A stretch of DNA of 64,000 bases from Pelagomonas calceolata. Taxonomy: Eukaryota. The notes beneath the pieces were generated by a model. The model made no database searches. It saw nothing but the letters and a program-made list of their open reading frames with translations, and had not been told where the DNA came from. The position numbers were made by a program, and so were the translations under genes. The stretch is taken from positions 248,001 through 312,000 of the forward strand of contig CAKKNE010000006.1 of NCBI GenBank assembly GCA_918797485.1. Reading direction: 5' to 3'. Below, piece by piece: positions 1 to 64,000 of the stretch. The number at the start of each line of letters is the position of its first letter. The first letter of the stretch is position 1.

Positions 1-860
1 AGGCGACGTACAGCGGCGTCTGGCCGTCCTTGTCCGCCCGGTCGACCTTCGCGCCGTTATCTAGCAGCAGCCGCGCCGCGTCGACGTGGCCGTACCTGCA
101 GGCGACGTACAGCGGCGTCTGGCCGTCCTTGTCCGCCCGGTCGACCTTCGCGCCGTTATCTAGCAGCAGCCGCGCCGCGTCGACGTGGCCGTTCTCGCAG
201 GCGGCGTACAGCGGCGTCGCGCCGTCCTTCGTCGCCCGATCGACCTCCGCGCCTTTGTCCAGCAGCAGCCGCGCCGCGTCGACGAGGCCGTTCGCACAGG
301 CGGTCCATAGCGGCGTAACACCATTCTCCGTCGCCCGATCGACCTCCGCGCCTTTGTCCAGCAACAGCCGCGCCGCGTCGACGTGGCCCTCAGCGCAGGC
401 GACAAACAGCGGCGTCTGACCGTACTTGTCCGCCCGATTGACGTCCGCGCCTTTATCTAACAACAGCCGCGCCGCGTCGACGTGGCCGTTGTCGCAGGCG
501 ACGAGCAGCGGCGTCAATCTGTCCTCATCCGCCCGGTCGACCTTCGCGCCGTTATCTAGCAAAAGCCGCGCCGCGTCGACATGGCCGTTCTGGCAGGCGG
601 CATACAGTGGCGTCCGGCCGTCCTTCGTCGCCCGGCCGACCTTCGCGCCGTTGTCCAGCAGCAGCCGCGCTGCGTCGACGTGGCCCTTCTCGCAGGCGGC
701 GTACAGCGGCGTCCTGCCTTTCTGCCATCCCTCTGACACCGCCCGATCGACCGCTGCGCCGTTGTCCAGCAATAGCCGCGCCGCGTCGACGTGGCCGTTC
801 TTGCAGGCGTTGTACAGCGGCGTCCATCCGTCCTTGTCCGCCCGGTCGACCTCCGCGCCT
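1..860 (-). repeat. Tandem ~99-bp ankyrin-coding repeats (about 8-9 units visible)
   Basis: cagcagccgcgccgcgtcgacgtggcc recurs about every 99 bp; one unit carries a 12-nt insertion near 720. Confidence 0.93.
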
Positions 861-2869
861 TTGGCAGCGCGCCGCACCTCTTCCTCGCGCTGCCGCCGTG
901 CCTCCTCCTCCTCTTCCTCGCGAGCGGCTTTCGTCGCGGCGGCGCGGCGCGCGTCCTCATCATCATTTTCGATCCGAGACCCGTCGTCGAGCGCTTCGAG
1001 AAGCCCTGCGTTGCCGCCGAGGGCCCTCGTCAAATTGTAAATCCGGTGCGCCGAGCCCTTCACCTCGAGGAGCCGCGCGAGCGACAGTTGCAGCTCGCCC
1101 ACGAAGCCGGCGATCTCCACGTTCACGAGCACGTCGCGATAGCCCGAGTTCTCGACCGGCCTATTGATGCGATCCTTGGCGCGGCGGATCAAGAGATCGC
1201 CGCTCCTACCGAGCGCAAGAAGCTGAGCGAGGGCTTGCCCGCAGCTCACGAGGTCGTCGAACACGCCCGTCGCCCGCACCACGTCCACGACCCGTGCCAC
1301 GTCGTCGTCATAGTCGTCGTTCGCCTTGGCGCGAATCCGATCCTCTAGTTTCAGGGGCCCTTTCTTGTACGTGCCGCCGGCCTCCTCGACGATCGGCCGC
1401 AGCGTCGCGTGGAAGGCGTCGCTCGCATCTCCCGCGCGTGCGAGCAGCTCCTCCGCACTAGCAATGGCCACGGGCTGCCTCACGATCCCGTCAGGGGGCG
1501 CGAACGTCTCTTCGAGCTCGGCGCTCGCCATCTTGAGTTCGTCGATCGCCTCGCGTTCGGCACCGCGGACGCAGTCGTCCCAAGCCCTCGCATACGCGTC
1601 GGAGTCCTTCCGCTGTTCTTCGGCGAGGAGCTTGTGGACCTTGGCGAGCTCGGCCTCCGCCCGCGCCGCCCTGTCGAGTGCTCTGTCGTCGCGGGGCGCC
1701 GTGGATGGCGCGGCGACGGCTGCCTTCAGCAGCCAGTGGTCGAGGTGCGCCTCGACATTTTCGCTGCTGTTGAACTGCGGCCGAGGGGCCGGGTCGACGG
1801 TCAAGCAGCGGCTCGCCAGATCCAGGAGCTCCGGCGCGGCGACGCTGGCCGCGTCGGGGAGGGGCGGCGGCGGCGGCGGCACGCCGCTTGCGGCTCGGGC
1901 GACCAGCTCTTTGGGCGCGAGCTCGTCCCAGGGGGCCTTCCCAGAGAGGAGCTCAAGGAGCACGCTTCCGTAGGACCACGCATCACATTTTGTGGGCTGG
2001 ACGTCGGCTTCGTCGCGCAGCAGCTCCGGCGCCGCGTAGCGAGAGCCCGCGGCCGCGCGCTGGGTGGCGGCCGCGACGCCGCCCCCGAAATCCGAGAGCT
2101 TGCAGTGAACCGTCGACCGGTCCGCCAGGAGCACGTTCTCGGGGTGGAGACCGAGGTGTGAGATACCGTGCTGGTGAAGGAAGTCGAGGCCCAGCGCCAC
2201 GTCGCGGGCCGCGCGGACCGCGTCGAGGCGGTTTCTGCCGAGACCGTCGCGAATGCCCGCTGCCAGCGACGCCTTCGCCAGCTCCATGACGACGTTGAGC
2301 TCGCCGTCGACCGACGCTACGCCGTACATCTCCACGACGTTGGGATTCGGCAGCTCGCGCAGCGCGAAGAGGTCCGCAGGCGCCACGCGCGCGCGCGCGT
2401 CCGCGTCGCCCCGCGCCTTCGGCCGTTTAAGCGCGACGCGCATCTCTTCGCGGCGCGACCGCTGCCAGGTCGCTGCGCTGACCACGGTGCCGAAGCGGCC
2501 TTCGCCGACCGTCCGTCGATCTCGCGCCACCTTCTCGCCGTCGAGGCGCGGCGCATCCGCGGTCACGGCCGCGAGTTCCGGCGGCTCGACGTAGACCCGC
2601 GTGCGATCGCGGAAGCTGTCGTCGAGGATCTCGTCGGCGCGCGCGCGTAGGTGCCCGAGGGCCGAGACCACCTTCAGCTTGTCGAGCCGCTTCGGCGCGA
2701 CTTCGTCCACGTCCGCCTCTTCGAGCAGGAGCGCCGTCGCCGCGTCGAGCTCGTTCTCCCGGATGAGATCCACGACCACGGACGGCTTGCCGGCCTTCTC
2801 CGCGGCCTCGGCGAGGTCCTCCCAGCCCAGGTTCTGCACGCTGACCGTCGCTCCCCCGCCTTTCCCCAT
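1..2869 (-). CDS. Multidomain protein (partial, runs off window): SAM-like N-terminus, pseudokinase, RelA/SpoT-like nucleotidyltransferase, ankyrin repeat array
   Basis: Manual translation from the ATG at 2869 (MGKGGGATVSVQNLGWEDL...) found no stop through base 1, so >=956 aa; the ORF is absent from the track. Kinase motifs: VGEGRFGTV, VALK, HLGLHPENVLL, DFG, YAAPE, DAWSYG. RSH-like motifs: PLKLEDRIRAK, DVVRATG, KDRINRP..SGYRDVLVN, GELQL, AHRIY. These are followed by GxTPLYxACxxGHVDAARLLLDxGA repeats. Confidence 0.88.
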   Translation of the reverse strand, partial: MGKGGGATVSVQNLGWEDLAEAAEKAGKPSVVVDLIRENELDAATALLLEEADVDEVAPKRLDKLKVVSALGHLRARADEILDDSFRDRTRVYVEPPELAAVTADAPRLDGEKVARDRRTVGEGRFGTVVSAATWQRSRREEMRVALKRPKARGDADARARVAPADLFALRELPNPNVVEMYGVASVDGELNVVMELAKASLAAGIRDGLGRNRLDAVRAARDVALGLDFLHQHGISHLGLHPENVLLADRSTVHCKLSDFGGGVAAATQRAAAGSRYAAPELLRDEADVQPTKCDAWSYGSVLLELLSGKAPWDELAPKELVARAASGVPPPPPPLPDAASVAAPELLDLASRCLTVDPAPRPQFNSSENVEAHLDHWLLKAAVAAPSTAPRDDRALDRAARAEAELAKVHKLLAEEQRKDSDAYARAWDDCVRGAEREAIDELKMASAELEETFAPPDGIVRQPVAIASAEELLARAGDASDAFHATLRPIVEEAGGTYKKGPLKLEDRIRAKANDDYDDDVARVVDVVRATGVFDDLVSCGQALAQLLALGRSGDLLIRRAKDRINRPVENSGYRDVLVNVEIAGFVGELQLSLARLLEVKGSAHRIYNLTRALGGNAGLLEALDDGSRIENDDEDARRAAATKAAREEEEEEARRQREEEVRRAAKGAEVDRADKDGWTPLYNACKNGHVDAARLLLDNGAAVDRAVSEGWQKGRTPLYAACEKGHVDAARLLLDNGAKVGRATKDGRTPLYAACQNGHVDAARLLLDNGAKVDRADEDRLTPLLVACDNGHVDAARLLLDKGADVNRADKYGQTPLFVACAEGHVDAARLLLDKGAEVDRATENGVTPLWTACANGLVDAARLLLDKGAEVDRATKDGATPLYAACENGHVDAARLLLDNGAKVDRADKDGQTPLYVACRYGHVDAARLLLDNGAKVDRADKDGQTPLYVA

Positions 2870-3352
2870 TTTTATTGCTCTCCTCGCTGGATAGCTGCCT
2901 AATTTGTCATTCGGCTGCTCTCGCGGCTGTAGGTAGATGCCTGTGTTGAGTGAGGGCAGCCCACAGCGCCCGGTCCCACATGCAGAGGGTGGCAAGCAAA
3001 ACTCGGTTGTGGACCAAGGCGTTACGGAAACGCCAGTCTAGGAGTCAGTAGGGAGTCGTGACGAATAGGGCTCCCATTAGAAACTTAAGCGGGTTTTGTC
3101 TCTAAAAATTATACCCGGCCGCGTGGGCCGGCCCGCGGCGCCCAACCATCAAGTATCTGCGGTGGGGCGACGTCTACGTCGCGGGCGCGCTCGCGGAGCT
3201 CGAGCTCGGGCCGTCGGCGCGGAACATCGCCGGGGCAAGGCTTGCGGCAGAAAGAATCGTCGAGGGGGCGTTGTTGAAGGGGCGTGTGTAAGTTGTATTT
3301 CTGTTACATATCTAACGGGCTAGTCCTAGCGGCCGCACTGTCTGGGTGCGCG

Positions 3353-5074
3353 TTAACACCCACCGCCACACCCACCGCCACACCCACCGTCACACCCACC
3401 GTCACACCCACCGTCACACCGCGCCAGACATAGTAGCGGGCATAGTAGTACCTGAAGTAGTACCCCGGCACCGGCGGCTAGTCCCCCGGCACAGGCGGCG
3501 ACGTAAATACCGCCACATCCTCGACGAGCTGCGCATAGTGAGCATCTTACAGTCGGGCAGCAAAAACAGCCGGAACGAAACCCGTCTGCGCTCGTCCAGT
3601 CATGCGTATTTCCGTGGGCGCAGCGCGTCGTGACTTCAAAAGTATTGCCGTGCTTACGCGCCAAGTGAAGGTCCCAGCATAGAGGAATAGGAATACAACC
3701 AGGAAGAATATGAATAGGCAGGAACATGATCGTCCAGCCCTTGGCTTGGTAGGAATTGCTGTCATGAGATATGATTTTTTCGCATGAGAAAGGGACAAAT
3801 GGAAAGCACGGAAAGCAGGTACAAAAGTTTCCAGCGAACGACCGCGCGTCGGGGAAAGCATGGCTTGGAGGACTCGAATGGCCCTCGGATAGACGTCCCT
3901 CGGGCTCCGGCACCGTCTCCACGCCCATCAGCGGGCCCGACGGCGCCCGCACCTCGCGCGTGCCGCCGGTCGGCGCCGGTCGCGCGGCCCGGGCGACGGC
4001 GAAGCTCAGGACGCGCCCGGGCCCCGCGGCGGCCGCCTGGAGCTCTCGAACGATGTCGTGGCCGTACGTATTCGGACCGCAGACGAATAACGATCGGCCC
4101 GGCGCTCGGATGCTGACGAGGCGGTTCCCGACGTCGACGCGGAACGCGAGGGGGCTCGAATGCGAGACTCGGACGACGCGGTGCGAGTTGCCGACGTCGA
4201 AGTGGAGCCCTAGCCGCCCCGCGGGGACCTCGATGTCGAGGGACGCTTCCAGGCGCATCGCCTGCACCGGCACCTCCTCGTCTGTGGAACCTGGTAGTGC
4301 CGGCACGCGGATCGTGAACGCCTCGCCCGCCGCGAGGCCCGCCGGGATGGGCGCGCGGATGCTGCGGCCGTCGGGGAGGGTCGTCGTCACCACGTCGCCC
4401 GCGGACGCGCCGGCCGGGCAGCTCACGCGCACGCGCAGGTCCGTGGCCGCGGCGTCGGCGTCGGGACGCGCGTCGGGAGCGTCGGGCGCCGCCGCGCGCG
4501 ACGGATCGGGCGCCGCCGCGGGTGGCGGCGGCCCCCCGAGCAGGATCGCGCGGCAGCGCGCGGCCCGCTCCTCGCTCGTGCCGCTCGTCTCCGCGACGCC
4601 GAGCTGGGCGCAGGCCGCGGCGAGGACTTGCACGTTCGTCCCCGTGAGGCGCAGGTGCGTCCGCAGGTCGTCGCACATGGTGGCAAAGGTCGAGACCTCG
4701 GGCGGCGGCGGCGGCGGCGGCCGATGGTCGGGCGCCGGCGCCCACACATAAAGCTTGTCGCCCGGCGCGCGGTAGCAGTGCGCGAGTTTGACCTGGTGGT
4801 CGAAGCGCTTCAGCACCGCGACCGAGCCGCAGAGCGACAGCACCGAGTAGCCCCCGGCGCGGGCGAGGTCCTTGAGGCCCTCGATCACATGATCCGCGCG
4901 CCAGTTCGGGATGTATTTGAGGTCCTTCTCCTGGTCCACGACGGCCACGTTAAAACCGAGGTGCTCGGTCCAGGCGCCTCCCTCTAATGCCGCGCCGTCA
5001 CCGATCTCGCGCCAGCGGAGCTCCGCGCGCAGGCGCTCGTCCTCTTCTTGCAGGCGCTCTAGGTCCGTCGCCAT
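3353..5074 (-). CDS. Hypothetical modular protein with a PDZ-like domain and Cys-rich C-terminus
   Basis: 573-aa ORF. IEVPAGRLGLHF...VVRVSHSSPLAFRVDVGNRLVSI resembles PDZ; contains a VSCPAGASAGD...IPAGLAAGEAFTIRVP module; ends in (GGCD/GGCG)n. Confidence 0.65.
   Translation of the reverse strand: MATDLERLQEEDERLRAELRWREIGDGAALEGGAWTEHLGFNVAVVDQEKDLKYIPNWRADHVIEGLKDLARAGGYSVLSLCGSVAVLKRFDHQVKLAHCYRAPGDKLYVWAPAPDHRPPPPPPPEVSTFATMCDDLRTHLRLTGTNVQVLAAACAQLGVAETSGTSEERAARCRAILLGGPPPPAAAPDPSRAAAPDAPDARPDADAAATDLRVRVSCPAGASAGDVVTTTLPDGRSIRAPIPAGLAAGEAFTIRVPALPGSTDEEVPVQAMRLEASLDIEVPAGRLGLHFDVGNSHRVVRVSHSSPLAFRVDVGNRLVSIRAPGRSLFVCGPNTYGHDIVRELQAAAAGPGRVLSFAVARAARPAPTGGTREVRAPSGPLMGVETVPEPEGRLSEGHSSPPSHAFPDARSFAGNFCTCFPCFPFVPFSCEKIISHDSNSYQAKGWTIMFLPIHILPGCIPIPLCWDLHLARKHGNTFEVTTRCAHGNTHDWTSADGFRSGCFCCPTVRCSLCAARRGCGGIYVAACAGGLAAGAGVLLQVLLCPLLCLARCDGGCDGGCDGGCGGGCGGGC
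3356..3420. repeat. 12-bp tandem repeat (cacccaccgyca) encoding GGCD/GGCG
   Basis: About 5 copies visible. Confidence 0.85.
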
Positions 5075-5393
5075 GATGGGCAGCCCCCGCTTTGCCAGCG
5101 CGACTTAAATATATATCTTTGCTTTGCTTAGAGCTAGGCCGCCTAGCTACCCGGCCGCCGCGGGGGCTGCGTGACCGGACGCCCGCCCCGCCCTTTATTT
5201 TTGCGCAGATCTGCAGATTTGCGCGCGGGTCTTTCACAGCTCCCGTCTCCCGTCGCACGCAACAGGTGCTGTGGAGGCACCAGGCAGCCGCAGAGGTTGG
5301 TTCCGACGTCGCAAGGTGCTGTGGAGGCCCGGGGCCGGAAGCAGCAATTGATTCCGAAGTTGGGTGTGCCAGAGGGGCTGCCCAGCGCGCGCC

Positions 5394-6299
5394 ATGCTGC
5401 TCGCCCGGGCGGCGCGGCCGCTGGCCCGCGCGCGCGCACTATCGACGCCGACCTTCACGCTCCACGCCTTCACCGACGGCAACGACCTCGGCTTCGGCCG
5501 CGGGGCGCAGTTCTGCATGCTCAATTTGAGACATGACGCCCTGTTCGCGGCTGACAACCCGGCCGCGCTCTACGCGGCGAAGTACGAAGCGCGGCGCGCA
5601 CGCATAAAGCGACTCTTCGAGAAGTTGGACTCACTGGAACTGGGCGCGCTGGACCGCGCGGCGCTGAGCAAGGGACTCGACGACATCGGATTGCCTGCGT
5701 CGCCGGAACGTCTGGATAGAGTGTTCAACCAGTTTGAAAGCGGGAGCGGCAACCTGGCGCTCGAAGGATTCGAGGCGTTCCTGGTCGAGACGTGGGGCTT
5801 TCCCCTGCACGTGGAATTCTCGTCCGAGCTCGGCTCGATGGGCCTGGGAGGCACGCAAGCGATTGCCTGGGTCGGCCGCACGGTGCCGGCGCACTTTGTT
5901 CTGCGCGCGCTGCGCCAGCTGTGGCCGTTGGATGTGGAGGACATCGCCATCCTCCGCAACGACGGGCCCAACCCAGATCTGGACCCGCAAAGGATGACCT
6001 TGCACGACAGAACGTACACGCCATCAGTCGGGAAAGATACAGCGACGGCGGGCGGGCTCGCGCGGACGCTGCTCGCCCAGGACCCACTCGACAAAGGCGG
6101 CTTCGTCGTCCGCGTCACGTCGACCGGCGGAGACGTGACGTACGTACCGCTCCGGGGACTCCGCTACAGCGGCGCCAAGCCGGCGGCCGTAGCCAACCCG
6201 GAGGTGACCGGCGTCGAGTGGGCATTGCGGTCTGGTTTGGGGGCCGTTGGTTTGGGCACCACCCTTTGGTTGGGTTTGGTGATTTTGAAGGGCGGCTGA
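5394..6299 (+). CDS. Probable mitochondrion-targeted EF-hand-like protein with C-terminal TM helix
   Basis: MLLARAARPLARARALSTP presequence; LFEKLDSLELGALDRAAL and VFNQFESGSGNLALEGF form a degenerate EF-hand pair; hydrophobic tail. Confidence 0.6.
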   Translation: MLLARAARPLARARALSTPTFTLHAFTDGNDLGFGRGAQFCMLNLRHDALFAADNPAALYAAKYEARRARIKRLFEKLDSLELGALDRAALSKGLDDIGLPASPERLDRVFNQFESGSGNLALEGFEAFLVETWGFPLHVEFSSELGSMGLGGTQAIAWVGRTVPAHFVLRALRQLWPLDVEDIAILRNDGPNPDLDPQRMTLHDRTYTPSVGKDTATAGGLARTLLAQDPLDKGGFVVRVTSTGGDVTYVPLRGLRYSGAKPAAVANPEVTGVEWALRSGLGAVGLGTTLWLGLVILKGG

Positions 6300-6368
6300 T
6301 CCGTAGCCCCATTTTGTTTCCGAGCGTCCGTGCGCTCCCGCGTTTCCTAGTATCATATGTATAAATTT

Positions 6369-6392
6369 GCTAGTGTCTTACAGGACGCTAGC
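6369..6392 (+). promoter_or_regulatory. Paired-CTAG intergenic motif
   Basis: GCTAGTGTCTTACAGGACGCTAGC, ~190 bp upstream of the TRAPPC2 ATG. Confidence 0.55.
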
Positions 6393-6580
6393 TCGGCCGC
6401 TTTGGTGGAGTTGTCAAGGCCAGCCGCCAAGCGGGCCAGCTCTGCCCAATTTCACACGTGCGTGACGCCTGGCCAGCACTGGATCCCTCTCGTGGCGTTG
6501 CGCCAACGCCTGCCCGCGCGGCACCCTAACCTCGGCACCCAACAAGGCCAAAAAGCCAGCCGCAGCGCGCGACGCCAACC

Positions 6581-7003
6581 ATGGCCGCCAAGGACACAAC
6601 TTCAAAAATGTTCGTCGTCTGCGGTAGAGATGCGGACTTACTCTACGAGGCCGAGCTCAACGCCAATTTCGACGCGGAGTCCCCGACGGCGCATTTATCG
6701 CACTTCGTGCTGCACGCGGCGCTGGATAATGTCGATCATCTCATAGCGACGACGCCCGACGTGTATTTGAGGGTCGTGGACAATTTCAACGAGAAGCGCG
6801 TCTACGCGTTTTGTACCGGCGGACATGCGAAATTCCTACTGCTCCATGAAGGTAGAAACGAGGACGCCGTGCGCAATTTCTTCAATGATGTGTATGACAA
6901 GTACGTCCAGGCGCTGTTGAACCCGTTTTATGTGCCGGACTCGGAGCTCACATCGCCAGCCTTCGATCGAAGTGTGAGAGCTGCTGCCAAGAGGTATTTG
7001 TAA
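6581..7003 (+). CDS. TRAPPC2: TRAPP complex subunit 2 (sedlin/Trs20)
   Basis: HFVLHAALDNVD, YLRVVDNFNE, KFLLLH, NFFNDVYDKYVQALLNPFY; 140 aa. Confidence 0.92.
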   Translation: MAAKDTTSKMFVVCGRDADLLYEAELNANFDAESPTAHLSHFVLHAALDNVDHLIATTPDVYLRVVDNFNEKRVYAFCTGGHAKFLLLHEGRNEDAVRNFFNDVYDKYVQALLNPFYVPDSELTSPAFDRSVRAAAKRYL

Positions 7004-8450
7004 CTATGTGATCAGTAGGTCTCCCCCTAGTGGTGGTGTCCTTCTCCCCCGCGCAAGAGATGGTGGGGCGAGCAATGCTCGCACCTCGTGCTGCGCCCGG
7101 TCCTCATCCTCGATACCATGTGCTCTACCAACCAGCGAAAAGGCCACCGCCGAGGTCACCAGACAAATACAGACGCAGAGGAACAGCGGGTCCCTTACTT
7201 TTGCATCGCCGGGGTCGTGCGTCGACACGGCCCAGGGACCCAATGCGGCGACGGCCTGGTTGCAGACTAAGAGTAGCGCCACTTGTGTGCCCATGGATTT
7301 TGTAGGGACGTCTTCCACCAGTAACGACATGCCCGGTCCCAGCCAGCACTCCGACACGAGGATCAGGAGGAGTAAACACGTCAAAGATCCTCCAAAGGTA
7401 GAAGCGTACAGACACCCATAAGCCAGAGGGACCGCTAAGACGGCGCCGATCGCCGCGACGTCGCCGTGGGCCCCTTTGCGCCGCACGGCCCAGGCGTCGG
7501 CGATGTATCCCCCTCCTGAGGAGGAGGCGGCGCCGCACAGTAAGGTACCAAGGGCGTACGACAGCGAGAAGGCGACGGCGTCCTCCGGAAACGCTCTAGA
7601 ATAGTAGGTCGGCAGGTAGGTCCATAATGAGACGGTCGCGGCCATCCGCACGGACGTCGCGCCGTACAATCCTAACAGTCGCTTGACGCGCAGCACGTAG
7701 AGCACCGCTCGTCGCAGCGACACATATAAGCTGTCGGACGGGATGGTCCGCCTCGGCGGCCGGTCGACCACGAGCCACAGTAGCGCCGCGGCAAAAATAC
7801 CTACCACGCACGCCATCGTCGTCGTCTGGCGCCAGCCGACGCCCATGGCGAAGAGCAGCGAGAGTGTAGATAGAGCCGAGCCCGCATACGTCCCCATCGA
7901 ATAGCAGCCGTTCGCCGAGGCGCGCTCGTGCACCGCGTAGTGGTACGCCGTTACTGGATACGCGCACGGGGCGTTGAAGCCCTCCGCGACGCCCGTGATG
8001 AACCGCGCGAGCACAAGCATGGAAAACGAAGGATAGATGACGGGCAGGAAGCCTGCCAACGCCCAGGTCAAAGCGGCTCCGGCGTGCAACCGCTTGGCAT
8101 CGAGCCGATCCGCCAAATGGCCGGCAGCCAACCCAGACAGTGCGAAACACGTCGTGAAGGCGACGGACGCGAGCAGCCCGTACTGGCGGTCCGAGACACA
8201 CGCGGCATCTCTGATCGAGTAGTAGGCCGCGTCGGCGCCCGCGCGACACGTCTGGCACTCGCCGCACTCGTCGTTCTCGCACACATCACACACCGGCACG
8301 AAGGCCGCGTTCTCGCATTCTTTCAAACACTGAGGTGGGATGACGCTCGCGAGCGCGTAAATGAGGTTGCGCTGCCAGAAGTTCGAGGCGTTGGCCACGG
8401 TCAGCGCCGCGAGGGCGAGCCGCCGCCGCGCCGGCGGCGGCCGCTGCTGG
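7004..8450 (-). CDS. MFS transporter (Spinster-like); start codon unresolved
   Basis: Multi-TM pattern, GHLADRLDAKR, ARFITGVAEG, GGYIADAW. The frame stays open upstream of the GTG at 8398 (RRRLALAALTVANASNFWQR) to a TAG near 8540 with no ATG. Confidence 0.82.
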
Positions 8451-8890
8451 CGCCCGCTCTGGAACTCCGTCGTGTTTTGGTGTCCTTTCGGGTGCCGCTG
8501 CCCACGGCGCTCTTCCAGCTCCCAGCGCTGGATTTTCCCCTAGCACCGGCTGCCCCCGGCGTCGGAGTACCGGTGCGCGTGCGTGCGACGAGCTGTGCCG
8601 CCGCCGACACGCCGCAACGCCCCCAAAACGCACGATGTTTGAGGCTGGAAACCCGTATTTTCGCCTGAATTGCAGCTGAGGTTGAACGTCGCGAGAAGCG
8701 CTATTTTTTGCCTTCATGGGCAAGGGACGTGTCCGGAGTTGGCCCAGGACCGACGCGGGGTGAAGAAGTCGCGCTCGCGCTCGGACGCGGCGGCCGTGCG
8801 CAACACTGGAGCATGAATAAATCCCCGGCCGGCGCATCGACCATTCCCAATTACAAGAAACACATTATATATTACAAATTCGCCCGCCGC

Positions 8891-11800
8891 TCACGAGACA
8901 AGCTCCGCCTCAAGCGCCCTCGACGCCATCGCCTTCTCCCGCACGAGCTCCGGCGCCGTCGCCGTTTTGAGCGCGTCGACCGCGACGCCCAGCGCCCCGC
9001 GCGCGGCACTCCGCACCGAAGAAAGCGAAAAGGGCGCCGGCCCGCGCCTTTCTTCAAACGCCGTCGCGTTCTGCGAATCGGCCAGCAAAAGCCTTAAACG
9101 TTCGAGCCAGGCGCTCGCCGTCGCCGTCTCGAGGACTTCTGAAGAAGGCAGCGGCTTTAGTAATTTCTCCGTCAGCGTCGACAAGACGGCCGAGTTATCC
9201 CCCTCGAGCCACGCGAGCGTGTCGTACCAGCGCAAACAAGTCACGTGTAAAACGTGGTCCATGGACCGCGTCCTTCTCTGTAGAGCGCCCTCGAGCCACA
9301 GGTCATAATCCGAGGCGAGCCCCCACTTGTATTCATTATCATCGAACGCGGCGGCGCGCTTCAGTAATGATAACGGGGGCAGGGCCAGGCCCGGGTCCCG
9401 CCAGGCGTCGCCTAGCAACTCCAAGGCTCTTTGACGCGTCTCCTTGGCTACGGGCTTCGAGAGCTCGTCATAATTTGTTCTGTCGTAGTCGAGACCCCGC
9501 ATATATAAGACGAGCAGCTCGCCGCAGTCGCGCCACCAGGCATTTAACGCTCGCGACGCGGCCGCGCGCTCGTACTCCCGCCGCCTCACGAAGACGTCCT
9601 CGTATCGCGAGGCCATCGCATCATCCCCCAGCCGCTCCAGAAATCTCTTCGTGACTCTCCTTTGTTGCGAACACCATTCGGTAGCATCCTGGCTGAGGTC
9701 GTAGGGCCTAGCGCGTGGATCGTTCGACGCTAGTTGGTCGCCGTCGTCCGATCTGGCGAGCGTCGGGTTGCCGTCCGCTTCTTGAGCGATGGCCCGGAGC
9801 TCGTCCTCCGAAACGACAGAGTAGCCATACTTGATGCAGAACGCGTCGTAGATGCCCACGCCGTCCATGAAATATTTACCTTGGTCTTTCTGGTCCTCCG
9901 CGACCACGGGCGCGATGTAGTCCATCACTGAAGATGCGACCCTACCTTGCTTGCGCTTCGTCGCGTCGTGGATGTCCTCGAGCTTATGGAGTGCCGAGGC
10001 CCGGAAGTTGTGCCTCAACCCAAGCGTGTGGCCCACCTCGTGCGCGACGACGTCGACCAACCCGGCCTCGACAAACGTCTTGGAGTCGACGTCGGCGTCG
10101 CCGCGCGCGGTGAGCCCAACAGCTAAGCCCTCTAACACTTCATGTGCCGACCGGTGGCAGTGGCGGTGCGCGTCGTGGCCGTGGCCGTGGTCGTGGTCGT
10201 GATCATGGCCCTGCCCGCCGTGGGCATGTCCCACGGGCGCGTGGTCGCCGCGGTCGTGGCGCCCGGACGGGTCGTGGCCGATCGAGGCCTCGTCCAACCA
10301 GCTCCCCGTGAACGCGCGGATCCAGCCCTCGCCGAACACGATGTTCGCGTAGAGGATCTCGCCCGTCCGGGCATCCACGACGGACGGGCCGATCGCCAAT
10401 CCTAGGTCGGGGTAGGGCAGCCAAGTGATCGAGGAAAACCGCACGTCCCCGGGATCATACTCCGCCGGCCAATCAGCATCATCCGGTTCCACGACTTTGA
10501 TGGCTTCCTCGAAGCCAATCGCTTCAAAAGCTGGCTGCCAAGTCAAGACGCCGCGCTTGATGGCTTCCCTCAAAGGTTGTGGTACGGTCGGGTCGAGGTG
10601 GTACGTGATTGGTACCCTGGGTTTGCAGAGTAGTCTCCGACCGTGAGCCAATCGACGTTCGGTGCAGTCCTCATCTTTTTCTAGACGCCTCCTGTGTGGA
10701 AACCAGTGCGTCGGGTGCACCGACAATTCTTCACTAAGTCATTTCTTCGCGATGACGCGGCCGTCCTGGCTCGGTCGAGCGGCGAGGAACCGGCATCGCC
10801 ACGCCATCGAGCAGGCGTCGCGTCGATGGCGTGGAGGACGACGCGACGATTCAGCACGAACGCGCCGTAAAATCTTGATTTCCACACAGGCCGTCGCCGG
10901 TTTATCAAGTTCACTCTCCGGTCCGCATCACTATAGGAAGCATTCGGCGCGTCCGTGTGGAAATCTCTCGGGAGGGGTCCGAGCTGCTCGTACGTCGTCC
11001 CGAAGAAGCCCACCCTATCATCAGCGCGCCTCGGCGTCATCGGCTCGTCGGGCAACAACGCTAAAGAGTAGGCTATTTCTACAGCCGTCGGGTCGTTGGC
11101 GTACACATCTTCCACATCCCACAATGAACACGCGACGACGAACTGCACATTTCGGGGAAACGCCGAGACAGATCGCAATTCGAGCTCGCCGTGGCAGCGC
11201 TTCGGAATATCTACAATCGCGGCGCCTTCGTTCAGGATCCAGCTCCAGGCGTTGTATACGACTGCGCCGTCGCCGCAGTCGCCCGCCTTCGGCAGCGTCG
11301 CGACCCAGCCCACGGCACCCAGACCGTCCTCGGCGGCCGCCGCGTACGTGTCCGTCACCGGCCTTACACTTAGGGGTGGCCGCGTGACGCGCGCGTCGCC
11401 GCCGTGTGCTGATTCTCTCAATGTGAAATAGCTGTCCTCGACGCCGACGCCGTAGTGGGCAAAGCCCGCGTCGCGGCCGGTTGTCCTTCGTGTGGTAGCT
11501 ATCACCGTGAACGGCGCGGAGAGCGTTTCGTTGGGGATCGTCAGGAGCAGCGACTGGCTCGCGTAGTCGGCGTGCGCGTGCCACGTCGCGTTCGTCGCGT
11601 TTCTAGCCGCGCAGGCTTGCTTGGCCGGGTCCGGCGGTGGTGGCGGAGGGGTCAGTAAGGTAGCCAGCGTGAGCTGCAGCATTTCTAGAGTGGTCGCGAG
11701 CGACGGCTGCCGCGGCGTCGCGGCGACGGCGTAGGCGATGAGTGCGACGACGACCGCGGCGCCCGACGCGCCGCAGCACGCGCGGAGCCAGCGGCGTTTC

Positions 11801-11907
11801 CTTTGCGGTGGTGGCATGGGTCTGCTGCCGTTGCGCGACGGGCTCGACGGGCCCATCAGTTCGATGCCGTCCTCCTCCGAGTGGTGTACTGGGTTGTACT
11901 GCACCAT
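8891..11907 (-). CDS. Membrane-anchored metzincin zinc metalloprotease, DUF5117/EcxA-like (exons 11907-10898, 10691-8891; ~936 aa)
   Basis: HEVGHTLGLRHNF zinc motif and SVMDY Met-turn; MTPRRADDRVGFF and the spliced INRRRLEK...PITYHLD; N-terminal TM helix. One intron joins two track ORFs in frame. Confidence 0.87.
10692..10897 (-). mobile_element. Introner intron (GC-AG, 206 nt)
   Basis: TIRs CTGTGTGGAAA / TTTCCACACAG; internal hairpin CCACGCCATCGA-N12-TCGATGGCGTGG; degenerate 8-bp TSD GCGACGGC vs GAGGCGTC. Removal restores the frame; a GC donor at 10891 is also in phase. Confidence 0.85.
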
Positions 11908-12136
11908 GGGTTACGGCGAGGTGCGGCGGCAGTTTTTTACGGCCGTTCCTGGCTTTTTAGCACCGCTGCGGTAGCGCCGGCCCAGTGGGTTTCGGAGATG
12001 AGTTAGGCAATGAGGGTTACGGATGCTCTGAGGGCGCAGGAACCGAATGGCTGCTAATTTTAGACCACAAAGGCGATACGAGCAATCGTCAGCTGTGCTC
12101 CCGACGCGAATCGCGCTGTGCGGCCTGAAGCTGCTC

Positions 12137-12160
12137 GCTAGTGTCTTACAGTCCGCTAGC
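12137..12160 (+). promoter_or_regulatory. Paired-CTAG intergenic motif
   Basis: GCTAGTGTCTTACAGTCCGCTAGC, 230 bp upstream of the ATG at 11907 (-). Confidence 0.55.
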
Positions 12161-12290
12161 GCTCCGCGACGCCGCACGCCTCGACGACGACGACGCGCCG
12201 CCGCCACGCGCCAAAAAAGGAAAGAAAAGTCACCAGAAGCTATTTTTATACGGCCCCCGCCCGCCCCCTCGGCCCGGCCACGCGCGTCAC

Positions 12291-13126
12291 TTACATCATC
12301 GACGGCATGTGGAAGTTGCCCTCGAAGGGGATCATGTAGTTGCCGTCGTACGGCGGGATGAAGGTCAGGACCGGGACCGAGCCCGGGACCTTCGAGGCGC
12401 TCATGAAGCCGAAGATGCCGAGCATCGCCGCGCGGCCGTTGTTGATCTCGATGAGCCGCCCCCGCGCGCGCTTCTCCTCCGTGTCCATGCGCTTCCGGAG
12501 CGATCCAAAGGGGTCGAAGAGGTCGAACGGCACCGGGTGCGGGTAGCCCTCGCCCTCGGCGTACGCGTCGGAGAACGACGGGAACATGCCGGGCTTGCGG
12601 CCCATCATGTAGTGCGGCGCGACGGACTCGTCGAAGAGCTCGAGCATGCCGACCTGTGCGTAGAACGTCGCGTCGACGCCATCGCCGCGACCACAAAAAT
12701 TCGAGTTTCGACGCTGAACCAAACGAAGAGGATAATTTGCCACTTGCTCGCGGCCGGGAGCGCGTCCCACTGCTCCGGCGGGGAGCCGGACGGCCAGTCG
12801 GCGCCGCCGAGCGTCATCTTCGTCGCCCAGTGGCCGCCGTTCGCCTGGACGCAGTAGCCGACGAAGGCCGCCATGGCCACGCGGCCGTGCTTGATCTCGG
12901 CCTGCCGGTACCACGCGATCGTCTGCTCGTTGTTGAAGCCGTAGAGCGAGCCCGACGCGCCGGCGACGTTCAGGGGATCCCAGAAGCCAATCGTGGGGTT
13001 GAGGCCCTTCGCCAAAGCCTCGAGGTCCGACTTCGACTCCTGCAGCCGCGTCTCGGCGGGCGCGGCCGCCGGGCCGACGAACGCGGCCGCGGCGGGGAGG
13101 ACCGCCAATGCGACGGCGAGCTTCAT
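12291..13126 (-). CDS. Light-harvesting complex (fucoxanthin-chlorophyll a/c binding) protein; exons 13126-12725, 12653-12291; 254 aa
   Basis: MKLAVALAVLPAAAA-F bipartite plastid presequence; FWDPL, AEIKHGRVAMAAFVG, FDPFG, EINNGRAAMLG; spliced WQIILF|VGMLE. Confidence 0.95.
12654..12724 (-). other. 71-nt GT-AG intron with an introner-related core
   Basis: GTTTGG...CGATGGCGTCGACGCG...GCACAG; restores LHC helix 2. Confidence 0.88.
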
Positions 13127-13897
13127 CCTTCTCTCTGCCTGTGCGATGAACGACGGTGGCGGGCCCGCCCGCAAGCAGTTTTCTCGCGGGCGTTGTGTGT
13201 ATAGCCAAGCAGCGCCGCGGCCAGGAGGTCCGCGGCCAGCGCTATGCGTATACGCAAGCAGCGCCGCGGCCAGGACCAGAAGTCAATCCCAGCGGTACGA
13301 GTCGCGTCGCGGCAGGATTCTTGTGTGTAGAGCAGCAGCGCGCAGCCCAGCTTCCGCTAGGCGTGGTCATCCGGTCGTCCGAAGCCTTTGTAGGTCGCCC
13401 TTTTGGCCCAAGGGCTAGGCTAGCGGGCAGCAGGCAAAACAGATGGCCAAACAATGGAGCTCGAGTGCTCAGCCGCGCCGGCGAGCCGCAGCTTCAGATT
13501 CGCAGGGCTGTCGCACCGCTCAGTTCGAATGCTATTCTCGAATGTGCAGCCTTGGGAGACTCGCAGACGCGGAGCACTGACCGCTTTTACTGTCCTTGAC
13601 TCGATCCAGCCCAAAAAATGGGTTCGGGTTGCTCGCCTGCGACCGCAACAATCACGCCAAAGTTTCACCCCGGAGGCCGTTCTTCGCGATGACGGCGACT
13701 GGCAAAACGCAGGAATCGCCTGCCGGGCTCTAGAGGACACTAGACTTGCTCAGGGCAGCCCTTGGCCGGTGCAGGCGCAAAAGGCGCCGCGGCAGCCGCA
13801 GCGGCGCGCATGTACGCACGTTTGATCAAGGTGCAGTGAACTACAACGAACAGCGACGAACGGTGACGCTGCGAGGACGCGTGGGACCACACCAACT

Positions 13898-16604
13898 ATG
13901 AGCCGCCGCCCCCACCCCAGCCAGCGCTTCATGGCGCACGCCCAGGACGCGTCGCGCAATGACGTGCTGCAGACGGAGACGAGTAAGAGTTTGAGACAGG
14001 TGCTGCGGGCCGCTCGAGCGACGGGCGCCCTCGCGCTGGCAGGTAGACGGTTGCGAGAACTACCGGTGGAAAGCTACGCCCCGACGCCGGACGATTTGGA
14101 CGAGGGCGAGAAGTTCTGGGAGATCGTCGAGTTGAAATCCTTCGATTGTTCCCACAATAAGTTAGATGAACTGCCTTCGGATTGGCGCGCAATTTCGACG
14201 CTGCGACAATTACGAGTGGCAAGGAACTCTTTAAGTATGCTGCCGGAGGCCCTGCTGTCGGACCTGCCTGCCTTGGAATTGCTCGACGCGGGCGACAACC
14301 GGCTGCGGAGTTTACCTCCTGTACCCGCGGCGGGTTGTGCGCTCAAGACGTTGTTGGCACCTAGAAACGCGCTAGAAAAGCTAGAAAGGTGGAATATTTG
14401 TGAGTGTTTGACGCTCGAAACCCTGTCGCTATCTGATAATGAGCTGATTAAAGTCCTGCCGTCACTGCCGAAGCCGTTGCGAGCTTTAGATGTTGAAAAT
14501 TGTAGTTTACAACACCTCCAGCCCACCCAGTTCCTCGAGACGCTCGCGGCCGCTAGGAACAAGCTGAAGGGCGTGGACGTGGGCGGCCTGCAAAAACTGA
14601 AATATTTGGACCTGCGCCAGAACGAGTTGCAAGGCTCTTTACAACTCCCGTCCTTACCCGCGCTGGCCGAGTTATTCATAGGACACAACCAGCTGCAGCA
14701 CTTCGACTTGAAGCCGTCGCCATTAATAGCGACGATCGACGTCTCTTCCAACAGTCTACAAAAGCTCCCCGAGAGTCTGGGCCGATGTATCAATCTCAGA
14801 GCCCTCGACGCGTCGAACAACGACCTCGCGGAGTTGCCCTGTTCCCTCGGCACCTTACCGAAGCTGCAAAGGATCGCGCTGGACGGCAATCCGTTGCGAA
14901 GCGTGCGGCGCGACGTGATAGAACGCGGCTGCGAGGCCATCAAGGCGTTTTTACGGACTAGGGCAGCGACGCCGGCCGAGAAGACCAGTGACGATGACTT
15001 CGACCCCCTCGCGCTGGCGAATAGGGTGCGGGACCCCGTATGCGTGCGGCGTCTTTTTTTTACTTCGGATGCCGAGCTCTGCTGCGATGCCATCGACGCG
15101 AGTCGCATCGATGGCGTATCACCGATAAACCCCGCAGGACGCGCGCGGCGTCCTGAACCTCGCCGGCAAACATTTACGACATTGGCCGCTCGATCGGGAC
15201 GTCTGCGCGAAGGTGCGCGAATCCCTAGAACAGGACGAGGGCCTAGACGCCTACGTCGACGACGCCCAAAAAGCCTCAAGGACGGCGCGCGTCAAGAGTA
15301 TTGATATCTCAGAGAACGCCCTGTCCGAATTACCGGAGGCGTCGTGTCTGCTGGCTCTAGGTGATAGTTTGCGAGAGCTGAAGTGCGCGCGGAATCGCCT
15401 ACGCCAACCACCTTTGCTGAGTTTGGCCAATGTCCCGCTCAAGGTGTTGGACGCCTCGCGCAACGAAATTACCAATGATGACGCCGACACGCCGCTGCCG
15501 GACGCGTGTGCCCTCGCGAGGAATCTGTCCGAGCTCGACATGAGCGGCAACCGGTTGATACGCATTCCCCGATCTTTATTTGGCTTGCAGGCTTTGAGAA
15601 GTGTCACCCTGGCTCGGAATGAACTCTCGGGCGACTTAGGCCGGGGCTGGGCTTCACTATTAGCGCTCGAGACGCTGAACCTGGCCGACAACCGACTAGG
15701 AGCTCTAGGTGATGTTCATAAAGCCCCAGTCCTCCGAACGTTGGATCTGGGCAACAATTGTTTGCGGAGCGTCCCGCCCGAGTTGGGATTATGCGACTGC
15801 CTGCGCTCCTTGATCCTGCACGGCAACCCGCAGCGCGCCATCCGCGCGGAAACGCTGCCAAAGGATACGCTCAAAGTACTAGCACGGCTGCGCGACCGGT
15901 TACCCATGGATGTCGTCGAGCGACACATGAAGCGGGAGGAAGATCTACAGTCAATAGAGGACTCGCACGAGTCTTTTGACGAAAGGTATACCTCCCCGCC
16001 GCCGCCGACGGGGCCGCCGCCGAAAACGGGGTATGGGAGCACGCCACCGCCCCCAGATGGCCCGCCACCCGTCCTATCGGACTACGCGCCTCCTTCCGCG
16101 GCGGCGCGCCTATCTTCGGCCGTCGACAATAGAGCATGTCGAGCGATGGCCTGGTCGCCGGCACCGGGCCAGGGCCGCGCGATGGCCTGGAGCCCCCAGG
16201 ACGGCCAGACGATCGAGCGAAAGAAGAAGCCTCTACCAAGGGAGAAGAAACGGAAACCTTTCGAGTCCGTGCGAGCGCCGCGGCCGGTCTTATCATTACC
16301 GTCGCCGGTCCTAGGGAAAGGCGTGCTACCGCGCCAGTCGCCTCGGACAGAGGAGAAGAAGGAGCTGAAACCCAGCAATCGGCCGCCCGCGATTGGAAGG
16401 TCGTCCAAACCGTCGATCGCGCCCGAGGACACCATTACGTTGAAAGGTCTCAACGAGCGCGTGTCTTCCTTGGATGCTCGTTTAACCGAAGATGGGGCGT
16501 CGCTGTCGCAAGCGAAAGTCTACGCCCTGAAGAAGCAGCTGGCGCGCGCGAAGGCCGATAGAATTCGGTTCGAGCGGCAGCTCGCGGCGGAGCCGGACAC
16601 GTAA
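13898..16604 (+). CDS. Leucine-rich repeat protein, LRRC40-like (2 exons, ~860 aa) with a Pro-rich/coiled C-terminus
   Basis: ARATGALALAGRRLRELP, EKFWE, many LxxLxLxxNxL repeats, LDGNPLRSVRRDVI. A phase-0 intron ending at 15137 joins the two track ORFs. Confidence 0.88.
15026..15137 (+). other. Intron (donor at 15026 or 15038) with a GCCATCGA...TCGATGGC core
   Basis: Acceptor CCCGCAG at 15137 is in frame with the downstream LRR exon; T-rich tract. Confidence 0.72.
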
Positions 16605-16654
16605 CTTTACTAGTATGTAGTACGCCGCCGCCGCGAAGACTAGAGAGACCATAC

Positions 16655-17581
16655 TTAGCAGAGCTGCAGCTGGAGCCCCCGCCGCAGCGCCTGGTCGCGG
16701 AACGGCCCCGCGAAGCGATACAATAATTGGGCCTCCCCGAACTTGTGCTCCCTCCCTCTTTCAATCTCCTTGTAGATGCGCAGCCAGGCGTCCCAGTCGT
16801 CGGGGTCCGCGTCTACCGCGTCCTCCGCCAAGCCCGCCACGTCATCATCAACAAGCCCTCGTACGGGAGGCAGGACGTCATTCGGTGGATCCGCGTCGAC
16901 CACAATGATGGCCCTTATCGAAACCCAGGGCCCGAATTTTTTATGCGCACATAGACCGCCTGGTAAAATTTCGACCAATCCTGCCAATGCCGCACACGCC
17001 CGAAAATCTACGGCGTCGCCAGGTTGGTCGTCCCAGACGTCCGGTAAATCACCAACGGGTCGTTGGATGGGCTCCTTGGCGTGGGGGCACTTGGGATGGT
17101 GGCCCATGGCCGACAGATAGCCGTTGATCGACTTGCAGCCTGGTAAACAATCTTCGTGCAGCGTCTGCCGTTGACCCCTTGTAAAGTGCGTTTCCTTCAG
17201 CTTCTCAAAGTCCAGGAACTTGTAGTCGCCCTGGTGCGCGAACTCGTAATGTCGCTGCGTCCTTCTGTGTAGGTTAGCGTCGTCGACCGCCTCCAGCACG
17301 GCCTCCTCCACGAACGAGTCGAAGGCGTTTAGCCCTCGGCTGTTGTTCGGGTGGTCGGGCCAGGCGCTCCGCGGCTCGCAGCGCAGGAAGTACTGCCAAA
17401 TATGTTTTGAACTGCCGACCGCGAAAGCCAAAGCACCGTTCCGCCGCCCGAAGTCGTGCAGTTTTTTATTCGAAGTGGTGTCGTTGTAGGCCTTCGTCGA
17501 GAAGGCTGCAGACAAGTCGAAGCCCTTCTTGTACAGGGCGGCGGGCAGGAGCTTCTCGATGTCATTGTCTAGGGCTGCCAT
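16655..17581 (-). CDS. MMACHC/CblC-like cobalamin-processing protein
   Basis: GFDLSAAF, LAFAVGSSKHIW, ACAALAGL and HKKFGPWVSIRAIIVVD match the CblC HPxxGxWxxxR motif; C-terminal HKFGEAQLLYRF. Confidence 0.72.
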   Translation of the reverse strand: MAALDNDIEKLLPAALYKKGFDLSAAFSTKAYNDTTSNKKLHDFGRRNGALAFAVGSSKHIWQYFLRCEPRSAWPDHPNNSRGLNAFDSFVEEAVLEAVDDANLHRRTQRHYEFAHQGDYKFLDFEKLKETHFTRGQRQTLHEDCLPGCKSINGYLSAMGHHPKCPHAKEPIQRPVGDLPDVWDDQPGDAVDFRACAALAGLVEILPGGLCAHKKFGPWVSIRAIIVVDADPPNDVLPPVRGLVDDDVAGLAEDAVDADPDDWDAWLRIYKEIERGREHKFGEAQLLYRFAGPFRDQALRRGLQLQLC

Positions 17582-17914
17582 TGACTGCTCGCGACGGCTG
17601 CCCGGGCGCGGCTGTTGGTTTCAAGGTTGTCGATGCTAGCTCTAGGGCCCGAGGCTCGATTGATGCCGCACGATGGAAAGCCGCGCCCAGCGCCGGCGCC
17701 GCTGTGGTATTCGTATGGTATCGTATGGTATGGATCGTGCCGGGGGGGGGTCCCCCGTCGCGTCGATGGCTTCGGCGGCCCCCTCGACGCCGTCGCCGCG
17801 ACGCCATCGGCGACTCGCGCGGGACGCTGCGGTTGGCACTCCCGACGGACGGCGCTCGTCGCCGGCCGCGCCCACGAAAGCCCATAATTACTACGGAAGT
17901 TTTACACGACTAGT

Positions 17915-18244
17915 CTACTCCGCGGCCACGTCCCGCGTGAAAATCCACTGCGTGTGGTGGTAGGAGACCATCTTGATCATGCCCTTCTCCTGGAGCTCCT
18001 TGATCGCTGCCCGCGCGAGCGCGCCGTTGATCTTCAGTCGCTCGACGAGCGCCGACGGCGTGATCAGCTTCATTTTGGGCACCTCGGCCAACAACCGCGC
18101 GTAGGTGTCCTCGTCGAACAGCACCTTGTTCGCGACCTGGTCGCGGACCTTGCCCTTGGACCACTTCTTCTTCTTGGACTTGCCGCCGGCCATGGCGGCC
18201 GCCATCTTGGCCTCTTTCGACTTTTGTTGGACCTTGGGCGGCAT
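17915..18244 (-). CDS. RPS25: 40S ribosomal protein S25 (eS25)
   Basis: [35 protein letters not shown]. Confidence 0.97.
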
Positions 18245-18301
18245 CTTTGCGGTCCCTCCTCCTCAGTGCTATCTGTTCAGTGTGCCTGCGGGTGGCGGGC
18301 G

Positions 18302-18389
18302 GTGAGCGCTCTCGAGTTCGTGCGGTGCGGCGACGGCGTGTTGGGTGTGAGCGCTCTCGAGTTCGTGTGTCGACGGCGTGTTGGGTGTG
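18302..18389. repeat. Imperfect tandem duplication (~45 bp) upstream of RPS25
   Basis: gtgagcgctctcgagttcgtg...cgacggcgtgttgggtgtg occurs twice. Confidence 0.8.
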
Positions 18390-18852
18390 CCAGGCGCCCG
18401 CGGCAAGGGTGCAGAGCCAGCGTGTAGCCGTGCTCGGCGCGCTCGAGTAGAGCGGCGGCGTGGCTTCGTGTGGTGCAGCGACGCGTGCTGGCTGGGCCAG
18501 GTGGCTGCGCTCGGGGCGCAGAGCCAGCGCGTGGCCGTGCTTTGCCGCCGCGCCGTGTTTTTTAGCCGTATAAGCTGCGCTTTTGTGAGCTCGCTATATA
18601 CGTCGCCTACGGCTCCGCTGGCGGCCCTCGCTTCGCACACCCGTGTTCGCAGTGGTTCAAAGGGCTCCGGTAACACACCGAATCGGTCTATCAGTCCTCC
18701 CGCGCAGCGTAGTTTGCAATAAACTCGGCGCTCGCTGGTCTGAATTAGCAAGTTTAGGCAATCCCGAAACTAAAAGCAAACAAAGGCGTCGCAGCCGCCT
18801 GCCGGCCCAGGAGAGCGCTCCGCGACAGGTGGAGGGCTTCGTCGATTTTTGA

Positions 18853-18874
18853 GCTAGCGGTGAAAGACACTAGC
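18853..18874 (-). promoter_or_regulatory. Paired-CTAG intergenic motif
   Basis: GCTAGTGTCTTTCACCGCTAGC on the minus strand, ~205 bp before the ATG at 19079. Confidence 0.5.
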
Positions 18875-19078
18875 GCAAGCAGCAGCTCGGACAAACAACT
18901 CGCTTTTTGCGAGCGAATTTGCACGAAAAAATCAGAATTCGCATTGCTGTGGACTGCCACACGACCTATCATCGCAATTCTACAATCAATTTGCCCCCGC
19001 TGTACTGCACTGCCCACACTCAGTGCGCACCCTCATAACACCGAGCACAACTCGCGGCGCGAGCACGCCATCGCAGCG

Positions 19079-19933
19079 ATGGGCGCCAGAAAGCGCGAAA
19101 AGGCCCAGGAGAAGAAGGCCAACACCCGCAAGAAGCAGGCGGACTACGAGCGCCGCCGCGACGCGTACAACGCGAAGCGGCGGCAGGCGGGTATGAGCGT
19201 GTTACGGGGGCTCCATAGAATCTTCCTCGTGATTCTGGCGGTCGGCCTGATGATGCGCTTCGCCCGTTTTAAGTTAGAAAACAACGAGAAATTGACGCGG
19301 ACGACGTCCAATGAAACACTAGTAACAATCAGACGGGACGTCTTCGGGGTCGCCGTGCGAGCGTCGTTAGATACATGTGCTGTTGGAGGCTCTTTCACTA
19401 GTAAGGGTCTGACCGAGGCCCGGTCGAAGCTAAAATGCCTGTGGCCCCTCATGTCCAACAGAGATCCGAACGCGACGTACTTTGTTCTGAGAAGAAGAAC
19501 GTGCGAGGCGTGGCGGTTAGCTGTCTTCCGGCCCGTCGTCGGCCAGGCCTACGCGGCGCACTCCATTGATATATGGTCTGGAGATAATGTATCTGCCGCG
19601 TTACTGGACGAGAAATGGCTAAATGACAAGGGCGGACAACGGCAAGCGCGCGAGGATTTAGTCAAGAGTTTGGATGCGGCCCCCTTCAGCGAAGGCGGCT
19701 GGAAGGGCTCGGCCGAGATTCTACAAAGAGCGGCGCATTTTAGGAGGCGGGACGACGACTCGTCGTTCCTGGCTTCTCTGGCGAAAGTGTCTCCACCGGA
19801 AAATTCGCTGGTACGATTGAGGGGCGACTCATTTTATCGCGTTAGTGATGCTGTCGTACTGGAGCAGTACCGCGTGCCCGAGCGTTCGTTGCGGCGCGTC
19901 GATCACTGGAGAGAGGAGACTAATGTCTGTTGA
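19079..19933 (+). CDS. Hypothetical single-pass membrane protein
   Basis: MGARKREKAQEKK start, TM IFLVILAVGLMM, 284 aa. Confidence 0.65.
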   Translation: MGARKREKAQEKKANTRKKQADYERRRDAYNAKRRQAGMSVLRGLHRIFLVILAVGLMMRFARFKLENNEKLTRTTSNETLVTIRRDVFGVAVRASLDTCAVGGSFTSKGLTEARSKLKCLWPLMSNRDPNATYFVLRRRTCEAWRLAVFRPVVGQAYAAHSIDIWSGDNVSAALLDEKWLNDKGGQRQAREDLVKSLDAAPFSEGGWKGSAEILQRAAHFRRRDDDSSFLASLAKVSPPENSLVRLRGDSFYRVSDAVVLEQYRVPERSLRRVDHWREETNVC

Positions 19934-20018
19934 AACTTACTTGTACCCTGCGCGATGGCGTGGCGATGGTTCCACGCCATCGACGCGGCGTACATATGGG
20001 GCTAGGCGTCAATCAAAC

Positions 20019-20873
20019 TTACTTGTACCCGCTGTGCACCGCCACAACTCCAAAGGTCATGTCCCGCACCGTCGGCGACTTGAACCCCGCCATGGCTAAC
20101 TGCGACAACAGCTCCAGTTGCGACGGGTGTTTTCTGATGGACTCGACCAAATAGTCGTAGGACGCCCTATCATCAGCAACCCGATGACCAATTTCTGGAA
20201 TAATATGCTTCGAGTAGGCGTCATATAAAGCTCGGAGCGGGGCGGGCTCGACCTTACTAAATTCCAAACACTCGAAACGACCTCCTTTTTTGAGTACTCG
20301 CCGCATCTCTCTCAGAGCCGCGTCGATGTCCGTGACGTTCCGCAGACCAAACGAGATCGTAATGACGTCAAAGGTCTCGTCCTCATAGGGTAAGGATTGG
20401 GCGTCGCCGACCTCAAATTGCAGACAGGACGCGTCGATGCCCCTTTGTTGCTGCCGTTCGCGACCAACGCTCAACATCTCCTCGTTCGGATCCGACACCG
20501 TCAAGGGGATGGCACCGTCCTCCTCGAGCGGCGGCAGCCACGCCGCCAGACTCTCGGCCATGCGGAAGGCGATGTCACCCGTGCCACCCGCGACATCTAG
20601 GCATCGCGGCGCCTGGCCCGTCGCCCTCGCTACCGCGGGCAGGTTCAATCGCCCCACGAAGTCGTCCTTCCAGAGCCGGTGCATGCCGCCGGACATCAAA
20701 TCGTTCATGAGGTCGTAGTTGTTCGCTACCGAACTGAAGACGCCTTTGACGAGGCCGGCCTTTTCCTCCGTCGGTACGGTTCTATCGCCGAAGTGCGTCG
20801 TCGTGCTGCTCGCGCTGCTCGACTGGCGTGCCGCGACGGCGCGCGCGTGGCGCGAGGCTTGGCGCATCAGCAT
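20019..20873 (-). CDS. COQ5: 2-methoxy-6-polyprenyl-1,4-benzoquinol methylase (UbiE/COQ5), mitochondrial
   Basis: THFG, VFSSVANNYDLMNDLMSGGMHRLWK, LDVAGGTGDIAF, ISFGLRNVTD, YLVESIR. Confidence 0.96.
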   Translation of the reverse strand: MLMRQASRHARAVAARQSSSASSTTTHFGDRTVPTEEKAGLVKGVFSSVANNYDLMNDLMSGGMHRLWKDDFVGRLNLPAVARATGQAPRCLDVAGGTGDIAFRMAESLAAWLPPLEEDGAIPLTVSDPNEEMLSVGRERQQQRGIDASCLQFEVGDAQSLPYEDETFDVITISFGLRNVTDIDAALREMRRVLKKGGRFECLEFSKVEPAPLRALYDAYSKHIIPEIGHRVADDRASYDYLVESIRKHPSQLELLSQLAMAGFKSPTVRDMTFGVVAVHSGYK

Positions 20874-21033
20874 GGTGATTGAGAGAGCTGCTGGATTGGA
20901 GCTAGCTGGGTGCAGCGACTTCGATCGCTGTTGGCGTTGGTGGCCTGAAAGGGTCGCTTGGCTTCGTTTCTTTGGCTTCAGGCTGCACTCGTACGCTCGA
21001 ACGCGACGACTTGCGCGATGAGGTGTCGAGTTA

Positions 21034-21055
21034 GCTAGCGGTGTAACACACTAGC
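21034..21055 (-). promoter_or_regulatory. Paired-CTAG intergenic motif
   Basis: GCTAGTGTGTTACACCGCTAGC on the minus strand, ~160 bp upstream of COQ5. Confidence 0.55.
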
Positions 21056-21206
21056 AACGTACTAGCCTGAGCCTGAGTGGCGGAGCGGTGTTGCGGCACG
21101 TCCACGTTTGGCGAGCGGTACGAAAGCTAGCTCAAAAGCGACTTTCTCTCTCTCTCACGCCATCGACGCGACGCAGAGCGGCACCGTTTCGTAAGACGAT
21201 TTCATG

Positions 21207-22821
21207 TCACTTACTCCTCGGCGCGCAGAACGCCCCGCGACACCGATAGGTAGTCCGCGCGAGGACCTCGGCCCTATTGGTCTTCGACACCAGACCAGGC
21301 TTCGCCGCGATGGCCCCCATCGATTCCAGCGACTTCTCCGCATCTAGTAGAGTTTGCAAGTCGTCTTTCCGAGGCTTCGGCTGGCCGGCCGGCTCGCCCT
21401 CTTCGGTAAGAAAGGAGAAGGCCCGCCGGAACGACGACGGCCCGGCCTCTATATTGTTTTTGAGGTGCGCGGGCACGACGCGCCTAAAATCCCATTTGCA
21501 GACAGCATCGACCCAGTCCAGCGTCTCCACCGGATTTCTGTTGAGTATGAGCGTCTGGATGATCGGCGCGACCAGTAAAGCATCTTTGCTATCACCAGAT
21601 AAAGCCCGGAACGCTTTCACATCATCCCGCGCCCAGTCCCACGGGTAGATACCGGCAAAGTCCGCATTGACGTCCGGCCGCCGCTCTGACCAGGACTGAG
21701 GTACGGAGTGAATATCAATAGCAGCAGGCATGAAATATAAACCAAAAAGTTGTACTCGGCGCCATCCTTTTCGTAATTGATTCATATCGGACGGGTCGAT
21801 CCTATCAAGAATGCCGTCGCGGGCATGGTAGAGTAAAGGCTTCTTCGCGGCTTCGTCGAGCAGAAAGATCTTCGGGATGTCTGCTGAGACTTGCTGCACG
21901 GCGTCCGTGACGAAAAGAGATTTCGTGGGTTTGTGGAAGAAGGCCGTCTCGCCGTAGGCGCCGTCCCGCGAGATGAAGGGCCCCAAGGTCGCCTGCTCGA
22001 AGTCGTGGGCCCATGGGGTGTCCGCCGACGATGCCTGCGCGGAACGACGCCGTCGCGGAACTCTCCCTGACGAGACGCGTAGACTCCCACGCGGCCACGT
22101 CGACGGCGTCGAGGCGGTGCGGTCTCATGAAGACGCCATCGCCGCGACCCCGGCAAGTTCAAGTTCATTTTTCACGCAGAGTCAGCACCGGTAGGACTCT
22201 CGTCCTTCCGACCGGGAAGCCCGTCAACTCCGGAGGTAGATCAAGAGGAAAGTCGTACTGCCCCGGCTGGAGCCACACTGTCGCCTGGGGAAATTTTTGA
22301 GAGAAGACGCCGGCGTACGTCTTGTGTTCGATGGCTACGGTCCCGAGCACGACGTGCTTGACGGGGCCGTGTTCTCTCTCCAGCGAGCGGACCATGTCCA
22401 AGAGTTCGCGCGTCGCGGCGATCGGGTTCAGGATCCAGAGGCCTCCTCCACTCAATTTCACGATCGACATCCTGACTGGAACTTGCACGTTCAGGATGCC
22501 GAATTTCTGGTCTATGGTCCAGACCTGACCGGGTACGATCGTCTCCAGCGGTGCGGACCGCTTCGCTTTGTACGGTCCCACCGGCAGGACGCCCCACAGG
22601 CCATAATCATACGGTTGAGGCTCGCCGCTCGCCGCGGCGCTCACCGCGAGGAGGCCGCCGCCCACCAGCGCCGCTCGGCGGTCGACTCGTGGTTCGTCGG
22701 GGACGTCGTCGAGCGTGCCCGCGTTTTGGATGGTGCGTCGCTGCGTCTGCGGCTGGCTGATCGGCTGTAAAGCCAACGCACAGCTTGATGCCCATAACAC
22801 AGCGAGGGCGGCGCCACGCAT
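21207..22821 (-). CDS. DUF4336 family protein, probably plastid-targeted (exons 22821-22189, 22034-21207)
   Basis: VWTIDQKFGILNVQVPVRMSIVKL, HGPVKHVVL...EHK, FFHKPTKSLFVTDAV, LLVAPIIQTLILNR, WDFRRVVPAH. Confidence 0.85.
22035..22188 (-). mobile_element. Introner-like intron (GT-AG, 154 nt)
   Basis: GTGCTGACT-CTGCGTGAAA...TTCCGCGCAG degenerate TIR with a CGATGGCG core; restores the frame RVLP|ASSADTPW. Confidence 0.72.
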
Positions 22822-23132
22822 CGCGATTTTCGCTAGGCGTCCGTCCAGAGCAGGGATGTACACGAGAATCCAATTCCTGAGTCGCGTCGGCAGCGTTACG
22901 CGGAGGTAGAGGCCTGATCAAGCAGCCAGGTCACCGCTCTAGTAGGTTACGCTAGACAAGGTCGAAGTTAATGTGGGCGAGGGTAGCTCTCAAGGGCAGA
23001 GCAATTGACGGAGAGACTCACGAGGCGCGCAGAGAGCTCCAAACGCTGCATTATATACCAGCAGCCCCGCGCTTGACCTTTCCGCGATCACAGAGCGATA
23101 AGCACTGCGAGAGCAGCAACTGCAGCGCAACC

Positions 23133-24509
23133 ATGGGCAAGAAGTACAACAAAGGACGAGGCGGCAGCGGCAAACGAGGAGGCCCAAAACACACCGCGAA
23201 GGCCACCGTCAAAAAAGGCTCGAAGGCCCGCCTCGCAAGGTTCGGCAAGATCGCGAAGCAAGGGCAAAGTGGCATCAACAGCGCCTACATGACGCGCGGG
23301 ACCATTCTGAGGAGGCTGCAGCTCACGCTGAAAGATTTTAGACGCCTATGTATCTTGAAAGGAGTGTATCCGCGCGATCCCCCGAAAACGCCCACTGCCG
23401 GTAAAGATAAAGTCTACTACCACGCCTCGGACATCCAGCAGTTGGCGCATGAACCGCTGCTCAAGGAGTTCCGCGACTTCAAGGCCGCCATGGTCAAAGT
23501 CCGGAAAAGCGTGGGCCGGAAGGACATCGATCGGGCAAGATCGAGGTACGAAGAGGCGCCCCAATACGATGTACATCATCTAGTGAAAGAAAGGTACCCG
23601 ACCTTCGATGCGGCATTAGCTGATCTAGATGACGCCTTATGCACGATCGCGCTGTTCGCGACTCTACCAGCCGCGGGTCGCGTCTCGCCGGAACACACGT
23701 CAGAAAGCAAGAAAGTACTAAAGTGGTGGCAGCAGTACGTCGCGCATTCCCACTCCCTGCAGAAGGGCTTCATCAGTGTGAAGGGCGTGTACTTCCAGGC
23801 TTCTATCCAGAAACATACGGTGACGTGGTTGGTGCCACATAGCTATACGCAGGACGTGCCTAAAAAAGTGGACTTTAGGGTCATGCTTACCTTTTTGGAG
23901 TTCTATACCGCTTATGTGAAATTTGTACTTTATAAGTTGTACAAGGAGTCTGGTCTAGCCTTTCCGCCCGCTACGGCAGACACGACGTCGCAGTTCTTCG
24001 AATTAGTTGGGAGTGACCACGAGGGCCCGTTGTCCGGTTTATCTTTGTCTTTGCGGCGGGAGGCGTCCTATTCTTGGCTCGACTTCGCGGCTTGTAGTGC
24101 CGGTGCTCGAATTGTTGATGAAGCGGAGTGTACGCATATCGTAGCTGATCGAGTTCTGAAAGATATTGATAGCAATAAGGAGCACGTCCAGCCCCAGTGG
24201 GTCATCGACTCCTTGAATGCGGGCCGGGCGAAGCCCTGCGCGCCGTATCAACCGGGTGGTAGTGCGCCGCCGCATTTGTCACCGTTCGTCGAAGCCGACG
24301 ACGAGGAGGATAGTGATAGTGAGGACGAGGCCGACGCGCCGCCTTCACCAAAACCGGAAAAGGAGGCCAAGGACATGGCGAAGATGCTCATGTCGAAGAA
24401 GGCCAAAAGATTGTATGGCAGGATGCAGCACGGCCGCGAGCGCAAGCAGGCCGCCGTCGCGAGATTACGGAAAAGGAGGGAATTGCTGGCCGCGCGTTCT
24501 AGGCAGTAG
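23133..24509 (+). CDS. PES1: Pescadillo homolog (60S biogenesis, BRCT domain)
   Basis: LQLTLKDFRRLCILKGVYPR, ERYPTFDAALADLDDAL, VDFRVMLTFLEFY, QPQWVIDS, PPHLSPF. Confidence 0.96.
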   Translation: MGKKYNKGRGGSGKRGGPKHTAKATVKKGSKARLARFGKIAKQGQSGINSAYMTRGTILRRLQLTLKDFRRLCILKGVYPRDPPKTPTAGKDKVYYHASDIQQLAHEPLLKEFRDFKAAMVKVRKSVGRKDIDRARSRYEEAPQYDVHHLVKERYPTFDAALADLDDALCTIALFATLPAAGRVSPEHTSESKKVLKWWQQYVAHSHSLQKGFISVKGVYFQASIQKHTVTWLVPHSYTQDVPKKVDFRVMLTFLEFYTAYVKFVLYKLYKESGLAFPPATADTTSQFFELVGSDHEGPLSGLSLSLRREASYSWLDFAACSAGARIVDEAECTHIVADRVLKDIDSNKEHVQPQWVIDSLNAGRAKPCAPYQPGGSAPPHLSPFVEADDEEDSDSEDEADAPPSPKPEKEAKDMAKMLMSKKAKRLYGRMQHGRERKQAAVARLRKRRELLAARSRQ

Positions 24510-24810
24510 TAAGGGGGAACTCTGTGAATCTACGCGACTAGTTACCGGCAAGTAGAAGAGCACCTGCTCGCGGCGCGCGCGTGACGGCGTTGGCGGCGCG
24601 GAGCCTTCCTCAAGGTATCGCGTTGATGGCGTAGAAGTGGTGTGTGCCGCCTCCTCCACGCTATCGAGCAGACGCAGCGCCAGAGACATCGTCGCGTCGA
24701 CGGCATGGACTGGCTGCGGTGACGCGTCGACTCGCGAGCCGTCTCGCCGTCGAGCCTGAGGCAGTACTAGTAAGGAGGAACTCTGTGAATTTTACGCGAT
24801 CGAGAGATAA

Positions 24811-25941
24811 CTACTTCGCGGCGAATAAAGTCTTCTTCTTCAGGGGTGACGGCGACCGGTTCTTGACGGGCGTGCGACCTTTGGGGACGGGTTGTGGGCT
24901 TCTAGGACCGTCGATGCGCACGCTCAGCAAATGAATCGCCTCCTCCGCGGCCATGACGGACCAGTGGCCCGAGAAGGGATCTGATAAATCGCGCAACACG
25001 AAATAGAAGAGCGCCGTCGCGGCGACGCCGGACGCAAAAACCACGGCTTCGACCCACTCGTTGTCTAGACTTACAAGTGAGAAGGACGCGCCGATGAAGA
25101 GGGCTAACGTTTCTAGCGTGCGCCATTGTAATAACGGTAAATCGGCGTTGATATTCGAGATTCTTTTCGCGGCGCACCGGTGCACGTCTCGTAACGTTTG
25201 ATGCACCGCAGCGGCGGCGCTTTCCGAGGTGATGGGCCCGTCGGCTACTAGTCGCAGTAAGTCGCCTAGTTTGACGGTCTTGCCACCAATATCAAGCTCA
25301 ACAATCAGTGTAGCCGCATTCGAGAGACCGCCCGCCAACAGGTGGTCCGCGTAGGCCTTGATCATGCGCTCGCCGGACCGTAGAGCCCGTTCGTCCGCCA
25401 GCGTCGCGCCCAGCGTCTCCCAGAGCCGCCACAACGCCACTGATTCTTCGAACGCGGCGTCCTGAATCGCGCCTTGTCTGGCAAAATAGTACTCGTAGGT
25501 CTGGCCGATCATCACCGAAAAGACGAGGCCGACGACGGCCTGCATGACGCCGAAGCCGTCGCCATCGATCGTCTGGAGCCCATAGTATGTTTTTAATGGT
25601 GTCGCGAGCTGCTTGTGTGTTATTAAGGTAATAACGAACAGGAGCAGAATCCGCACGAACAAGTTCTTGACGATGTCCGGGTCGTAGATCATCCTGTATA
25701 AATTGGGTGGGGCCGGTCTCGAATGCTGCTTGCTGGGGCTGCCGGGCGTCGCGAAGGACACGGCCGGCGGCGGCAGCGCGAGGGGCGGGGGCTCGGGATC
25801 GGTGGTGCGCATGGGGCTGCCCCGGGGGGCGCGGGTCGGTGCTGCGGGGGGCGCGCGACCGGTTGGGCCGCCTCGCTGCCTTGTCAAGCCAGCGGGAGCA
25901 CCAGTTGCGGCGCGGGGCTGCCTCCTCCTTGCAAATGGCAA
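24811..25941 (-). CDS. DUF4239/bestrophin-like membrane protein (first in-frame ATG near 25812)
   Basis: Several TM helices; VGLVFSV...Q.AI..AAFEE and DLSDPFSGHWSV. Confidence 0.65.
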   Translation of the reverse strand: MPFARRRQPRAATGAPAGLTRQRGGPTGRAPPAAPTRAPRGSPMRTTDPEPPPLALPPPAVSFATPGSPSKQHSRPAPPNLYRMIYDPDIVKNLFVRILLLFVITLITHKQLATPLKTYYGLQTIDGDGFGVMQAVVGLVFSVMIGQTYEYYFARQGAIQDAAFEESVALWRLWETLGATLADERALRSGERMIKAYADHLLAGGLSNAATLIVELDIGGKTVKLGDLLRLVADGPITSESAAAAVHQTLRDVHRCAAKRISNINADLPLLQWRTLETLALFIGASFSLVSLDNEWVEAVVFASGVAATALFYFVLRDLSDPFSGHWSVMAAEEAIHLLSVRIDGPRSPQPVPKGRTPVKNRSPSPLKKKTLFAAK

Positions 25942-26279
25942 GCAAGCAGAATCAATAAATCTCGCGCTAGCTAGAAAACCGGTCGTCCCACGCGTGATTC
26001 GTCTGTGACGCCTCGGTGAGGCGTTGCTATCGAGTCCCCGGCGGGGCTACGTTCAAATTTCATATTCGAGCGGGTTTCGCGGGGGGTTTGGCCGTCAAAA
26101 CATCGTTTGCGTCGCGCATTGCTGCCCGCGTGACGCATACGCGCATACGTTCCCAAGCTCGCACGCCGCGGCTGCCCGACGCCGTCGCTGCAGCAGAGCC
26201 ACCCAGAACGGCTGCCCAAAGCTGAGCTGGGCCCAAAGCTGAGCCGGGCTGTCACAAAGCTGCCCGAGGCAGAGCAGCC

Positions 26280-27473
26280 ATGGTGAAAGCCGGCGTACCT
26301 GGCGCTACTTATCAGTGGTCCAGTCAAGCCGCCTTCACGAAGATCGAGCGCCTCACGCCCCGCGTCTGGCGCGTGGAAGCGGACGACGAGTCGTGCACCT
26401 ATGTCATTGTCGGTACGGAGCAAGTGGTGCTGGTGGACGGCTATGCTTCAGCTTACGGCCCCTGGGTCGACAGCTTCTTGAAAGCGGCGCTGCCTCACGC
26501 ATCGAAGCTGCCGCGGTTGTGCGTCAACACGCATCGCGAGCGCGCCGGCGGCAACGCATCTTTACAAAAACTCGGCGTGGAGGTCGCGGCTTCAGCAAGG
26601 CCTAGACCGGCGGCCCAACATACCTTCGAGCCCTACACTATTGATCAGTGGCTCCACAACGAGGAGGCCATTGATCTAGGTGATGATCACCAACTGAAAG
26701 TGCTCCAGACGCCGGGGTACACACCAGACTCATTGTGTCTCTGGTATGCGGAGGACCAGATCCTCTTCACGGGCGCCACGATCATTGCATCCGAGGGGGA
26801 AGACACCGAGGCGCTGCACCGGTCCGCGACATTACTACAAACCACGTATCGCGGGCGCGTCGCCAAGCAGCAGACGCATGAGAGGAAGGCGGCATCAATA
26901 CCAAAGCCGACGCCAAAGAAGAAGTCGCTCTGGGGCACACTGAGAGGGGCCACGTCGTTGCTCCGGTCGGGTTCGAAGCAGCGCCTCGACGAGTTGCCGA
27001 CGCCCTCGAAGACCACCAAGTACCGGACGACGCGCGACCACCGCGCGCGGCTCGTCGCCTTCTACGAGAAATATGACCCCTCGAAACTAAGTTCGGTCGA
27101 TGCCGTGTTAGAGGCTTGTGCGGGCAGCGAGGTTGATATGTGGAAATTGTTGCGGGCGACGTACGAGCCCATCCAGGAGGAGGCGAAGGAGGCGCCTCGG
27201 GTAAGGGTGCGCGCCGACGCGGCTTCGGAAGCATCGAGCTTGTTCGATCTGCGCGACTCGCTTAGTCGATTGGCCTTCGTCGCCGAGGACGTCAAAAAAG
27301 TATGTGGAGGCCGCGGCCCGGTGCTCGGACGCGACGCTCTCGTAGATTTACTGAAGCTCGTCGAGGACGCCGTCACGCGCAAGGTGAAGCCTGTCGAACG
27401 GAGCGCTGGGATCGTGTTCTTCGAGCGAGGGGACGCGTCTTTTAGAGCGAGGGCCTACGAGCTCCAGATGTGA
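26280..27473 (+). CDS. Metallo-beta-lactamase-fold protein with degenerate metal ligands and an IQ-motif insert
   Basis: YVIVGTEQVVLVDG, VNTHRERAGGN, LKVLQTPGYTPDSLCLW, ILFTGAT; IQ-like LLQTTYRGRVAK. Confidence 0.72.
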   Translation: MVKAGVPGATYQWSSQAAFTKIERLTPRVWRVEADDESCTYVIVGTEQVVLVDGYASAYGPWVDSFLKAALPHASKLPRLCVNTHRERAGGNASLQKLGVEVAASARPRPAAQHTFEPYTIDQWLHNEEAIDLGDDHQLKVLQTPGYTPDSLCLWYAEDQILFTGATIIASEGEDTEALHRSATLLQTTYRGRVAKQQTHERKAASIPKPTPKKKSLWGTLRGATSLLRSGSKQRLDELPTPSKTTKYRTTRDHRARLVAFYEKYDPSKLSSVDAVLEACAGSEVDMWKLLRATYEPIQEEAKEAPRVRVRADAASEASSLFDLRDSLSRLAFVAEDVKKVCGGRGPVLGRDALVDLLKLVEDAVTRKVKPVERSAGIVFFERGDASFRARAYELQM

Positions 27474-27601
27474 CCCTCGCGCCCTCCTCTCGCGGCGACG
27501 CGCTGTCGGCGACCCTCGCGCTGTCGCGGCGATGGCGTCACGCTCGCGCCGCCGATGCGACCGGGAAAGTAAGAATGGTGTGTGTCTTAGATCCCCCAGA
27601 C

Positions 27602-28981
27602 CTACTTGCCGATCGATACCAGCCCGCCGCCCCCGTCCACGGCCACGACGCCCTGCGCGTCCGTGAGGAAGCACGCACCAATTGAACTCGTTTCGACCGA
27701 CACTAGGTCAGACCAGGGCTTGACCTCGCGCACGACCACATTAGTAGTGGTACTCACGACTAAGTACTTGCCCGAAGAATCGAACGCCACGGAAGCACCC
27801 GCACCGTCAACCTGGAAGCTTTTCAGTTCTTTGAGCTTCCGCAGGTCCCAGAGCTTCACCGTACCCCCTTCGTCACACGACGCGAGGTGGTAGCCGTTCT
27901 CCGAGAAAGCGACAGATGATATGGGTGCCGAGTGCCCGTCGAAGGCGTGCACGGGCTTCTGGTCCTTCACCTCCCAGACTTTCACTCTGTGAGCACCATT
28001 CGTCGAAATTGCAGCAGCCACGATCATCCCATCAGGGTGAAATTTGATGGAAGAGGTCGCCGCGTCTCCGGGGTCGACCGAACTTTCAGCCAGTACCGTT
28101 TTGGCTTCCAACGAGATCAGGGACCAGGCACCCGTAGCTTTGAGGGCCACGGCATATTTACCGGTGTTGTGCGCGTCGACACTTTGGTACGTGCCTTGAA
28201 TGGTCCCTTGCTCCTCCATACTTGATGAATAAATAGTGATGTTGTCACCACACGTTAGTAACCCTTGGGGCAGGAAGCAGGCGCCTGAGGTCGGTTTGTC
28301 CACGACCAAAGGTTTTTTCGCCGAAGAGCAGTAGGCAATGCCCTGCGGGCCCCAGACTAATGTGGAGCCGGACTTGACGTCGTGGGCCAGACCCGACGCG
28401 CTTCCGAGGACCTTGGCGGGCTTTTGCGGAGACCAGGTCTTGATTTGAGATGCGGATGCCAATTGCGCGGGAGCTTTTCTCTTCTTTCGCGTCTTCGACG
28501 TCGCCTTCCAGTAGTCTTGCAGACAAGCGTAGGCCTGCTCCAAGGCGGCCTGGTCGACCTGCTGCGTGACTACTACTCCTTGACCTGATCTAGCCAGTGC
28601 CAATGCATCATCACGCTCTTTCGTTAATCTCGCTATGACTCTACAAGCGGCGTCGTGCTGGTATAAAGCGTGGGAGAGTTCTCGCCGCGTCGCGTGCAAT
28701 TGCTTTCGTGTCGCGTGGCTTTCGACGACCAAGTCGTCCCACTCGTTCTGGAACATCGCGAGCATAGCTGGTAAAGATGTGGCCGAGAGCGGTCTTGGCC
28801 TCTGGGCCAGGTCGCAGGCGACCGGGAGCAGGTCTTCCGGTTTTAATTCTTCTCCGGTCACGGGGCACCGGTTCTCAGACGCTTGGAGTGCCTTTTCGAT
28901 TAAACGTCTCTCGAACAGGTGGCCGGTCTTCCGGCTCACGACGGGTTGCTGGGGGACCTCGCCGGAGATGGCGCAGTACAT
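27602..28981 (-). CDS. PRPF19: Pre-mRNA processing factor 19 (U-box plus WD40)
   Basis: MYCAISGEVP, FERRLIEK, FQNEWD, RRELSHALYQHDAACRVIARL, FSENGYHLAS, KLWDLRKL. Confidence 0.97.
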   Translation of the reverse strand: MYCAISGEVPQQPVVSRKTGHLFERRLIEKALQASENRCPVTGEELKPEDLLPVACDLAQRPRPLSATSLPAMLAMFQNEWDDLVVESHATRKQLHATRRELSHALYQHDAACRVIARLTKERDDALALARSGQGVVVTQQVDQAALEQAYACLQDYWKATSKTRKKRKAPAQLASASQIKTWSPQKPAKVLGSASGLAHDVKSGSTLVWGPQGIAYCSSAKKPLVVDKPTSGACFLPQGLLTCGDNITIYSSSMEEQGTIQGTYQSVDAHNTGKYAVALKATGAWSLISLEAKTVLAESSVDPGDAATSSIKFHPDGMIVAAAISTNGAHRVKVWEVKDQKPVHAFDGHSAPISSVAFSENGYHLASCDEGGTVKLWDLRKLKELKSFQVDGAGASVAFDSSGKYLVVSTTTNVVVREVKPWSDLVSVETSSIGACFLTDAQGVVAVDGGGGLVSIGK

Positions 28982-29570
28982 CTTATTGGCTGTTGTTTTT
29001 TTGTGTTTAAGAGGGCGCGCGGCGCTCGCTGGCGCTTTGGGCTGAGGCGGCGACGGCCCTGTTACGGGCCCTGGCGCACCGAGCGATGCGAGGCGCTAGT
29101 GTTTTGAGACAAGCGACACTCCAGGCAGTATATTAGTAACGTAGCACGGTCAGCGCGACCACAGGGACTACACGCTGCAAAAAAAAAACCTGTTTTGCTT
29201 CAATTTGTTTCGGGGGGTCCGGGGAAAGTCGTTCTTATTTTTCCATTTCTCTGATACTGCGTCAATGGAACGTCAATGGATTGCTACATCAAAATAGCAG
29301 CTTCTTTTAATGGGACGGGTTTCACCTCAGCTGTTCCTCTTCTTCGGGCCGTATTGTCCTACGGCGCCCACCGTGCACCGCCTCGAGCCTCTTCGCGCGT
29401 CGTGTGTCATAGCGGGAGGCGAAACGCACGAACGGACACCGCGTTTTGGCGGCTATCTGATGAGCACACGGGCTAATTCTTCACTTTACCTAGTCTTGCG
29501 TTATAGCGACCCCGCGCCGTGTTGCCGGGGATCCCTAGCTCGACGTCGTCAAAATGGTTTGGCGTGCTTT

Positions 29571-29595
29571 GCTAGTGTGTTACAGGCCTCTTAGC
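29571..29595 (+). promoter_or_regulatory. Paired-CTAG intergenic motif (variant)
   Basis: GCTAGTGTGTTACAGGCCTCTTAGC, ~195 bp before the ATG at 29790. Confidence 0.5.
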
Positions 29596-29789
29596 TAATC
29601 GCGGCCTTGGATGCGAGGCGTTTCCTCCGCGCCCAGGCACATTTTGGACGCGCCAGAGCATTTCGGGGCCACGTTGCATTGGCAAGAAAGCATAGAAGCA
29701 GCCACGGCCACTGCCGCCCGCGGTTCCCGCTCCTTGGCCAGACCGAAGACAGAACACCAAAACGCCATCGCCGCGGCGCACCCGCACCC

Positions 29790-30692
29790 ATGGACGCCGC
29801 CGTCGACCGCCCCAACGCCCTGCGCACGACCACGAGCGGCACGGACGACGCCGGCCGCGACCCCATCGTTCTGGGAGACACGATCACGCCCGCCCAAACA
29901 CCGGCCCCGAACACGACGGGCCTGACGCCGCGTTTAGGAGCTGCCGTCATCGCGCCGGGCCTCCAGCTGCCCGAGCTCACGCTGACACAACCACCAGAGC
30001 AGAGGCCGCGTTGCGGCTCGGAAACCGATGGCATGAAGCGCGTCCGGTCCAAAAATGTTTTAGGAGACGCCCCGAAGGCGCCGCGCGTCGACCTACAGGA
30101 GGACGCGCCGACGGCGCGGCGGCGCGCCGAGTCCTTGCACGAGCAGCCGTCCCTGAATTTTTTTGAGGAGCCGACGCGGAGCGGGTACACGCCGGAGAAG
30201 GAGACGAGGGAGCGGTCCTCGACGCAGGAGCTGACTGATGATCAGCAGGACGAGTCGGATAGTGACAGTTCGGACGACGACGCGGCCATCGCGTGGCTAC
30301 AACGGCAAAAACGCCCGTCGGCGACGCCGTCCAAAAGATCGTCCGCGGGTTCGAGGAGGCGGTCCTCGGCGTCGCAAGCCCTGTCGCCGCCGCCACCGCC
30401 GCCGCCGCCCCAGCCCGAGAGTCCTACTCTACCCGGCTTCTCGCGGAAGACGCGCGAGTCCGAAAGTGCCAGGAAGGAACGCGCCGCGCAGCGGCCGGCG
30501 CCGTCGCCGAAGCCGCCGCCGCCGCCCCGAAGCGAGTCGAGCGACGACGGCGGCCTCGACGACCTCCAGGCCATCCACACGGCGCCGCGTTCGCGGGAAA
30601 AGCACTCGCGTAGTCACTCGCAAGGCGTCGCGCGGGCGATGGCCATCGCGAAGCGGAACGGGCAGCGGTCGGCGTCGCGTGGTGGGGGGTAA
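29790..30692 (+). CDS. Hypothetical low-complexity Ser/Pro/Arg-rich protein
   Basis: Open frame from the ATG at 29790, GC3-rich codons. Confidence 0.55.
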   Translation: MDAAVDRPNALRTTTSGTDDAGRDPIVLGDTITPAQTPAPNTTGLTPRLGAAVIAPGLQLPELTLTQPPEQRPRCGSETDGMKRVRSKNVLGDAPKAPRVDLQEDAPTARRRAESLHEQPSLNFFEEPTRSGYTPEKETRERSSTQELTDDQQDESDSDSSDDDAAIAWLQRQKRPSATPSKRSSAGSRRRSSASQALSPPPPPPPPQPESPTLPGFSRKTRESESARKERAAQRPAPSPKPPPPPRSESSDDGGLDDLQAIHTAPRSREKHSRSHSQGVARAMAIAKRNGQRSASRGGG

Positions 30693-30720
30693 CTCTATCG
30701 CGTCGTATTGCGTCGAGTGT

Positions 30721-30744
30721 GCTAGTGTCTTACCGGTCGCTAGC
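30721..30744 (+). promoter_or_regulatory. Paired-CTAG intergenic motif
   Basis: GCTAGTGTCTTACCGGTCGCTAGC, ~140 bp before the ATG at 30886. Confidence 0.55.
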
Positions 30745-30885
30745 TTCGCGGCTTTGAACTTTTGAGACCGCCGCGCTGACCGCATTTGTGCCCAACGCCG
30801 GCGGAGACAACCGGCAGCGCTCTAAATCCAATCGCTGCACTGCGCTGCGGCGCTGAACGAGCATCCGTGCGAAGTGCACAACACA

Positions 30886-32166
30886 ATGGATCCTGACCTG
30901 CTACAGCAGCGCCTGCGCGAGGCGCGCGCCGGCCAGCAATCGACTACCTGCGCATCACTGCCTCCGGAGTTACTCGCAAGCATTGTCGAATTCGCGTTTC
31001 CCTACAATCACAATCATCATTACACCTCGTGGAGCGGCTCATGGCTAGGCAGCTTTCTACGCATGGGCTGCATCAATTCTTCCTTTCTAGAGAGCCTGAA
31101 GTACGTCACCATGCTGCAGATCGACTTGAGCTACCGGCTCTTCCGGCGGTTTCCGACAGTGCCTAACGGGGTAATGCTTCCCGCGCGCTACGACGCAGAC
31201 GTAAGGCGGTGGTGCGACATCGCGAGCCGCCGACTGCGACATGTACTCATCGTGACGGAGTGTGGAGGGGGGAACGCGTTCAATCCCGTCCAGACGAAGC
31301 ATATTGTGGACTGCGTCGCCTCTTTCCCAAACGTGTGTGAATTTACCTTGAACAATACGGAGACGGTCTCTACCTGCATGTCACTCTCTGCGGCACTGCG
31401 CGCGGGGCGGTTCAGCATTCTCCAGAAACTTACTATAGATGGTGCCGGTGACATGTGCATTCTAAAAAAAACAACTTCTTCAACGTTCAACGTGAGGCGG
31501 ATAGCGAAGTTCGCCTTCCAAGAGCTCATCTCCGTGCTCCCGCCCGACCGAGGCATTGAGTGCTTGGTTGAAGGGGTATTTCCGGAGCTGATGGAAATCG
31601 GCGACGAGACTTCTTGGGGCCTGTGGGCCGCGACGTTCTTCAGCCTGGTCGGAAAGGGCGTGGACGTGCGTTCACGACCGATCCTTGGTGAAATTGCGTA
31701 CATGCATCAGAATAGCTACGAGGGCTTCCGAGAGTCTCTCGACGGGATGAGGACGTTCTACGGCACCGTCGAGCTGCTGCTCACGGAACACGGCGTCGAT
31801 CCTAATGCTCCTTATGACGTTGCGCATTGGATGTCTCGCACTCCGCTGTGGATGATATTGGACTCGCTCGCGGAGACGATTGAGGTTGTTCAGAGTGATC
31901 TTCTGGCCGAGGCTGACCCGGAGGTCGACTCTGATTTTGAACCGGAGATTGATTCCGAGCTGGTCGTGCCGATGCTTCGTTTCTTCATGCGCACCGTCGA
32001 CCTGCTCGTCCGGCACGGCGCGAGGAGCACGAGGGCCGACTGCGTGACGCGTTCCGGACGCGATGACACTACATTGCATCCCTGGATCCTCGCGCGCCCC
32101 GACTGCACGCAGGCGATCCGGGACGCGGTGGCCCGGGGGGAGCTGTTCCATGACAAACATGGATGA
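30886..32166 (+). CDS. Hypothetical protein with an F-box-like N-terminal motif
   Basis: SLPPELLASIVEFA; ankyrin-like LLTEHGVDPNA...TPLW near the C-terminus; visibly lower GC than its neighbours. Confidence 0.6.
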   Translation: MDPDLLQQRLREARAGQQSTTCASLPPELLASIVEFAFPYNHNHHYTSWSGSWLGSFLRMGCINSSFLESLKYVTMLQIDLSYRLFRRFPTVPNGVMLPARYDADVRRWCDIASRRLRHVLIVTECGGGNAFNPVQTKHIVDCVASFPNVCEFTLNNTETVSTCMSLSAALRAGRFSILQKLTIDGAGDMCILKKTTSSTFNVRRIAKFAFQELISVLPPDRGIECLVEGVFPELMEIGDETSWGLWAATFFSLVGKGVDVRSRPILGEIAYMHQNSYEGFRESLDGMRTFYGTVELLLTEHGVDPNAPYDVAHWMSRTPLWMILDSLAETIEVVQSDLLAEADPEVDSDFEPEIDSELVVPMLRFFMRTVDLLVRHGARSTRADCVTRSGRDDTTLHPWILARPDCTQAIRDAVARGELFHDKHG

Positions 32167-32187
32167 TAAAGACTAATTTGAACAATA

Positions 32188-33807
32188 CTAGAACAACCGC
32201 AGCCCCCACGCCAGGATGAAAAGAGCAAGAAACGGCCGCACGACGCGGTCCCGCAGCACGCGACGCACCCTACCCCCGACACCCCCCGGCACGTCGTCGA
32301 CGGGCCGCGACACCGACACCGCGCCCGAGCTCCCGAGCCGCATGAAGACTCCTAAATCGACATCGCCCGGCCGCCGCGCCGGCTCCCGTAGTGTGTCGGG
32401 CGTCAATGAGACGCGCCCCCGCCGCAAGTCCAAATCAAAGCGCACCGACGCCACTTCATTCGCAGGCGAATCATACCCAAAGGTCACCAAGGCCGCCGGC
32501 GTCGGCGCGCGGAACACTTCCACAAATTCTGGTTCCGGTGGAGGCGGCGCCTCCTCCTCCTCCGTGGGTGGAGATTCCTGGTCGTTCTCTGCGCAAATCT
32601 CGACGTGCGTCTCGTGCTCGTGGGGGTCGTGGGGTTCCTCGACGACGACCGGCGCGGTTTTCTTCGACCGGCGCGTCCGTCGCGACAGGAGCCGCAGCCT
32701 GCGTGGAACACCGTCGACGCGGCGACGGCGTGGAGCTCGACGCCATCGATGCGAGGACGCCGCGCCGCACGGATCCATGTCCAAGACCGGGGGCTCGTCG
32801 TGGCCCGTGCCCGGCGGCGCGATCCGGATCGTCGTGGGAGCGAACGCTATTTCCGCCGCGTTCCTGACAGCAGCCGCCGCCGCCTCGGCGCGAGCATCCC
32901 CTTCAAAACACAGTTCCACGACCATCTCCCGCGCGACGATGCGCTTCGCGATGAAGGCGTATTTCTGATTCGGCGGCGTGTTGAACGAGGCCCAGCACTT
33001 TTTTAAGTCTGCCACGCGTGACGAATTGTCTACACTTCGCGCGTCGACGCCGGAGAAGGTCACTCTTAATGTAGCGTTGCTCCCGCGAGCAAAGGGCGTC
33101 TCTACCCTTCGCGCCACACATACCAACTCGTCAATCAAATAACGAGCGCCCTCGACGGTCGGGTGCTCGCGCATGTAGGAAGGTAAGGGCCCGAACAACG
33201 ACCGCCACTCGATGCCCGCTCGCCTTAACTCGGCATTGGTAGGTCGCTGCAGTTTTTGATCAAAGTCGAGCTCGGCCTTGGATATTCTAACCTCGAGTGG
33301 ATCTCTATTTAATGTAAACACCGACGTCCAAGCTATTGAGACCGCATCACAAGCACATCGCGTGAGCTGCAAGGGCCAGTTCGTGTCCGTGCAGAGCGGG
33401 TTGAACAGCTTGTTTATGGCTCTCGCGTCGCCATTCAACCGTCGTAAGGAAGCCCGGCCCCGCCGTGCGGACACAGCTAACTGCTCCTTCGGTTCGAAGT
33501 CCGGCAGCAGCACCTCGAACTGCCGCCGGAAGAGACGGAACACTAAAGCATCGTCGAAGTCGGCGCTCGTGACACTTCTCCTCCACGCGGCGACCTCGGT
33601 CTCGGCCTTCTGCTGGTCGGGCGACCACTGCCAGGGGCCCGTGACGGGCTTTGGGGGAGGGGGCGTCGGCGGCGTCAATGGCGGCTTGTCGGCGGGCGGC
33701 GGCTCCTGGGTCGCGGCGTGGCGCCGCGTCTTTGGGTGGTGTGGTGGTCGAGACGGCTGGAGCGCGACGCCGCAGACGCCTAGCAGCAGCAGGGCGCGCG
33801 TCGACAT
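32188..33807 (-). CDS. Hypothetical signal-peptide protein (probable in-frame 72-nt intron at 32699-32770)
   Basis: MSTRALLLLGVCGVA-LQP presequence; long ORF; hydrophobic C-terminus. Confidence 0.65.
   Translation of the reverse strand: MSTRALLLLGVCGVALQPSRPPHHPKTRRHAATQEPPPADKPPLTPPTPPPPKPVTGPWQWSPDQQKAETEVAAWRRSVTSADFDDALVFRLFRRQFEVLLPDFEPKEQLAVSARRGRASLRRLNGDARAINKLFNPLCTDTNWPLQLTRCACDAVSIAWTSVFTLNRDPLEVRISKAELDFDQKLQRPTNAELRRAGIEWRSLFGPLPSYMREHPTVEGARYLIDELVCVARRVETPFARGSNATLRVTFSGVDARSVDNSSRVADLKKCWASFNTPPNQKYAFIAKRIVAREMVVELCFEGDARAEAAAAAVRNAAEIAFAPTTIRIAPPGTGHDEPPVLDMDPCGAASSHRWRRAPRRRRVDGVPRRLRLLSRRTRRSKKTAPVVVEEPHDPHEHETHVEICAENDQESPPTEEEEAPPPPEPEFVEVFRAPTPAALVTFGYDSPANEVASVRFDLDLRRGRVSLTPDTLREPARRPGDVDLGVFMRLGSSGAVSVSRPVDDVPGGVGGRVRRVLRDRVVRPFLALFILAWGLRLF
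32699..32770 (-). other. Probable 72-nt GT-AG intron with introner-related core
   Basis: GTGCGG...GCATCGATGGCGTCGA...TTCCACGCAG; its end resembles the introner TIR; length is a multiple of 3. Confidence 0.6.
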
Positions 33808-33986
33808 CGTTAGCTGAGGCCAACTGCTGGGCTGCACTCAAACCACCTCACTGTTGTCTGAGCGAATCGATGCCCTTCTTTTTCTCCCGCTGGCACAGGG
33901 CAGTAAAATAGCGCAGTCCTATCAATCAATCACTAACGCTGCTCTATGCGCTGAGGTACGGCCGGTTTTAAGATGAAAGGCTGTGT

Positions 33987-34010
33987 GCTAGTGTCTCACA
34001 TGACGCTAGC
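33987..34010 (+). promoter_or_regulatory. Paired-CTAG intergenic motif
   Basis: GCTAGTGTCTCACATGACGCTAGC, centred between divergent genes. Confidence 0.55.
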
Positions 34011-34141
34011 AAGCGGCCGGGTCGCGAGCTTGTAAAAAACACTCTGTGAGGCGCACTTTTGCAGCTCAAATCACGTTTTGCACTCGTGCCAGCGCCAGCG
34101 CGTCGCTGACTGCTCCGCTCAGCCACACGCCGTCGACGTGC

Positions 34142-35718
34142 ATGCGCACCCATGGGCTCCTTCCTCGAGGACCTGCTCGAGCCGGGCACTGCCATCAAAA
34201 TGGTGCCGGTCGCCAACGCGGCGCTCATAGCACTCATGGTGGTGATGCTGGCAAGTGCCGTCGCGTGGCCGAACATCGCGATCCATCTGTACGCGATGAC
34301 CGGGCTCGCCCTGGGCCTCTTCGGCTCGCTCAACTGGGTCGCGAAAGAGCTCCAGCGCGAAAAGGCAGACTAGCACTCCTGCTTTTGCTGCACGCCGTCG
34401 ACGCCGTGAATCTGTACGATGTAGTCAGACGGCCGCCGCCGCGTCGGAGCGCGCCTTCATTCTTTGAAGTGCCTGCGTCGAACGGCACGCTCGTCCAGGT
34501 GCCCAAGTTGATCTACGCGACGGCGCACAAGCGCCACCGAACTGCGGAGCTGGTGAAGAAGGCGTTCGACGCTGGTTTCCGAGGTGTGGACACGGCGCAC
34601 GGCGAGCGGAAGCGGTACAACGAGAGCGCCGTCGGCGAGGCTCTGGTCGACGGCGTCTTTCTGTGCATAAATCAAATTCTCGCGGCGCGGCACATCAACG
34701 CGACGCCAGCTCGATGGCGTGGCGGTTGTGGGTCTTACACCACTCGATTCAGTCATCACGGCCTGCGCCCGGCTTACTGTTTGATTTGCGCACAGGCGTC
34801 TTCGTGCAGCTCAAGGTCCACTACACGGCGTCGTCGTCGGGCGATGCCGGGCGACGGTGCTACGCGGCGGCGCGGCGCGGCCTCGACGAGCTGGGCGTGG
34901 CTCGCGTCGGCGGTCTTTTATTGCGGGGCCCGTCGGAGGAGGCGCGGCAAACTAGCAAGCTGACAGACGACGACGTCGCGGCGTGGCGCGCTGTGTGGAA
35001 ATCAACCAGTGTGTCGGGTGCACCCGATAATTCTTCACTAAGTCAATTCTCGGCGATGACGTGCCCGCGCTGGCTGATACGCGTCGTCGTGAGAGACCCA
35101 CGCCGCCACGCCATCGAGCAGGCGTCGCGTCGATGGCGTGGAGGACGAAGCGATCACGCGCCGTACATTTGATTTCCACACAGGTGGCGCGCGCTGCAGC
35201 GCTTGGTGAAGGAAGGCCGCACCGATTTGATTGGCGTGTGCAACTTCCCGCCGCCACTCCTGGAAGAACTTCTACGATTGGACGGGCCTAGATGTAGCCT
35301 GCACCAGACACGGTTGCGAGCCGACCGCGCGTTCAACGGCGAGGACCGCGCTTTAGCTGAAAAACATGGCGTCGTGCTCCAGGCTCCTGGGCTTGTGACG
35401 ACGAACGCGCCCGCGCTGCGGCGGTCCTCGGCGCTGTCGGCGCTGGCGGCGAAGCGGGGCGCGACGCCGGAACGGACGTTGTTGGCCTTTGCTCTGCGGC
35501 TTGGTGTCGTCGCCGTCGTCGGTTCCGCGTCCCCGAAGCACGTCCTGGACGACCTCGGCGCTGTGGAGTTGGCGGCTTCGTTGTCTCCTTCCGACATCGA
35601 CGGCGTGCTTGCTGCCCATCCGGATCGGCACAAACCTGATACGCGGCGGGGGATGCGGCGCGGGCCCAAAAAACGGAAGCGGTCCCTGCGCGGCCGCGGC
35701 GGCGGGGCCCGCGTGTGA
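34142..35718 (+). CDS. Aldo-keto reductase family protein (exons ?-34652, 34796-34982, 35184-35718); 5' end uncertain
   Basis: VPKLIYAT, AFDAGFRGVDTA, RYNESAVGEAL, VFVQLK, WRALQRLVKEGRTDLIGVCNF, LAAKRGATPER. Two introner introns restore the frame. Confidence 0.82.
34152..34373 (+). CDS. Pkr1-like V-ATPase assembly factor (small 2-TM ER protein)
   Basis: MGSFLEDLLEPGT...N.ALIAL...IHLYAM..LALGLFGSLNWVAKEL fits the Pkr1 pattern as recalled. Confidence 0.7.
   Translation: MGSFLEDLLEPGTAIKMVPVANAALIALMVVMLASAVAWPNIAIHLYAMTGLALGLFGSLNWVAKELQREKAD
34653..34795 (+). mobile_element. Introner intron (GC-AG, 143 nt)
   Basis: TSD GCGTCTTT / GCGTCTTC; TIR CTGTGCATAAATCAAA / TTTGATTTGCGCACAG (14/16). 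Confidence 0.9.
34983..35183 (+). mobile_element. Introner intron (GT-AG, 201 nt)
   Basis: Perfect 8-bp TSD GTGGCGCG at 34983 and 35184; TIR CTGTGTGGAAATCAA / TTGATTTCCACACAG; internal 12-bp hairpin. Confidence 0.95.
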
Positions 35719-36000
35719 GTAATGCGGTTTGTGGTTATGATATTCGTGCACGGAACTTCTAGACGCTCATTGCCAGTCGTTGAGACGCGTGCGCGAGTCT
35801 GCTTTTCCCACCCCGATTTACAGTTATTTTGGCACAGCCTCTCTTTTTAGGGGTGATTTGCGAGGGCGCGACGGCGCGCGGCAAACAGTTACGTATCTCA
35901 CGTCGGTAACAATCACTCACACGGCGTCGACGCGAAGCGACAAGCCGAGATACGCCCCCGCGGTGGATAAAACCACAGCAGTAACTGATCGAAAAAAACG

Positions 36001-36447
36001 ATGCCGGCGACGCGGCGGACGCGAGCACAGACCGCCAAGGGTCCCAAAGTGAGCCTCGACACGATCCTGCTCGCCACCGCGGTCGGCGCCGGCGCCGCGG
36101 CGTATTTCTTCCTCGACGTCGCCCCAGAGGTCGTCGTCGCGTCATGTGTGGCGGCCGTGACGGTCGTGCTCATCTACGGCGGCAAGGTCCAGAAATACGT
36201 GCGGGGGCGCAAGCCCAAGGCCGCCAAGCCCAAGGCCGCGGCGTCGCCGAAGCCGACGCGCGTGCAGCCGAAGCGTTCGGCGACGCCGGAGCCCCTGAGC
36301 CGCAAGCCGAGCTCGCCCAAGAAGCCGGCCGCGAAGCCCGCGGCCAAGCCGGCGGCCTCGCCCAAGCCGAAGCGCGCCGCGGCCGCGTCGCCCAAGCCCG
36401 CGGGACCGCGGCGATCGGCACGGCAGGCCGGCAAGCCGGCGAAGTAA
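36001..36447 (+). CDS. Small 2-TM protein with a histone-H1-like Lys/Ala/Pro SPK tail
   Basis: ILLATAVGAGAAAYFFL and VVVASCVAAVTVVLIY, then KPKAAKPKAAASPK repeats ending PRRSARQAGK. Confidence 0.72.
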   Translation: MPATRRTRAQTAKGPKVSLDTILLATAVGAGAAAYFFLDVAPEVVVASCVAAVTVVLIYGGKVQKYVRGRKPKAAKPKAAASPKPTRVQPKRSATPEPLSRKPSSPKKPAAKPAAKPAASPKPKRAAAASPKPAGPRRSARQAGKPAK

Positions 36448-36736
36448 GGCCGCGCCGGCGGTCCGCGTCCGCCGCCCCGCGCCGCCCTGCCACGCGACGC
36501 GCTCCTGGATAGCGCGGCGCGGCCGGGCGGCCGGGCGCCGGCGCGGATCACCGACCAAGCCCTTGCGTTTGCCACGACCCCTCCCCTTTCCGATTCGCTT
36601 GGGACCGTAGGTTCAGTGAAAAAAACACTAGACAATCTAGCATCAGCTGCCGCAGGGACAGACACAGCGCTCGGCGCTCTCGCCCCCCGCCCCAGGGCCC
36701 AGGCTTCCATATTACAAGCTTACAGACGACGGAGCT

Positions 36737-38806
36737 CTAGTCGTCCTCCCCGGGCACCCGGAGCTGCTTCATGTATCGCGACGCCGTGTTGCCATTCGCA
36801 AACGTGATGGTGCAGCGGCCCCGGTATCCTAGCACCCCGACCGTAACGCGTTCGCCGGTGACGGAGTCGCGCATCACCCCCGAATCCAACGCCTTCTTAA
36901 AGTCCGTGTCCGACCATTCTCCCGTCGCACAATCAAATCCGTAGAAAAGAGGCCTATCATCCGTATGTTCATGCACGTATCGGCACCGTTCGGTTGGATC
37001 GGGACGGTTTTTTCTAGTGCAAGCAGAACCTTGTGGACATGGTTGGTTGAAGACCGCCAAGTCCAAATTGCCGGAACGTTCCGCAGCCATATTTTGTACT
37101 CGGCGCGTTTCCGCCTCGCGCTTTGCCAAGTAGGCCTCGCGGCCTTCGGTCCCCCTTTCCGATGGCAACAAGTCCTCGACCGACGGCCGCGGCGGCGCTT
37201 GAGCCGCAGAATACAGACCAGCAGGCGACCCCGTCTCCCTTAATATCATAGCATCATCTGCTTTGGGCTTCCTCGCCGCGGCCATATTTAAATACCAGGG
37301 CGCCGCGTTTGTTACTAGGCCGTCCTCACCAATGAGAAATCGGCGCGGCGTCTCCTCGTCCTCGGCCGACGCCTCGTCCTCCTCCGACGACGAGAACCCA
37401 GAGCTGCGCAGCTCGAGCGGTGGCAGCTTCCCCAGTAATGCATCGAGAGGGCTGTCCGGGAGCTGTTGCACGAGCACAAAGAGCTTTTCGTGCCCCTTGT
37501 CGCTCCGTAGCCTTCTCGGCTCCTCGAAATCAATCACTACTGGCGGCGTCACGTTGGGAGCGCACTGCCGCCGCGGCGCGAATATCGACGCCAGCGGGAC
37601 GTCGACGCCTCTGACTGAGCTGCGCCACGTGTTGCTCGCCTCGATCAGCATGCCCGGGCGTTCCGACCAGTTGTCCTCGTTGAGGGCCCAGTCGCCGTCG
37701 TCCTCGCCGCGCCGGAACTCGTCCTTCAGCAATTCTAAGGCTGCGTCCCCTGGTGCCAGCTCCGCCGTCGCGGTCGACATGGACGACGCGCCGGGCCGCC
37801 CCAACAACGACGGCACCGGGGGCGCGTCGTCGTCATCATCTGACGATGATGAGGCCTTCGCCTCCACGCCGGCCGCGGCCAGGAGCCGCGCGAGATGAGC
37901 GCATGTCGCAGAGTTACCACGCGAGGAAGAAACTGCGCCGCTGTGGAAGCGCAAAGTTGTGAGGAGCGCGTCTTTTCGATCAGCGCAAGTTTGAATCGCG
38001 GTGCCCGACGCCTCCCACCTCCAGACCTGACCATCCGCGCCGTCGCAGAGCGCACACCGGACCCTACCATCCACCAAAGCCTCAAACTGGCGCCGCGGCG
38101 TACCGTCGGCCGCCTGGAAGCCGTTCCTAAAACTTTGACCGGCGTAACTGACCGTAAGCACGCCGTCGAGCTGCGCCTGCAGGTACTCCACGCGCGTCAG
38201 AGGGCGCGAGCAGAACGCGGCCTCGTCGTCGGTCAAGACCGTAGGTACCAGTTGCGACTTCCGGAGCGGTACAACAGTGCCGCTCGTCGTGCGCACGTCC
38301 AGGGTCTGTCGAGCTCTCCCGCGGAGTGAAACCACACCGCGTACGGCCGCGTCGTCCTTGGCCTGCACGGGCGTGCCGACCGCGGGCGGTGGGGCGCCAG
38401 CGCGGGCCCACGGCGGCGGCGGTGCCGGCGCTGGCGCTGCCGGCACGACGGCGCCGAGGCCGCCGCCGAGGCCGAGCGACCGCATGAACGCCTCGTTCCG
38501 CGCGATGCGCTCGTCGCGCTCGATCTCGTACTGGGACTTGGGCGGGGGGACCTCGTCCGTCGCGTCCTGCGTGAGCGGGACGCCGCCGTCGGGTCTCTCG
38601 CCGCCGCTTTTCCGAGGCCTTCTGTTCGCGCTGCCAGGAGCGTCTCGCGGTCTCGCGGCCTTGTCCGGAGACCCGGGGCCGCGGCCGACCATCTCGAGCC
38701 GCCGCGCCGCGTCGTCGACGTCCGCATCGAGCGCCGATCTGCTGTCGTCCGCGCGTTCCTGCCACGTCATCGCGGCGTCGACGGGGTCCCCGCCCTGGTG
38801 ATCCAT
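36737..38806 (-). CDS. Hypothetical protein with possible Zn-finger motifs
   Basis: 689-aa ORF; SQYEIERDERIARNEAFMRSLGL motif; CALC...H...H and CPQGSAC...CRYVH (CCCH-like). Confidence 0.62.
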   Translation of the reverse strand: MDHQGGDPVDAAMTWQERADDSRSALDADVDDAARRLEMVGRGPGSPDKAARPRDAPGSANRRPRKSGGERPDGGVPLTQDATDEVPPPKSQYEIERDERIARNEAFMRSLGLGGGLGAVVPAAPAPAPPPPWARAGAPPPAVGTPVQAKDDAAVRGVVSLRGRARQTLDVRTTSGTVVPLRKSQLVPTVLTDDEAAFCSRPLTRVEYLQAQLDGVLTVSYAGQSFRNGFQAADGTPRRQFEALVDGRVRCALCDGADGQVWRWEASGTAIQTCADRKDALLTTLRFHSGAVSSSRGNSATCAHLARLLAAAGVEAKASSSSDDDDDAPPVPSLLGRPGASSMSTATAELAPGDAALELLKDEFRRGEDDGDWALNEDNWSERPGMLIEASNTWRSSVRGVDVPLASIFAPRRQCAPNVTPPVVIDFEEPRRLRSDKGHEKLFVLVQQLPDSPLDALLGKLPPLELRSSGFSSSEEDEASAEDEETPRRFLIGEDGLVTNAAPWYLNMAAARKPKADDAMILRETGSPAGLYSAAQAPPRPSVEDLLPSERGTEGREAYLAKREAETRRVQNMAAERSGNLDLAVFNQPCPQGSACTRKNRPDPTERCRYVHEHTDDRPLFYGFDCATGEWSDTDFKKALDSGVMRDSVTGERVTVGVLGYRGRCTITFANGNTASRYMKQLRVPGEDD

Positions 38807-38975
38807 CGCGCGCGTGTGGCAGCAAGGTGTAGTCGAGGCAGATGATATGCAGTGGCTTCCAAAGCCGTAGGGTTCGTAAGAATTGTTGGAGGAGCTGTGA
38901 GAGTAAGCGTACGACTCCAGAGAGCTGTTTTATGCAGCCTCGCGGGCGAAATAGCCCCGCGGCGCCAGATTTTGC

Positions 38976-38998
38976 GCTAGCGGTCGGTAAGTCACTAG
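38976..38998 (-). promoter_or_regulatory. Paired-CTAG intergenic motif
   Basis: CTAGTGACTTACCGACCGCTAGC on the minus strand, centred between divergent starts at 38806 and 39186. Confidence 0.5.
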
Positions 38999-39185
38999 GA
39001 AGCAGCGCGCGCACGGCTTTGACGCTGCGTAGAGCTCGTTGTGAGAGCTTTGGAGCTTAGCACCTGCCGTTCGCGATACGTTGGCACCTCGAAAAAGCCG
39101 CTGCTGCAATCGCGTCACGTCTGGTGACGCTACGCCGCGCTACCACTGAGCAGTCATACAAGCCGCGCCAAGAGACCTCGCAAAG

Positions 39186-40319
39186 ATGTCGCTGGTGAGG
39201 ACGTCCGGCCACCAGCTGGCGCACGGCGCTTACACAGAAAAACAGCAAGCCACAAGCAACGTGCTCAAACATTCGAACATCGACGCCGTAGAGATCGCGC
39301 CGCTCATGAACGACTGGCTCCAGCACGCGTTGGCGGGCGCGTACGGCGCTTCGGCACGCCACCGCTTCATGATCGGGGCGATGGCCGGCTCACGCGCCGC
39401 GGCTTTCGCGTCCGGAATGGCGATAGTCCACGCGCGCCGCGGCTTCCTGACGGACGCGTATGTGTGCGACGAAGCGCGGGCCGCGGTGGACGCCTACGAA
39501 CGAGTGCTGGCCGTCGCGCCGCCGCTGGAGGCCTTGATTGTGTGGTCCTTCGCGGACCTGCCGCCCGCCCTGGCCGCGCGGCGCACCTACTTCCTCTCGG
39601 GCTTGGAGTGGCTGGCGCGCTGCGGCTTCGCGCTCCTCAACCGCCTCATTCGGCAGCGGCGCCTCATTATGGACCGGGCGACGTTCATGCGGCTCATCGC
39701 CTTCCTCAATGCGGACATCTGCCAGTCGCGGCGCAACATCATCCCCGGGTGGTGCCCCGAAGACGACACGCGCGTGCGGCTCGTCGTCGTCAGCTGCGTG
39801 AACGTCGTCGACTTCGCGCGCGGCCACCCGAAGCACCAGCTCGAGCTCGCGCCGCTCCTCACCGCCTGCTTCGTCGAGACGTCGAAGAAGGAGATGGTCT
39901 CGACGGCGTCGGACCGCTTCTACAAGTACCCGATCCACCAGCACTTCCTCTACTGCCTCTTGACGCACATCGGCTGCTGCGTGCCGGACGCCGAGCTCCC
40001 CCAGGTGCGCCTCCAGTTCGGGGAGGCGTGCCGGTCGATTCGCCCGATGCATCATAACTGGGGCTTCGAGACCGCCGAGGCGGGCGGCTCCGCCGGCTCG
40101 TGGTACGGCATCCACAGCAGCGTGGTCGCGCCCCCGGACGACATCGCCCGCGCGCTCCGGACGCACGGTCCGAACCACCTCCTCGACCTCACCGACAAGG
40201 CCACCGTCAAGCTCGTCCTCGCCGCCCACCAGCGCGGGACGCCGTGCGGCGCGACGCAGATCGCGCGGCTCCTGCGGAGCCGCGACGACTACGAGACGCC
40301 CGCCGTCCCTCGGGTGTAG
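39186..40319 (+). CDS. Hypothetical protein
   Basis: 377-aa ORF with strong GC3 bias. Confidence 0.62.
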   Translation: MSLVRTSGHQLAHGAYTEKQQATSNVLKHSNIDAVEIAPLMNDWLQHALAGAYGASARHRFMIGAMAGSRAAAFASGMAIVHARRGFLTDAYVCDEARAAVDAYERVLAVAPPLEALIVWSFADLPPALAARRTYFLSGLEWLARCGFALLNRLIRQRRLIMDRATFMRLIAFLNADICQSRRNIIPGWCPEDDTRVRLVVVSCVNVVDFARGHPKHQLELAPLLTACFVETSKKEMVSTASDRFYKYPIHQHFLYCLLTHIGCCVPDAELPQVRLQFGEACRSIRPMHHNWGFETAEAGGSAGSWYGIHSSVVAPPDDIARALRTHGPNHLLDLTDKATVKLVLAAHQRGTPCGATQIARLLRSRDDYETPAVPRV

Positions 40320-40546
40320 ATTGTTAAGCAGTCACTTGTTAAGAAACGCGCGACCGAACCATGTTGCTAGTGTCTTACATGCCGCTAGCGCGTAATTAGT
40401 TCGCAAGGAAATCCCGGCTTTACTCGCAGCGCAAAGTCGTCATGAATCGCAGATTCTATAAGCATTGCTCTAAGTAACCGTACGAGCAGCCCAAAGGAAT
40501 TCTCGCACTTCTGCATGGTGCCCGTGGTGTTATTAGTAACTTATTA

Positions 40547-41919
40547 CTACCCAGTGTGCGGCGTGGATACCCACCGGCGAATCCGCGATTCGGCGACGCG
40601 TGCCTCGGAATCCTCGTCGTCGTATAGGATGTCGTACAAGCGGTCGCCGCGAATAGCTGTGATCTTGCCGGTGAACCACTGGTTGCCGCCGCGCGACCGC
40701 ACCTCGACGCGCTGGTTAACCGCGAATGCGGCATTGTAGGATGGGCGCTCTCTCGCCGCCGCTTCCCTCGCGCGGGCGGCCTCGCGGCGCGCCGCCTCGT
40801 CGCGCTCCCTCGCGCGGCGCGCCGCCTCGTCGCGCTCCCTCGCGCGGGCGGCCTCGCGGCGCGCCGCCTCGTCGCGCGCGGCGCGGAGCTCGGCGCGGGC
40901 CCGCTCCGCCTCGCGCCGCGACCGCTCGACGGCGGCGCGCCGCTCGCGCTCCTCGGCGGCTTCGCGGCGCGACCGCTCGACGGCCTCGCGCCGCGCCGCC
41001 GCGTCCTCGTCTTCTCGCGCCGCTTCCCGCCGCTGCCGCGTCGCGTCGCGGTCCTGCGCCTCCTCCGTAGGGCGAGGAGTAGCGCCGACACTTTGTCCAT
41101 TGACGAGCAGGGCGCCGCCCGGGATGCTCCCGAAGCACACCTCGCAGAGGGCGTGGCCGCAGGGCAGGGCCACGACGGGTTCCGCCGTCTCTAAGCAGAC
41201 GGGACAGTGGGCCGAGGCGAAGACTCTGTTCCCACAGGCGCGCCGTGGGGGCTGCGTGCGGCAGATGGGGCAGGCGAGGACCCGATCGCGAGTCTGAAAC
41301 CGCACCTCATGTGAACCCACAATTCGCCCAGACCTGCCCACAAAACTCCGGTCGCCCACGGGGTTGATGTTGAAGACGTAGTCTTCTCCCGGCGGCTTTG
41401 GGGTCTGATGTTCAATGTGTTCGCTGTGTGTGTGACGGCCGTGGGCAGCAACCGCTCATCATTGCCGCGATAGTCCGCGATAGTGCACGGTATGCAATTC
41501 GCAATTGGAGGGACCAGGGCTCCCACGTTGATATACGAGTTGCCTTTTGCAGGGTCTGAGGACTCGGCGTTCGTGCAAAATAGAATGGAGACTAAAGTTC
41601 CATCTCCTGCTTCATTCTCGGACGGGACATCCCTCAGATCTGCTCCATTTACGGTGATTCTCTTTATCCACTGATGGTAACGGGCCCTGGGAGGTCCACC
41701 TCCTAACCGGAGGACCAGGTGGAGCGTCGATTCCATGTGGATGTTGTAGTCACTCAGCGTGCGGCCGTACTCGAGCTGTCTGCCGGCGTAGATGAGGCGA
41801 AGCTGGTCCGGAGGAACGCCCCTGTACCGGATCTTCTGCTTGACGCTGTCGATCGCGTCGCTCGGCTCGACGTCGAGCGTGAACGTCTCGCCCGTCATGG
41901 TCTTGACGAAGATCTGCAT
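40547..41919 (-). pseudogene. Ubl-RING-Tudor gene copy A, frameshifted
   Basis: Nearly identical to 42199-43581 but with a net 4-nt deletion near 41390-41405 (cccggcggctttggggtctg vs cccggccggagctttgggaaactg), which splits the ORF. Confidence 0.85.
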
Positions 41920-42198
41920 ATCGGTGCAGCGCTGCGTCGCAGGGCGTATTTTGGCACCAGTTTTACCACCATCAAGCCAGCATTGGTGATGAGGCCAGCC
42001 TGTGCTGGTAGCAGCAGCAAACGGCTGCCTCGCGAGTAGGTGAATGCAAACGGGCTGCCCCCAAAGCGGCGGCGGTGAGCAGCAGCACGTCGCGATCCAG
42101 CAGCTCTCCGGATTTGCTAGTGTCTTACATGCCGCTAGCGCGTGTTGCGCAAGGAGCAGCCCAAAGGAATTGTCGCACTTCTGCAGGTGTTTAGTAAC

Positions 42199-43581
42199 TT
42201 ATTTATGCCCAGTGTGCGGCGTGGATACCCACCGGCGAATCCGCGATTCGGCGACGCGTGCCTCGGAATCCTCGTCGTCGTATAGGATGTCGTACAAGCG
42301 GTCGCCGCGAATAGCTGTGATCTTGCCGGTGAACCACTGGTTGCCGCTGCGCCACCGCACCTCGACGCGCTGGTTAACCGCGAATGCGGCATTGTAGGAT
42401 GGGCGCTCTCTCGCTGCCGCTTCCCTCGCGCGGGCGGCCTCGCGGCGCGCCGCCTCGTCGCGCTCCCTCGCGCGGCGCGCCGCCTCGTCGCGCTCCCTCG
42501 CGCGGGCGGCCTCGCGGCGCGCCGCCTCGTCGCGCGCGGCGCGGAGCTCGGCGCGGGCCCGCTCCGCCTCGCGCTGCGACCGCTCGACGGCGGCGCGCCG
42601 CTCGCGCTCCTCGGCCGCCTCCCGCCGCGACCGCTCGACGGCCTCGCGCCGCGCCGCCGCGTCCTCGTCTTCTCGCGCCGCTTCCCGCCGCTGCCGCGTC
42701 GCGTCGCGGTCCTGCGCCTCCTCCGTAGGGCGAGGAGCAGCGCCGACACTTTGTCCATTGACGAGCAGGGCGCCGCCCGGGATGCTCCCGAAGCATCCCT
42801 CGCAGAGGGCGTGGCCGCAGGGCAGGGCCACGACGGGTTCCGCCGTCTCTAAGCAGACGGGACAGTGGGCCGAGGCGAAGACTCTGTTCCCACAGGCGCG
42901 CCGTGGGGGCTGCGTGCGGCAGATGGGGCAGGCGAGGACCCGATCGCGAGTCTGAAACCGCACCTCATGTGAACCCACAATTCGCCCAGACCTGCCCACA
43001 AAACTCCGGTCGCCCACGGGGTTGATGTTGAAGACGTAGTCTTCTCCCGGCCGGAGCTTTGGGAAACTGATGTTCAATGTGTTCGCTGTGTGTGTGACGG
43101 CCGTGGGCAGCAACCGCTCATCATTGCCGCGATAGTCCGCGATAGTGCACGGTATGCAATTCGCAATTGGAGGGACCAGGGCTCCCACGTTGATATACGA
43201 GTTGCCTTTTGCAGGGTCTGAGGACTCGGCGTTCGTGCAAAATAGAATGGAGACTAAAGTTCCATCTCCTGCTTCATTCTCGGACGGGACATCCCTCAGA
43301 TCTGCTCCATTTACGGTGATTCTCTTTATCCACTGATGGTAACGGGCCCTGGGAGGTCCACCTCCTAACCGGAGGACCAGGTAGAGCGTCGATTCCATGT
43401 GGATGTTGTAGTCACTCAGCGTGCGGCCGTCCTCGAGCTGTCTGCCGGCGTAGATGAGGCGAAGCTGGTCCGGAGGAACGCCCCTGTACCGGATCTTCTG
43501 CTTGACGCTGTCGATCGCGTCGCTCGGCTCGACGTCGAGCGTGAACGTCTCGCCAATCAGGGTCTTGACGAAGATCTGCAT
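42199..43581 (-). CDS. Ubiquitin-like / Ig-like / RING-type Zn finger / charged helical repeat / Tudor(Agenet) protein, copy B
   Basis: MQIFVKTL...LVLRLGG; CPICR...CPVC...[20 protein letters not shown] repeats; [31 protein letters not shown]. Confidence 0.88.
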
Positions 43582-43955
43582 ATCGGGAAGCCAAGGAAAG
43601 CGGAACTAGTCCCGTGCCGCGCTGCGTCGCAGGTCCGCTTTGATGATGAGGCCAGCCTGTACTGGTGCAGCGGCAGCAGCGAACGGCTGCCTCGCGAATA
43701 GGTGAATGCAGGCGGGGCTGCCCCCAAAGCGGCGGTGAGCAGCAGCACGTCGCGATCCAGCAGCTCTCCGGATTTGCTAGTGTCTTACATGCCGCTAGCG
43801 CGTAATTAGTTCGCAAGGAATCCCGGCTTTACTCGCAGCGCAAAGTCGTCATGAATCGCAGATTCTATAAGCATTGCTCTAAGTAACCGTACGAGCAGCC
43901 CAAAGGAATTCTCGCACTTCTGCATGGTGCCCGTGGTGTTATTAGTAACTTATTA

Positions 43956-45413
43956 CTACCCAGTGTGCGGCGTGGATACCCACCGGCGAATCCGCGATTC
44001 GGCGACGCGTGCCTCGGAATCCTCGTCGTCGTATAGGATGTCGTACAAGCGGTCGCCGCGAATAGCTGTGATCTTGCCGGTGAACCACTGGTTGCCGCCG
44101 CGCGACCGCACCTCGACGCGCTGGTTAACCGCGAATGCGGCATTGTAGGATGGGCGCTCTCTCGCTGCCGCTTCCCTCGCGCGGGCGGCCTCGCGGCGCG
44201 CCGCCTCGTCGCGCTCCCTCGCGCGGCGCGCCGCCTCGTCGCGCTCCCTCGCGCGGCGCGCCGCCTCGTCGCGCTCCCTCGCGCGGGCGGCCTCGCGGCG
44301 CGCCGCCTCGTCGCGCTCCCTCGCGCGGGCAGCCTCGCGGCGCGCCGCCTCGTCGCGCGCGGCGCGGAGCTCGGCGCGGGCCCGCTCCGCCTCGCGCCGC
44401 GACCGCTCGACGGCCTCGCGCCGCGCCGCCGCGTCCTCGTCTTCTCGCGCCGCTTCCCGCCGCTGCCGCGTCGCGTCGCGGTCCTGCGCCTCCTCCGTAG
44501 GGCGAGGAGTAGCGCCGACACTTTGTCCATTGACGAGCAGGGCGCCGCCCGGGATGCTCCCGAAGCAGGCCTCGCAGAGGGCGTGGCCGCAGGGCAGGGC
44601 CACGACGGGTTCCGCCGTCTCGAGGCAGACCGGACATTTCGCCGATGCGAAGACTCTGTTCCCACAGGCGCGGCGTGGAGGCTGCGTGCGGCAGATCGGA
44701 CAAGCGAGGACCCGATCGCGAGTCTGAAACCGCACCGCATGTCGATCCCGGAAGCATTCACCAGACCTGCCCACACAACTCCCTCTGCCCAAGGTAGCGA
44801 TCCTGAAGATGTAGTACTCTCCCGGCCGAAGCTTCGGGAATCTGATATTCAATGTGTTCGCTGTGTGTGTGAATGCCGTGGGCAGCAACGCCAGGACACG
44901 AGAGCCGTTAGCCAGGACACATTCCCTTCGTCTGTCATCGCCCCCACGACATGTGATAGCGAACGCCTCTACATTCGACGATTCATTCCTAATTGGAGGG
45001 ATCAGGGCGGCCACGTTTATATACGAGTTGCCTTTTGCAGGGTCTGAGGACTCGGCGTTCGTGCAAAATAGAATGGAAACTAAAGTTCCATCTCCTGCTT
45101 CATTCTCGAACGGGACATCTGACGTCCTCAGATCTGCTCCATTTACGGCGATGCTCCGTATCCACTGATGGTAATACGGGCCAGGAGGTGCTCCTCCTAG
45201 CCGGAGCACCAGGTGGAGCGTCGATTCCATGTGGATGTCGTAGTCACTCAGAGTGCGGCCGTCCTCGAGCTGCCTGCCGTAGATGAGGCGCTGCTCGTCA
45301 GGAGGAATGCCCTCCTTGTCCTGGATCTTCAGCCTCACGCTGTCGATCGTCTCGGACGGCTCGACGTCGAGCGTGATCGTCTTGCCCGTCGGGGTCTTGA
45401 CGAAAATCTGCAT
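43956..45413 (-). CDS. Ubl-RING-Tudor protein, copy C (divergent N-terminal half)
   Basis: Same architecture; Ubl closer to true ubiquitin ([14 protein letters not shown]...[10 protein letters not shown]); more EAARR repeats. Confidence 0.88.
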
Positions 45414-45601
45414 ATCGGGATGCCAAGGAAAGCGGAGCTAGTCCCGTGCAGCGCCAGGTCCGATTTGATGATGAGGCCAGCCTGTGCTGGTGTAGCAGCA
45501 GCAGCGAACGGCTGCCTCGCGAATAGGTGAATGCAGGCGGGGGCTGCCCCCAAAGGCGGTGAGCAGCAGCACTGTCGCAATCCCGATCGGCGGATTAGCT
45601 T

Positions 45602-45625
45602 GCTAGTGTGTTACAGGCCGCTAGC
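45602..45625 (+). promoter_or_regulatory. Paired-CTAG intergenic motif
   Basis: GCTAGTGTGTTACAGGCCGCTAGC between divergent starts at 45413 and 45779; related copies at 40366, 42116 and 43776. Confidence 0.55.
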
Positions 45626-45778
45626 TAATCGAGCCGACGACGCACATCGCAGCCCGGTCGCCAGTGACGGACTCGTCGAAGATTGCTGCACGTGGTAACA
45701 GCACTGCACGACCGCCCCAAGGCACCGCATCACTTTCGGCGCGCACCATGGGCCACAGCCTGAGTTGAGAGGGGAACA

Positions 45779-47639
45779 ATGCTGCGGCTGCGGACGCTGC
45801 TGCTCATCGCGGCGGCCGCCACGGCGACGACGACGACAACAACAACGACGGCCGGCCCCCACGACGGACGGACGGACGGCCCGACCCCCAGCAAGGCCCT
45901 CACGGCCCCCGCGACGTCGGCCGCCGTCTCCGCGGGCCCGCCCCGGACGGACGTCGCGCCGCCCGGACGAACGCGGGTGCGCATGGTCGTGTCCGGCCGC
46001 GACCGGCACACGCAGTTCTGCATTGGGGAGTTGGTGTTTCTGGACTCCTCAGGTAGAGAAGTAGCAGCTTCAAAAGCCACGGCGAGCGCGCCGCGCGCCC
46101 AGAAGGGCTTCGAGCCCAAACTACTCAGCGACGGCCGCCTGCACCACGACTTTTGCAGCGCCGAGCCGACGGGCTGGGTGTCGTTGGATCTTGAGGTGCC
46201 CCTACGCGAGTTAGCCGCGTATAGAATAGGATCGGACTGTGGGGAAGACACGCCGACGGACTGGACCCTGGAAGCCTGCGACAGCTGCGTCCACTCGGAT
46301 GAGGAAACGTGGGAAACGTTGGACGTGCGCACAGCAGAACCGTGGCGAAGTGGGTGTGACGGCGAGTGGCGCGACTATTCGATACAGAGGTGGAGAGTAT
46401 TGAGAATATCATCAGGAGTGCAGGACTGGTGCTTGGATGCTTTGAGATTGAATGGGGAAGAAAACAAACCGCTACGAATTAATAGCGCGAGGCCGGTCGC
46501 CGCGCCGGGCGCCACCGAAGCGTCAGGCGCGCGCGACTTCGCCCAGCGCGCCTCCACGATATCAAGGCTGGTGGGCATCGGCGGCCCGCCCTCGGACAAC
46601 GGGCAGCCGTGGTGCGGGACCGTGACGATCTGTGTGGAAATCAGATTTTGGGCGCCCGCCATCGACGCGATGCTGTACCTATAAATGCGTCTGCTCGATG
46701 GCGTAGAGTTCACGCCATCGACGCGACGTTGTCCCCTTGGCCGCGTCGGCTCGATGGCGTGGAGGTGCACGAAGGTCTCCGCAATATTTCTCAGGATAAC
46801 CTAACTCACTGGTTGATTCGACACAGGTCACGATGGGCGCCTTCGAGCCAAGTATGGCGACGTTCTGCGCGGACCTCGTGCATGAGAAGAGGAGCTGTGG
46901 TAGCTCAAGAGTCCTTGGTAAACGGGACACGGCCTCGGCCTGCGCGCGCTCTGTGCACCTTGATGATGAATGTAGCGGTCAGCGCTTCGAGTTCGATTCT
47001 GATAGTTCACACTGCGCGTGCTGTGCGTCCTCGGCGACGAAGCCCGGCGTCGGTTCTGTGTATGAGTACAACTACTGCGCTTCCCTCGTTGTTGATCTGC
47101 AACCTCAAGGTAGGGTACCTGTGGTAGCCGTACGCATAAGACGACCACAGAACGAGGCGCCAGCACCGATGAAATTGCGCGTGGACGGGTGCCTCTGGGA
47201 CCGGTCTCCACACGATGGGAAGCGGCTCCCCTTCGGCGGCTGCCGCCTCTGGAAGCGCCTCGCGACGGATACGAGAATCCAGTTTAACGGAGACGGCTGG
47301 GCCTTACTGTCGCTGCCCGGCGGCGTCGCCATAACGAAGTCCGCGCCGCCCTCTCATTTTTTCGACGAACTGGCGACGTCGCCCGGAGTGGGCACCGCGC
47401 GCGGCCCCGGCCAGGCGGCGCCGCGCGCGGTCGCCGTGGACCTGGGCGACCACGTCTGGGCGCCGGAACCCGACGGCGTGAAACTGCGGCGCATCAAGCT
47501 GACGCAATCTCATTTGCACGACATGTCGCGGATGAGTTCCGGTAGGGTCGTCTCGGCGACGTTCGCGCGCAATGTCAGTGGAGACACCTTGCTCGGGCGC
47601 AGCCGGGGCGACTCGAGCGTGATCAATATACGGATGTAA
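45779..47639 (+). CDS. Secreted Cys-rich protein with a discoidin/galactose-binding-like domain (exons 45779-46621, 46827-47639; 551 aa)
   Basis: Signal peptide and Thr run; ATAS...LLSDG...WVSLDL...YRI...PTDWTLE...WETLDVR; spliced WCGT|VTMGAF. Confidence 0.75.
46622..46826 (+). mobile_element. Introner intron (GT-AG, 205 nt)
   Basis: TSD GTGACGAT / GTCACGAT; TIR CTGTGTGGAAATC / GATTCGACACAG; two internal CGCCATCGA...TCGATGGCG hairpins. Confidence 0.92.
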
Positions 47640-47869
47640 TGTTTTATGTACACAAAAACTATATACAAAATCAGTAGAGGAGCGTCCCGCTCGAGCTGAG
47701 GTCCTGTAATGAAGAAGACCGGCAGCGGAGCAGGTAGCGCCAGGGGCTCTTGTCCTCGGGCCACGGCGGCAGCGAGAAGGCCTGTGTGTAGATGCCTTGC
47801 GTCGACGCCGTAGCGCGGACGAGGGGACGCGGGGGCGCGCCAATTGCGAATTCGCCGCCGCGAGCGTCG

Positions 47870-48045
47870 CGATGCGCGAAGCGGCAGACGACGGCGAAGC
47901 TGAGACTCGGCGCCAGGCCAAACAGCAACAACCAGACGCACGACGCGGACAAACAACCGAGCATGACGGGCCGCCGGCCGATCCTGTCGGATATCGCGCC
48001 CCAGAACGGGAAGCACAACTGCCCGAGCTGGTATGACGCCGCGGT
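47870..48045 (-). pseudogene. Fragment of an MFS transporter N-terminal half (about TM2-TM4)
   Basis: AASYQLGQLCFPFWGAISDRIGRRPVMLG...LLFGLAPSLSFAVVCRFA (MFS motif A); no start or remainder visible. Confidence 0.6.
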
Positions 48046-48560
48046 CGCCGCACCACCACCACCTACCACGCCTCATGTGCATCGCGTTTTTTCTGGGCCT
48101 CCTCGCCTCGCAGGTGGGCCTCATCGTCCACGCGTGCTTGGCTAACGTGACCTATCCGCGCGCTCGCGCGTCGGCGATGGCAATTCATAGCATCTTCGAC
48201 GACCTCGGCAAGGGCGGCGGTCCCTGGCTCGTGGCCAAATTCATCAAGCACTACGGGCGCCGACGGACATTCGTCTGGACGACTATCATTGCCTGGGGCG
48301 GTGCGGCGTTCTTTCAATACCTGTGCTCGTTTACACTAGAAGCTGACGAGCGCAAGATCCGCGAGCGCGGCGGCGGTGGGGCGGACGTGCCCGTCGCGAG
48401 GCATTCGTGGCTCGCCAAGCAGTCGTCCGCCGACCTCGAGAGCGAGTTCCGCGACGCTGCGGACGAGACAACGTCGCTGCTGCACCGGAGGGATCGCGAC
48501 GCCGCCGCACCATCTCGCTTCGACACGGGGCAGTTCAGCTTTCGTGATGCCGCGCAATAA
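48046..48560 (+). pseudogene. C-terminal fragment of a Spinster-like MFS transporter
   Basis: ACLANVTYPRARASAMAIHSIFDDLGKGGGPWLV...TLEADE; the N-terminal TMs are not visible upstream. Confidence 0.58.
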
Positions 48561-48695
48561 GTTCGATAGACTACTCTCTGAGTTCACGCGCGTTCCGCGT
48601 CCCCCTAGCCCAGCTCGGGCGGCGCTCGGGTCCGTAGCTCGTCGTAGCCGTCTGGATCCATGATTTACGCGTCTGCGGCGTCCGATACGCGTGGA

Positions 48696-48722
48696 GCTAG
48701 GTAGTGTATCAGACACACTAGC
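48696..48722 (-). promoter_or_regulatory. Paired-CTAG intergenic motif (variant)
   Basis: GCTAGTGTGTCTGATACACTACCTAGC on the minus strand, ~195 bp before the ATG at 48915. Confidence 0.4.
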
Positions 48723-48914
48723 TCTTTTTTTTTGGTTTGCGGGGCGCGCATCGCAATCTGAAGCCAGCTCGCCGTGAGCGGTGCTGCCCGGAACAGCGAT
48801 TGTTCTAAAAACTATGAGTTCTGCCCAGGGGCAGCGCTCCCAAAAGCCCTCGACCTGAGCGAGGCAGCCACCAGTGAGTGAGTGCTTGCCCAGCCCTGGA
48901 AGGGCAGCTAGCTC

Positions 48915-51900
48915 ATGGACGGCTACGACTCGCCGCGGGTCCAGTACGCCAGCCCCCGGCGCCAGTTGTCGAGGAGCGGCAAGAAGAACACCATCGCCCG
49001 GGACTTGGATACGCGGACGCCGCGCTACTCGCCTCCGCCGCCTTCCACACCACCGCCCGCGTCGCCCGCCCGACGCTCACCATCACCGGAAGCGCCGTCC
49101 TACACAAGAAGAAGACCGTCGCCGCCGCCCTTCGGCTCGCCGGACACATTACGAAGCCAATACACGGTGCGGACGGGCGGTAGTGCGGCCGCGTGGGAAC
49201 GGGCTTTACATCGACGAGTGGCGGCTCTCGAACACCAGTTGAAGGCAGAAGTCGCGGCCAACGACGAACTTAGGAGGCGCGCCGCGGGCGACAATGTCGG
49301 TGATGATGATAGATCATTAGCAGCAGCCCAGGCCGCGTGGCGGAGGGAACGAAGGGTCTTGGAGAGACAGCTCCACGCGGCTCGAGCGGCGGCCGCCGAC
49401 GCCGTCTCGCGCAAACCCCATCCTACAGTAATGGAGGACGACGATTCCGTCGACCCCGCCGCGCTCGTCGGCCGGGCCGCGGATGCGCTGGACCGAGCGT
49501 CGTCGCTGCCGTCGCCCGTCCCCAAGCTCCGACGCAAGTTGAAAGCGTGGGCCCTGCGGTCGGCCTTCTCCGTGGCGTCTCGCGTACCTTATAGAGCGGT
49601 CGCGCGGCGGTTTGCCTTCTGGCGCGGCGCTGCTACGGTGCCTCCATTATTGGAGGGAGACGACCGCACGTTACGGGTTGTGGCAAGGGTCATGCGGCGC
49701 GTTTTGAAAGATTGGCTCCACGATAGTATGGAGGCGGCGTTCTGCGACTGGGTCGCTGTTGTGAATCGATCGCAAGGTGCCGATTGGGTGACGCGCGTCT
49801 TCTCGACTCACTTCACGCGACGAGGCTTTAGGAGGTGGCTCCGCGCCGCCGAGGCCTCCGTGCAGTCACGGCGCCTCGCCGAACTGACGAACGCGAGCGA
49901 CGTTTCTGGAAAGCGCCAGGCCCACGAGCTCGCGAAGTACGAAAAGGAGCTGCGCGAGGCCCGCGCTCGTCACGCCCTCGAATTGGAGAAGGCCGAGGCG
50001 CGACGAGCGGAAGCCGTCGAGGAATGTGCCGCGCAATTCAGGCAGCGCAACGCCGAGCAGCTCGAGGAGGCCGAGGACCGCTACCAGAGGTTAATTGACG
50101 AGGCCTGGCAGGCGACCGAGCGGTCGCGGGCGCAGGGCGTCGAGAGCGTCGGCGCGGTGACGCGGCACTTTGCCAATGCGGCTCTAGGCCGCTGCTTCGC
50201 CCAGAAGCCTCAACGATGCCGACTGGTCTTCTTCCGGCGCTGGGCCCACAACACGCGCTGCGACGCGCGGTGGAACGTCGCCACGAGGCGCCTGCGCCGG
50301 ACCATAGGAAGGTGGTCCTCGCGCCAAAAGTCGCAAGCGTGGCAGACGTGGGTCGACGTCGTCGAGGACGAACGGCGCCGGGTCGAGCGCGAACGCGACT
50401 CGGCGCGACGGCTCCGGTCGACCGTCGGACGCTGGTGTGAGCGCTTTTTAGCAAGAGCCTGGCGTGCGTGGATTGAGGTAGTGGAGTACGAAACTCTACT
50501 CGCTGCGAACGAGGCCGCCTCCGCGCGACGCCTCCGTAGCTGTATTCAACATTGGAGCCTGCGGAAGACGGCGAAAGCCTGGCGCGCCTGGACGGAAGCT
50601 GTTGAGGAATCAGCGCGGGGCGACCGTCGTTTGGCGCTGTCGGCGCGCGACCTGCGGCTCTGCGTGAAACGCTGGGTCTGTCGCGAAAGGGCGGCGGCGT
50701 TCCGGACCTGGCGCCGGTTCCTGGACATACAGAGACGCCTCGAGCGATGTTTGAAACGGTGCCTGAACCGCCACCTGGCGATGGGTCTGTCCAAGTGGAC
50801 GAGCCACTGCCACTTCACGAAGCGCACGCGGGAGCGCCAGGCCATGGCGTTTCGGACGCTGGAGCGCTGCGTCGGGCGGCTGTTGCATGGGCACCAGGCC
50901 GAGGCCTTCGACACGTGGCTCGCAGCCGCGGAGGCGCTGAGCGCCGCGGACGCCCTCCAGGAGCAGTCGACGTTCTCGCTCGAGAAATGTTTAAGGAAGT
51001 GGCTGCAACGCTTGACGTCGAGAGCCTTCCGCACGTGGACGGCCGAGTCGCAGCGCATTCTACACCGGAAGCGCGCCATGCTGCGGGCTTCCCGAAGATG
51101 CGTGCTGCTATGGGTCCGGGGGGAAGTTGCCAAGGCGTTCCGCCGCTGGTCCGGGCGCGCCTCGCGGCTCATGATCTGCGCGGACGCTTCCATGCGGATC
51201 GAGCGCATCATGATGCGGGCGCTGCGGCGTCTGGTCGCGACGGCGCGGGCGCGCGCCTTCGCCGCATTTCGGGAGGTAGCTTCGAAAAGCCGAGCCCTCG
51301 ACCACCTTGCCACAACAAGGCGCCTCGCCCTCGAGAAGTGTCTGAGGCGGTGGACGAAACGATCGTTAGCAAGGGGCCTCGAGACGTGGTCCACGACGAC
51401 GACCTTCTTCCACAACCTGCGGAGGTGCGTCCTCCGTATCCTAAGGAGACGGCTCGCCACCTCATTCGTCACCTGGTCGGGCGAGAGCTTTCATTTAAGA
51501 AGACGCGAGACAATGTTGAGAGACGCGGCGAAGGGTCTAAGACGGTGCTTGACGCTCTGGCTCCGCCGGAAGCGCGCGCGCGCGTATCGGAAGTGGAGCG
51601 GCCGCTGCTCTCTTATCAGATTAAGGAGCGACGCCATGAAACGCTTGGACCGCGTGAGACGAAGGTGTTTGCAAAGGATACGCCATGCGACTTTATTAAG
51701 AGCGTTGAACACGTGGGTCCATGGGAGGGACGTCTACCGCTTCCTGGAAGGCCATTCCATCAAAGCAACCTCTGCCCTACGAAGGGTACTCAAGAGATGG
51801 CTCCACCGCGAGAAGGCGAAAGCATTAGAGGCCTGGTTTAGGACCGTATCCTTCATCCGAGGCATGGAGCGCGTCGTCGCGCGGATTGTACATCGGCTAG

Positions 51901-54900
51901 TGGCGAAGGCGTGGGTCACGTGGACCGGGGACGTAAGTGCGGGCTTACATCGGAGGGCCTTGCATTTACGAGGGGCCTTGGATTGCCAGAGGTGCGTCCA
52001 GCTGTGGCTCCAACGGAAGCGGGCGCGCGCGTTCCGCAAATGGTCTGGGCGCATACTTGTATTAAGAGGAACGAGCGCCGCGATCCGCCACTTGACACGG
52101 GTGCGGCGGCGCGTTCTCTATAGGATGCAATCTGCAGATCTGAGCCGGGCCTTCTGGACCTGGTACGACTTGTATTGTGAACGACGGGCCCTCGACCTGA
52201 AAGGTGATGAACGAGCGTTAACGTTACTCAGGGTCCTGGGGCGGTGGCCGCGACGGGCCCAATCGAAGGCCTGGCGGAGCTGGGAACTACGAATACGATT
52301 GCTAAGGCAGACGGAGCGATGTGTGAGACGGTGGCGGAACAAGCGCCACGCGAGGGCAATGAGGGCCTGGACGGAACATGTATGGGAGCGTAAATCTCGT
52401 AGAGACGCCCTGGACGGCGCCGCTCGGACCATGGGCGTCTGCGTTGCGGCGTGGTCGCGCAAGAAGGTCTACGGAGCGTTCCGCGCCTGGTCCCGGCGGC
52501 GCGTCCATCTGACAAGCTTAACTGACGCGGCTCGACGGCTCCACCGTCTTAAATCACAATCCTTGCGACGCTTGCGGTTCCTTCATGTTGGAAGGGGCTT
52601 CACGACCTGGTATCGCTTCACCCATTCCATGCGCATGCTTGACAGTGTCCATTCGACGCACCGCCACATGCTGTCGAGGATCGTGAAGAAGTGGGTGCTC
52701 CGGACGCAAAGTGTTGCCTGGAGGACGTGGTCGCGACGCGTCGTGTTGCTGCGTTTACTCGCCAAATCAGTAATGAGGCTCGTGAGGCGGGAGGCGTCGC
52801 GAGGGCTGATGAAATGGATTGCCGTCCTCAAGAGAGATAAAAGGGCGAAGGCGGCTCTACGACGTGTGCTCACGATGTGGACGAAGCGGCGCTTCACGCG
52901 CGCGTTCCGGACGTGGGCCGGCCGCTTGTTTTTGTTCAGAGATCGGCGCCAAGCCGCGAAGCGTCTACAAAGGATCAAGGCCTCGGTCATCCACCAAATC
53001 CAGCTACGTAAATTAGCACGCGCTCTAAGGACGTGGCGCGCCTACGGCTCGTCGTGTAGGGCGCTGGATCGGAAGCTGACCCGCAACGTCTTCACATTGA
53101 AGAAAGTACTCAGGCGATGGCTCAACCAGACGAAGGCCGTAGGCTTCAAAACCTGGCACAAAAATTCTATATGGAAGCGCGACTTCCGGCGATGCGTCAT
53201 GAGGATGCTGCGGTTCCACCTCTCGCAAGGCTTTGCTGTTTGGGCCGAAGGGTCCTTCGAAATCGGTGTGCGAGGCGACGCCGCCCGACGTTTACGGAGG
53301 AAGATGTTTATCGTTGCCAAGCGCATCATGCACAACAAGTTGCATCAAGCATTTGTGTCCTGGCTTTTGGTCCTCGACGAGGCGAGAGATGAAGAAGCTC
53401 GTAAAGTCGAGGCGTCTTCACAGATGCGCCGCTGCGTCGAGAGGTGGCTCACGCGAGGACTGCGGGACGCCTTCGACAGTTGGGCCGACGCCGTCGTGTT
53501 GAGGAACGACTTTGAAAAGTGTGTGAGGCGGATGCTTTCCCGGCAATTGTCAGCGGCATTCACGACGTGGTCCGGTATTAGTTTCCTGCACAAGTTGGGT
53601 AGAGCGGATAGACGAGGCGCTGCTCATACTATAAAACGGACGTTGACACTGTGGCACTCTAGGAAGAAGTTTTCTGCCTTCCGCAAGTGGTCCGGCCGGG
53701 CCTCGTTCCTGTCGAGGCGCTCTAGAGCTCTCCAACGGACCTTACTGATAAAGCGGAAGACCTTCCACCGCTTCCGGAACCAATTGTGCGCCAAGGGCTT
53801 TCGGACGTGGGTCGAGCACGGCCTGAGACGACTTGTATGGAAACGCTCTCTGATTAAGCAGCAACAAACCGCGAAAAGAGTGCTGAGGCGGTGGCTCAAG
53901 CGGCACAAGTCGAGGGCCTTCCAGACCTGGATCATGCGCGTCATTTTCTTGCGGTGTCTGCGGCGGTGCCTGCTGCGGTTATTGCGACGGCGGTTGGCCG
54001 TAGGATTTACTACTTGGTCCGGGCGCTCCTTTAAGTTACGAGATGCACGACGACGGTTCCAGCGTCGAGTCTTTGGCGTGAGAAGGTGTGTGAGACGGCT
54101 GATGCACCGAGAATTGATGATGGGACTATCGACGTGGTCTAAATTTGTCGCACAATGCAAGGAAAAAGATATTTTTGAGAACTTCAAGGAGATCCAGGAT
54201 TTGAGGCAGCACCGCCAGCGCCTCGCGACCTTCTCGAAGTGCGTCAAGGCGTGGCAGAGGCGGGACCGCGGTCGTGCCTTTCGGACGTGGGCTACTACTA
54301 CTATGTTCCTGCGGAATCTGGGACGGTGCGTATCGAGGATGTGTCATAGGCAACTCGCTGCGGCTTTTGGGAAGTGGAGCGGCCGCAGCTTTGCACTGTC
54401 AAAAAGACGCAATCTTCACGAGGACGCGTCGAAGCGACTAACACGCAATTTGCAGCGGTGGCTGCGCTGGCGGCGGAACCGCGCGTTCCTCAAGTGGACC
54501 GCGATCGTCGGTGCCGCCAACCTCTCACATAGGGTTCTGATAACGGCGACGCGCGTCCTAAGGAGGTGGCTCCTGCGGCAGGCTTCAATAGCCTTCCGCA
54601 CCTGGCACTCCCTGACAATGATGGAGACGCAGTCGAAGCAGTTCGAGGCGCTGTGGGATTCGAATATGGGCCGTACTAGGAGTAGCGTCGTGCGGCGCCT
54701 GACGCGGAGCTTAGCAAGATGGTCAAAACAACGGAAATCCATGGCCTTCAACGCCTGGGCGCGTAGTGCGTTCGGCGACTACCACGGCGACCTGTTAAAG
54801 TGGTCCGGTGCGGCTCTGTGTCGACGGGCGCTGGAACGGCGGCATCGAGGCATCGTCCACTCGAAGCTTCTGAGGTGGCGCCGGGCGACGTTCCTGGTGA

Positions 54901-57900
54901 GAAACGCCGAGAAGCATCGAGCGGTCCTCGCGGACGCTGAAATGAGACGCCGCCACTCTGAGAGTGAACGCAAGGCCCACGCCGCCGCTCGCTTGCATCG
55001 GTTCCTGCGGTCAAAACGCTACGGGTGCTTAAGGTTGGGCTTCGACGCCTTCGAAGGGCACACCCATAGCCTGATCGAGGCCCAGGCCCATCTCACAAAG
55101 GTGCGATCCGAGAGCTTGAAGCGATGCTATTTGAGATGGAGCCGCGGTACGCGACGCGAGGCCTTCCGCATCTTGCAGGGACGGCATGCGACGCTCGGGA
55201 AGAGGCAGAGCGCGTGCCGGCGCTTCCGGAGAACGTTGGGTCGCTTCGAGGCGTTCTCTGTTTCCACGGCCTTCCAGCAATGGGCGAGAACCATCAGAGG
55301 CGACGCGCGGGCCGAAGTTATATTAAGAAGGTGCCTCGGGCGCCTCGCGAACCGGGCCGTGGGTCGCGCCTGCGCGGCCTGGTGGCGCGTCGTGTTTGCG
55401 TCGAGGCGGCGCGAGGAGCTCCTCGAGCGGGCCTCGTCATTGTTGTGGCGCGGCGGCGTGACCGCTGCTATCATAAGGTGGCGCCGGTCCGTGAACCTGC
55501 GGACGCGCCTGACGCGGCGGGAGGCGACGCAGCGCGCTGCTTTACGTTTAGTAGCAAGAGGTCTCGAGGGCCGCCTCTCCACTCAAGCTTCGGCTCTGAA
55601 GCGCCACGCGCTGAACGCGTGGTGGTCTCAAATCGCCAAGCGCGGCTTCGTGGAGCAGCGCCTCCGCACCATCGCCACCCGCGTGGGGGCCGCGCGGACG
55701 CGGACCGCCTTCGGGACGTGGCGCTCTCACAGTCTTGCAACGGAGAAGCTGGCCTTCTCCCAGAATCACGCCGCGCATGCGATCAAGCGCGTTCTAGGGC
55801 GGTGGACGAAGCGGCTGCAAGCGCAAGCCTTCGAGGTGCTCGCGCGCCGCGCCGCGACGGCTAGGTTCTTGATTCGTATATTGATGAAGATGCTGCGTCT
55901 CAAGGTAGCGTCGGCCTTCGCGTCGTGGATTGGCGACGTGGCCTTGCTGAAGAGTCGCAAGAACGCCCACAAGGCGAGCGTCTTGCGGTTACGAAGGGTC
56001 GCGAGACGCATGGCGCGGTGCCTGAGCTACTGGCTGAAGCGTATCCAACTAAGAGCATTCCGGACGTGGGTCGACCTGTTGTCGAGGGAGGTTTCGAAAC
56101 TTTATGCCACGAAACACGTCGGGTTCATCGTGACGCGGTGGCGTCTGAGGCAGGTCTCAAGAGCTTTAAGAGCGTGGCGCTACACGACCGGTCTCACATT
56201 ACAGTCGGAGCACTTTGAATTGTTGTGGCGCGGTTCGTTGGGGCGAGGCCAGGACGCGGCCGCGAGACAACTGCAGCGGTGTCTCACGAGGTGGTTCGGC
56301 AAGAAGCGAACCCTGGGCTTCCGGGCCTGGGTGTCTTATGTGGGCGACGCCGCGTGCCGCCAGAATAGTGCTTCGTTATGTCTCCGCATCTGTAAGAAGG
56401 TCGCGGCGCGCGCGTCCCGACGGCGGTTATTGCTGTGGAAGCGCGCCTCGTTTTTAGCGAGGAATGCGGAAAAGCACCGGGCGGTGCTCGATGACGCCGC
56501 GTTGCGGCGGCGCCACGCGGTTTCGGAGCGGAAGGGCCACGCCGTTGCTCGCTTATCGAGGTACCTCCGGAGCACGATGAATGGCAGGGTGCGGCGCGCC
56601 TGGACTGATTTGAAAATAAATGCGGAGCGGGGCCGGTCTCTCTTGCAACAGGACGCCTTCCTCGCGCACCAGCGCAGGCATGCGCTCCGAAGATGCGTTT
56701 CATATTTGAGGAGCGGTGCGAAAGCTATGGCATTCCGAGCCTGGTTAGTCAACGCCGATCTATTGAGGACGAAGACGGTGACACTACGACGCGTTTTGGG
56801 GAGGTGGACGAAGCGCGTCCAATACGAGGCCTTTGAAGTGTTGGCAAGGCGCGTCGCCACCGCGCGGTTCCTGAGCCGGGTCCTGCAGAAGATGCTGCGC
56901 CTCAAGGCATTGACGGCGTTCACGACCTGGACCACTCATATACAAAGGCGCCTCACTTCCCATAGATCGTTGCTCTCGCGCGCCCGGGCGTTGCGCCGGT
57001 GCGCCAAGCTCGTCAAGGGAGGGCGGTTATCACTCTACTTCCGGGCCTGGGCCTTGAATATAAGAAGACGCAGCCGCGCGGAGGCCGCCTGTCGCCGGAT
57101 ACAGCGCGCCACGACGCGCTACGAGCGCGCTACACGATTGCGATACGTGCGAAGGTGGCTTCAGCGCGTGCGAGATGATAAGAGGGCTTCCATTATCTTG
57201 AGGAAGTGCCTCGGCCGCTTCGCGCATCGGGCCGTGGGCCGAGCGGCGGCAAAATGGTGGGGGGATATCATCATTGAAAGAAGACGGGAAGACCTCCTAA
57301 CGCGGGCCACCGAACTCTTGTGGCGCGGGTCGGCGACAAGTGCCATCTTGAGGTGGAAGTGCACGGTGCAGATTATCGGAAGGTCGAGCGCTGCGTTCCA
57401 AAAGTTACGAAGGCGGCGGGGCGTGGCTTTAAGGTTGCTGAAGCGGGGCCTTGTCGGACGTACGACCAGGGACGCCGGAAATCGATTGCGGCGCGCGTGG
57501 TTCAGATGGCGGGGCCGAACTAGGTTACTGAACGCCCTAGCAAGGAGGCTCTCCCGATTGGCGACGGCCGAGGCGCGCTACCGACTGAGGCAAGCCGTTC
57601 GGGACTGGGATCGGTTCGCCCAGGCCAAAATTCTGATCGAGTTAGATGATCACGGTCTGAACGCTGTTAGGTTTGAGGAGGCTAGGGCGAATGCGTTGCG
57701 CTTAAAACGCCAGCGGTCGACGGTGCGCCACGTCGCGAACGCGCTGCTGCGGCCGGCGCTGGCCCGCGGCTTCCGAGCCTTCCGCGGCCACATGATGCGC
57801 ATGCGGCGCCTCGCGAAGGTCTGCCAGCGGGCGCACATGCACGCGCGCTGTACCGTACAGAAGGCGTTCTTCACGATGAAGGCCCAGCGCACGAGAGGAG

Positions 57901-60900
57901 ACGCGTTGTCCATTGTCCAAGCCTCGGGCCGGTGGGTCCGCGAGGCCGGCGCCCGAGCCATGCGGGTCTGGTTACGAAGGCGGGCGCGCACGTTCGTGCT
58001 GTGGGCCTGGCGCATTTGGATGCTTAATATCAACGAGCAGCGTCTTGAAAACCAGCGGCGCCTGACGTCCAACTTAAATCTGGTCCAAGGGGCGTCGCGC
58101 CTGGAACGGACGCTGAAACGGTGGCGCTTCGCTACATTAGCGACGGGTCTCCAAACCTGGCTTGACCGCGCGGCTCTACTAAGGCACCGCCACGACCGCA
58201 ACACGGCCACGGCGACGGCCCAGATCTTCCGCTCTTTACATAGGAAGTGGACGCAGAACGCGCACCGGAGACTCGCGGCGTGGCGCCGCGCCGCGTTCCT
58301 GCTGCGCAACGCCGAGAAGCACCGTTTAGTATTAGACGAGGCGGAGGCGCGCCGCGCCTTCGCCACGACGAAGCGCAAGGCGCACGCCGTGACGCGCCTG
58401 GCGACCTGGGTGAGGCGGTGGCACGACGGTAAAAGGGCAAGGGCGTTTGTGCGGTGGTGCCGCTTTGTGTTGAACCACGAAGCATCTTGTTTGAGAGGAG
58501 GCCTGCGCGCGGACTGTTTAAAACGCTGTCTGCAACGAGGAATCAATCGTTGGGCCCTCCACGACACGTCAAGAGCGTTCCGGGCCTGGAAATCTTATAG
58601 GGACGCCTTTAACAACGACGCGCTGCGATACGGAGCCCAGACGGCTAAGTTCAAGCGCCTGCTCGCCAAGCACGCGCGCCGCACGACATCATACATACTT
58701 CGGGCGTGGTCCCAAAAGGCGCGCGCCGAGGCCCGGGCCGAGCGCATTTTGAAAAGGTGCCTCGGCCGCGCCGCGCACCGGTCGCTCGGCGCGGCCTGCT
58801 CGAGCTGGTACGACTTTTTGCGCTTCCAGGAGATCACAGAAACACGTGCGGCCAAGCTCGCGCGCTGCGCGCGGCGCCTCCGGCAGCCGCAGCAGTTCCG
58901 CGCATTCAACAGATGGCGCCGCGTCCTCGCGCTGTCCACGCAACGTTCAAATGCAGCCGCGCGCCTCGAGCGCCTGGAGCGGCGCATTGTGCGGCGATTG
59001 GTGAATGCGCGGCTAGGGGCAGCTATGGACGTCTGGTGCGCCCAGCGGCATAAAGTGTCGAGGGCCGAGCGGGCGCGGCGCCGTTCAGTTGAGGCGCTGC
59101 GCAAGGTGCTCACGCGGTACGCGTCCCGTGATAAACGAGCGGCCTTCCGCCTGTTTGTGGACGTGACGCGGCTTCATCAGACGCAGAGCCGCGCGGCCCG
59201 GCAGTTGGTGCGTGTTTTCAACCGAGCGCTCCGGAAACAGAGGGCCGCCCACCTCGTTACGGGGATGCGCCATTGGCGCGCGTACGTCGTCGAGGCGCGC
59301 GCGGCGGACCACCGCCGCGATCTACGCCTCCTCGACCTGAGGAAGTGCGTGGCGCGGTTCGGTCGACGGTCCCTCGCCTTTGCTTTTTTGAGGTGGGAAT
59401 CATGTATAGAGGCCCAGTATCGATTGCGGCGCCTGCTGTCGAACTGCGTGCTCCACAAGCGCAAGGCGGCGTTCCGAGCCTGGGCGGAAGGCGTGATCGA
59501 GCGCCGCGACACGTCGGAGGCGGTGCGCCACCTCTGGCATATTCACCACCGCATCTTTGTGAAGTGGTCTTTACGGAGACAGTCGTGCGGGTTCGTGGCG
59601 TGGCGCGACGTCGTAAGGACGCAATCGAATCGAACCCGCGCCCTCGCGCGCGTCGCCCGGCGCTTTTCTTCCTACCGGCGCGCGCTCGCGTTCCGCACGT
59701 GGCTGCGCCTGGCGGCGCGCTCGCGGCGCCGGGCCGAGCGACTTAAGCGGCGGAGCGACTCGAATGATTCATTAAGAGCTCGGTCGCTCCAGCTGCTGCG
59801 GAAGGTTTTAGTCAGGTACTCGCGGAGCGCCGCGCGGCTCTACTTTGTGAGCTGGGCCGCGCGCGTCGACGCCCGGTCGCGAGCGGCCAAGCTGCTCACG
59901 AAGTGCGCTAGACGGTTAGCGCATTTGGCCGTCGGCAAGGCGTGTTATGCGTGGTACGATTTGATAGTCGAGGATCGAAATCAGAGGGAGGCCCTGGACG
60001 CTATGTGTAGATGTCTGAAGCGGTTCCAGCACGCGCGGCTCTGGGCCGCGTATCGCAAATGGATGCTGGGGGCCCACATTGCGCAAAGGCGCTTGCACGA
60101 AGCGAAGCGGATCTATCTCATCAGGCGCAAGGCCCTGCGGCGCTTCCGTTCAATGGCCAAGGCTCGAGCCTTCACGACGTGGCGCGTCATGTCAGAGAGG
60201 TGTAGACGCATGGCGAACAAGTCGTTGGTATTGTCCATCAAGCTCAAAGTACCTATAGATAGGTGGACGCACCGGAAATTGTACAGAGCCTTCGGGACCT
60301 GGCTCGAGCTTATGATGGGCCTCCGCAATATGACGAGGGTCCTCAAGCGCCTCGGGAAGCATCACCTCGCGATGTCCTTTGATGCTTGGAGCGGCCACCA
60401 CTTTACAATGGCCCGGAAGCGCGACGCCGCGGCGCGGATCCGACGTATTGAAAGGCGCTGCGTTTTGAGGTTACAGGCGCGCCAGGCTTCGCGAGCGTTG
60501 CGGACCTGGGTTGCTTACGTCAAAGCCTGCCGCCTGCTCGAAAGGCGCTTGCTGCGCGTCGAGCGCATCCTCGCGAAGACAATCAAAAGGTGGGTCTGTC
60601 GCGTCAAGAGCGCCGCCTTCAACAAATGGAGGGACGGTTTGGTCTTTTTGAAGCATTTAGAAAGACTTTTACTAAGATTCGTCAAGCGGCATTTGTTCGT
60701 GGCGTTCCAGACGTGGTCCGGACGTTTACTCATCATCGACCGGCGACGAGCCGCCGCGAAGCGGCTGCACCGCTGCCAGCGGCGGGTGCTGAGGCACTTT
60801 TATAGTGTAGCGGTGTGGATGGCGCTCCAGAACTGGAAGCAGCTCTGCTGGGAACTGAGGGCTCAAGATGGAAGGACGGCGAGTGGGCTCGGGATCATGG

Positions 60901-63807
60901 AGAGATACTTGAGACGGTGGCTGAACCGTAAGGTTGGGCGCTACCTCACCACGTGGGCCTCCATAACAATATGGCTGCGCAACCTCGAGAAGGTTGTGCA
61001 GCGGTTGCGACGGCGGCGCGAGGCGATCGCGTTCGGGACCTGGAGCGGCGAGCGCTTCCGGTTAGAAAGGCGCCGCGATGTGCTACGGAGGGGCCTCAAG
61101 GCCCAGCGGCGGTGGCTTCGACGCCTGCGCCACTTCTCGGCTCAAAGAGCGTGGCGGAGCTGGATGAGTCTCGTCCTTTCCTGTAGAGAAGTTGACAGGA
61201 CGCGCGGCGTCATCCGCAGCATCCTCCACAAATCAGTGAGGAAGTGGGTCAATCGGAAGGTCGCCAAAGCTTTCACCACATGGTCTTCCAACATCGTATT
61301 CCTGCGCAATGTGTACAGGGTCGTCTCGAGATTAGAACACCGTTTCGTGGCCAAGGCCTTCGACACGTGGTCTCTGAGAAACTTCGCTCTAGACAAGAGG
61401 GTGGATTCGATCCGCCGAGTGTTGTTGCAGAAGAAACGATTACTTAGACATTTGTGTCTGAGAAGGTGCTCGCGCGCGTTTTTGGTCTGGCGCTCCCGGT
61501 GTCTCGAAGGTCACATACTGGACAAAGAGCAGGAGCTCGGGTTCTACAAGCTGCGCAAAGCTCTGAGGAAGTGGCTCCGGTGCAAACAAATGAGAGCCTT
61601 CGAGACCTGGTGTTCATTGGTCGAATTCAAGCGGAACCTATCCAGAGTTTTGATGCGGTTCACGAAGCGCAAACTCGCGGTGGGTTGGCGGACCTGGACG
61701 GACCGGAACTTCACGCTTGTTAGGAGACGCGATTCCTTGCGACGTGCACTGCGGGCCAAGGACCGTATCCTGCGGAGGATGATCCTCAAGAGCTGCTCGA
61801 AGGCATGGAGGACGTGGCAGCCCCACGTGGTGTGGGATAGAGCTGTCGCGGCGGACCGGGTGCTGGGGTTGCGGTGTTTGCGGCGATGCTTGTCGAGATG
61901 GGCGAAGCGCGACGTTTATGCGGCCTGGCGCACGTGGGCCGCGAAGACGAGGAGGACGCATCTTGTGAGGAGGTGCTGCTTGTATTTGCAGAAGCGGCGC
62001 CTCGCCCTCGGCTACCGGGCCTGGGCGGCGCACGTCACACGCCTCACGAAGAAGGAGGCCGCCGTCGTGCGTTTGACGCGGCTGGCCACCGGAACTCTCC
62101 GGAAGTGGCGCCGCCGGGGCCTCGCGAAGGGTCTGCGGGCCTGGCGCGGCTTTGTGGCGGAGTGCACAGCACTCGAACGTAAATTCGCGACGGTCGTGCG
62201 CGCGCTCCGGGCGGGGTTGCAGTGGTGGGCGACGGGTCGCTTGAAGGTAGCGTTGAGGCGGTGGCACGCCACTATCGCCTTCTTCGACGATCTCGAAAGG
62301 TGCGTCCTGCGCATGTTGCGAAGGCGCCTCGCGGTCGGCTTCCAGACTTTGGTGTCCGTAGTGGGCCTCGCCACAAAGCGCCAACGGGCCATCCACCGGG
62401 TCCTGCGATCAAAGAAGCGTAGTATTAGGCACATGCAGCATAGGAGACTAGGCCGGGCCCTGCGCGTTTTATGTCTCAACGGCTCGTCAACAAGTCAGAG
62501 CTCCAAGGACAAGGGCACGGCCGTGGCTTTGCTCAAAAGGTACGCGCGGCGCTGGGAGGGCGGCCAGAAGCATTTGGCGGTGCGGATTTGGTGTAGAAAT
62601 GCGGCCGCGCGAACGTCCAAGGGCGCGGCGGCGCTGCGGGCTCTTAACATAGGCCAACGGGCTCTGAGGAGGCTTCTTCGACTCCGTCTTTCAATGTCAA
62701 TGAACGCGTGGCGTAGTAGAACGGTCAACGATCATCGGGCGATGGCCATCCTGGCCAAGGTCGCGCTGCGCTGGAGGGCCGGCGCCGTCAGCAGATCATA
62801 TAGGAGGTGGGCGTTGACGGCGCGCCGGTTCACGGCGCGCAAGGTCGCCATGGTTCAGTTGGGGAGGGCCCTGCTGCGGTGCGGCGCCAGGCACCGGCGC
62901 AATGGGCTCGGTGCTGTTCTGGTCGCGTGGCGCGCACTATGTGTGATGGAGTCCGACTCGGACAAGGACAAGCGCCACGCCATTTCTGTCTTAGCGCGGG
63001 GCGCTTTCAAGTCAAAACGCCTCGCGCTCATCCATGGCGTGCGGACGTGGCGCGCCCACGCTCTTATTATGAAAGACGACGCGGCGCGGGCGCGCATCCT
63101 GCACCTTTTATCAAATCGCTGCGGCCGCCGCGTTCTTCGTAGAGCCATCAACCAGTTGCGCCCTGTGTGGAAATCAACCAGTGTGTCAGGTGCTCATTTC
63201 TCGGCGATGACGCGGCCGTCCTGGCTCGGCCGATCGGTGAGCAACCGGCATCGCCACGCCATCGAGCAGGCGTCGCGTCGATGGCGTGGAAGACGACGCG
63301 ATGATTCAGCACGAACGCGCCGTAAATTTTGATTTCCCCACAGGTGGCGCCTGAAGCGCACCGCGCCCGCGAAGCGCGCGCTCAAGAGGCACGTCGTCGC
63401 CCGCGTCTCGGCCGTGTCCCGGCGCCAGCTCTTCAAGGCCTTCGTCTTCTGGCGGTCGAGCGCGCCGCGGGCCGCCGAGGACTTCTGGCACGCGAACGAG
63501 TACTTGAGAAGAGCCGTGCGCTCGCGGCGTCCCGCGAGGTGCCTTCTTTTGGCCGTTGCCGTGCGTACGGATGCTCTGCTTTCGCCGCGTGCGCATGACA
63601 TCCACCGCCCCGCGTCGAGGGCCGCGCCAGCAGTCCGAGACGACCCACGCGCGCCGCCACTGCGACGCACGCCCTCGACGCGACCCACACGCGCCGTCGC
63701 CGCCGCCGCGAGCCACGCACACGGTCGCCGCCGCCGCGAGACCCGCCAATAACCCCACAAAAACGCGCAGGTCACCTGCGTCGAGGTCCGCAACGACCCT
63801 TCATTAA
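48915..63807 (+). CDS. Giant (~4,820-4,880 aa) Arg-rich protein with Trp-periodic Sfi1-like repeats
   Basis: 14.2-kb uninterrupted exon 48915-63154 with very many xAFxxW units; continues in frame after the introner at 63344 (NQ|WRLKR). Ends at 63752, or at 63807 if 63539-63770 is spliced. Confidence 0.85.
63155..63343 (+). mobile_element. Introner intron (GT-AG, 189 nt)
   Basis: TSD GTTGCGCC / GTGGCGCC; TIR CTGTGTGGAAATCAA / TTGATTTCCCCACAG; body highly similar to the 10692 and 34991 copies. Confidence 0.94.
63539..63770 (+). other. Possible final intron of the giant gene
   Basis: AG|GTGCCT...AAACGCGCAG|G; joins in frame to RSPASRSATTLH*. Confidence 0.5.
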
Positions 63808-64000
63808 AAGCTGCGCTGCGATCCTGCGTGCTGCGTTCGGCGAAGACCGAGCGAGGGTGGTTGCAATTGCAGGCGTGCTGCTTCGATGGGGATGGCGTCT
63901 ACCTCGGCCCGTCGCTCGCAATATACAGAGACGGTTTGACAGATGAAGTGCTGTTAGATGGCGGCGCGGCACAAGTGACCGGAGAGGGCTTTTGTGTGGA

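Follow-up and report, generated by a model that had tools for sequence, protein, structure and literature searches.

A RelA/SpoT-fold synthetase joined to a pseudokinase and ankyrin repeats in the marine alga Pelagomonas calceolata

Introduction

Alarmone chemistry in eukaryotes is commonly taken to be a matter of the plastid, and the immunity of marine phytoplankton against giant viruses is little understood. A stretch of 64,000 nucleotides of Pelagomonas calceolata DNA, here called the window, carries at its edge an ORF in which an earlier note had seen a RelA/SpoT-type nucleotidyltransferase fused to a pseudokinase, a SAM-like domain and an ankyrin array. The note had read the product as a cytosolic sensor-effector comparable to bacterial toxSAS/CapRel defence. 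The locus raises the question of what this enzyme-like domain is, what it would make, and why it should be fused to such partners.

An intact and transcribed gene

The ORF does leave the window, as had been claimed. It runs on the minus strand from 2869 to 2, with 956 visible amino acids and an open 3' end at the window edge. From the N-terminus, its product has SAM-like and pseudokinase domains, then a helical brace, a RelA/SpoT-fold synthetase and eight or more ankyrin repeats. The gene is a single, intron-free ORF (2..2869) transcribed in the sense direction, with no splice joint in polyA reads. One contig assembled from a sequencing run spans 830-2967 with zero differences from the window and includes kinase, enzyme and first ankyrin, which places the three parts in one continuous transcript unit. 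Contigs of three presumed RNA runs end at 2967, 2967 and 2973, where a DNA run continues (a weak hint), and polyA reads cover 2856-3009, so a 5' untranslated leader of about 100 nt is probable (2870..2973, minus strand). Metatranscriptome runs with shares below 0.2 were excluded from this evidence. Transcription is of low depth, in cultures with no recorded infection. The interval 1932-2085 is uncovered by raw reads in all four runs, about 6-12% of each having been read; this hole is not interpreted as a break in the transcript.

The window holds one copy of the gene, run contigs show one or more kinase-enzyme paralogues in this organism, and the same architecture is found in independent assemblies. 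In this marine alga the gene is nuclear, intact and transcribed. Its neighbours are of housekeeping type (Sedlin, Prp19, Pescadillo and COQ5). Pfam finds neither an HD domain in the 956 visible amino acids, in agreement with the earlier note, nor a NACHT or NB-ARC domain in the protein. An HD hydrolase is likewise unmatched among the 27 other ORFs of the window, and one could lie elsewhere in the genome. Judged by hydropathy only, there is no hydrophobic leader (best 12-residue value 0.72 in residues 1-40).

The synthetase domain

Residues 455-621 (1007..1507, minus strand) form a putative nucleotide pyrophosphokinase domain of RelA/SpoT fold and Tas1/Apk type, identified by profile, model and structure searches. 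The motifs on which the original assignment rested are all present: GPLK (1360-1349), VDVVR (1288-1274), AKDR (1180-1169), GYRDVL (1144-1127), GELQ (1099-1088) and KGSAHRIY (within 1063-1037). The Pfam profile for RelA_SpoT (PF04607), proposed as a check, does not match residues 455-625 even at E 10; it matches 2 of 12 family members (best E 0.017), and 2 of 60 more distant relatives pass its cut-off. Its fold is plain all the same. The AlphaFold2 model of the domain (pLDDT 89) has Tas1 (6ox6) as its best PDB match in Foldseek (E 2.7e-7), ahead of RelP, RelSeq, an exported small alarmone synthetase, RelQ and CapRel; RelQ, RelP and CapRel had been named beforehand as the comparisons to make. 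A full-library structural search ranks RelA/SpoT synthetases in all of places 1-11 (Z 13.3-8.7, rmsd 2.9-5.5 Å over 128-150 aligned residues; top match Z 13.3, rmsd 2.9 Å, 147 residues), the first non-member following at 8.1. The domain belongs to the RelA/SpoT synthetase superfamily.

Within the superfamily, RelP/RelQ-type enzymes (13.3, 13.1 and 12.4) tie with Tas1 (12.6) by structural Z; CapRel scores 12.1 and FaRel2 7.1. Sequence searches of the PDB return Tas1 as the best match with the single sequence (E 0.0036), with a 12-row profile (E 8e-6) and with a 33-row profile (E 2e-16, against 2.5e-6 for YwaC, 3e-4 for SaEAS and 1e-3 for RelP), and CapRel and FaRel2 are absent among the seven matches of the last. 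NCBIfam offers nothing informative for the domain, PADLOC has no model matching it, and tblastn against phage and plasmid sequences gives weak matches alone, the best being a Bordetella phage hypothetical protein. The nearest relatives are the (p)ppApp toxin Tas1/Apk1 and the domains of phage polyvalent proteins. The superfamily assignment of the earlier note thus stands, but its signature is not that of a canonical (p)ppGpp synthetase or of the RelP/RelQ type.

Tas1/Apk1, a type VI effector of Pseudomonas aeruginosa, and the MuF-fused Apk2 are the best match by sequence and Foldseek together. The domain shares with them P-x-K-x3-R-x3-K-x3-DY, D-x-x-R-x-T, E-x-Q without a following Arg, and H-x-x-Y-x3-R, and all lack a hydrolase domain. 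Identity is, however, only about 20-24%, and syn3 is DxL here but GxN in Apk. An N-terminal PAAR domain defines Apk1 and MuF defines Apk2 (PMC10083569), whereas the algal protein has neither delivery domain, no adjacent immunity gene was seen, and the enzyme is one module of a nuclear-encoded eukaryotic protein of many domains, among them a pseudokinase of predicted regulatory role. The RelA/SpoT domains of phage polyvalent proteins and polymorphic toxins (PMC5512222, PMC3482391) are the best viral structure matches and have GYRD in common with it. They are weapons delivered into bacteria, whereas the algal domain is resident in a eukaryote and fused to sensor-type repeats.

Plastid RSH1-4 and the divRel small alarmone synthetases of fungi, Dictyostelium and diatoms (PMC3153485, PMC6881373) also place a synthetase fold in a eukaryotic nuclear gene. 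In contrast to these, the visible part of the present protein lacks HD, TGS and ACT domains as well as a hydrophobic leader, and its motifs differ; the consulted portions of those two papers mention no comparable fusion to a kinase, ankyrins or WD40.

Active site and predicted product

The catalytic positions K507, R511, K515, D529, R532, E592 and Q594 are intact, including the Asp and Glu that had been presumed catalytic, and all seven are kept in 137 of the 152 family rows that cover them. R532, E592 and Q594 align with R330, E382 and Q384 of Apk1 (by an inferred numbering offset), and Apk1 N370 and K353 have no clear counterpart. That the synthetase fold is an idle nucleotide-binding or scaffold module, or the ORF an assembly chimera, is the least probable of the readings weighed here. 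The adjoining kinase is degenerate, Pfam is blind to the domain and the four runs share a coverage hole; against this stand the catalytic set, the recurrence of the architecture in independent assemblies and the faultless contig, and the small fraction of each run that was read bears on the hole itself.

The window protein has RAT at syn2, DVL at syn3 and LS at syn4, where canonical RSH enzymes have AVR, SxH and IR, and Apk has a RYT-type syn2 and GxN at syn3 (PMC12226406). Across the domain family syn2 is RxT or RxS, as in Apk. In 128 of 145 rows the first catalytic Lys follows a Pro, which Tas1 has as well. The guanine-reading SxH occurs in none of 160 rows, the RSH-type Arg at syn4 in 1 of 153 (His is commonest there, in 80 of 148), and GxN in 0 of 160, an Asn standing two residues later in 133 of 155. 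Syn3 instead has a family-specific, invariant Asp (144 of 154 rows) that matches neither Apk nor RSH. These motifs are indicative only, since motif swaps alone left the specificity of Apk2 unchanged (PMC12226406).

In favour of a cytosolic enzyme making (p)ppGpp, which the first family label implied, are the fold and catalytic core shared with RelP/RelQ and the (p)ppGpp made by the exported enzymes VpEAS and AaEAS, from a study surveying Apk1 homologues including such enzymes. We nevertheless hold this reading to be very improbable, and ppGpp an unlikely product because the SxH motif is absent; the near-complete lack of the syn4 Arg and the Tas1-like Pro point the same way. By analogy with Tas1, the domain would pyrophosphorylate a 3'-hydroxyl with ATP as donor, the likeliest acceptor being ADP or ATP and the product (p)ppApp or a close analogue. 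A 2022 review was unaware of any (p)ppApp reported from plants or algae.

The acceptor could instead be the 3' end of an RNA (the CCA of tRNA, as for CapRel/FaRel2, or a viral RNA), the same sensor logic then ending in a block of translation. The structural match to CapRel, the syn3 Asp unlike that of Apk or RSH, and the SF1-helicase-like P-loop domain fused to many relatives would suit such a target. This seems improbable to us given the sequence profiles, which miss CapRel and FaRel2 and find Tas1 at 2e-16, and the low structural score of FaRel2. CapRel and other fused toxin-antitoxin toxSAS systems share the fold and offer a proposed parallel, an autoinhibited synthetase freed by a foreign trigger, but they differ in profile, in their regulatory domains and in host.

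The SAM-like domain, the pseudokinase and the brace

The SAM-like domain (residues 9-80; 2630..2845, minus strand) is supported less strongly than the other parts. A six-row profile, its rows partly selected for a SAM-like look, matches the PHC3 SAM domain (E 6e-4), with SAM domains making up 11 of the 16 chains listed. The model has five helices (pLDDT 68), the SAM rows in Foldseek are weak (E 0.13), structural Z is about 3, and Pfam gives no SAM match. A first, four-row profile had led to internalin repeats, a spurious match.

The call of a pseudokinase held up. Residues 118-367 (1769..2518, minus strand) match the Pfam kinase at E 2e-32 and keep K148, N245 and DFG, but HRD has become HLG, so the kinase fold lacks its catalytic Asp; HLG or HLA replaces HRD in all nine rows of the protein's own clade. 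Between kinase and enzyme lies a helical brace (residues 405-454; 1508..1657, minus strand) with conserved D422, Y426 and W430. The pattern [YF]xxxW occurs upstream of the synthetase in 56 of 80 eukaryote-type rows and in 0 of 30 phage or bacterial-type rows. Complex prediction of the pseudokinase with brace and enzyme scores 0.74, against 0.01 for the best of three controls; runs agree in at least 83% of contacts and partner pLDDT is at least 84. The mark used for this score is reached by 51 of 78 solved against 2 of 108 mismatched pairs in a microbial benchmark, and by 39 of 65 against 2 of 126 in eukaryotes. The pseudokinase is thus predicted to pack on the brace helix and the last synthetase helix, with residues 172-177 and 249-255 facing 414-425 in the predicted interface. 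Because both tested halves belong to one chain, the contact speaks for architecture and not for inhibition.

In MLKL, RNase L and the receptor guanylyl cyclases, helices link a pseudokinase to a domain that acts as effector or makes a signal, and RNase L has ankyrin repeats too. The present protein differs in its pyrophosphokinase fold, and the likeness is one of analogy, with no homology implied beyond the kinase. Receptor guanylyl cyclases, built of a kinase-like domain, a helical linker and an enzyme making a nucleotide signal, also suggest that the protein may be a regulated second-messenger enzyme of ordinary stress or nutrient signalling, making little cytosolic alarmone and killing no cell. 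The order of kinase, brace and enzyme is kept in distant relatives, where a kinase is present in 14 of 60 scanned proteins and the catalytic-loop Asp in 9 of 12 rows. Transcription is low and steady, and the neighbourhood is of housekeeping type. Ordinary signalling is nonetheless the less likely account.

Exchangeable and variable repeats

A charged linker (residues 626-668; 866..994, minus strand) separates the enzyme from the ankyrin array (2..865, minus strand), of which eight full repeats and the beginning of another are visible (eight Ank stretches in Pfam). In five relatives that are 91-94% identical over brace and enzyme, the tail has no similarity to the ankyrin tail and matches the first WD40 exon and the intron of locus L025; these tails are known from proteins with intron read-through rather than from the DNA that encodes them, and their carriers may be paralogues and not alleles. 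Near-identical enzymes thus end in WD40 instead of ankyrins, with the linker as the switch point, which is new.

Seven regular ankyrin units are 82% identical in DNA. Their extra residue states fall on six pre-chosen binding-face positions in 14 of 27 cases (permutation p 0.002), and pN/pS is 1.30 there against 0.45 elsewhere, a value that, over six codons in seven repeats, falls short of establishing positive selection. In the visible part, the highest internal identity of the repeats is 84% over 100 amino acids, slightly below the 85% over that length used as a criterion for fungal NLRs, whose repeats show the same binding-face pattern (PMC4986451).

Fungal NLRs with an N-terminal RelA_SpoT domain, among them RelA_SpoT-NACHT-WD40, were listed in 2014 (PMC4986451), so there is precedent for a putative cytosolic RelA_SpoT effector within a eukaryotic receptor that bears repeats. 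They are likewise receptor-like proteins joining a synthetase to ANK or WD40 repeats; their domains are reassorted, and their repeats resemble one another yet vary at the surface. Here, however, a pseudokinase or a helicase-like P-loop takes the place of NACHT/NB-ARC, and the enzyme stands directly before the repeats and escapes the PF04607 profile that defined the fungal cases; they are likened by architecture, not by domain kinship.

A large family and a viral copy

The family comprises 4,536 clusters at 50% identity. Other relatives carry a helicase-like P-loop domain with WD40, LRR, TPR or ARM domains; this P-loop matches AAA_30/DEAD/SLFN-g3 helicase and, weakly, nSTAND (E 3e-4, 1 of 16). 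In many, the kinase paired with the enzyme looks active and recognised repeats are absent, an arrangement that fits ordinary signalling and counts against an immune reading. A Guillardia theta relative is labelled 'RelA/SpoT domain-containing' in UniProt. Phage or bacterial-type relatives share the GYRD motif and carry MuF, ddrB-ParB, LPD38 or eCIS-core domains. A GTDB pattern scan confirmed none of 600 stretches, a null that reflects narrow patterns, since bacterial-type relatives turn up in the cluster search.

Trees were built from 160 domain rows of 168 proteins, with 26 short matches dropped. A quick tree separates 104 eukaryote-type from 40 phage or bacterial-type rows (SH-aLRT 97 and 96), but in a careful tree two changes are needed per group and the groups are whole in 44% and 40% of bootstrap trees. 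Given this low support, and because the grouping was made in view of the quick tree, with labels taken from partner domains and without a canonical RSH outgroup, neither a single origin nor a donor is claimed.

The synthetase domain is also inserted in frame in a patatin gene whose carrier, a contig of 75 kb, is probably from a giant virus. Phage MuF and polyvalent proteins contain the domain as well, as does an eCIS-core protein. The best viral structure matches are of phage polyvalent or polymorphic-toxin type (26-30% identity, E 1e-11 to 2e-9). Host monophyly without the viral copy is not rejected by the AU test (p 0.12). In the literature covered, which took in few subscription papers, neither the kinase-synthetase-repeat family nor its copy in the virus was found described; the RSH proteins tabulated in PMC3153485 and the Apk1 homologues listed in PMC12691689 lay outside it and may bear on this null.

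Proposed function

The best reading of the protein is an NLR-like intracellular immune sensor-effector, to which we give a probability of about 0.45. Ordinary signalling leaves unexplained the repeat swap between near-identical enzymes, the binding-face variation, the sensor-type fusions and the viral copy, and no HD hydrolase matches among the other ORFs of the window. Domain order, fold, intact catalytic residues and sense transcription are direct observations. From there, the immune reading would have the predicted contact keep the enzyme off, or make it depend on the pseudokinase's nucleotide state, until the ankyrins (or WD40 in relatives) bind a foreign or stress ligand; SAM domains would cluster the protein and the enzyme would be released. 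As in Tas1, the product might drain ATP and ADP or act as a signal, and the infected cell would be arrested or killed. A giant virus may have acquired brace and enzyme and kept them active for host shut-off or interference with the pathway. Four findings favour the sensor-effector reading of the earlier note, whose immune part is still conjectural: the exchange of ankyrins for WD40, the variable binding face, the contact predicted between pseudokinase and enzyme, and the copy in the virus.

More speculatively, protists including algae may possess a cytosolic alarmone immune system, in which a pyrophosphokinase of phage and bacterial warfare is placed behind a pseudokinase or helicase-like switch and under interchangeable, diversifying ankyrin, WD40, TPR, LRR or ARM sensors. 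A giant virus would then provoke synthesis of (p)ppApp or a new 3'-pyrophosphorylated nucleotide, ATP collapse and aborted infection, and giant viruses would have captured the enzyme.

The features that are new here are the tail swap, the ankyrin variation on the binding face, the fusions to helicase-like, TPR, LRR and ARM domains, the predicted docking of the pseudokinase and the in-frame insertion in a viral patatin gene. The gene defines a large family, mostly missed by Pfam, with an intact toxin-type active site. If the immune reading is true, a nucleotide signal or suicide chemistry would join eukaryotic immunity beside cGAS, OAS and TIR, and the viral copy opens a direct way to study how hosts and viruses exchange genes in the plankton.

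Gene structure and transcription

The gene is real, intact and conserved. A single stop-free ORF of 956 aa runs on the minus strand from 2869 to the window edge, with ~70% GC and a third-position GC of 0.73–0.92 across all its parts, and its neighbours, Sedlin, Prp19, Pescadillo and COQ5 among them, are ordinary nuclear genes. The only species-named relatives in the first searches were Aureococcus anophagefferens proteins (41–50% identity), which suggests a pelagophyte source. PolyA reads along the ORF (four runs of one sample, 6–12% of each run read) lie almost all in one orientation, as expected for minus-strand RNA in most stranded libraries; their depth is low, 1932–2085 has no coverage and no splice joints were seen among them. 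A contig from a presumed RNA run extends over 830–2967 with zero differences, passing from leader through kinase and enzyme (the synthetase domain, aa 455–621) to the first ankyrin, and gives no sign that the kinase, nucleotidyltransferase and ankyrin parts, fused according to an earlier note, lie in separate transcripts. Contigs from two other studies cover 830–2162 and 830–1855. Contigs of three presumed RNA runs end at 2967–2973; a DNA run extends further. Beyond 2967, the gene-spanning contig 7 of run X1 has 329 extra letters without a match on 780–3100, which may be an upstream exon, read-through or a chimera. A paralogue ~87% identical in DNA at 1257–1424 occurs in the same organism's runs, on ~3.1-kb contigs reaching into the kinase region as well.

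Elsewhere in the window, an upstream 573-aa ORF (3353–5074) without a Pfam match has high read depth at 3318–3933 and 4704–5165 and none at 4396–4549 between them, and hence may be two transcription units. A short GC-rich element at 5118–5180, present once in the window, recurs in numerous further transcripts, on either strand, to judge by hundreds of loose-ended reads. Further features are bacterial-type Met-zincin DUF5117/DUF4953 ORFs (8891–11907), two LRR ORFs (13898–16604), a tandem pair of ubiquitin-RING genes (42199–45413) and a 4,805-aa ORF rich in Arg/Ala/Trp and without a Pfam match (48915–63332), which we take to resemble Sfi1-type centrin-binding repeats.

The synthetase domain and its likely product

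In the middle of the protein lies a RelA/SpoT-fold synthetase domain resembling that of Tas1 (Apk1), the (p)ppApp toxin of Pseudomonas aeruginosa. With a single sequence as query, Tas1 headed three PDB matches (E 0.0036), reaching 8e-6 with a 12-row profile; the seven matches of a 33-row profile are all synthetases, including Tas1 (2e-16), B. subtilis YwaC (2.5e-6), an exported Streptomyces synthetase (3e-4) and S. aureus RelP (1e-3). The AlphaFold2 model (pLDDT 89) has Tas1 as its top Foldseek match. In a full structural search RelA/SpoT homologue (RSH) synthetases fill ranks 1–11, with Tas1 tied with RelP/RelQ types at most 1 Z unit apart, and the best matches among viral structure models are phage polyvalent proteins. 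Pfam recognises the kinase (aa 118–367) and the ankyrin repeats and gives nothing at aa 455–625; the earlier assignment of aa ~480–620 to the RelA/SpoT family holds by profile and structure, and not by Pfam.

K507, R511, K515, D529, R532, E592 and Q594 are all intact in the window protein, as are all seven positions in 137 of the 152 relatives' rows covering them, which bears out the intact catalytic D and E (D529, E592) read earlier. Beside this conservation, an idle domain is the least probable reading. R532, E592 and Q594 align with Apk1 R330, E382 and Q384, named in the available text of PMC12691689 (the last printed there as Q382); the numbering offset of 21 to Apk1 is our own derivation and fits four of the five numbers printed in that text. 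Compared with the signatures in the available text of PMC12226406, syn2 and syn4 are Apk-like. Syn3 reads D-x-L, a form specific to this family; neither SxH nor GxN is present there in any of 160 rows. Since syn2 and syn4 are Apk-like and syn3 is neither SxH nor GxN, these motifs suggest (p)ppApp as the most likely product and ppGpp as the least likely, with another acceptor possible. Modification of RNA by the enzyme is an improbable reading. A ppGpp synthetase would fit the RSH structural matches, but the guanine motif of RSH is absent from the window protein and this reading is very unlikely.

Predicted coupling to the pseudokinase

The earlier pseudokinase call is upheld: the HRD catalytic Asp is absent in 9/9 rows of the window protein's kinase clade, and is kept in 9 of 12 distant rows. 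K148, N245 and DFG remain, suggesting that nucleotide binding is possible. The N-terminal 70 residues are probably a SAM domain (profile match E 6e-4; 11 of 16 matches are SAM); in fold searches the model reaches E 0.13 and a Z of about 3. Many relatives (P0008, P0012–P0019, L002) start with a myristoylation-signal-like MG-A/S-x-AS, found in loose form in 29/102 relatives versus 0/36 in the phage/bacterial-type group. Membrane anchoring of relatives is possible from this pattern; the window protein's MGKGGG is a poorer fit.

A helical brace, in which D422 and W430 are invariant (21-row alignment), sits between kinase and enzyme. Predicted as a complex of two chains, pseudokinase (95–385) and brace–enzyme (398–625) gave 0.74 versus 0.01 for the best of three controls, with runs sharing at least 83% of their contacts and a pLDDT of 84 or more for the partners; the calibration mark is reached by 51/78 solved and 2/108 mismatched pairs. 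The predicted interface comprises kinase residues 172–180, 222–230, 249–255 and 373–385, and on the other side brace 407–432 and the last enzyme helix (599–617), which bears conserved K604, H608 and Y611. The model supports physical coupling of the pseudokinase to brace and enzyme, and we infer that the pseudokinase may inhibit the enzyme. MLKL, RNase L and guanylyl cyclase are analogues of such a pseudokinase-controlled arrangement.

Family size and repeat swapping

The enzyme profile matched 4,536 clusters at E 0.001 (the best 150 of which were looked at) and 1,423 at 1e-10. Sixty hand-chosen longer matches included 14 with kinase, 2 with TPR, 2 with LRR, 1 with ARM and 3 with a RelA_SpoT match; a helicase-like P-loop and WD40 are fused to the enzyme domain in several of 18 near relatives. 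Among 31 metagenome loci there are also tandem enzymes and fusions to ARM. At loci L015, L016 and L017, one protein holds two tandem synthetase domains, the second far more divergent.

Five relatives, 91–94% identical over brace and enzyme, all lack ankyrins; four are also 83–87% identical over SAM and kinase, and the tails of all five match the start of the WD40 array in locus L025. WD40 repeats occupy one 126-nt exon each, with near-identical 56-nt introns between (L025:3100–3590, L019:3700–3915), a layout suited to exon shuffling. The window's ankyrin array has seven regular units at 82% DNA identity with a nearly fixed framework. Of the 27 extra residue states, 14 lie at six positions (p 0.002) that we take, from designed ankyrin libraries, to be the binding face; pN/pS is 1.30 there versus 0.45 elsewhere. 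Within the array, identity reaches 84% over 100 aa, slightly under the 85% criterion for fungal receptors in the available text of PMC4986451. In these features the family resembles a sensor repertoire. The kinase fusions could also suit a routine signalling enzyme which, beside this repeat variation, is rather unlikely.

Origin and a probable viral copy

Among the relatives are MuF, ddrB-ParB and LPD38 polyvalent proteins of phages, as well as one eCIS-core protein and one 363-kb viral contig; domains of phage polyvalent and polymorphic toxin proteins are conflict effectors in the available text of PMC5512222 and PMC3482391. The eukaryote/prokaryote split is clean in a quick tree and not firm in a careful one, so only an apparent affinity with phage/bacterial-type proteins is claimed. 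The relative on the 363-kb contig (L001:3443–5059; 39% identity) lies among genes that have a short repeated motif in common, which may be a tag for virion packaging.

On two gene-dense loci of 28–29% GC, a patatin gene carries an in-frame brace–synthetase insert (L006:4587–6020 and L007:74–1507). Their genes encode acyl-CoA dehydrogenase, uracil-DNA glycosylase, thioredoxin, isocitrate lyase and cytosine methylase; six neighbours have orthologues at 52–80% on two IMG/VR giant-virus MAG contigs, and these syntenic contigs (L033, L034) carry a 252-aa patatin without insert. No viral hallmark genes were seen on L006 itself; the patatin gene is a probable giant-virus gene. The L006 insert (~225 residues, aa 78–302) is 54% identical to window aa 410–621 over 212 aa (E 5e-70), brace included, with a third-position GC of 0.32 versus 0.84 in the window enzyme domain. 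The insert's seven catalytic residues are all intact; the patatin around it has lost the DGG motif. An assembly chimera is ruled out because the gene occurs as five full-length variants on 17 contigs of up to 74.8 kb. The viral copy groups in the window protein's clade in two trees (9 rows, 100/99; 11 rows, 99/100). Its placement as sister to the window protein has support of 87/93, and host monophyly is not rejected by an AU test (p 0.12). The insertion, together with the presence of the brace, suggests that brace and synthetase passed from host to virus.

Proposed mechanism

A sensor-effector is the leading reading of the window protein, at a probability of roughly 45%. The repeats would bind a ligand, SAM domains would cluster the protein, and the pseudokinase–brace would release the enzyme, which, once freed, would convert ATP to (p)ppApp or an analogue and arrest the cell. 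In this reading the protein would act in the manner of CapRel or of a fungal RelA_SpoT-NACHT-WD40 receptor (available text of PMC4986451) without being a member of either group: a STAND domain, the delivery domain of Apk and the guanine motif of RSH are all absent. No published description of a kinase–synthetase–repeat family was found in the literature searched. The window gene takes a known idea in a form not described before, with a probable capture by a virus, and its enzyme domain is easy to test.

What the first reader, a model, noticed from the sequence alone, without database searches (positions are those of the whole stretch)
6369..48722. Dispersed paired-CTAG motif GCTAGTGT(C/G)TTACA-N-GCTAGC marks gene 5' regions
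Seen: at least 13 copies (6369, 12137, 18853, 21034, 29571, 30721, 33987, 38976, 40366, 42116, 43776, 45602, 48696), with weaker CTAG pairs near 3320, 5130, 13730, 22940, 29095 and 36625. All are intergenic and occur in either orientation. Most lie 140-230 bp upstream of an ATG, often midway between divergent genes of unrelated function. I saw none within CDS. The ends form an inverted repeat (GCTAG...CTAGC) around a conserved asymmetric core. Inference: a general bidirectional promoter or nucleosome-depleted-region element bound by an abundant factor, or a relic of a tiny mobile element. I know of no description of it.
Basis: partly seen in the sequence, partly recalled or inferred. Interest (0 to 1): 0.8.

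Follow-up and report, generated by a model that had tools for sequence, protein, structure and literature searches.

The report
One-per-promoter 24-bp motif in Pelagomonas
A 24-letter DNA motif sits once in front of many unrelated genes of an abundant ocean micro-alga, in either direction and not inside coding sequence, and is likely the landing site of an unidentified protein that would keep gene starts open; no description of it turned up in the papers searched.

Summary
The motif is real. All 13 lie in 8.6 kb of intergenic DNA and none in 54.7 kb of genes; 12 have an ATG 131-229 bp away. A capped metagenome scan gave 121 further loci; flanking proteins cluster with Pelagomonas calceolata. 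There, 0 of 122 sites lay in modelled CDS, orientation to gene starts was unbiased (median about 197 bp), flanking genes were unrelated, and second copies were almost absent (1 seen, 22-85 expected). No target-site duplication, neighbouring transposase or compensatory pairing was found. Best reading (0.62): a binding site for an abundant general regulatory factor marking promoter nucleosome-depleted regions; binding is untested. Against: one copy is in a convergent spacer, one is covered by stranded RNA, one homologous promoter has a decayed copy, and enrichment over random intergenic placement is weak. New: the junctions of a ubiquitin-RING tandem array fall inside the motif, so copies can bound gene duplications.

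The parts
6369..6392 (+). Motif copy, perfect, tandem spacer, 188 bp before Sedlin ATG (6581)
   Evidence: homolog L102 keeps the motif while about 150 bp around it barely align
12137..12160 (+). Motif copy, perfect, tandem spacer, 229 bp from the ATG (11907) of a minus-strand DUF5117/Met-zincin gene
18853..18874 (-). Motif copy, 2-nt spacer, divergent spacer, 204 bp before ORF 19079
21034..21055 (-). Motif copy, 2-nt spacer, tandem spacer, 160 bp before UbiE/COQ5 ATG (20873)
29571..29595 (+). Motif copy with degenerate right arm, divergent spacer; plus-strand RNA 5' ends pile up at 29617 in 4 of 4 runs
30721..30744 (+). Motif copy, tandem spacer, 141 bp before ORF 30886
33987..34010 (+). Motif copy, divergent spacer (179 and 131 bp to the ATGs); divergence supported by stranded depth
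38976..38999 (-). Motif copy (3 mismatches), divergent spacer; RNA 5' ends at 39034/39045 (plus RNA, one run each) and 38929 (minus RNA, one run)
40366..40389 (+). Motif copy, perfect, convergent spacer; left boundary of the ubiquitin-RING tandem array
42116..42139 (+). Motif copy at a repeat-unit junction of the array, 196 bp before ATG 41919
43776..43799 (+). Motif copy at a repeat-unit junction of the array, 194 bp before ATG 43581
45602..45625 (+). Motif copy, divergent spacer, right boundary of the array; covered by minus-strand RNA at 45618 (depth 43-56 in 4 of 4 runs)
   Evidence: homolog L103
48696..48722 (-). Motif copy, 7-nt spacer, 4 mismatches, 192 bp before the 4,805-aa ORF
22938..22956 (+). 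Degenerate short-spacer copy in the DUF4336 / Pescadillo divergent spacer
   Evidence: 5 mismatches
13730..13744 (-). Degenerate left half in the Lhc / LRR divergent spacer
   Evidence: 6 mismatches
29095..29108 (+). Left-half look-alike inside the Prp19 5' UTR (minus-RNA 5' ends at 29154-29158)
40364..45625 (.). Tandem array of three ubiquitin(-RING) gene units, each bounded by motif copies

Best explanation
The motif is a 24-27 bp two-part DNA element found once in many promoter-side spacers of Pelagomonas, and it is likely read as double-stranded DNA by an abundant, still unidentified general regulatory factor that would hold a nucleosome-depleted region open, with transcription predicted to start a few tens of bases beyond either edge. 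Shown: sequence, position outside CDS, lack of orientation bias, distance to ATGs, one-per-spacer spacing, variable linker. Inferred: protein binding, nucleosome depletion, start-site placement. The two inverted GCTAG-containing arms around an asymmetric TTACA core and a 2-7 nt linker suggest two DNA-binding modules (a dimer or two-domain protein); the factor's family is unknown. The element is common, not obligatory: some promoters carry decayed copies or none.
For: 13 of 13 window copies intergenic; 0 of 122 metagenome anchor sites and 0 of 13 non-anchor copies inside modelled CDS. Gene starts face the motif on its left 45 times and on its right 37 times; among 34 Pfam-confirmed flanking segments (of 100 scanned) 28 are gene starts, 14 in the motif's orientation and 14 opposite. 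Distance to ATG: median 198 bp left (n=35), 195.5 right (n=28), 44 of 63 within 80-300 bp, p=0.50 for a side difference. One per spacer: 1 second copy in 56,246 bp of non-coding flank of 121 anchors, against 85 expected at the window's intergenic density or about 22 at the density of non-anchor promoter-type gaps (3 in 7,764 bp). Strong copies in 12 of 19 start-containing window spacers vs 1 of 8 convergent (Fisher p 0.033). Flanking genes functionally unrelated. Symmetric trough within about 100 bp: G+C 0.57-0.59 vs 0.62-0.69 further out, AA/TT 0.10-0.14 vs about 0.07-0.09. RNA 5' ends 22 nt (29617, 4 of 4 runs), 35-46 nt and 47 nt (single runs) beyond motif edges. Uneven conservation: linker positions vary 17-45% among sites that match 20 other positions exactly. 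Three diverged homologous pairs keep the motif (92% identity over the motif in two, vs 62% over the 60 columns on its left).
Against: No direct binding, chromatin or cap-site data. At 45602 stranded minus RNA covers the motif at depth 43-56, higher than in the adjacent CDS (18-40), so that copy appears to be inside a transcript. The 5' pile-ups at 29617, 39034 and 39045 all end on the G of an AG and could be splice-acceptor edges; Prp19's 5' ends (29154-58) are about 410 bp from the nearest strong copy. 40366 is in a convergent spacer. Convergent spacers are short: corrected for length, 1 of 29 convergent sites is not a significant deficit (p 0.13), and 82 of 108 start-facing sides is close to the roughly 70% expected for random intergenic placement (arithmetic). 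In this compact genome 'promoter' and 'untranscribed DNA' nearly coincide, so position alone does not prove promoter function. The only homolog not selected for having the motif (L023 vs L072) has a decayed copy, 16 of 25 columns, vs 31 of 60 and 46 of 60 in the flanks; the three conserved pairs were fetched by exact match and are biased. 0 of 6 non-anchor divergent gaps hold a strong copy (2 hold looser variants). No nucleosome-scale CG periodicity was seen.
Confidence: 0.62

Rival explanations
1. The motif marks another DNA transaction confined to untranscribed DNA, such as replication-origin licensing, a transcription roadblock/insulator between close-packed genes, or a recombination-initiation site, and lies near gene starts only because that is where untranscribed DNA is.
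For: Length-corrected promoter enrichment is not significant. In tandem spacers copies lie 28-156 bp from the upstream stop codon. One copy is convergent. Flanks next to the motif are indel-rich between homologs. One-per-spacer spacing fits these roles equally.
Against: Distance to ATG is tight in window tandem spacers (141-229 bp); in the two long divergent spacers the copy sits about 200 bp from one ATG, not centrally; 0 strong copies in 27 non-anchor convergent gaps (5,102 bp). About one copy per 5-6 kb is denser than eukaryotic origins usually are (recalled).
Confidence: 0.16
2. The motif is a recombination substrate or site that bounds gene units and drives promoter-to-promoter duplication or cassette insertion; any transcription role is secondary.
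For: In the ubiquitin-RING array the left flank of 43776 matches that of 45602 (local score 128), its right flank matches that of 40366 almost perfectly, and 40366 and 45602 share little beyond the motif (left score 16, background 16.8), so the junction lies within the motif. Insertion of a motif-bounded unit at a tandem-spacer copy would also explain the convergent copy 40366. Short modules abut the motif in otherwise unrelated loci. 39 of 121 sites are one identical 24-mer and 23 a second, which could reflect conversion.
Against: One array only. All 4 homologous pairs with both flanks (L102, L103, L094/L108, L023/L072) keep synteny on both sides. Any 26-bp direct repeat can serve as microhomology without a dedicated enzyme. 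Arms of 5-9 bp are shorter than tyrosine-recombinase arms (recalled); no recombinase or transposase among 34 Pfam hits in 100 flanking segments.
Confidence: 0.08
3. Neutral relic of a tiny transposon (MITE-like) tolerated only in untranscribed DNA.
For: Terminal inverted GCTAG/CTAGC; thousands of copies by estimate; many identical; the genome has active introner-type elements; one decayed homolog.
Against: No target-site duplication at k = 1-9 in 116 sites vs shuffled pairs; strongly uneven conservation by position; under-dispersion (1 second copy vs 22-85) is opposite to random insertion; similarity ends within 4 bp of the arms; kept at homologous positions in diverged lineages (biased sample).
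Confidence: 0.08
4. An RNA or single-stranded-DNA hairpin (5' UTR element or cruciform).
For: Some variants form a 10-bp stem (6369 plus strand z -3.6); one copy is transcribed.
Against: The two commonest variants fold no better than shuffles (z -0.64 to +0.19, 4 of 4 strands tested); when position 9 is G its partner is never C (0 of 22) and position 17 breaks the stem in 82 of 121; no orientation bias to genes; no Rfam hit.
Confidence: 0.04

Closest known systems
Yeast general regulatory factor sites (Reb1, Abf1, Rap1)
   Same: Located in promoter nucleosome-depleted regions of unrelated genes, at uni- and bidirectional promoters, acting regardless of site orientation (PMC8163841, passages read).
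   Different: No sequence relationship claimed; this motif is 24-27 bp with inverted arms and a variable linker and a third of exact-match sites are one identical word; the binding factor and chromatin effect are unknown here.
Toxoplasma TgAP2XI-5 site (palindromic GCTAGC)
   Same: The right arm is exactly GCTAGC and the left arm a near copy; that palindrome is reported as an ApiAP2 binding motif in promoters (PMC6631176, passage read).
   Different: There a single 6-bp site; here two arms plus a conserved asymmetric core. No AP2 protein was linked to this motif; a 6-bp match between distant lineages may be chance.
Oomycete core promoter elements INR, FPR, DPEP
   Same: Lineage-specific stramenopile promoter motifs; the combined INR+FPR is 16-19 nt (PMC3599244, abstract read).
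   Different: Those overlap or follow the start site and are directional; this motif has no orientation bias and appears to lie upstream of or between start sites.
Long housekeeping / bidirectional promoter motifs of animals (Drosophila Motif 1-M1BP, vertebrate ZNF143 site) - recalled, not retrieved
   Same: Long motif at many housekeeping and divergent promoters, bound by one abundant factor (recalled).
   Different: Those are not inverted-arm elements and are zinc-finger sites (recalled); no homology tested.
Pelagophyte introner elements
   Same: Short, high-copy dispersed sequence in the same genome (bioRxiv 10.1101/2021.10.25.465678, section 17 read; copies seen).
   Different: Introners are about 200 bp, intronic, with terminal inverted repeats; this motif is 24 bp, intergenic, without target-site duplication.

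Membership tests
General-regulatory-factor promoter element (Reb1/Abf1 type) | Outside coding sequence, upstream of many unrelated genes | tested here: met
General-regulatory-factor promoter element (Reb1/Abf1 type) | No orientation preference relative to the gene | tested here: met
   45 vs 37 starts; 14 vs 14 Pfam-confirmed; distance p 0.50
General-regulatory-factor promoter element (Reb1/Abf1 type) | Enriched at promoters beyond what intergenic length predicts | tested here: inconclusive
   Fisher p 0.033 by spacer count, p 0.13 after length correction
General-regulatory-factor promoter element (Reb1/Abf1 type) | Start sites lie just beyond the site | tested here: inconclusive
   three 5'-end clusters 22-47 nt away, one copy inside RNA; polyA RNA-seq only, 27000-46999 only
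General-regulatory-factor promoter element (Reb1/Abf1 type) | Bound by an abundant sequence-specific protein; site is nucleosome-depleted | not testable with these tools
   needs pull-down, MNase/ATAC; composition trough is indirect
MITE / non-autonomous DNA transposon | Target-site duplication | tested here: not met
   116 sites, k 1-9, four boundary choices, no excess over shuffles; a fixed target such as CTAG itself cannot be excluded by this test
MITE / non-autonomous DNA transposon | Terminal inverted repeats of about 10 bp or more | tested here: not met
   5 bp perfect, up to 9 bp imperfect in a minority of variants
MITE / non-autonomous DNA transposon | Even decay across positions and random or clustered placement | tested here: not met
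MITE / non-autonomous DNA transposon | Empty orthologous sites | tested here: inconclusive
   4 homologous pairs: 3 keep it, 1 has a decayed copy, none cleanly empty; sample biased
Structured RNA / ssDNA hairpin (REP-like) | Compensatory pairing and stable folding | tested here: not met
   no Rfam match
Site-specific recombination site (attC/lox-like) | Rearrangement junctions map inside the site | tested here: inconclusive
   met for one array; synteny intact in 4 of 4 homologous pairs
Site-specific recombination site (attC/lox-like) | Cognate recombinase encoded in the genome | not testable with these tools
   no whole genome held; none among flanking segments
ApiAP2 (TgAP2XI-5) binding site | Bound by an AP2-domain protein | not tested
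   only the 6-bp sequence match

The most novel reading that the evidence does not exclude
Pelagomonas punctuates its genome with one long, near-invariant word per promoter that both organises gene starts and serves as the standing recombination point between genes, so that duplications and insertions happen promoter-to-promoter and yield intact, expressed gene cassettes, as seen in the ubiquitin-RING array: a eukaryotic analogue of cassette-bounded gene shuffling.
Probability: 0.12. Interest if true: 0.85.

Novelty: new variant of a known kind. Interest (0 to 1): 0.55.

Why it matters
Promoter grammar is essentially undescribed in pelagophytes in the papers searched, and Pelagomonas calceolata is among the abundant open-ocean picoeukaryotes. 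A single element at an estimated several thousand promoters gives a direct bait to find the factor, a testable model of how genes packed about 300 bp apart are separated and started, a building block for expression vectors, and a marker for annotating gene starts in metagenome contigs. Its length and uniformity are unusual for a transcription-factor site and raise the question of how such sites arise and are kept. If motif-bounded duplication proves general, regulatory punctuation would also channel gene-family expansion.

Tried and rejected
Rfam and tRNA scans: nothing. Viral contigs: 0 exact matches; a looser pattern gave 18 low-GC loci, mostly one homologous site, taken as chance and unrelated. 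Prokaryotic genomes: 5 matches, all in marine MAGs, one perfect core per genome with control counts similar for the looser matches; probably mis-binned or chimeric algal DNA, not used as evidence. CG periodicity as a sign of phased nucleosomes: none. 'Every promoter has some CTAG pair': 6 of 6 motif-less start-containing window spacers over 250 bp have one (0.57 expected), but 4 of 6 non-anchor divergent gaps in the metagenome loci have none and 3 of 27 convergent gaps do; not adopted. Remote homology between the right flanks of 40366 and 45602: score 27 vs background 17.8 +/- 3.3, not repeated with L103 (18); inconclusive. No whole genome was available and the metagenome records could not be searched whole, so genome-wide counts are estimates. 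RNA evidence exists only for 27000-46999; the four copies left of 27000 and 48696 have none. Earlier scan findings: five look-ups, nothing bearing on this motif. Papers: 10 searches, no description found; two recalled paper ids were not held.
Full report
Observation. All 13 listed copies are at the stated places, and a scan with up to 4 mismatches and a variable linker returns exactly these 13. The consensus as written, with one N, matches nothing at 3 mismatches; the linker is 4 nt in 9 copies, 2 nt in two and longer in two. CTAG pairs 18 nt apart number 11 (9 motif copies) against 0-2 in 30 Markov simulations. On gene models from ORFs, Pfam and a coding model, with strand confirmed by stranded RNA for 27000-46999, all 13 lie in 8,621 bp of spacers and none in 54,702 bp of genes. 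Five are between divergent genes, seven in tandem spacers, one (40366) in a convergent spacer; 12 of 13 have an ATG 131-229 bp away (arithmetic).

Organism. The closest named Prp19 relatives are pelagophytes; the window's proteins lie on a 3.9-Mb NCBI contig; 63% G+C and 200-bp introner-like repeats match the published P. calceolata genome (bioRxiv 10.1101/2021.10.25.465678; passages and section 17 read). Of 10 proteins from motif-bearing metagenome loci, 7 were in the collection and 3 of those clusters list a named P. calceolata member among the rows shown. The assignment to P. calceolata is inference. How far the motif extends in pelagophytes could not be tested.

The motif elsewhere. Free positions show T at -2 and -1 (72%, 74%), C/G at position 9 (82/18%), a linker preferring (G/T)G(C/A)C, T after the right arm (56%) and little beyond. 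There are 31 distinct 24-mers; one makes up 39 of 121 and a second 23 (duplicate L092 dropped). Viral contigs gave 0 exact matches and prokaryotic genomes 5, all marine MAGs with one perfect core each. Four same-site recaptures among about 8,000 pairs and 4-6 exact copies per 64 kb both suggest some 2,000-3,000 exact sites in a 32-Mb genome, perhaps twice that with variants; this is an estimate.

Position. With a coding model trained on the window (two of 23 training segments were in a wrong frame), 0 of 122 sites lay inside CDS; of 29 with both sides classed, 17 were divergent, 11 tandem, 1 convergent; starts faced the motif 45 times on the left and 37 on the right, ends 13 and 13. Of 100 adjacent segments from L001-L079, 34 had Pfam hits, to unrelated families and no transposase; 28 of these are starts, 14 in each orientation. 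Distances to ATG were the same on both sides (medians 198 and 195.5 bp, n 35 and 28). The surroundings show a symmetric AT-richer trough within about 100 bp and no nucleosome-scale CG periodicity. The strongest sign of function is spacing: one second copy in 56,246 bp of non-coding flank, against 22-85 expected under independent placement. The weak point is that convergent spacers are short: by count the excess in start-containing spacers is 12 of 19 vs 1 of 8 (p 0.033), but after length correction the deficit of convergent sites is not significant (p 0.13). The element is not universal: 0 of 6 non-anchor divergent gaps had a strong copy, 2 had looser variants.

RNA. Four stranded polyA runs of one sample were laid on 27000-46999. 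5' ends pile up at 29617 (4 of 4 runs; 22 nt right of the 29571 copy), at 39034 and 39045 (one run each) and 38929 (one run) on both sides of the 38976 copy. This fits starts just outside the motif, but three of these ends fall on AG and may be exon edges, 11 rows of that table were not shown, and RNA-seq ends are not cap sites. Against the reading, minus-strand RNA covers 45618, inside the 45602 copy, at depth 43-56 in all four runs, and Prp19 starts about 410 bp from a strong copy with a half-site in its 5' UTR. Copies outside this stretch have no RNA evidence.

Conservation. L102 (homolog of 6369), L103 (of 45602) and L094/L108 keep the motif while adjacent sequence is more diverged, but these were fetched by exact match. 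The one unselected homolog, L023 against L072, has a decayed copy between the same two genes (16 of 25 columns). Sites therefore turn over, and degenerate forms such as 22938 probably belong to the same class.

Alternatives tested. Transposon relic: no target-site duplication in 116 sites, uneven conservation, under-dispersion. Hairpin: the commonest variants fold no better than shuffles, and the inner stem shows no compensation (0 of 22). Recombination site: the ubiquitin-RING array has its unit boundaries inside the motif, with left flanks from 45602 and right flanks from 40366. Unequal exchange between two direct copies, or insertion of a motif-bounded unit at a tandem-spacer copy, would produce this (inference). 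It is one case, and 4 of 4 homologous pairs keep synteny across the motif, so I read it as microhomology use by an abundant repeat, with a 0.12 chance that it is a general route of gene duplication.

Mechanism. Most likely (0.62) an abundant factor with two DNA-binding modules reads the two GCTAG-containing arms and the asymmetric core, excludes nucleosomes over about 100-200 bp, and lets transcription start on whichever side a gene lies. Shown: sequence, placement, symmetry, spacing. Inferred: binding, chromatin opening, start-site setting. It works like yeast Reb1 sites, which lie in depleted regions and guide nucleosome positioning on either side regardless of orientation (PMC8163841, passages); membership of that class cannot be tested without chromatin and binding data. 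The right arm equals the Toxoplasma AP2XI-5 palindrome (PMC6631176, passage), a lead only. It differs from the directional oomycete INR/FPR/DPEP elements (PMC3599244, abstract).

Novelty. Ten full-text searches (listings only, except as noted) found no description; the genome preprint has no occurrence of 'motif', 'promoter' or 'palindrom' and a 2026 preprint on this species has none relevant. The library lacks most subscription papers; I did not read the journal version of the genome paper, and the preprint's supplements (repeat families) were not seen and might list it. Five look-ups of earlier scan findings gave nothing relevant. Verdict: real, apparently undescribed, probably a lineage-specific general promoter element of unusual length and uniformity; new variant of a known kind; interest 0.55.

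Noticed in passing
window 40364-45625: Three tandem ubiquitin(-RING) gene units whose repeat junctions fall inside the motif; the left unit appears to be broken into ORFs 41191-41919 and 40456-41100.
   Followed up: partly
window 10692-10892, 34988-35184, 63160-63344; L016, L017, L049, L077: About 200-bp introner-like repeat with palindromic ends, 76-95% identical between copies; attracts many reads from other copies.
   Followed up: partly
window 21057-21076 (minus strand); L035, L107, L118: A short CTCAGG-repeat word recurs next to the motif at variable distance in unrelated loci; L107 and L118 share 55 bp up to the motif.
   Followed up: partly
L006, L010, L013, L048, L093; similar word at window 48891: A second short module follows the motif at variable distance in unrelated loci; L010 has telomere-like repeats about 200 bp further on.
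   Followed up: partly
window 6345-6496 vs L102: About 150 bp around the motif barely align between homologs while the UTR/CDS on both sides are 85-92% identical: promoter flanks look like indel hot spots.
   Followed up: partly
window 48915-63332 (+): Single 4,805-aa ORF with degenerate internal repeats and no Pfam match at E 0.01.
   Followed up: no
window 27583-27602: Prp19 RNA appears to end 7-19 nt after its stop codon: very short 3' UTR.
   Followed up: no
L122-L126: Five marine prokaryote MAGs hold one perfect copy each, probably algal DNA binned or joined into bacterial/archaeal assemblies.
   Followed up: partly
window 41007-43674: Plus-strand (antisense) RNA over the ubiquitin-RING array, depth up to about 60 in one run; may be mis-mapped reads.
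   Followed up: no

Follow-up and report, generated by a model that had tools for sequence, protein, structure and literature searches.

Aureococcus anophagefferens carries introner elements, described by Huff et al. in 2016. For Pelagomonas calceolata itself, the genome paper counts 956 putative introner elements (Guerin et al. 2022, PMC9481584, Supplementary Note 3). As described in the available parts of that source, these resemble the elements treated here in having GT and GC donors, an AG acceptor and a conserved terminal inverted repeat (TIR), and the intron length peak near 210 bp in the same paper lies next to the 203 + 8 = 211 found here. The supplementary table of Gozashti et al. 2022, in its available part, marks Pelagomonas calceolata as introner-positive and gives, for one Pelagomonas MAG, four small families of 80–186 nt with target-site duplication (TSD) and TIR entered as '?'. 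A sequence-only reading of the present window, 64,000 nucleotides of P. calceolata DNA, had placed its elements in a known class by reference to Aureococcus; the class assignment stands, and it has to be extended by the earlier report for P. calceolata (PMC9481584, available text). Both the mechanism and such elements in P. calceolata are already in print, and the family described here is probably that of the putative introner elements reported by Guerin et al. 2022.

Five copies of a repeat family, E1 to E5, lie in the window, all of them inside genes (Table 1), and their anatomy can be read directly from the DNA. From TIR to TIR the elements measure 135–198 nt, with TIRs of 15 bp and flanking repeats of 8 bp that match at 5/8 (E1), 7/8 (E2), 8/8 (E3), 7/8 (E4) and 7/8 (E5) positions. 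All five locations given by the sequence-only reading are borne out, its coordinates being those of the intron (5' repeat plus element), and the TSD pairs are as it quoted them. The end of the TIR was set by reads from other loci (1321 + 630), which leave the element exactly before 34991 into heterogeneous flanks. Because the reverse complement of the TIR ends in CAG, an acceptor is possible at either end of the element. The TIRs of E2 and E4 are degenerate, and the subfamily of E4 differs from that of E1, E3 and E5.

Table 1. Introner copies, their parts and related fragments in the window
Feature	Position	Strand	Remarks
E1 element	10692..10889 (198 nt)	-	subfamily alpha; inside met-zincin (DUF5117/DUF4953) gene on minus strand
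E1 predicted intron	10692..10897 (206 nt)	-	GC..AG; TSD 5/8
E2 intron	34653..34795 (143 nt)	+	GC..AG; aldo/keto reductase gene (Pfam)
E2 parts	5' TSD 34653-34660; element 34661-34795; 3' TSD 34796-34803	+	decayed, alpha-like
E3 intron	34983..35183 (201 nt)	+	GT..AG; TSD 8/8; same aldo/keto reductase gene as E2
E3 element	34991-35183	+	subfamily alpha
TIR, 15 bp, CTGTGTGGAAATCAA	34991..35005	+	perfect in E3
E4 intron	46622..46826 (205 nt)	+	GT..AG; TSD 7/8; gene of 551-aa protein
E4 element	46630-46826	+	subfamily beta
E5 intron	63155..63343 (189 nt)	+	GT..AG; TSD 7/8
E5 element	63163-63343	+	alpha; near 3' end of reading frame of >4,800 codons
Short interior fragment of family	19947..19991	.	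nhmmer E 3e-6
TIR-less interior fragment, beta-like	24616..24731	.	nhmmer E 2e-12

Similarity between the copies is far above chance in blastn (E 1e-59 for E1–E5, 1e-40 for E1–E3), and profiles built from metagenomic copies match all five elements (E 7e-66 to 1e-17), with no match in 10 Markov-shuffled windows. Counting loose TIR pairs is a weak test, with 4 pairs in the window and at least one pair in 12/100 shuffles. TIR-like 3' ends also occur in two further introns, at 22035-22188 and 32699-32770, yet the flanks of these introns match at 3/8 and 2/8 positions, and we did not count them as members because they have no TSD and no profile match. Rfam gave no match, and the 551-aa protein of the E4 gene is without a Pfam match. 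Folding is more stable for the elements than for mononucleotide shuffles (z -2.6 to -5.6), a difference that we set aside as evidence because TIRs and internal palindromes would produce the same signal.

RNA joints fit introns of 143 nt at E2, 201 nt at E3, 205 nt at E4 and 189 nt at E5, four junctions that are observed directly, at the coordinates predicted from the sequence and on the expected strand. Each is carried by raw reads (10 + 3 at E2, 15 + 8 at E3, 3 in X22 and 0 in X23 at E4, 18 + 12 at E5) and by contigs, from X5 and X6 at E2 and E3 and from X5 and X11 at E4 and E5; the raw runs X21–X24 are a single sample, and X5, X6 and X11 are presumed to be RNA. The cut position at E4 and E5 is fixed to within 2 nt, with no other exon-to-exon joint there among the RNA joints listed; for E2 and E3 the listing covers the stronger joints, with 77 weaker ones beyond it. 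Nine equivalent cuts exist at E2, one of them GY..AG, and at each of E2–E5 the single equivalent cut that reads GY..AG on the transcribed strand is the predicted one. When the predicted introns are removed in silico, the frame is open across 5/5 junctions, and protein records equal to the spliced product exist for E1 (P0001) and E4 (P0244). Exact splicing in all five copies, as had been claimed, is thus seen in reads at E2–E5; at E1 the claim has the open frame and P0001 behind it, and the NCBI model P0122 disagrees, using other boundaries (10689-10861) that give 11 extra residues at the site. Gene models can mis-splice such introns at GC donors, and P0122 is a likely case.

The same arrangement recurs in metagenomic data, where 122 matches were obtained, 26 of them without a right end by the search pattern, and 94 complete copies, whose flanks bear no similarity to one another, were analysed. 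Flank identity peaks only at a length of 8 nt, where it reaches 0.82 compared with 0.36 for shuffled pairs, and stays at 0.20–0.33 at other lengths; the duplication, observed directly in this way, is perfect in 42/94 copies. GT or GC opens it on one strand in 91/94 copies, and in 73/73 of those whose TSD matches at 6/8 or better. A confident coding frame could be called in 66/86 copies, which show directly both the GT/GC on the coding strand (64/66; 50 GT, 14 GC), with 2/66 having no GY on the called strand, and the use of both orientations (34 one way, 32 the other). All three insertion phases are used (33/10/23), and no clear case of an acceptor taken from the TSD, as in a minority class of Aureococcus introners, occurs among these 66. 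Mismatches within the TSD are synonymous in 31/59 cases in the metagenomic copies, compared with 26% expected (p 9e-6), and in 5/6 cases in the window, with 3/3 at E1. Inspection of 17 of the 26 matches without a right end found mostly degenerate ends, truncated copies or short loci, and two candidate long elements (L057 and L040) were rejected, their ends being mis-paired. The assignment of the AG acceptor to the TIR and of the GT/GC donor to the first 8-bp copy is confirmed by reads at 4/5 sites and by the statistics of the 94 copies, and the core of the sequence-only reading, including seamless splicing, is supported. We consider it very probable that the five copies of this family are MITE-type introners, non-autonomous DNA transposons that depend on a transposase for their movement.

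No transposase was found in the 62 of the 137 window ORFs that were scanned, or in the 11 ORFs at L023, L059 and L062, three loci whose ends are unpaired; these ORFs encode bZIP-PAS, armadillo or unassigned proteins. Two TIR patterns had no match in viral contigs, and the one match in prokaryotic genome bins, at a contig end, was uninformative. As neither a transposase nor an autonomous copy turned up in the ORFs, loci and contigs searched, we infer transposition from its scars. The mobiliser could be a hAT transposase that itself prefers palindromic targets, with GT at one end and AC at the other as in Hermes-type hATs, and so would pre-adapt the element for introns. The 8-bp duplication agrees with this and is not unique to hATs, and A at target position 7 in 18/66 copies is a weak excess over a background of 18%. 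GY at both ends, however, occurs in 12/73 copies where flank composition predicts ~13, a match that leaves the bias to be explained by donor selection, and the palindromic preference was not supported on this count. The TIR, moreover, starts with CTGTG and not with the YAG-type motif of hAT TIRs, and among the listed annotation rows for P. calceolata a single Tc1-like transposase appears, with no row under the Pfam ids used for hAT, Merlin and MULE. A hAT that prepared its own targets seems to us an unlikely mobiliser, although the duplication length would suit it, and the suggestion of a hAT in the sequence-only reading found no support.

Protein records of relatives indicate empty sites for E1–E4. 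At E1, 9/15 listed members of the met-zincin cluster (79–81% identical) span the site without an insert and the other 6/15 do not reach it; 15/15 listed members of the reductase cluster (81–83%) span both the E2 and E3 sites, and 14/14 listed members of a 69–72% cluster span that of E4, in each case without an insert and with orthologues aligning gaplessly across the four sites. The evidence for these empty sites comes from predicted proteins rather than DNA, and short contigs may be transcripts; the proteins include calls on contigs of 33–111 kb, and a JGI protein call on a 110,971-nt contig occurs in each of the three clusters. The gene callers appear not to splice, judging by read-through products such as P0128 and P0170, the second of which carries an in-frame E2 allele, with E3 absent. 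The sequence-only reading had implied that distant orthologues would not have the same introns, and at E1–E4 the relatives' proteins do span the sites with the inserts absent.

These records bear on a second alternative, that the copies are ancient introns of the ordinary kind, or plain MITEs within pre-existing introns, homogenised by gene conversion. Conversion could explain E1, with an interior 96% identical to the family majority and a decayed duplication, and haplotypes 5–10% diverged in protein also have E1 and E2. However, the reads define an intron made up of the element and exactly one duplication, without further intron sequence, and the insert is absent from the relatives and also from some near-conspecific records, and we judge this alternative very improbable. 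Spread through RNA, in which an excised intron reverse-splices and is then reverse transcribed with TIR and TSD incidental, would suit the position of most sampled copies in coding sequence (66/86 with a confident frame) and the ORF scans without a transposase, but it is already largely refuted and hardly deserves credence, because reverse splicing predicts a single orientation and no duplication (PMC9860276, available part), against near-equal orientations (34 vs 32), a site-specific duplication of exactly 8 nt and a donor outside the shared sequence.

For a family of DNA transposons moved by a transposase, the following course may be proposed. Acting in trans, the transposase would make a staggered cut of 8 nt and insert a 203-nt element there, in either orientation, because on the coding strand each end reads CAG. 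An exonic insertion would be kept if the 8-mer at its target starts by chance with GT or GC, and not otherwise, since in that case alone splicing would take out the element with one duplication and leave the message intact. Later, deletions would shorten the interior, and the duplication copy left in the exon would drift, mainly at synonymous positions. TTGAT within the TIR is a candidate branch site, which is absent from E1. E1 also departs from the clean picture in that its duplication is weak (5/8) despite the 96%-majority interior.

The family comprises three subfamilies, alpha, beta and gamma, which have the same ends and only 27–40% ungapped identity in the interior; alpha and gamma stand in exact register, with 40% identity at offset 0 vs 25 ± 4% at other offsets. 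Exactly 203 nt is the length of 14/94 copies (9 alpha, 2 beta and 3 gamma), the next commonest length being found in 3 copies, and the intact, best-preserved copies of all three subfamilies have this length. TSD scores are higher in the 203-nt copies than in the rest (7.7 compared with 6.4, p 0.002), and the 203-nt copies of the three subfamilies are likely the youngest. We suggest tentatively, with rather more doubt than confidence, that a length-measuring transposase moves only the 203-nt cassette and that presence/absence alleles of the family still segregate in wild P. calceolata. If this is true, one of the ocean's most abundant eukaryotes would allow the birth, fixation and shrinkage of introns to be measured, and part of the unusual GC-AG intron share of P. 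calceolata could be explained. The exact length and the apparent polymorphism offer testable handles on the mobiliser. With a 203-nt cassette the intron is 211 nt long, about the length of one nucleosome repeat; a test for 10-bp WW periodicity in the subfamily majorities showed no consistent signal.

The window provides a clean example of transposon-made introns, confirmed by reads. The available text of PMC9481584 says nothing about TSDs, donor co-option, both orientations, subfamilies, exact length or presence/absence, and what is added here is that three subfamilies with such divergent interiors share the 203-nt length and that TSD mismatches are mostly synonymous. A share of roughly 14% GC-AG introns is attributed to GC content in the available part of bioRxiv 10.1101/2024.10.30.620910, and the GC donors of the family (14/64) would be an additional cause. 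As described in the available parts of bioRxiv 10.1101/2020.10.14.339549, PMC7789003 and PMC10228655, the introners of Aureococcus anophagefferens are alike in their TIR and constant-length direct repeat, in using both orientations, in carrying one splice site and recruiting the other from the TSD, and in their canonical splice motifs and similar length, a likeness by description. Those of Symbiodinium microadriaticum and Polarella also carry the 3' site and take the 5' site from the TSD, which is 4 nt long in these organisms and 8 nt in the P. calceolata family (PMC9860276 and bioRxiv 10.1101/2020.10.14.339549, available parts). The Polarella classes of that pattern form introns in one orientation only, whereas the P. 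calceolata family does so in both (bioRxiv 10.1101/2020.10.14.339549, available part), and the 8-bp rule of donor co-option is now shown for Pelagomonas, where the published tables had left TSD and TIR as '?'.

Five elements of one introner family lie in the window at the places where the sequence-only reading had put them, as borne out by their coordinates, terminal inverted repeats (TIRs), flanking pairs and profile matches. The family TIR is 15 bp long (CTGTGTGGAAATCAA); E3 carries it in perfect form, E2 and E4 as degenerate versions. With respect to the host gene, E3 and E5 lie one way and E1, E2 and E4 the opposite way. Profiles built from copies outside the window recovered all five in a search of the window and gave no match in ten shuffled windows. 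A loose count of TIR pairs is by itself weak evidence, with four pairs in the window and at least one in 12 of 100 shuffles; no additional pair was found within the window.

Elements of the introner family and other features of the window, with joints seen in reads (skip, raw reads in the two runs, contig runs)
Feature	Position	Setting	TSD match	Subfamily	Joint
E1, TIR to TIR	10692-10889	minus-strand gene, met-zincin	5/8	alpha	
E2, TIR to TIR	34661-34795	aldo/keto reductase gene	7/8	decayed, alpha-like	143 nt; 10 and 3; X5, X6
E3, TIR to TIR	34991-35183	same gene as E2	8/8	alpha	201 nt, GT..AG; 15 and 8; X5, X6
E4, TIR to TIR	46630-46826	gene for 551-aa protein	7/8	beta	205 nt, GT..AG; 3 (X22) and 0 (X23); X5, X11
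E5, TIR to TIR	63163-63343	frame of >4,800 codons	7/8	alpha	189 nt, GT..AG; 18 and 12; X5, X11
TIR-less family fragment	24616-24731	profile match			
TIR-less family fragment	19947-19991	profile match			
Intron	18286-18678 (-)	393 nt			GT..AG, read-confirmed
Intron	22035-22188 (-)	154 nt			GT..AG, read-confirmed
Intron	32699-32770 (-)	72 nt			GT..AG, read-confirmed
Intron	63516-63770 (+)	255 nt, without TIR or TSD			GT..AG; 17 + 13 reads
Single frame, E5 and intron 63516-63770 removed	48912-64000 (+)	>4,880 codons			
Met-zincin gene (DUF5117/DUF4953)	8891-11910 (-)				
Ubiquitin-RING(-Agenet) gene	~40365-45640 (-)	three tandem copies, 1.66-1.83 kb, up to 98-100% alike			
Motif beginning GCTAGTGTCTTAC	6368, 12136, 30720, 33986, 40365, 42115, 43775, 45601	near ORF boundaries			

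The claim that splicing restores the protein at all five sites stands for the computed open frame, which is kept at every site once the first repeat and the element are taken out, and in RNA reads for E2-E5. Because of the duplication the cut position can slide at each joint (9, 10, 3 and 3 equivalent positions at E2, E3, E4 and E5, respectively), and at each of these sites exactly one equivalent cut, the proposed one, gives GY..AG (GY, GT or GC) on the transcribed strand. The E2 and E3 joints are among those listed for their stretch, where another 77 joints have weaker support, and for E4 and E5 no rival exon-to-exon joint is among those listed; the raw runs all come from one sample, and the contig runs are presumed to be RNA. 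At E1 the splice is a predicted one, whose product contains the P. calceolata protein record P0001 letter for letter (the second exon is 100% identical to it) and aligns without gaps to orthologues. The NCBI model (P0122, CAH0378551.1) differs, having 11 additional element-derived residues at this site that would fit a GT donor within the element. That model appears to pass over the E1 GC donor (10689-10861), and it also joins the met-zincin gene to a downstream MFS gene.

Reads that leave the element exactly before 34991 (1321 and 630) enter heterogeneous flanks, so the element end is fixed and many loci share the element. In poly(A) RNA both strands are rich in element-derived sequence from other loci, at 34991-35160 and 63163-63343, with a depth at E3 of ~1000 versus ~20 for the host exon; this suggests retained introns or UTR copies genome-wide.

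In metagenome contigs an exact 21-nt end pattern matched at least 121 stretches; 120 loci gave 122 matches, with the right end found by pattern in 96 and a length below 400 nt in 94. No two of these 94 copies share flanks, and at least one (L017) is mis-paired. Flank identity peaks at 8 nt only (0.82 versus 0.36 in shuffled pairs; 0.20-0.33 at the remaining lengths from 2 to 12 nt), the target-site duplication (TSD) is perfect in 42, and it starts with GT or GC on one strand in 91. A codon model trained on the window ORFs gave a confident frame for 66 of the 86 copies with long enough flanks. In 64 of these the coding strand is the one that reads GY (GT in 50, GC in 14), with orientations divided 34 versus 32 and phases 33/10/23; in the other two GY is on the opposite strand, and their strand may have been mis-called. 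Together with the reads at E2-E5, the 8-nt peak and the coding-strand GY uphold the proposal that the TIR gives the acceptor and the 8-bp TSD the donor. A palindromic target preference is unsupported: among 73 well-matched copies 12 have GY at both ends, which is close to the number predicted from composition and gives no sign of one.

Orthologues had been proposed as a further check, and relatives' predicted proteins, some on short contigs that may be transcripts, do span the E1-E4 sites without insert. The E1 site is spanned by three records at 90-93% identity (P0124, P0146 and P0018) and by 9 of the 15 proteins listed for an ~80% cluster; P0125 and P0128 (95-96%) run into the element. Both reductase junctions are spanned by 20 records at 88-100% and by each of the 15 proteins listed for a cluster at 81-83%, and 17 near-conspecific fragments that begin at or after the E3 site are uninformative. 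P0170 contains a short E2 allele, translated in frame, and P0178 and P0206 start within the E2 end; all three lack E3. At E4, whose host protein has no Pfam match and is tied to P. calceolata by named records, the site is spanned by 14 of 14 records in a 69-72% cluster and by 8 of 15 listed near-conspecific ones; some of these eight are JGI calls from contigs of 3-33 kb, and one matches the spliced product at every residue. In each of the three relative clusters a JGI call comes from a contig of 110,971 nt; this is probably a single genomic contig on which none of the four sites is filled.

Of 59 mismatches between the two copies of a duplication, 31 are synonymous in the frame of the host gene versus 26% expected (p 9e-6; three copies with more than four mismatches removed, transition bias ignored in the expectation), and 33 of the 59 fall at third codon positions, which make up 31% of sites. 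Of six such differences in the window five are synonymous, among them the three that E1 has, and for that reason the poor E1 match fits a genuine TSD whose exonic copy has drifted within the limits set by the protein. TSD quality correlates with length among copies up to 203 nt (rho 0.41), and the mean match is 7.7/8 where the length is exactly 203 nt (14 copies) versus 6.4 in the remaining 80 (p 0.002).

By their interiors, with short copies assigned loosely, the 94 comprise 65 alpha, 23 beta and 4 gamma copies (9, 2 and 3, respectively, at 203 nt) and 2 left unassigned. Ungapped interior identity is 81-93% inside subfamilies and 27-40% across them; comparing offsets puts alpha and gamma in register (0.40 at offset 0, 0.25 +/- 0.04 at others) but shows no register for alpha-beta or beta-gamma. 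Only four copies exceed 203 nt (207, 262, 294 and the mis-paired one of 320). The simplest reading is a size constraint on mobilisation, in a small sample collected with a single exact end motif; that the family is still segregating and obeys a length rule of 203 nt we put at somewhat under an even chance.

With the splice junctions, the 8-nt duplication, the use of both orientations and the GY rule all shown, we consider it very likely that a non-autonomous TIR element inserted in trans, the intron being formed from the element and one duplication. Insertion would occur at an 8-nt staggered cut, with CAG supplied by either element end; exonic insertions would survive where the target begins with GT or GC, and splicing would take out the element and one duplication. 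Transposition is what we infer from this, along with selection behind the GY rule, decay by deletion and a putative branch site. That old introns were homogenised by conversion fits poorly and is highly improbable, and spread by reverse splicing, likewise a poor fit, is less probable still. For insertion in trans, a hAT mobiliser is a guess. The window had been said to hold no transposase, and none is found in 62 of its 137 ORFs of at least 150 aa, nor in three loci with unpaired ends; viral contigs gave no match to the TIR, and a Tc1-like gene stands alone among the rows listed in the annotation table. One element end (L121:2653-2673) sits at the end of a contig binned as proteobacterial, which is probably a contaminant from an alga.

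Elsewhere in the window, introns 22035-22188 and 32699-32770 finish in TIR-like sequence at the 3' side and share an interior motif with the family; they are possibly very old copies, with no profile match. The long frame around E5 extends past the window, is transcribed throughout and carries many degenerate Trp-containing repeats, with no Pfam match. The motif beginning GCTAGTGTCTTAC, a similar form of which is carried by metagenome locus L114, is possibly a regulatory site or small repeat. The met-zincin gene has pelagophyte orthologues, most other named matches being bacterial (Planctomycetota and others), and an old transfer is possible.

Our literature searches turned up no paper giving the Pelagomonas 8-bp TSD, subfamilies or exact length, on which Figure S3 and Supplementary Data 3 of PMC9481584 may hold more. 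The available portion of the PMC12130899 main text makes no mention of pelagophytes, and that of PMC9860276 gives no TSD/TIR determination for four MAG families. A preprint (bioRxiv 10.1101/2024.10.30.620910), in the part available, gives GC content as the cause of a GC-AG share of about 14% among introns. The class itself, which the sequence-only reading knew from Aureococcus, is indeed known: PMC9860276, in its accessible text, describes introners with the donor from the TSD and lists P. calceolata as introner-positive, and PMC11282704, as far as accessible, reviews the class. Its occurrence in P. calceolata itself is also already in print: the accessible text of PMC9481584 counts 956 putative introner elements, which combine conserved TIRs with an AG acceptor and donors of both GT and GC type, and places a peak of intron length near 210 bp.
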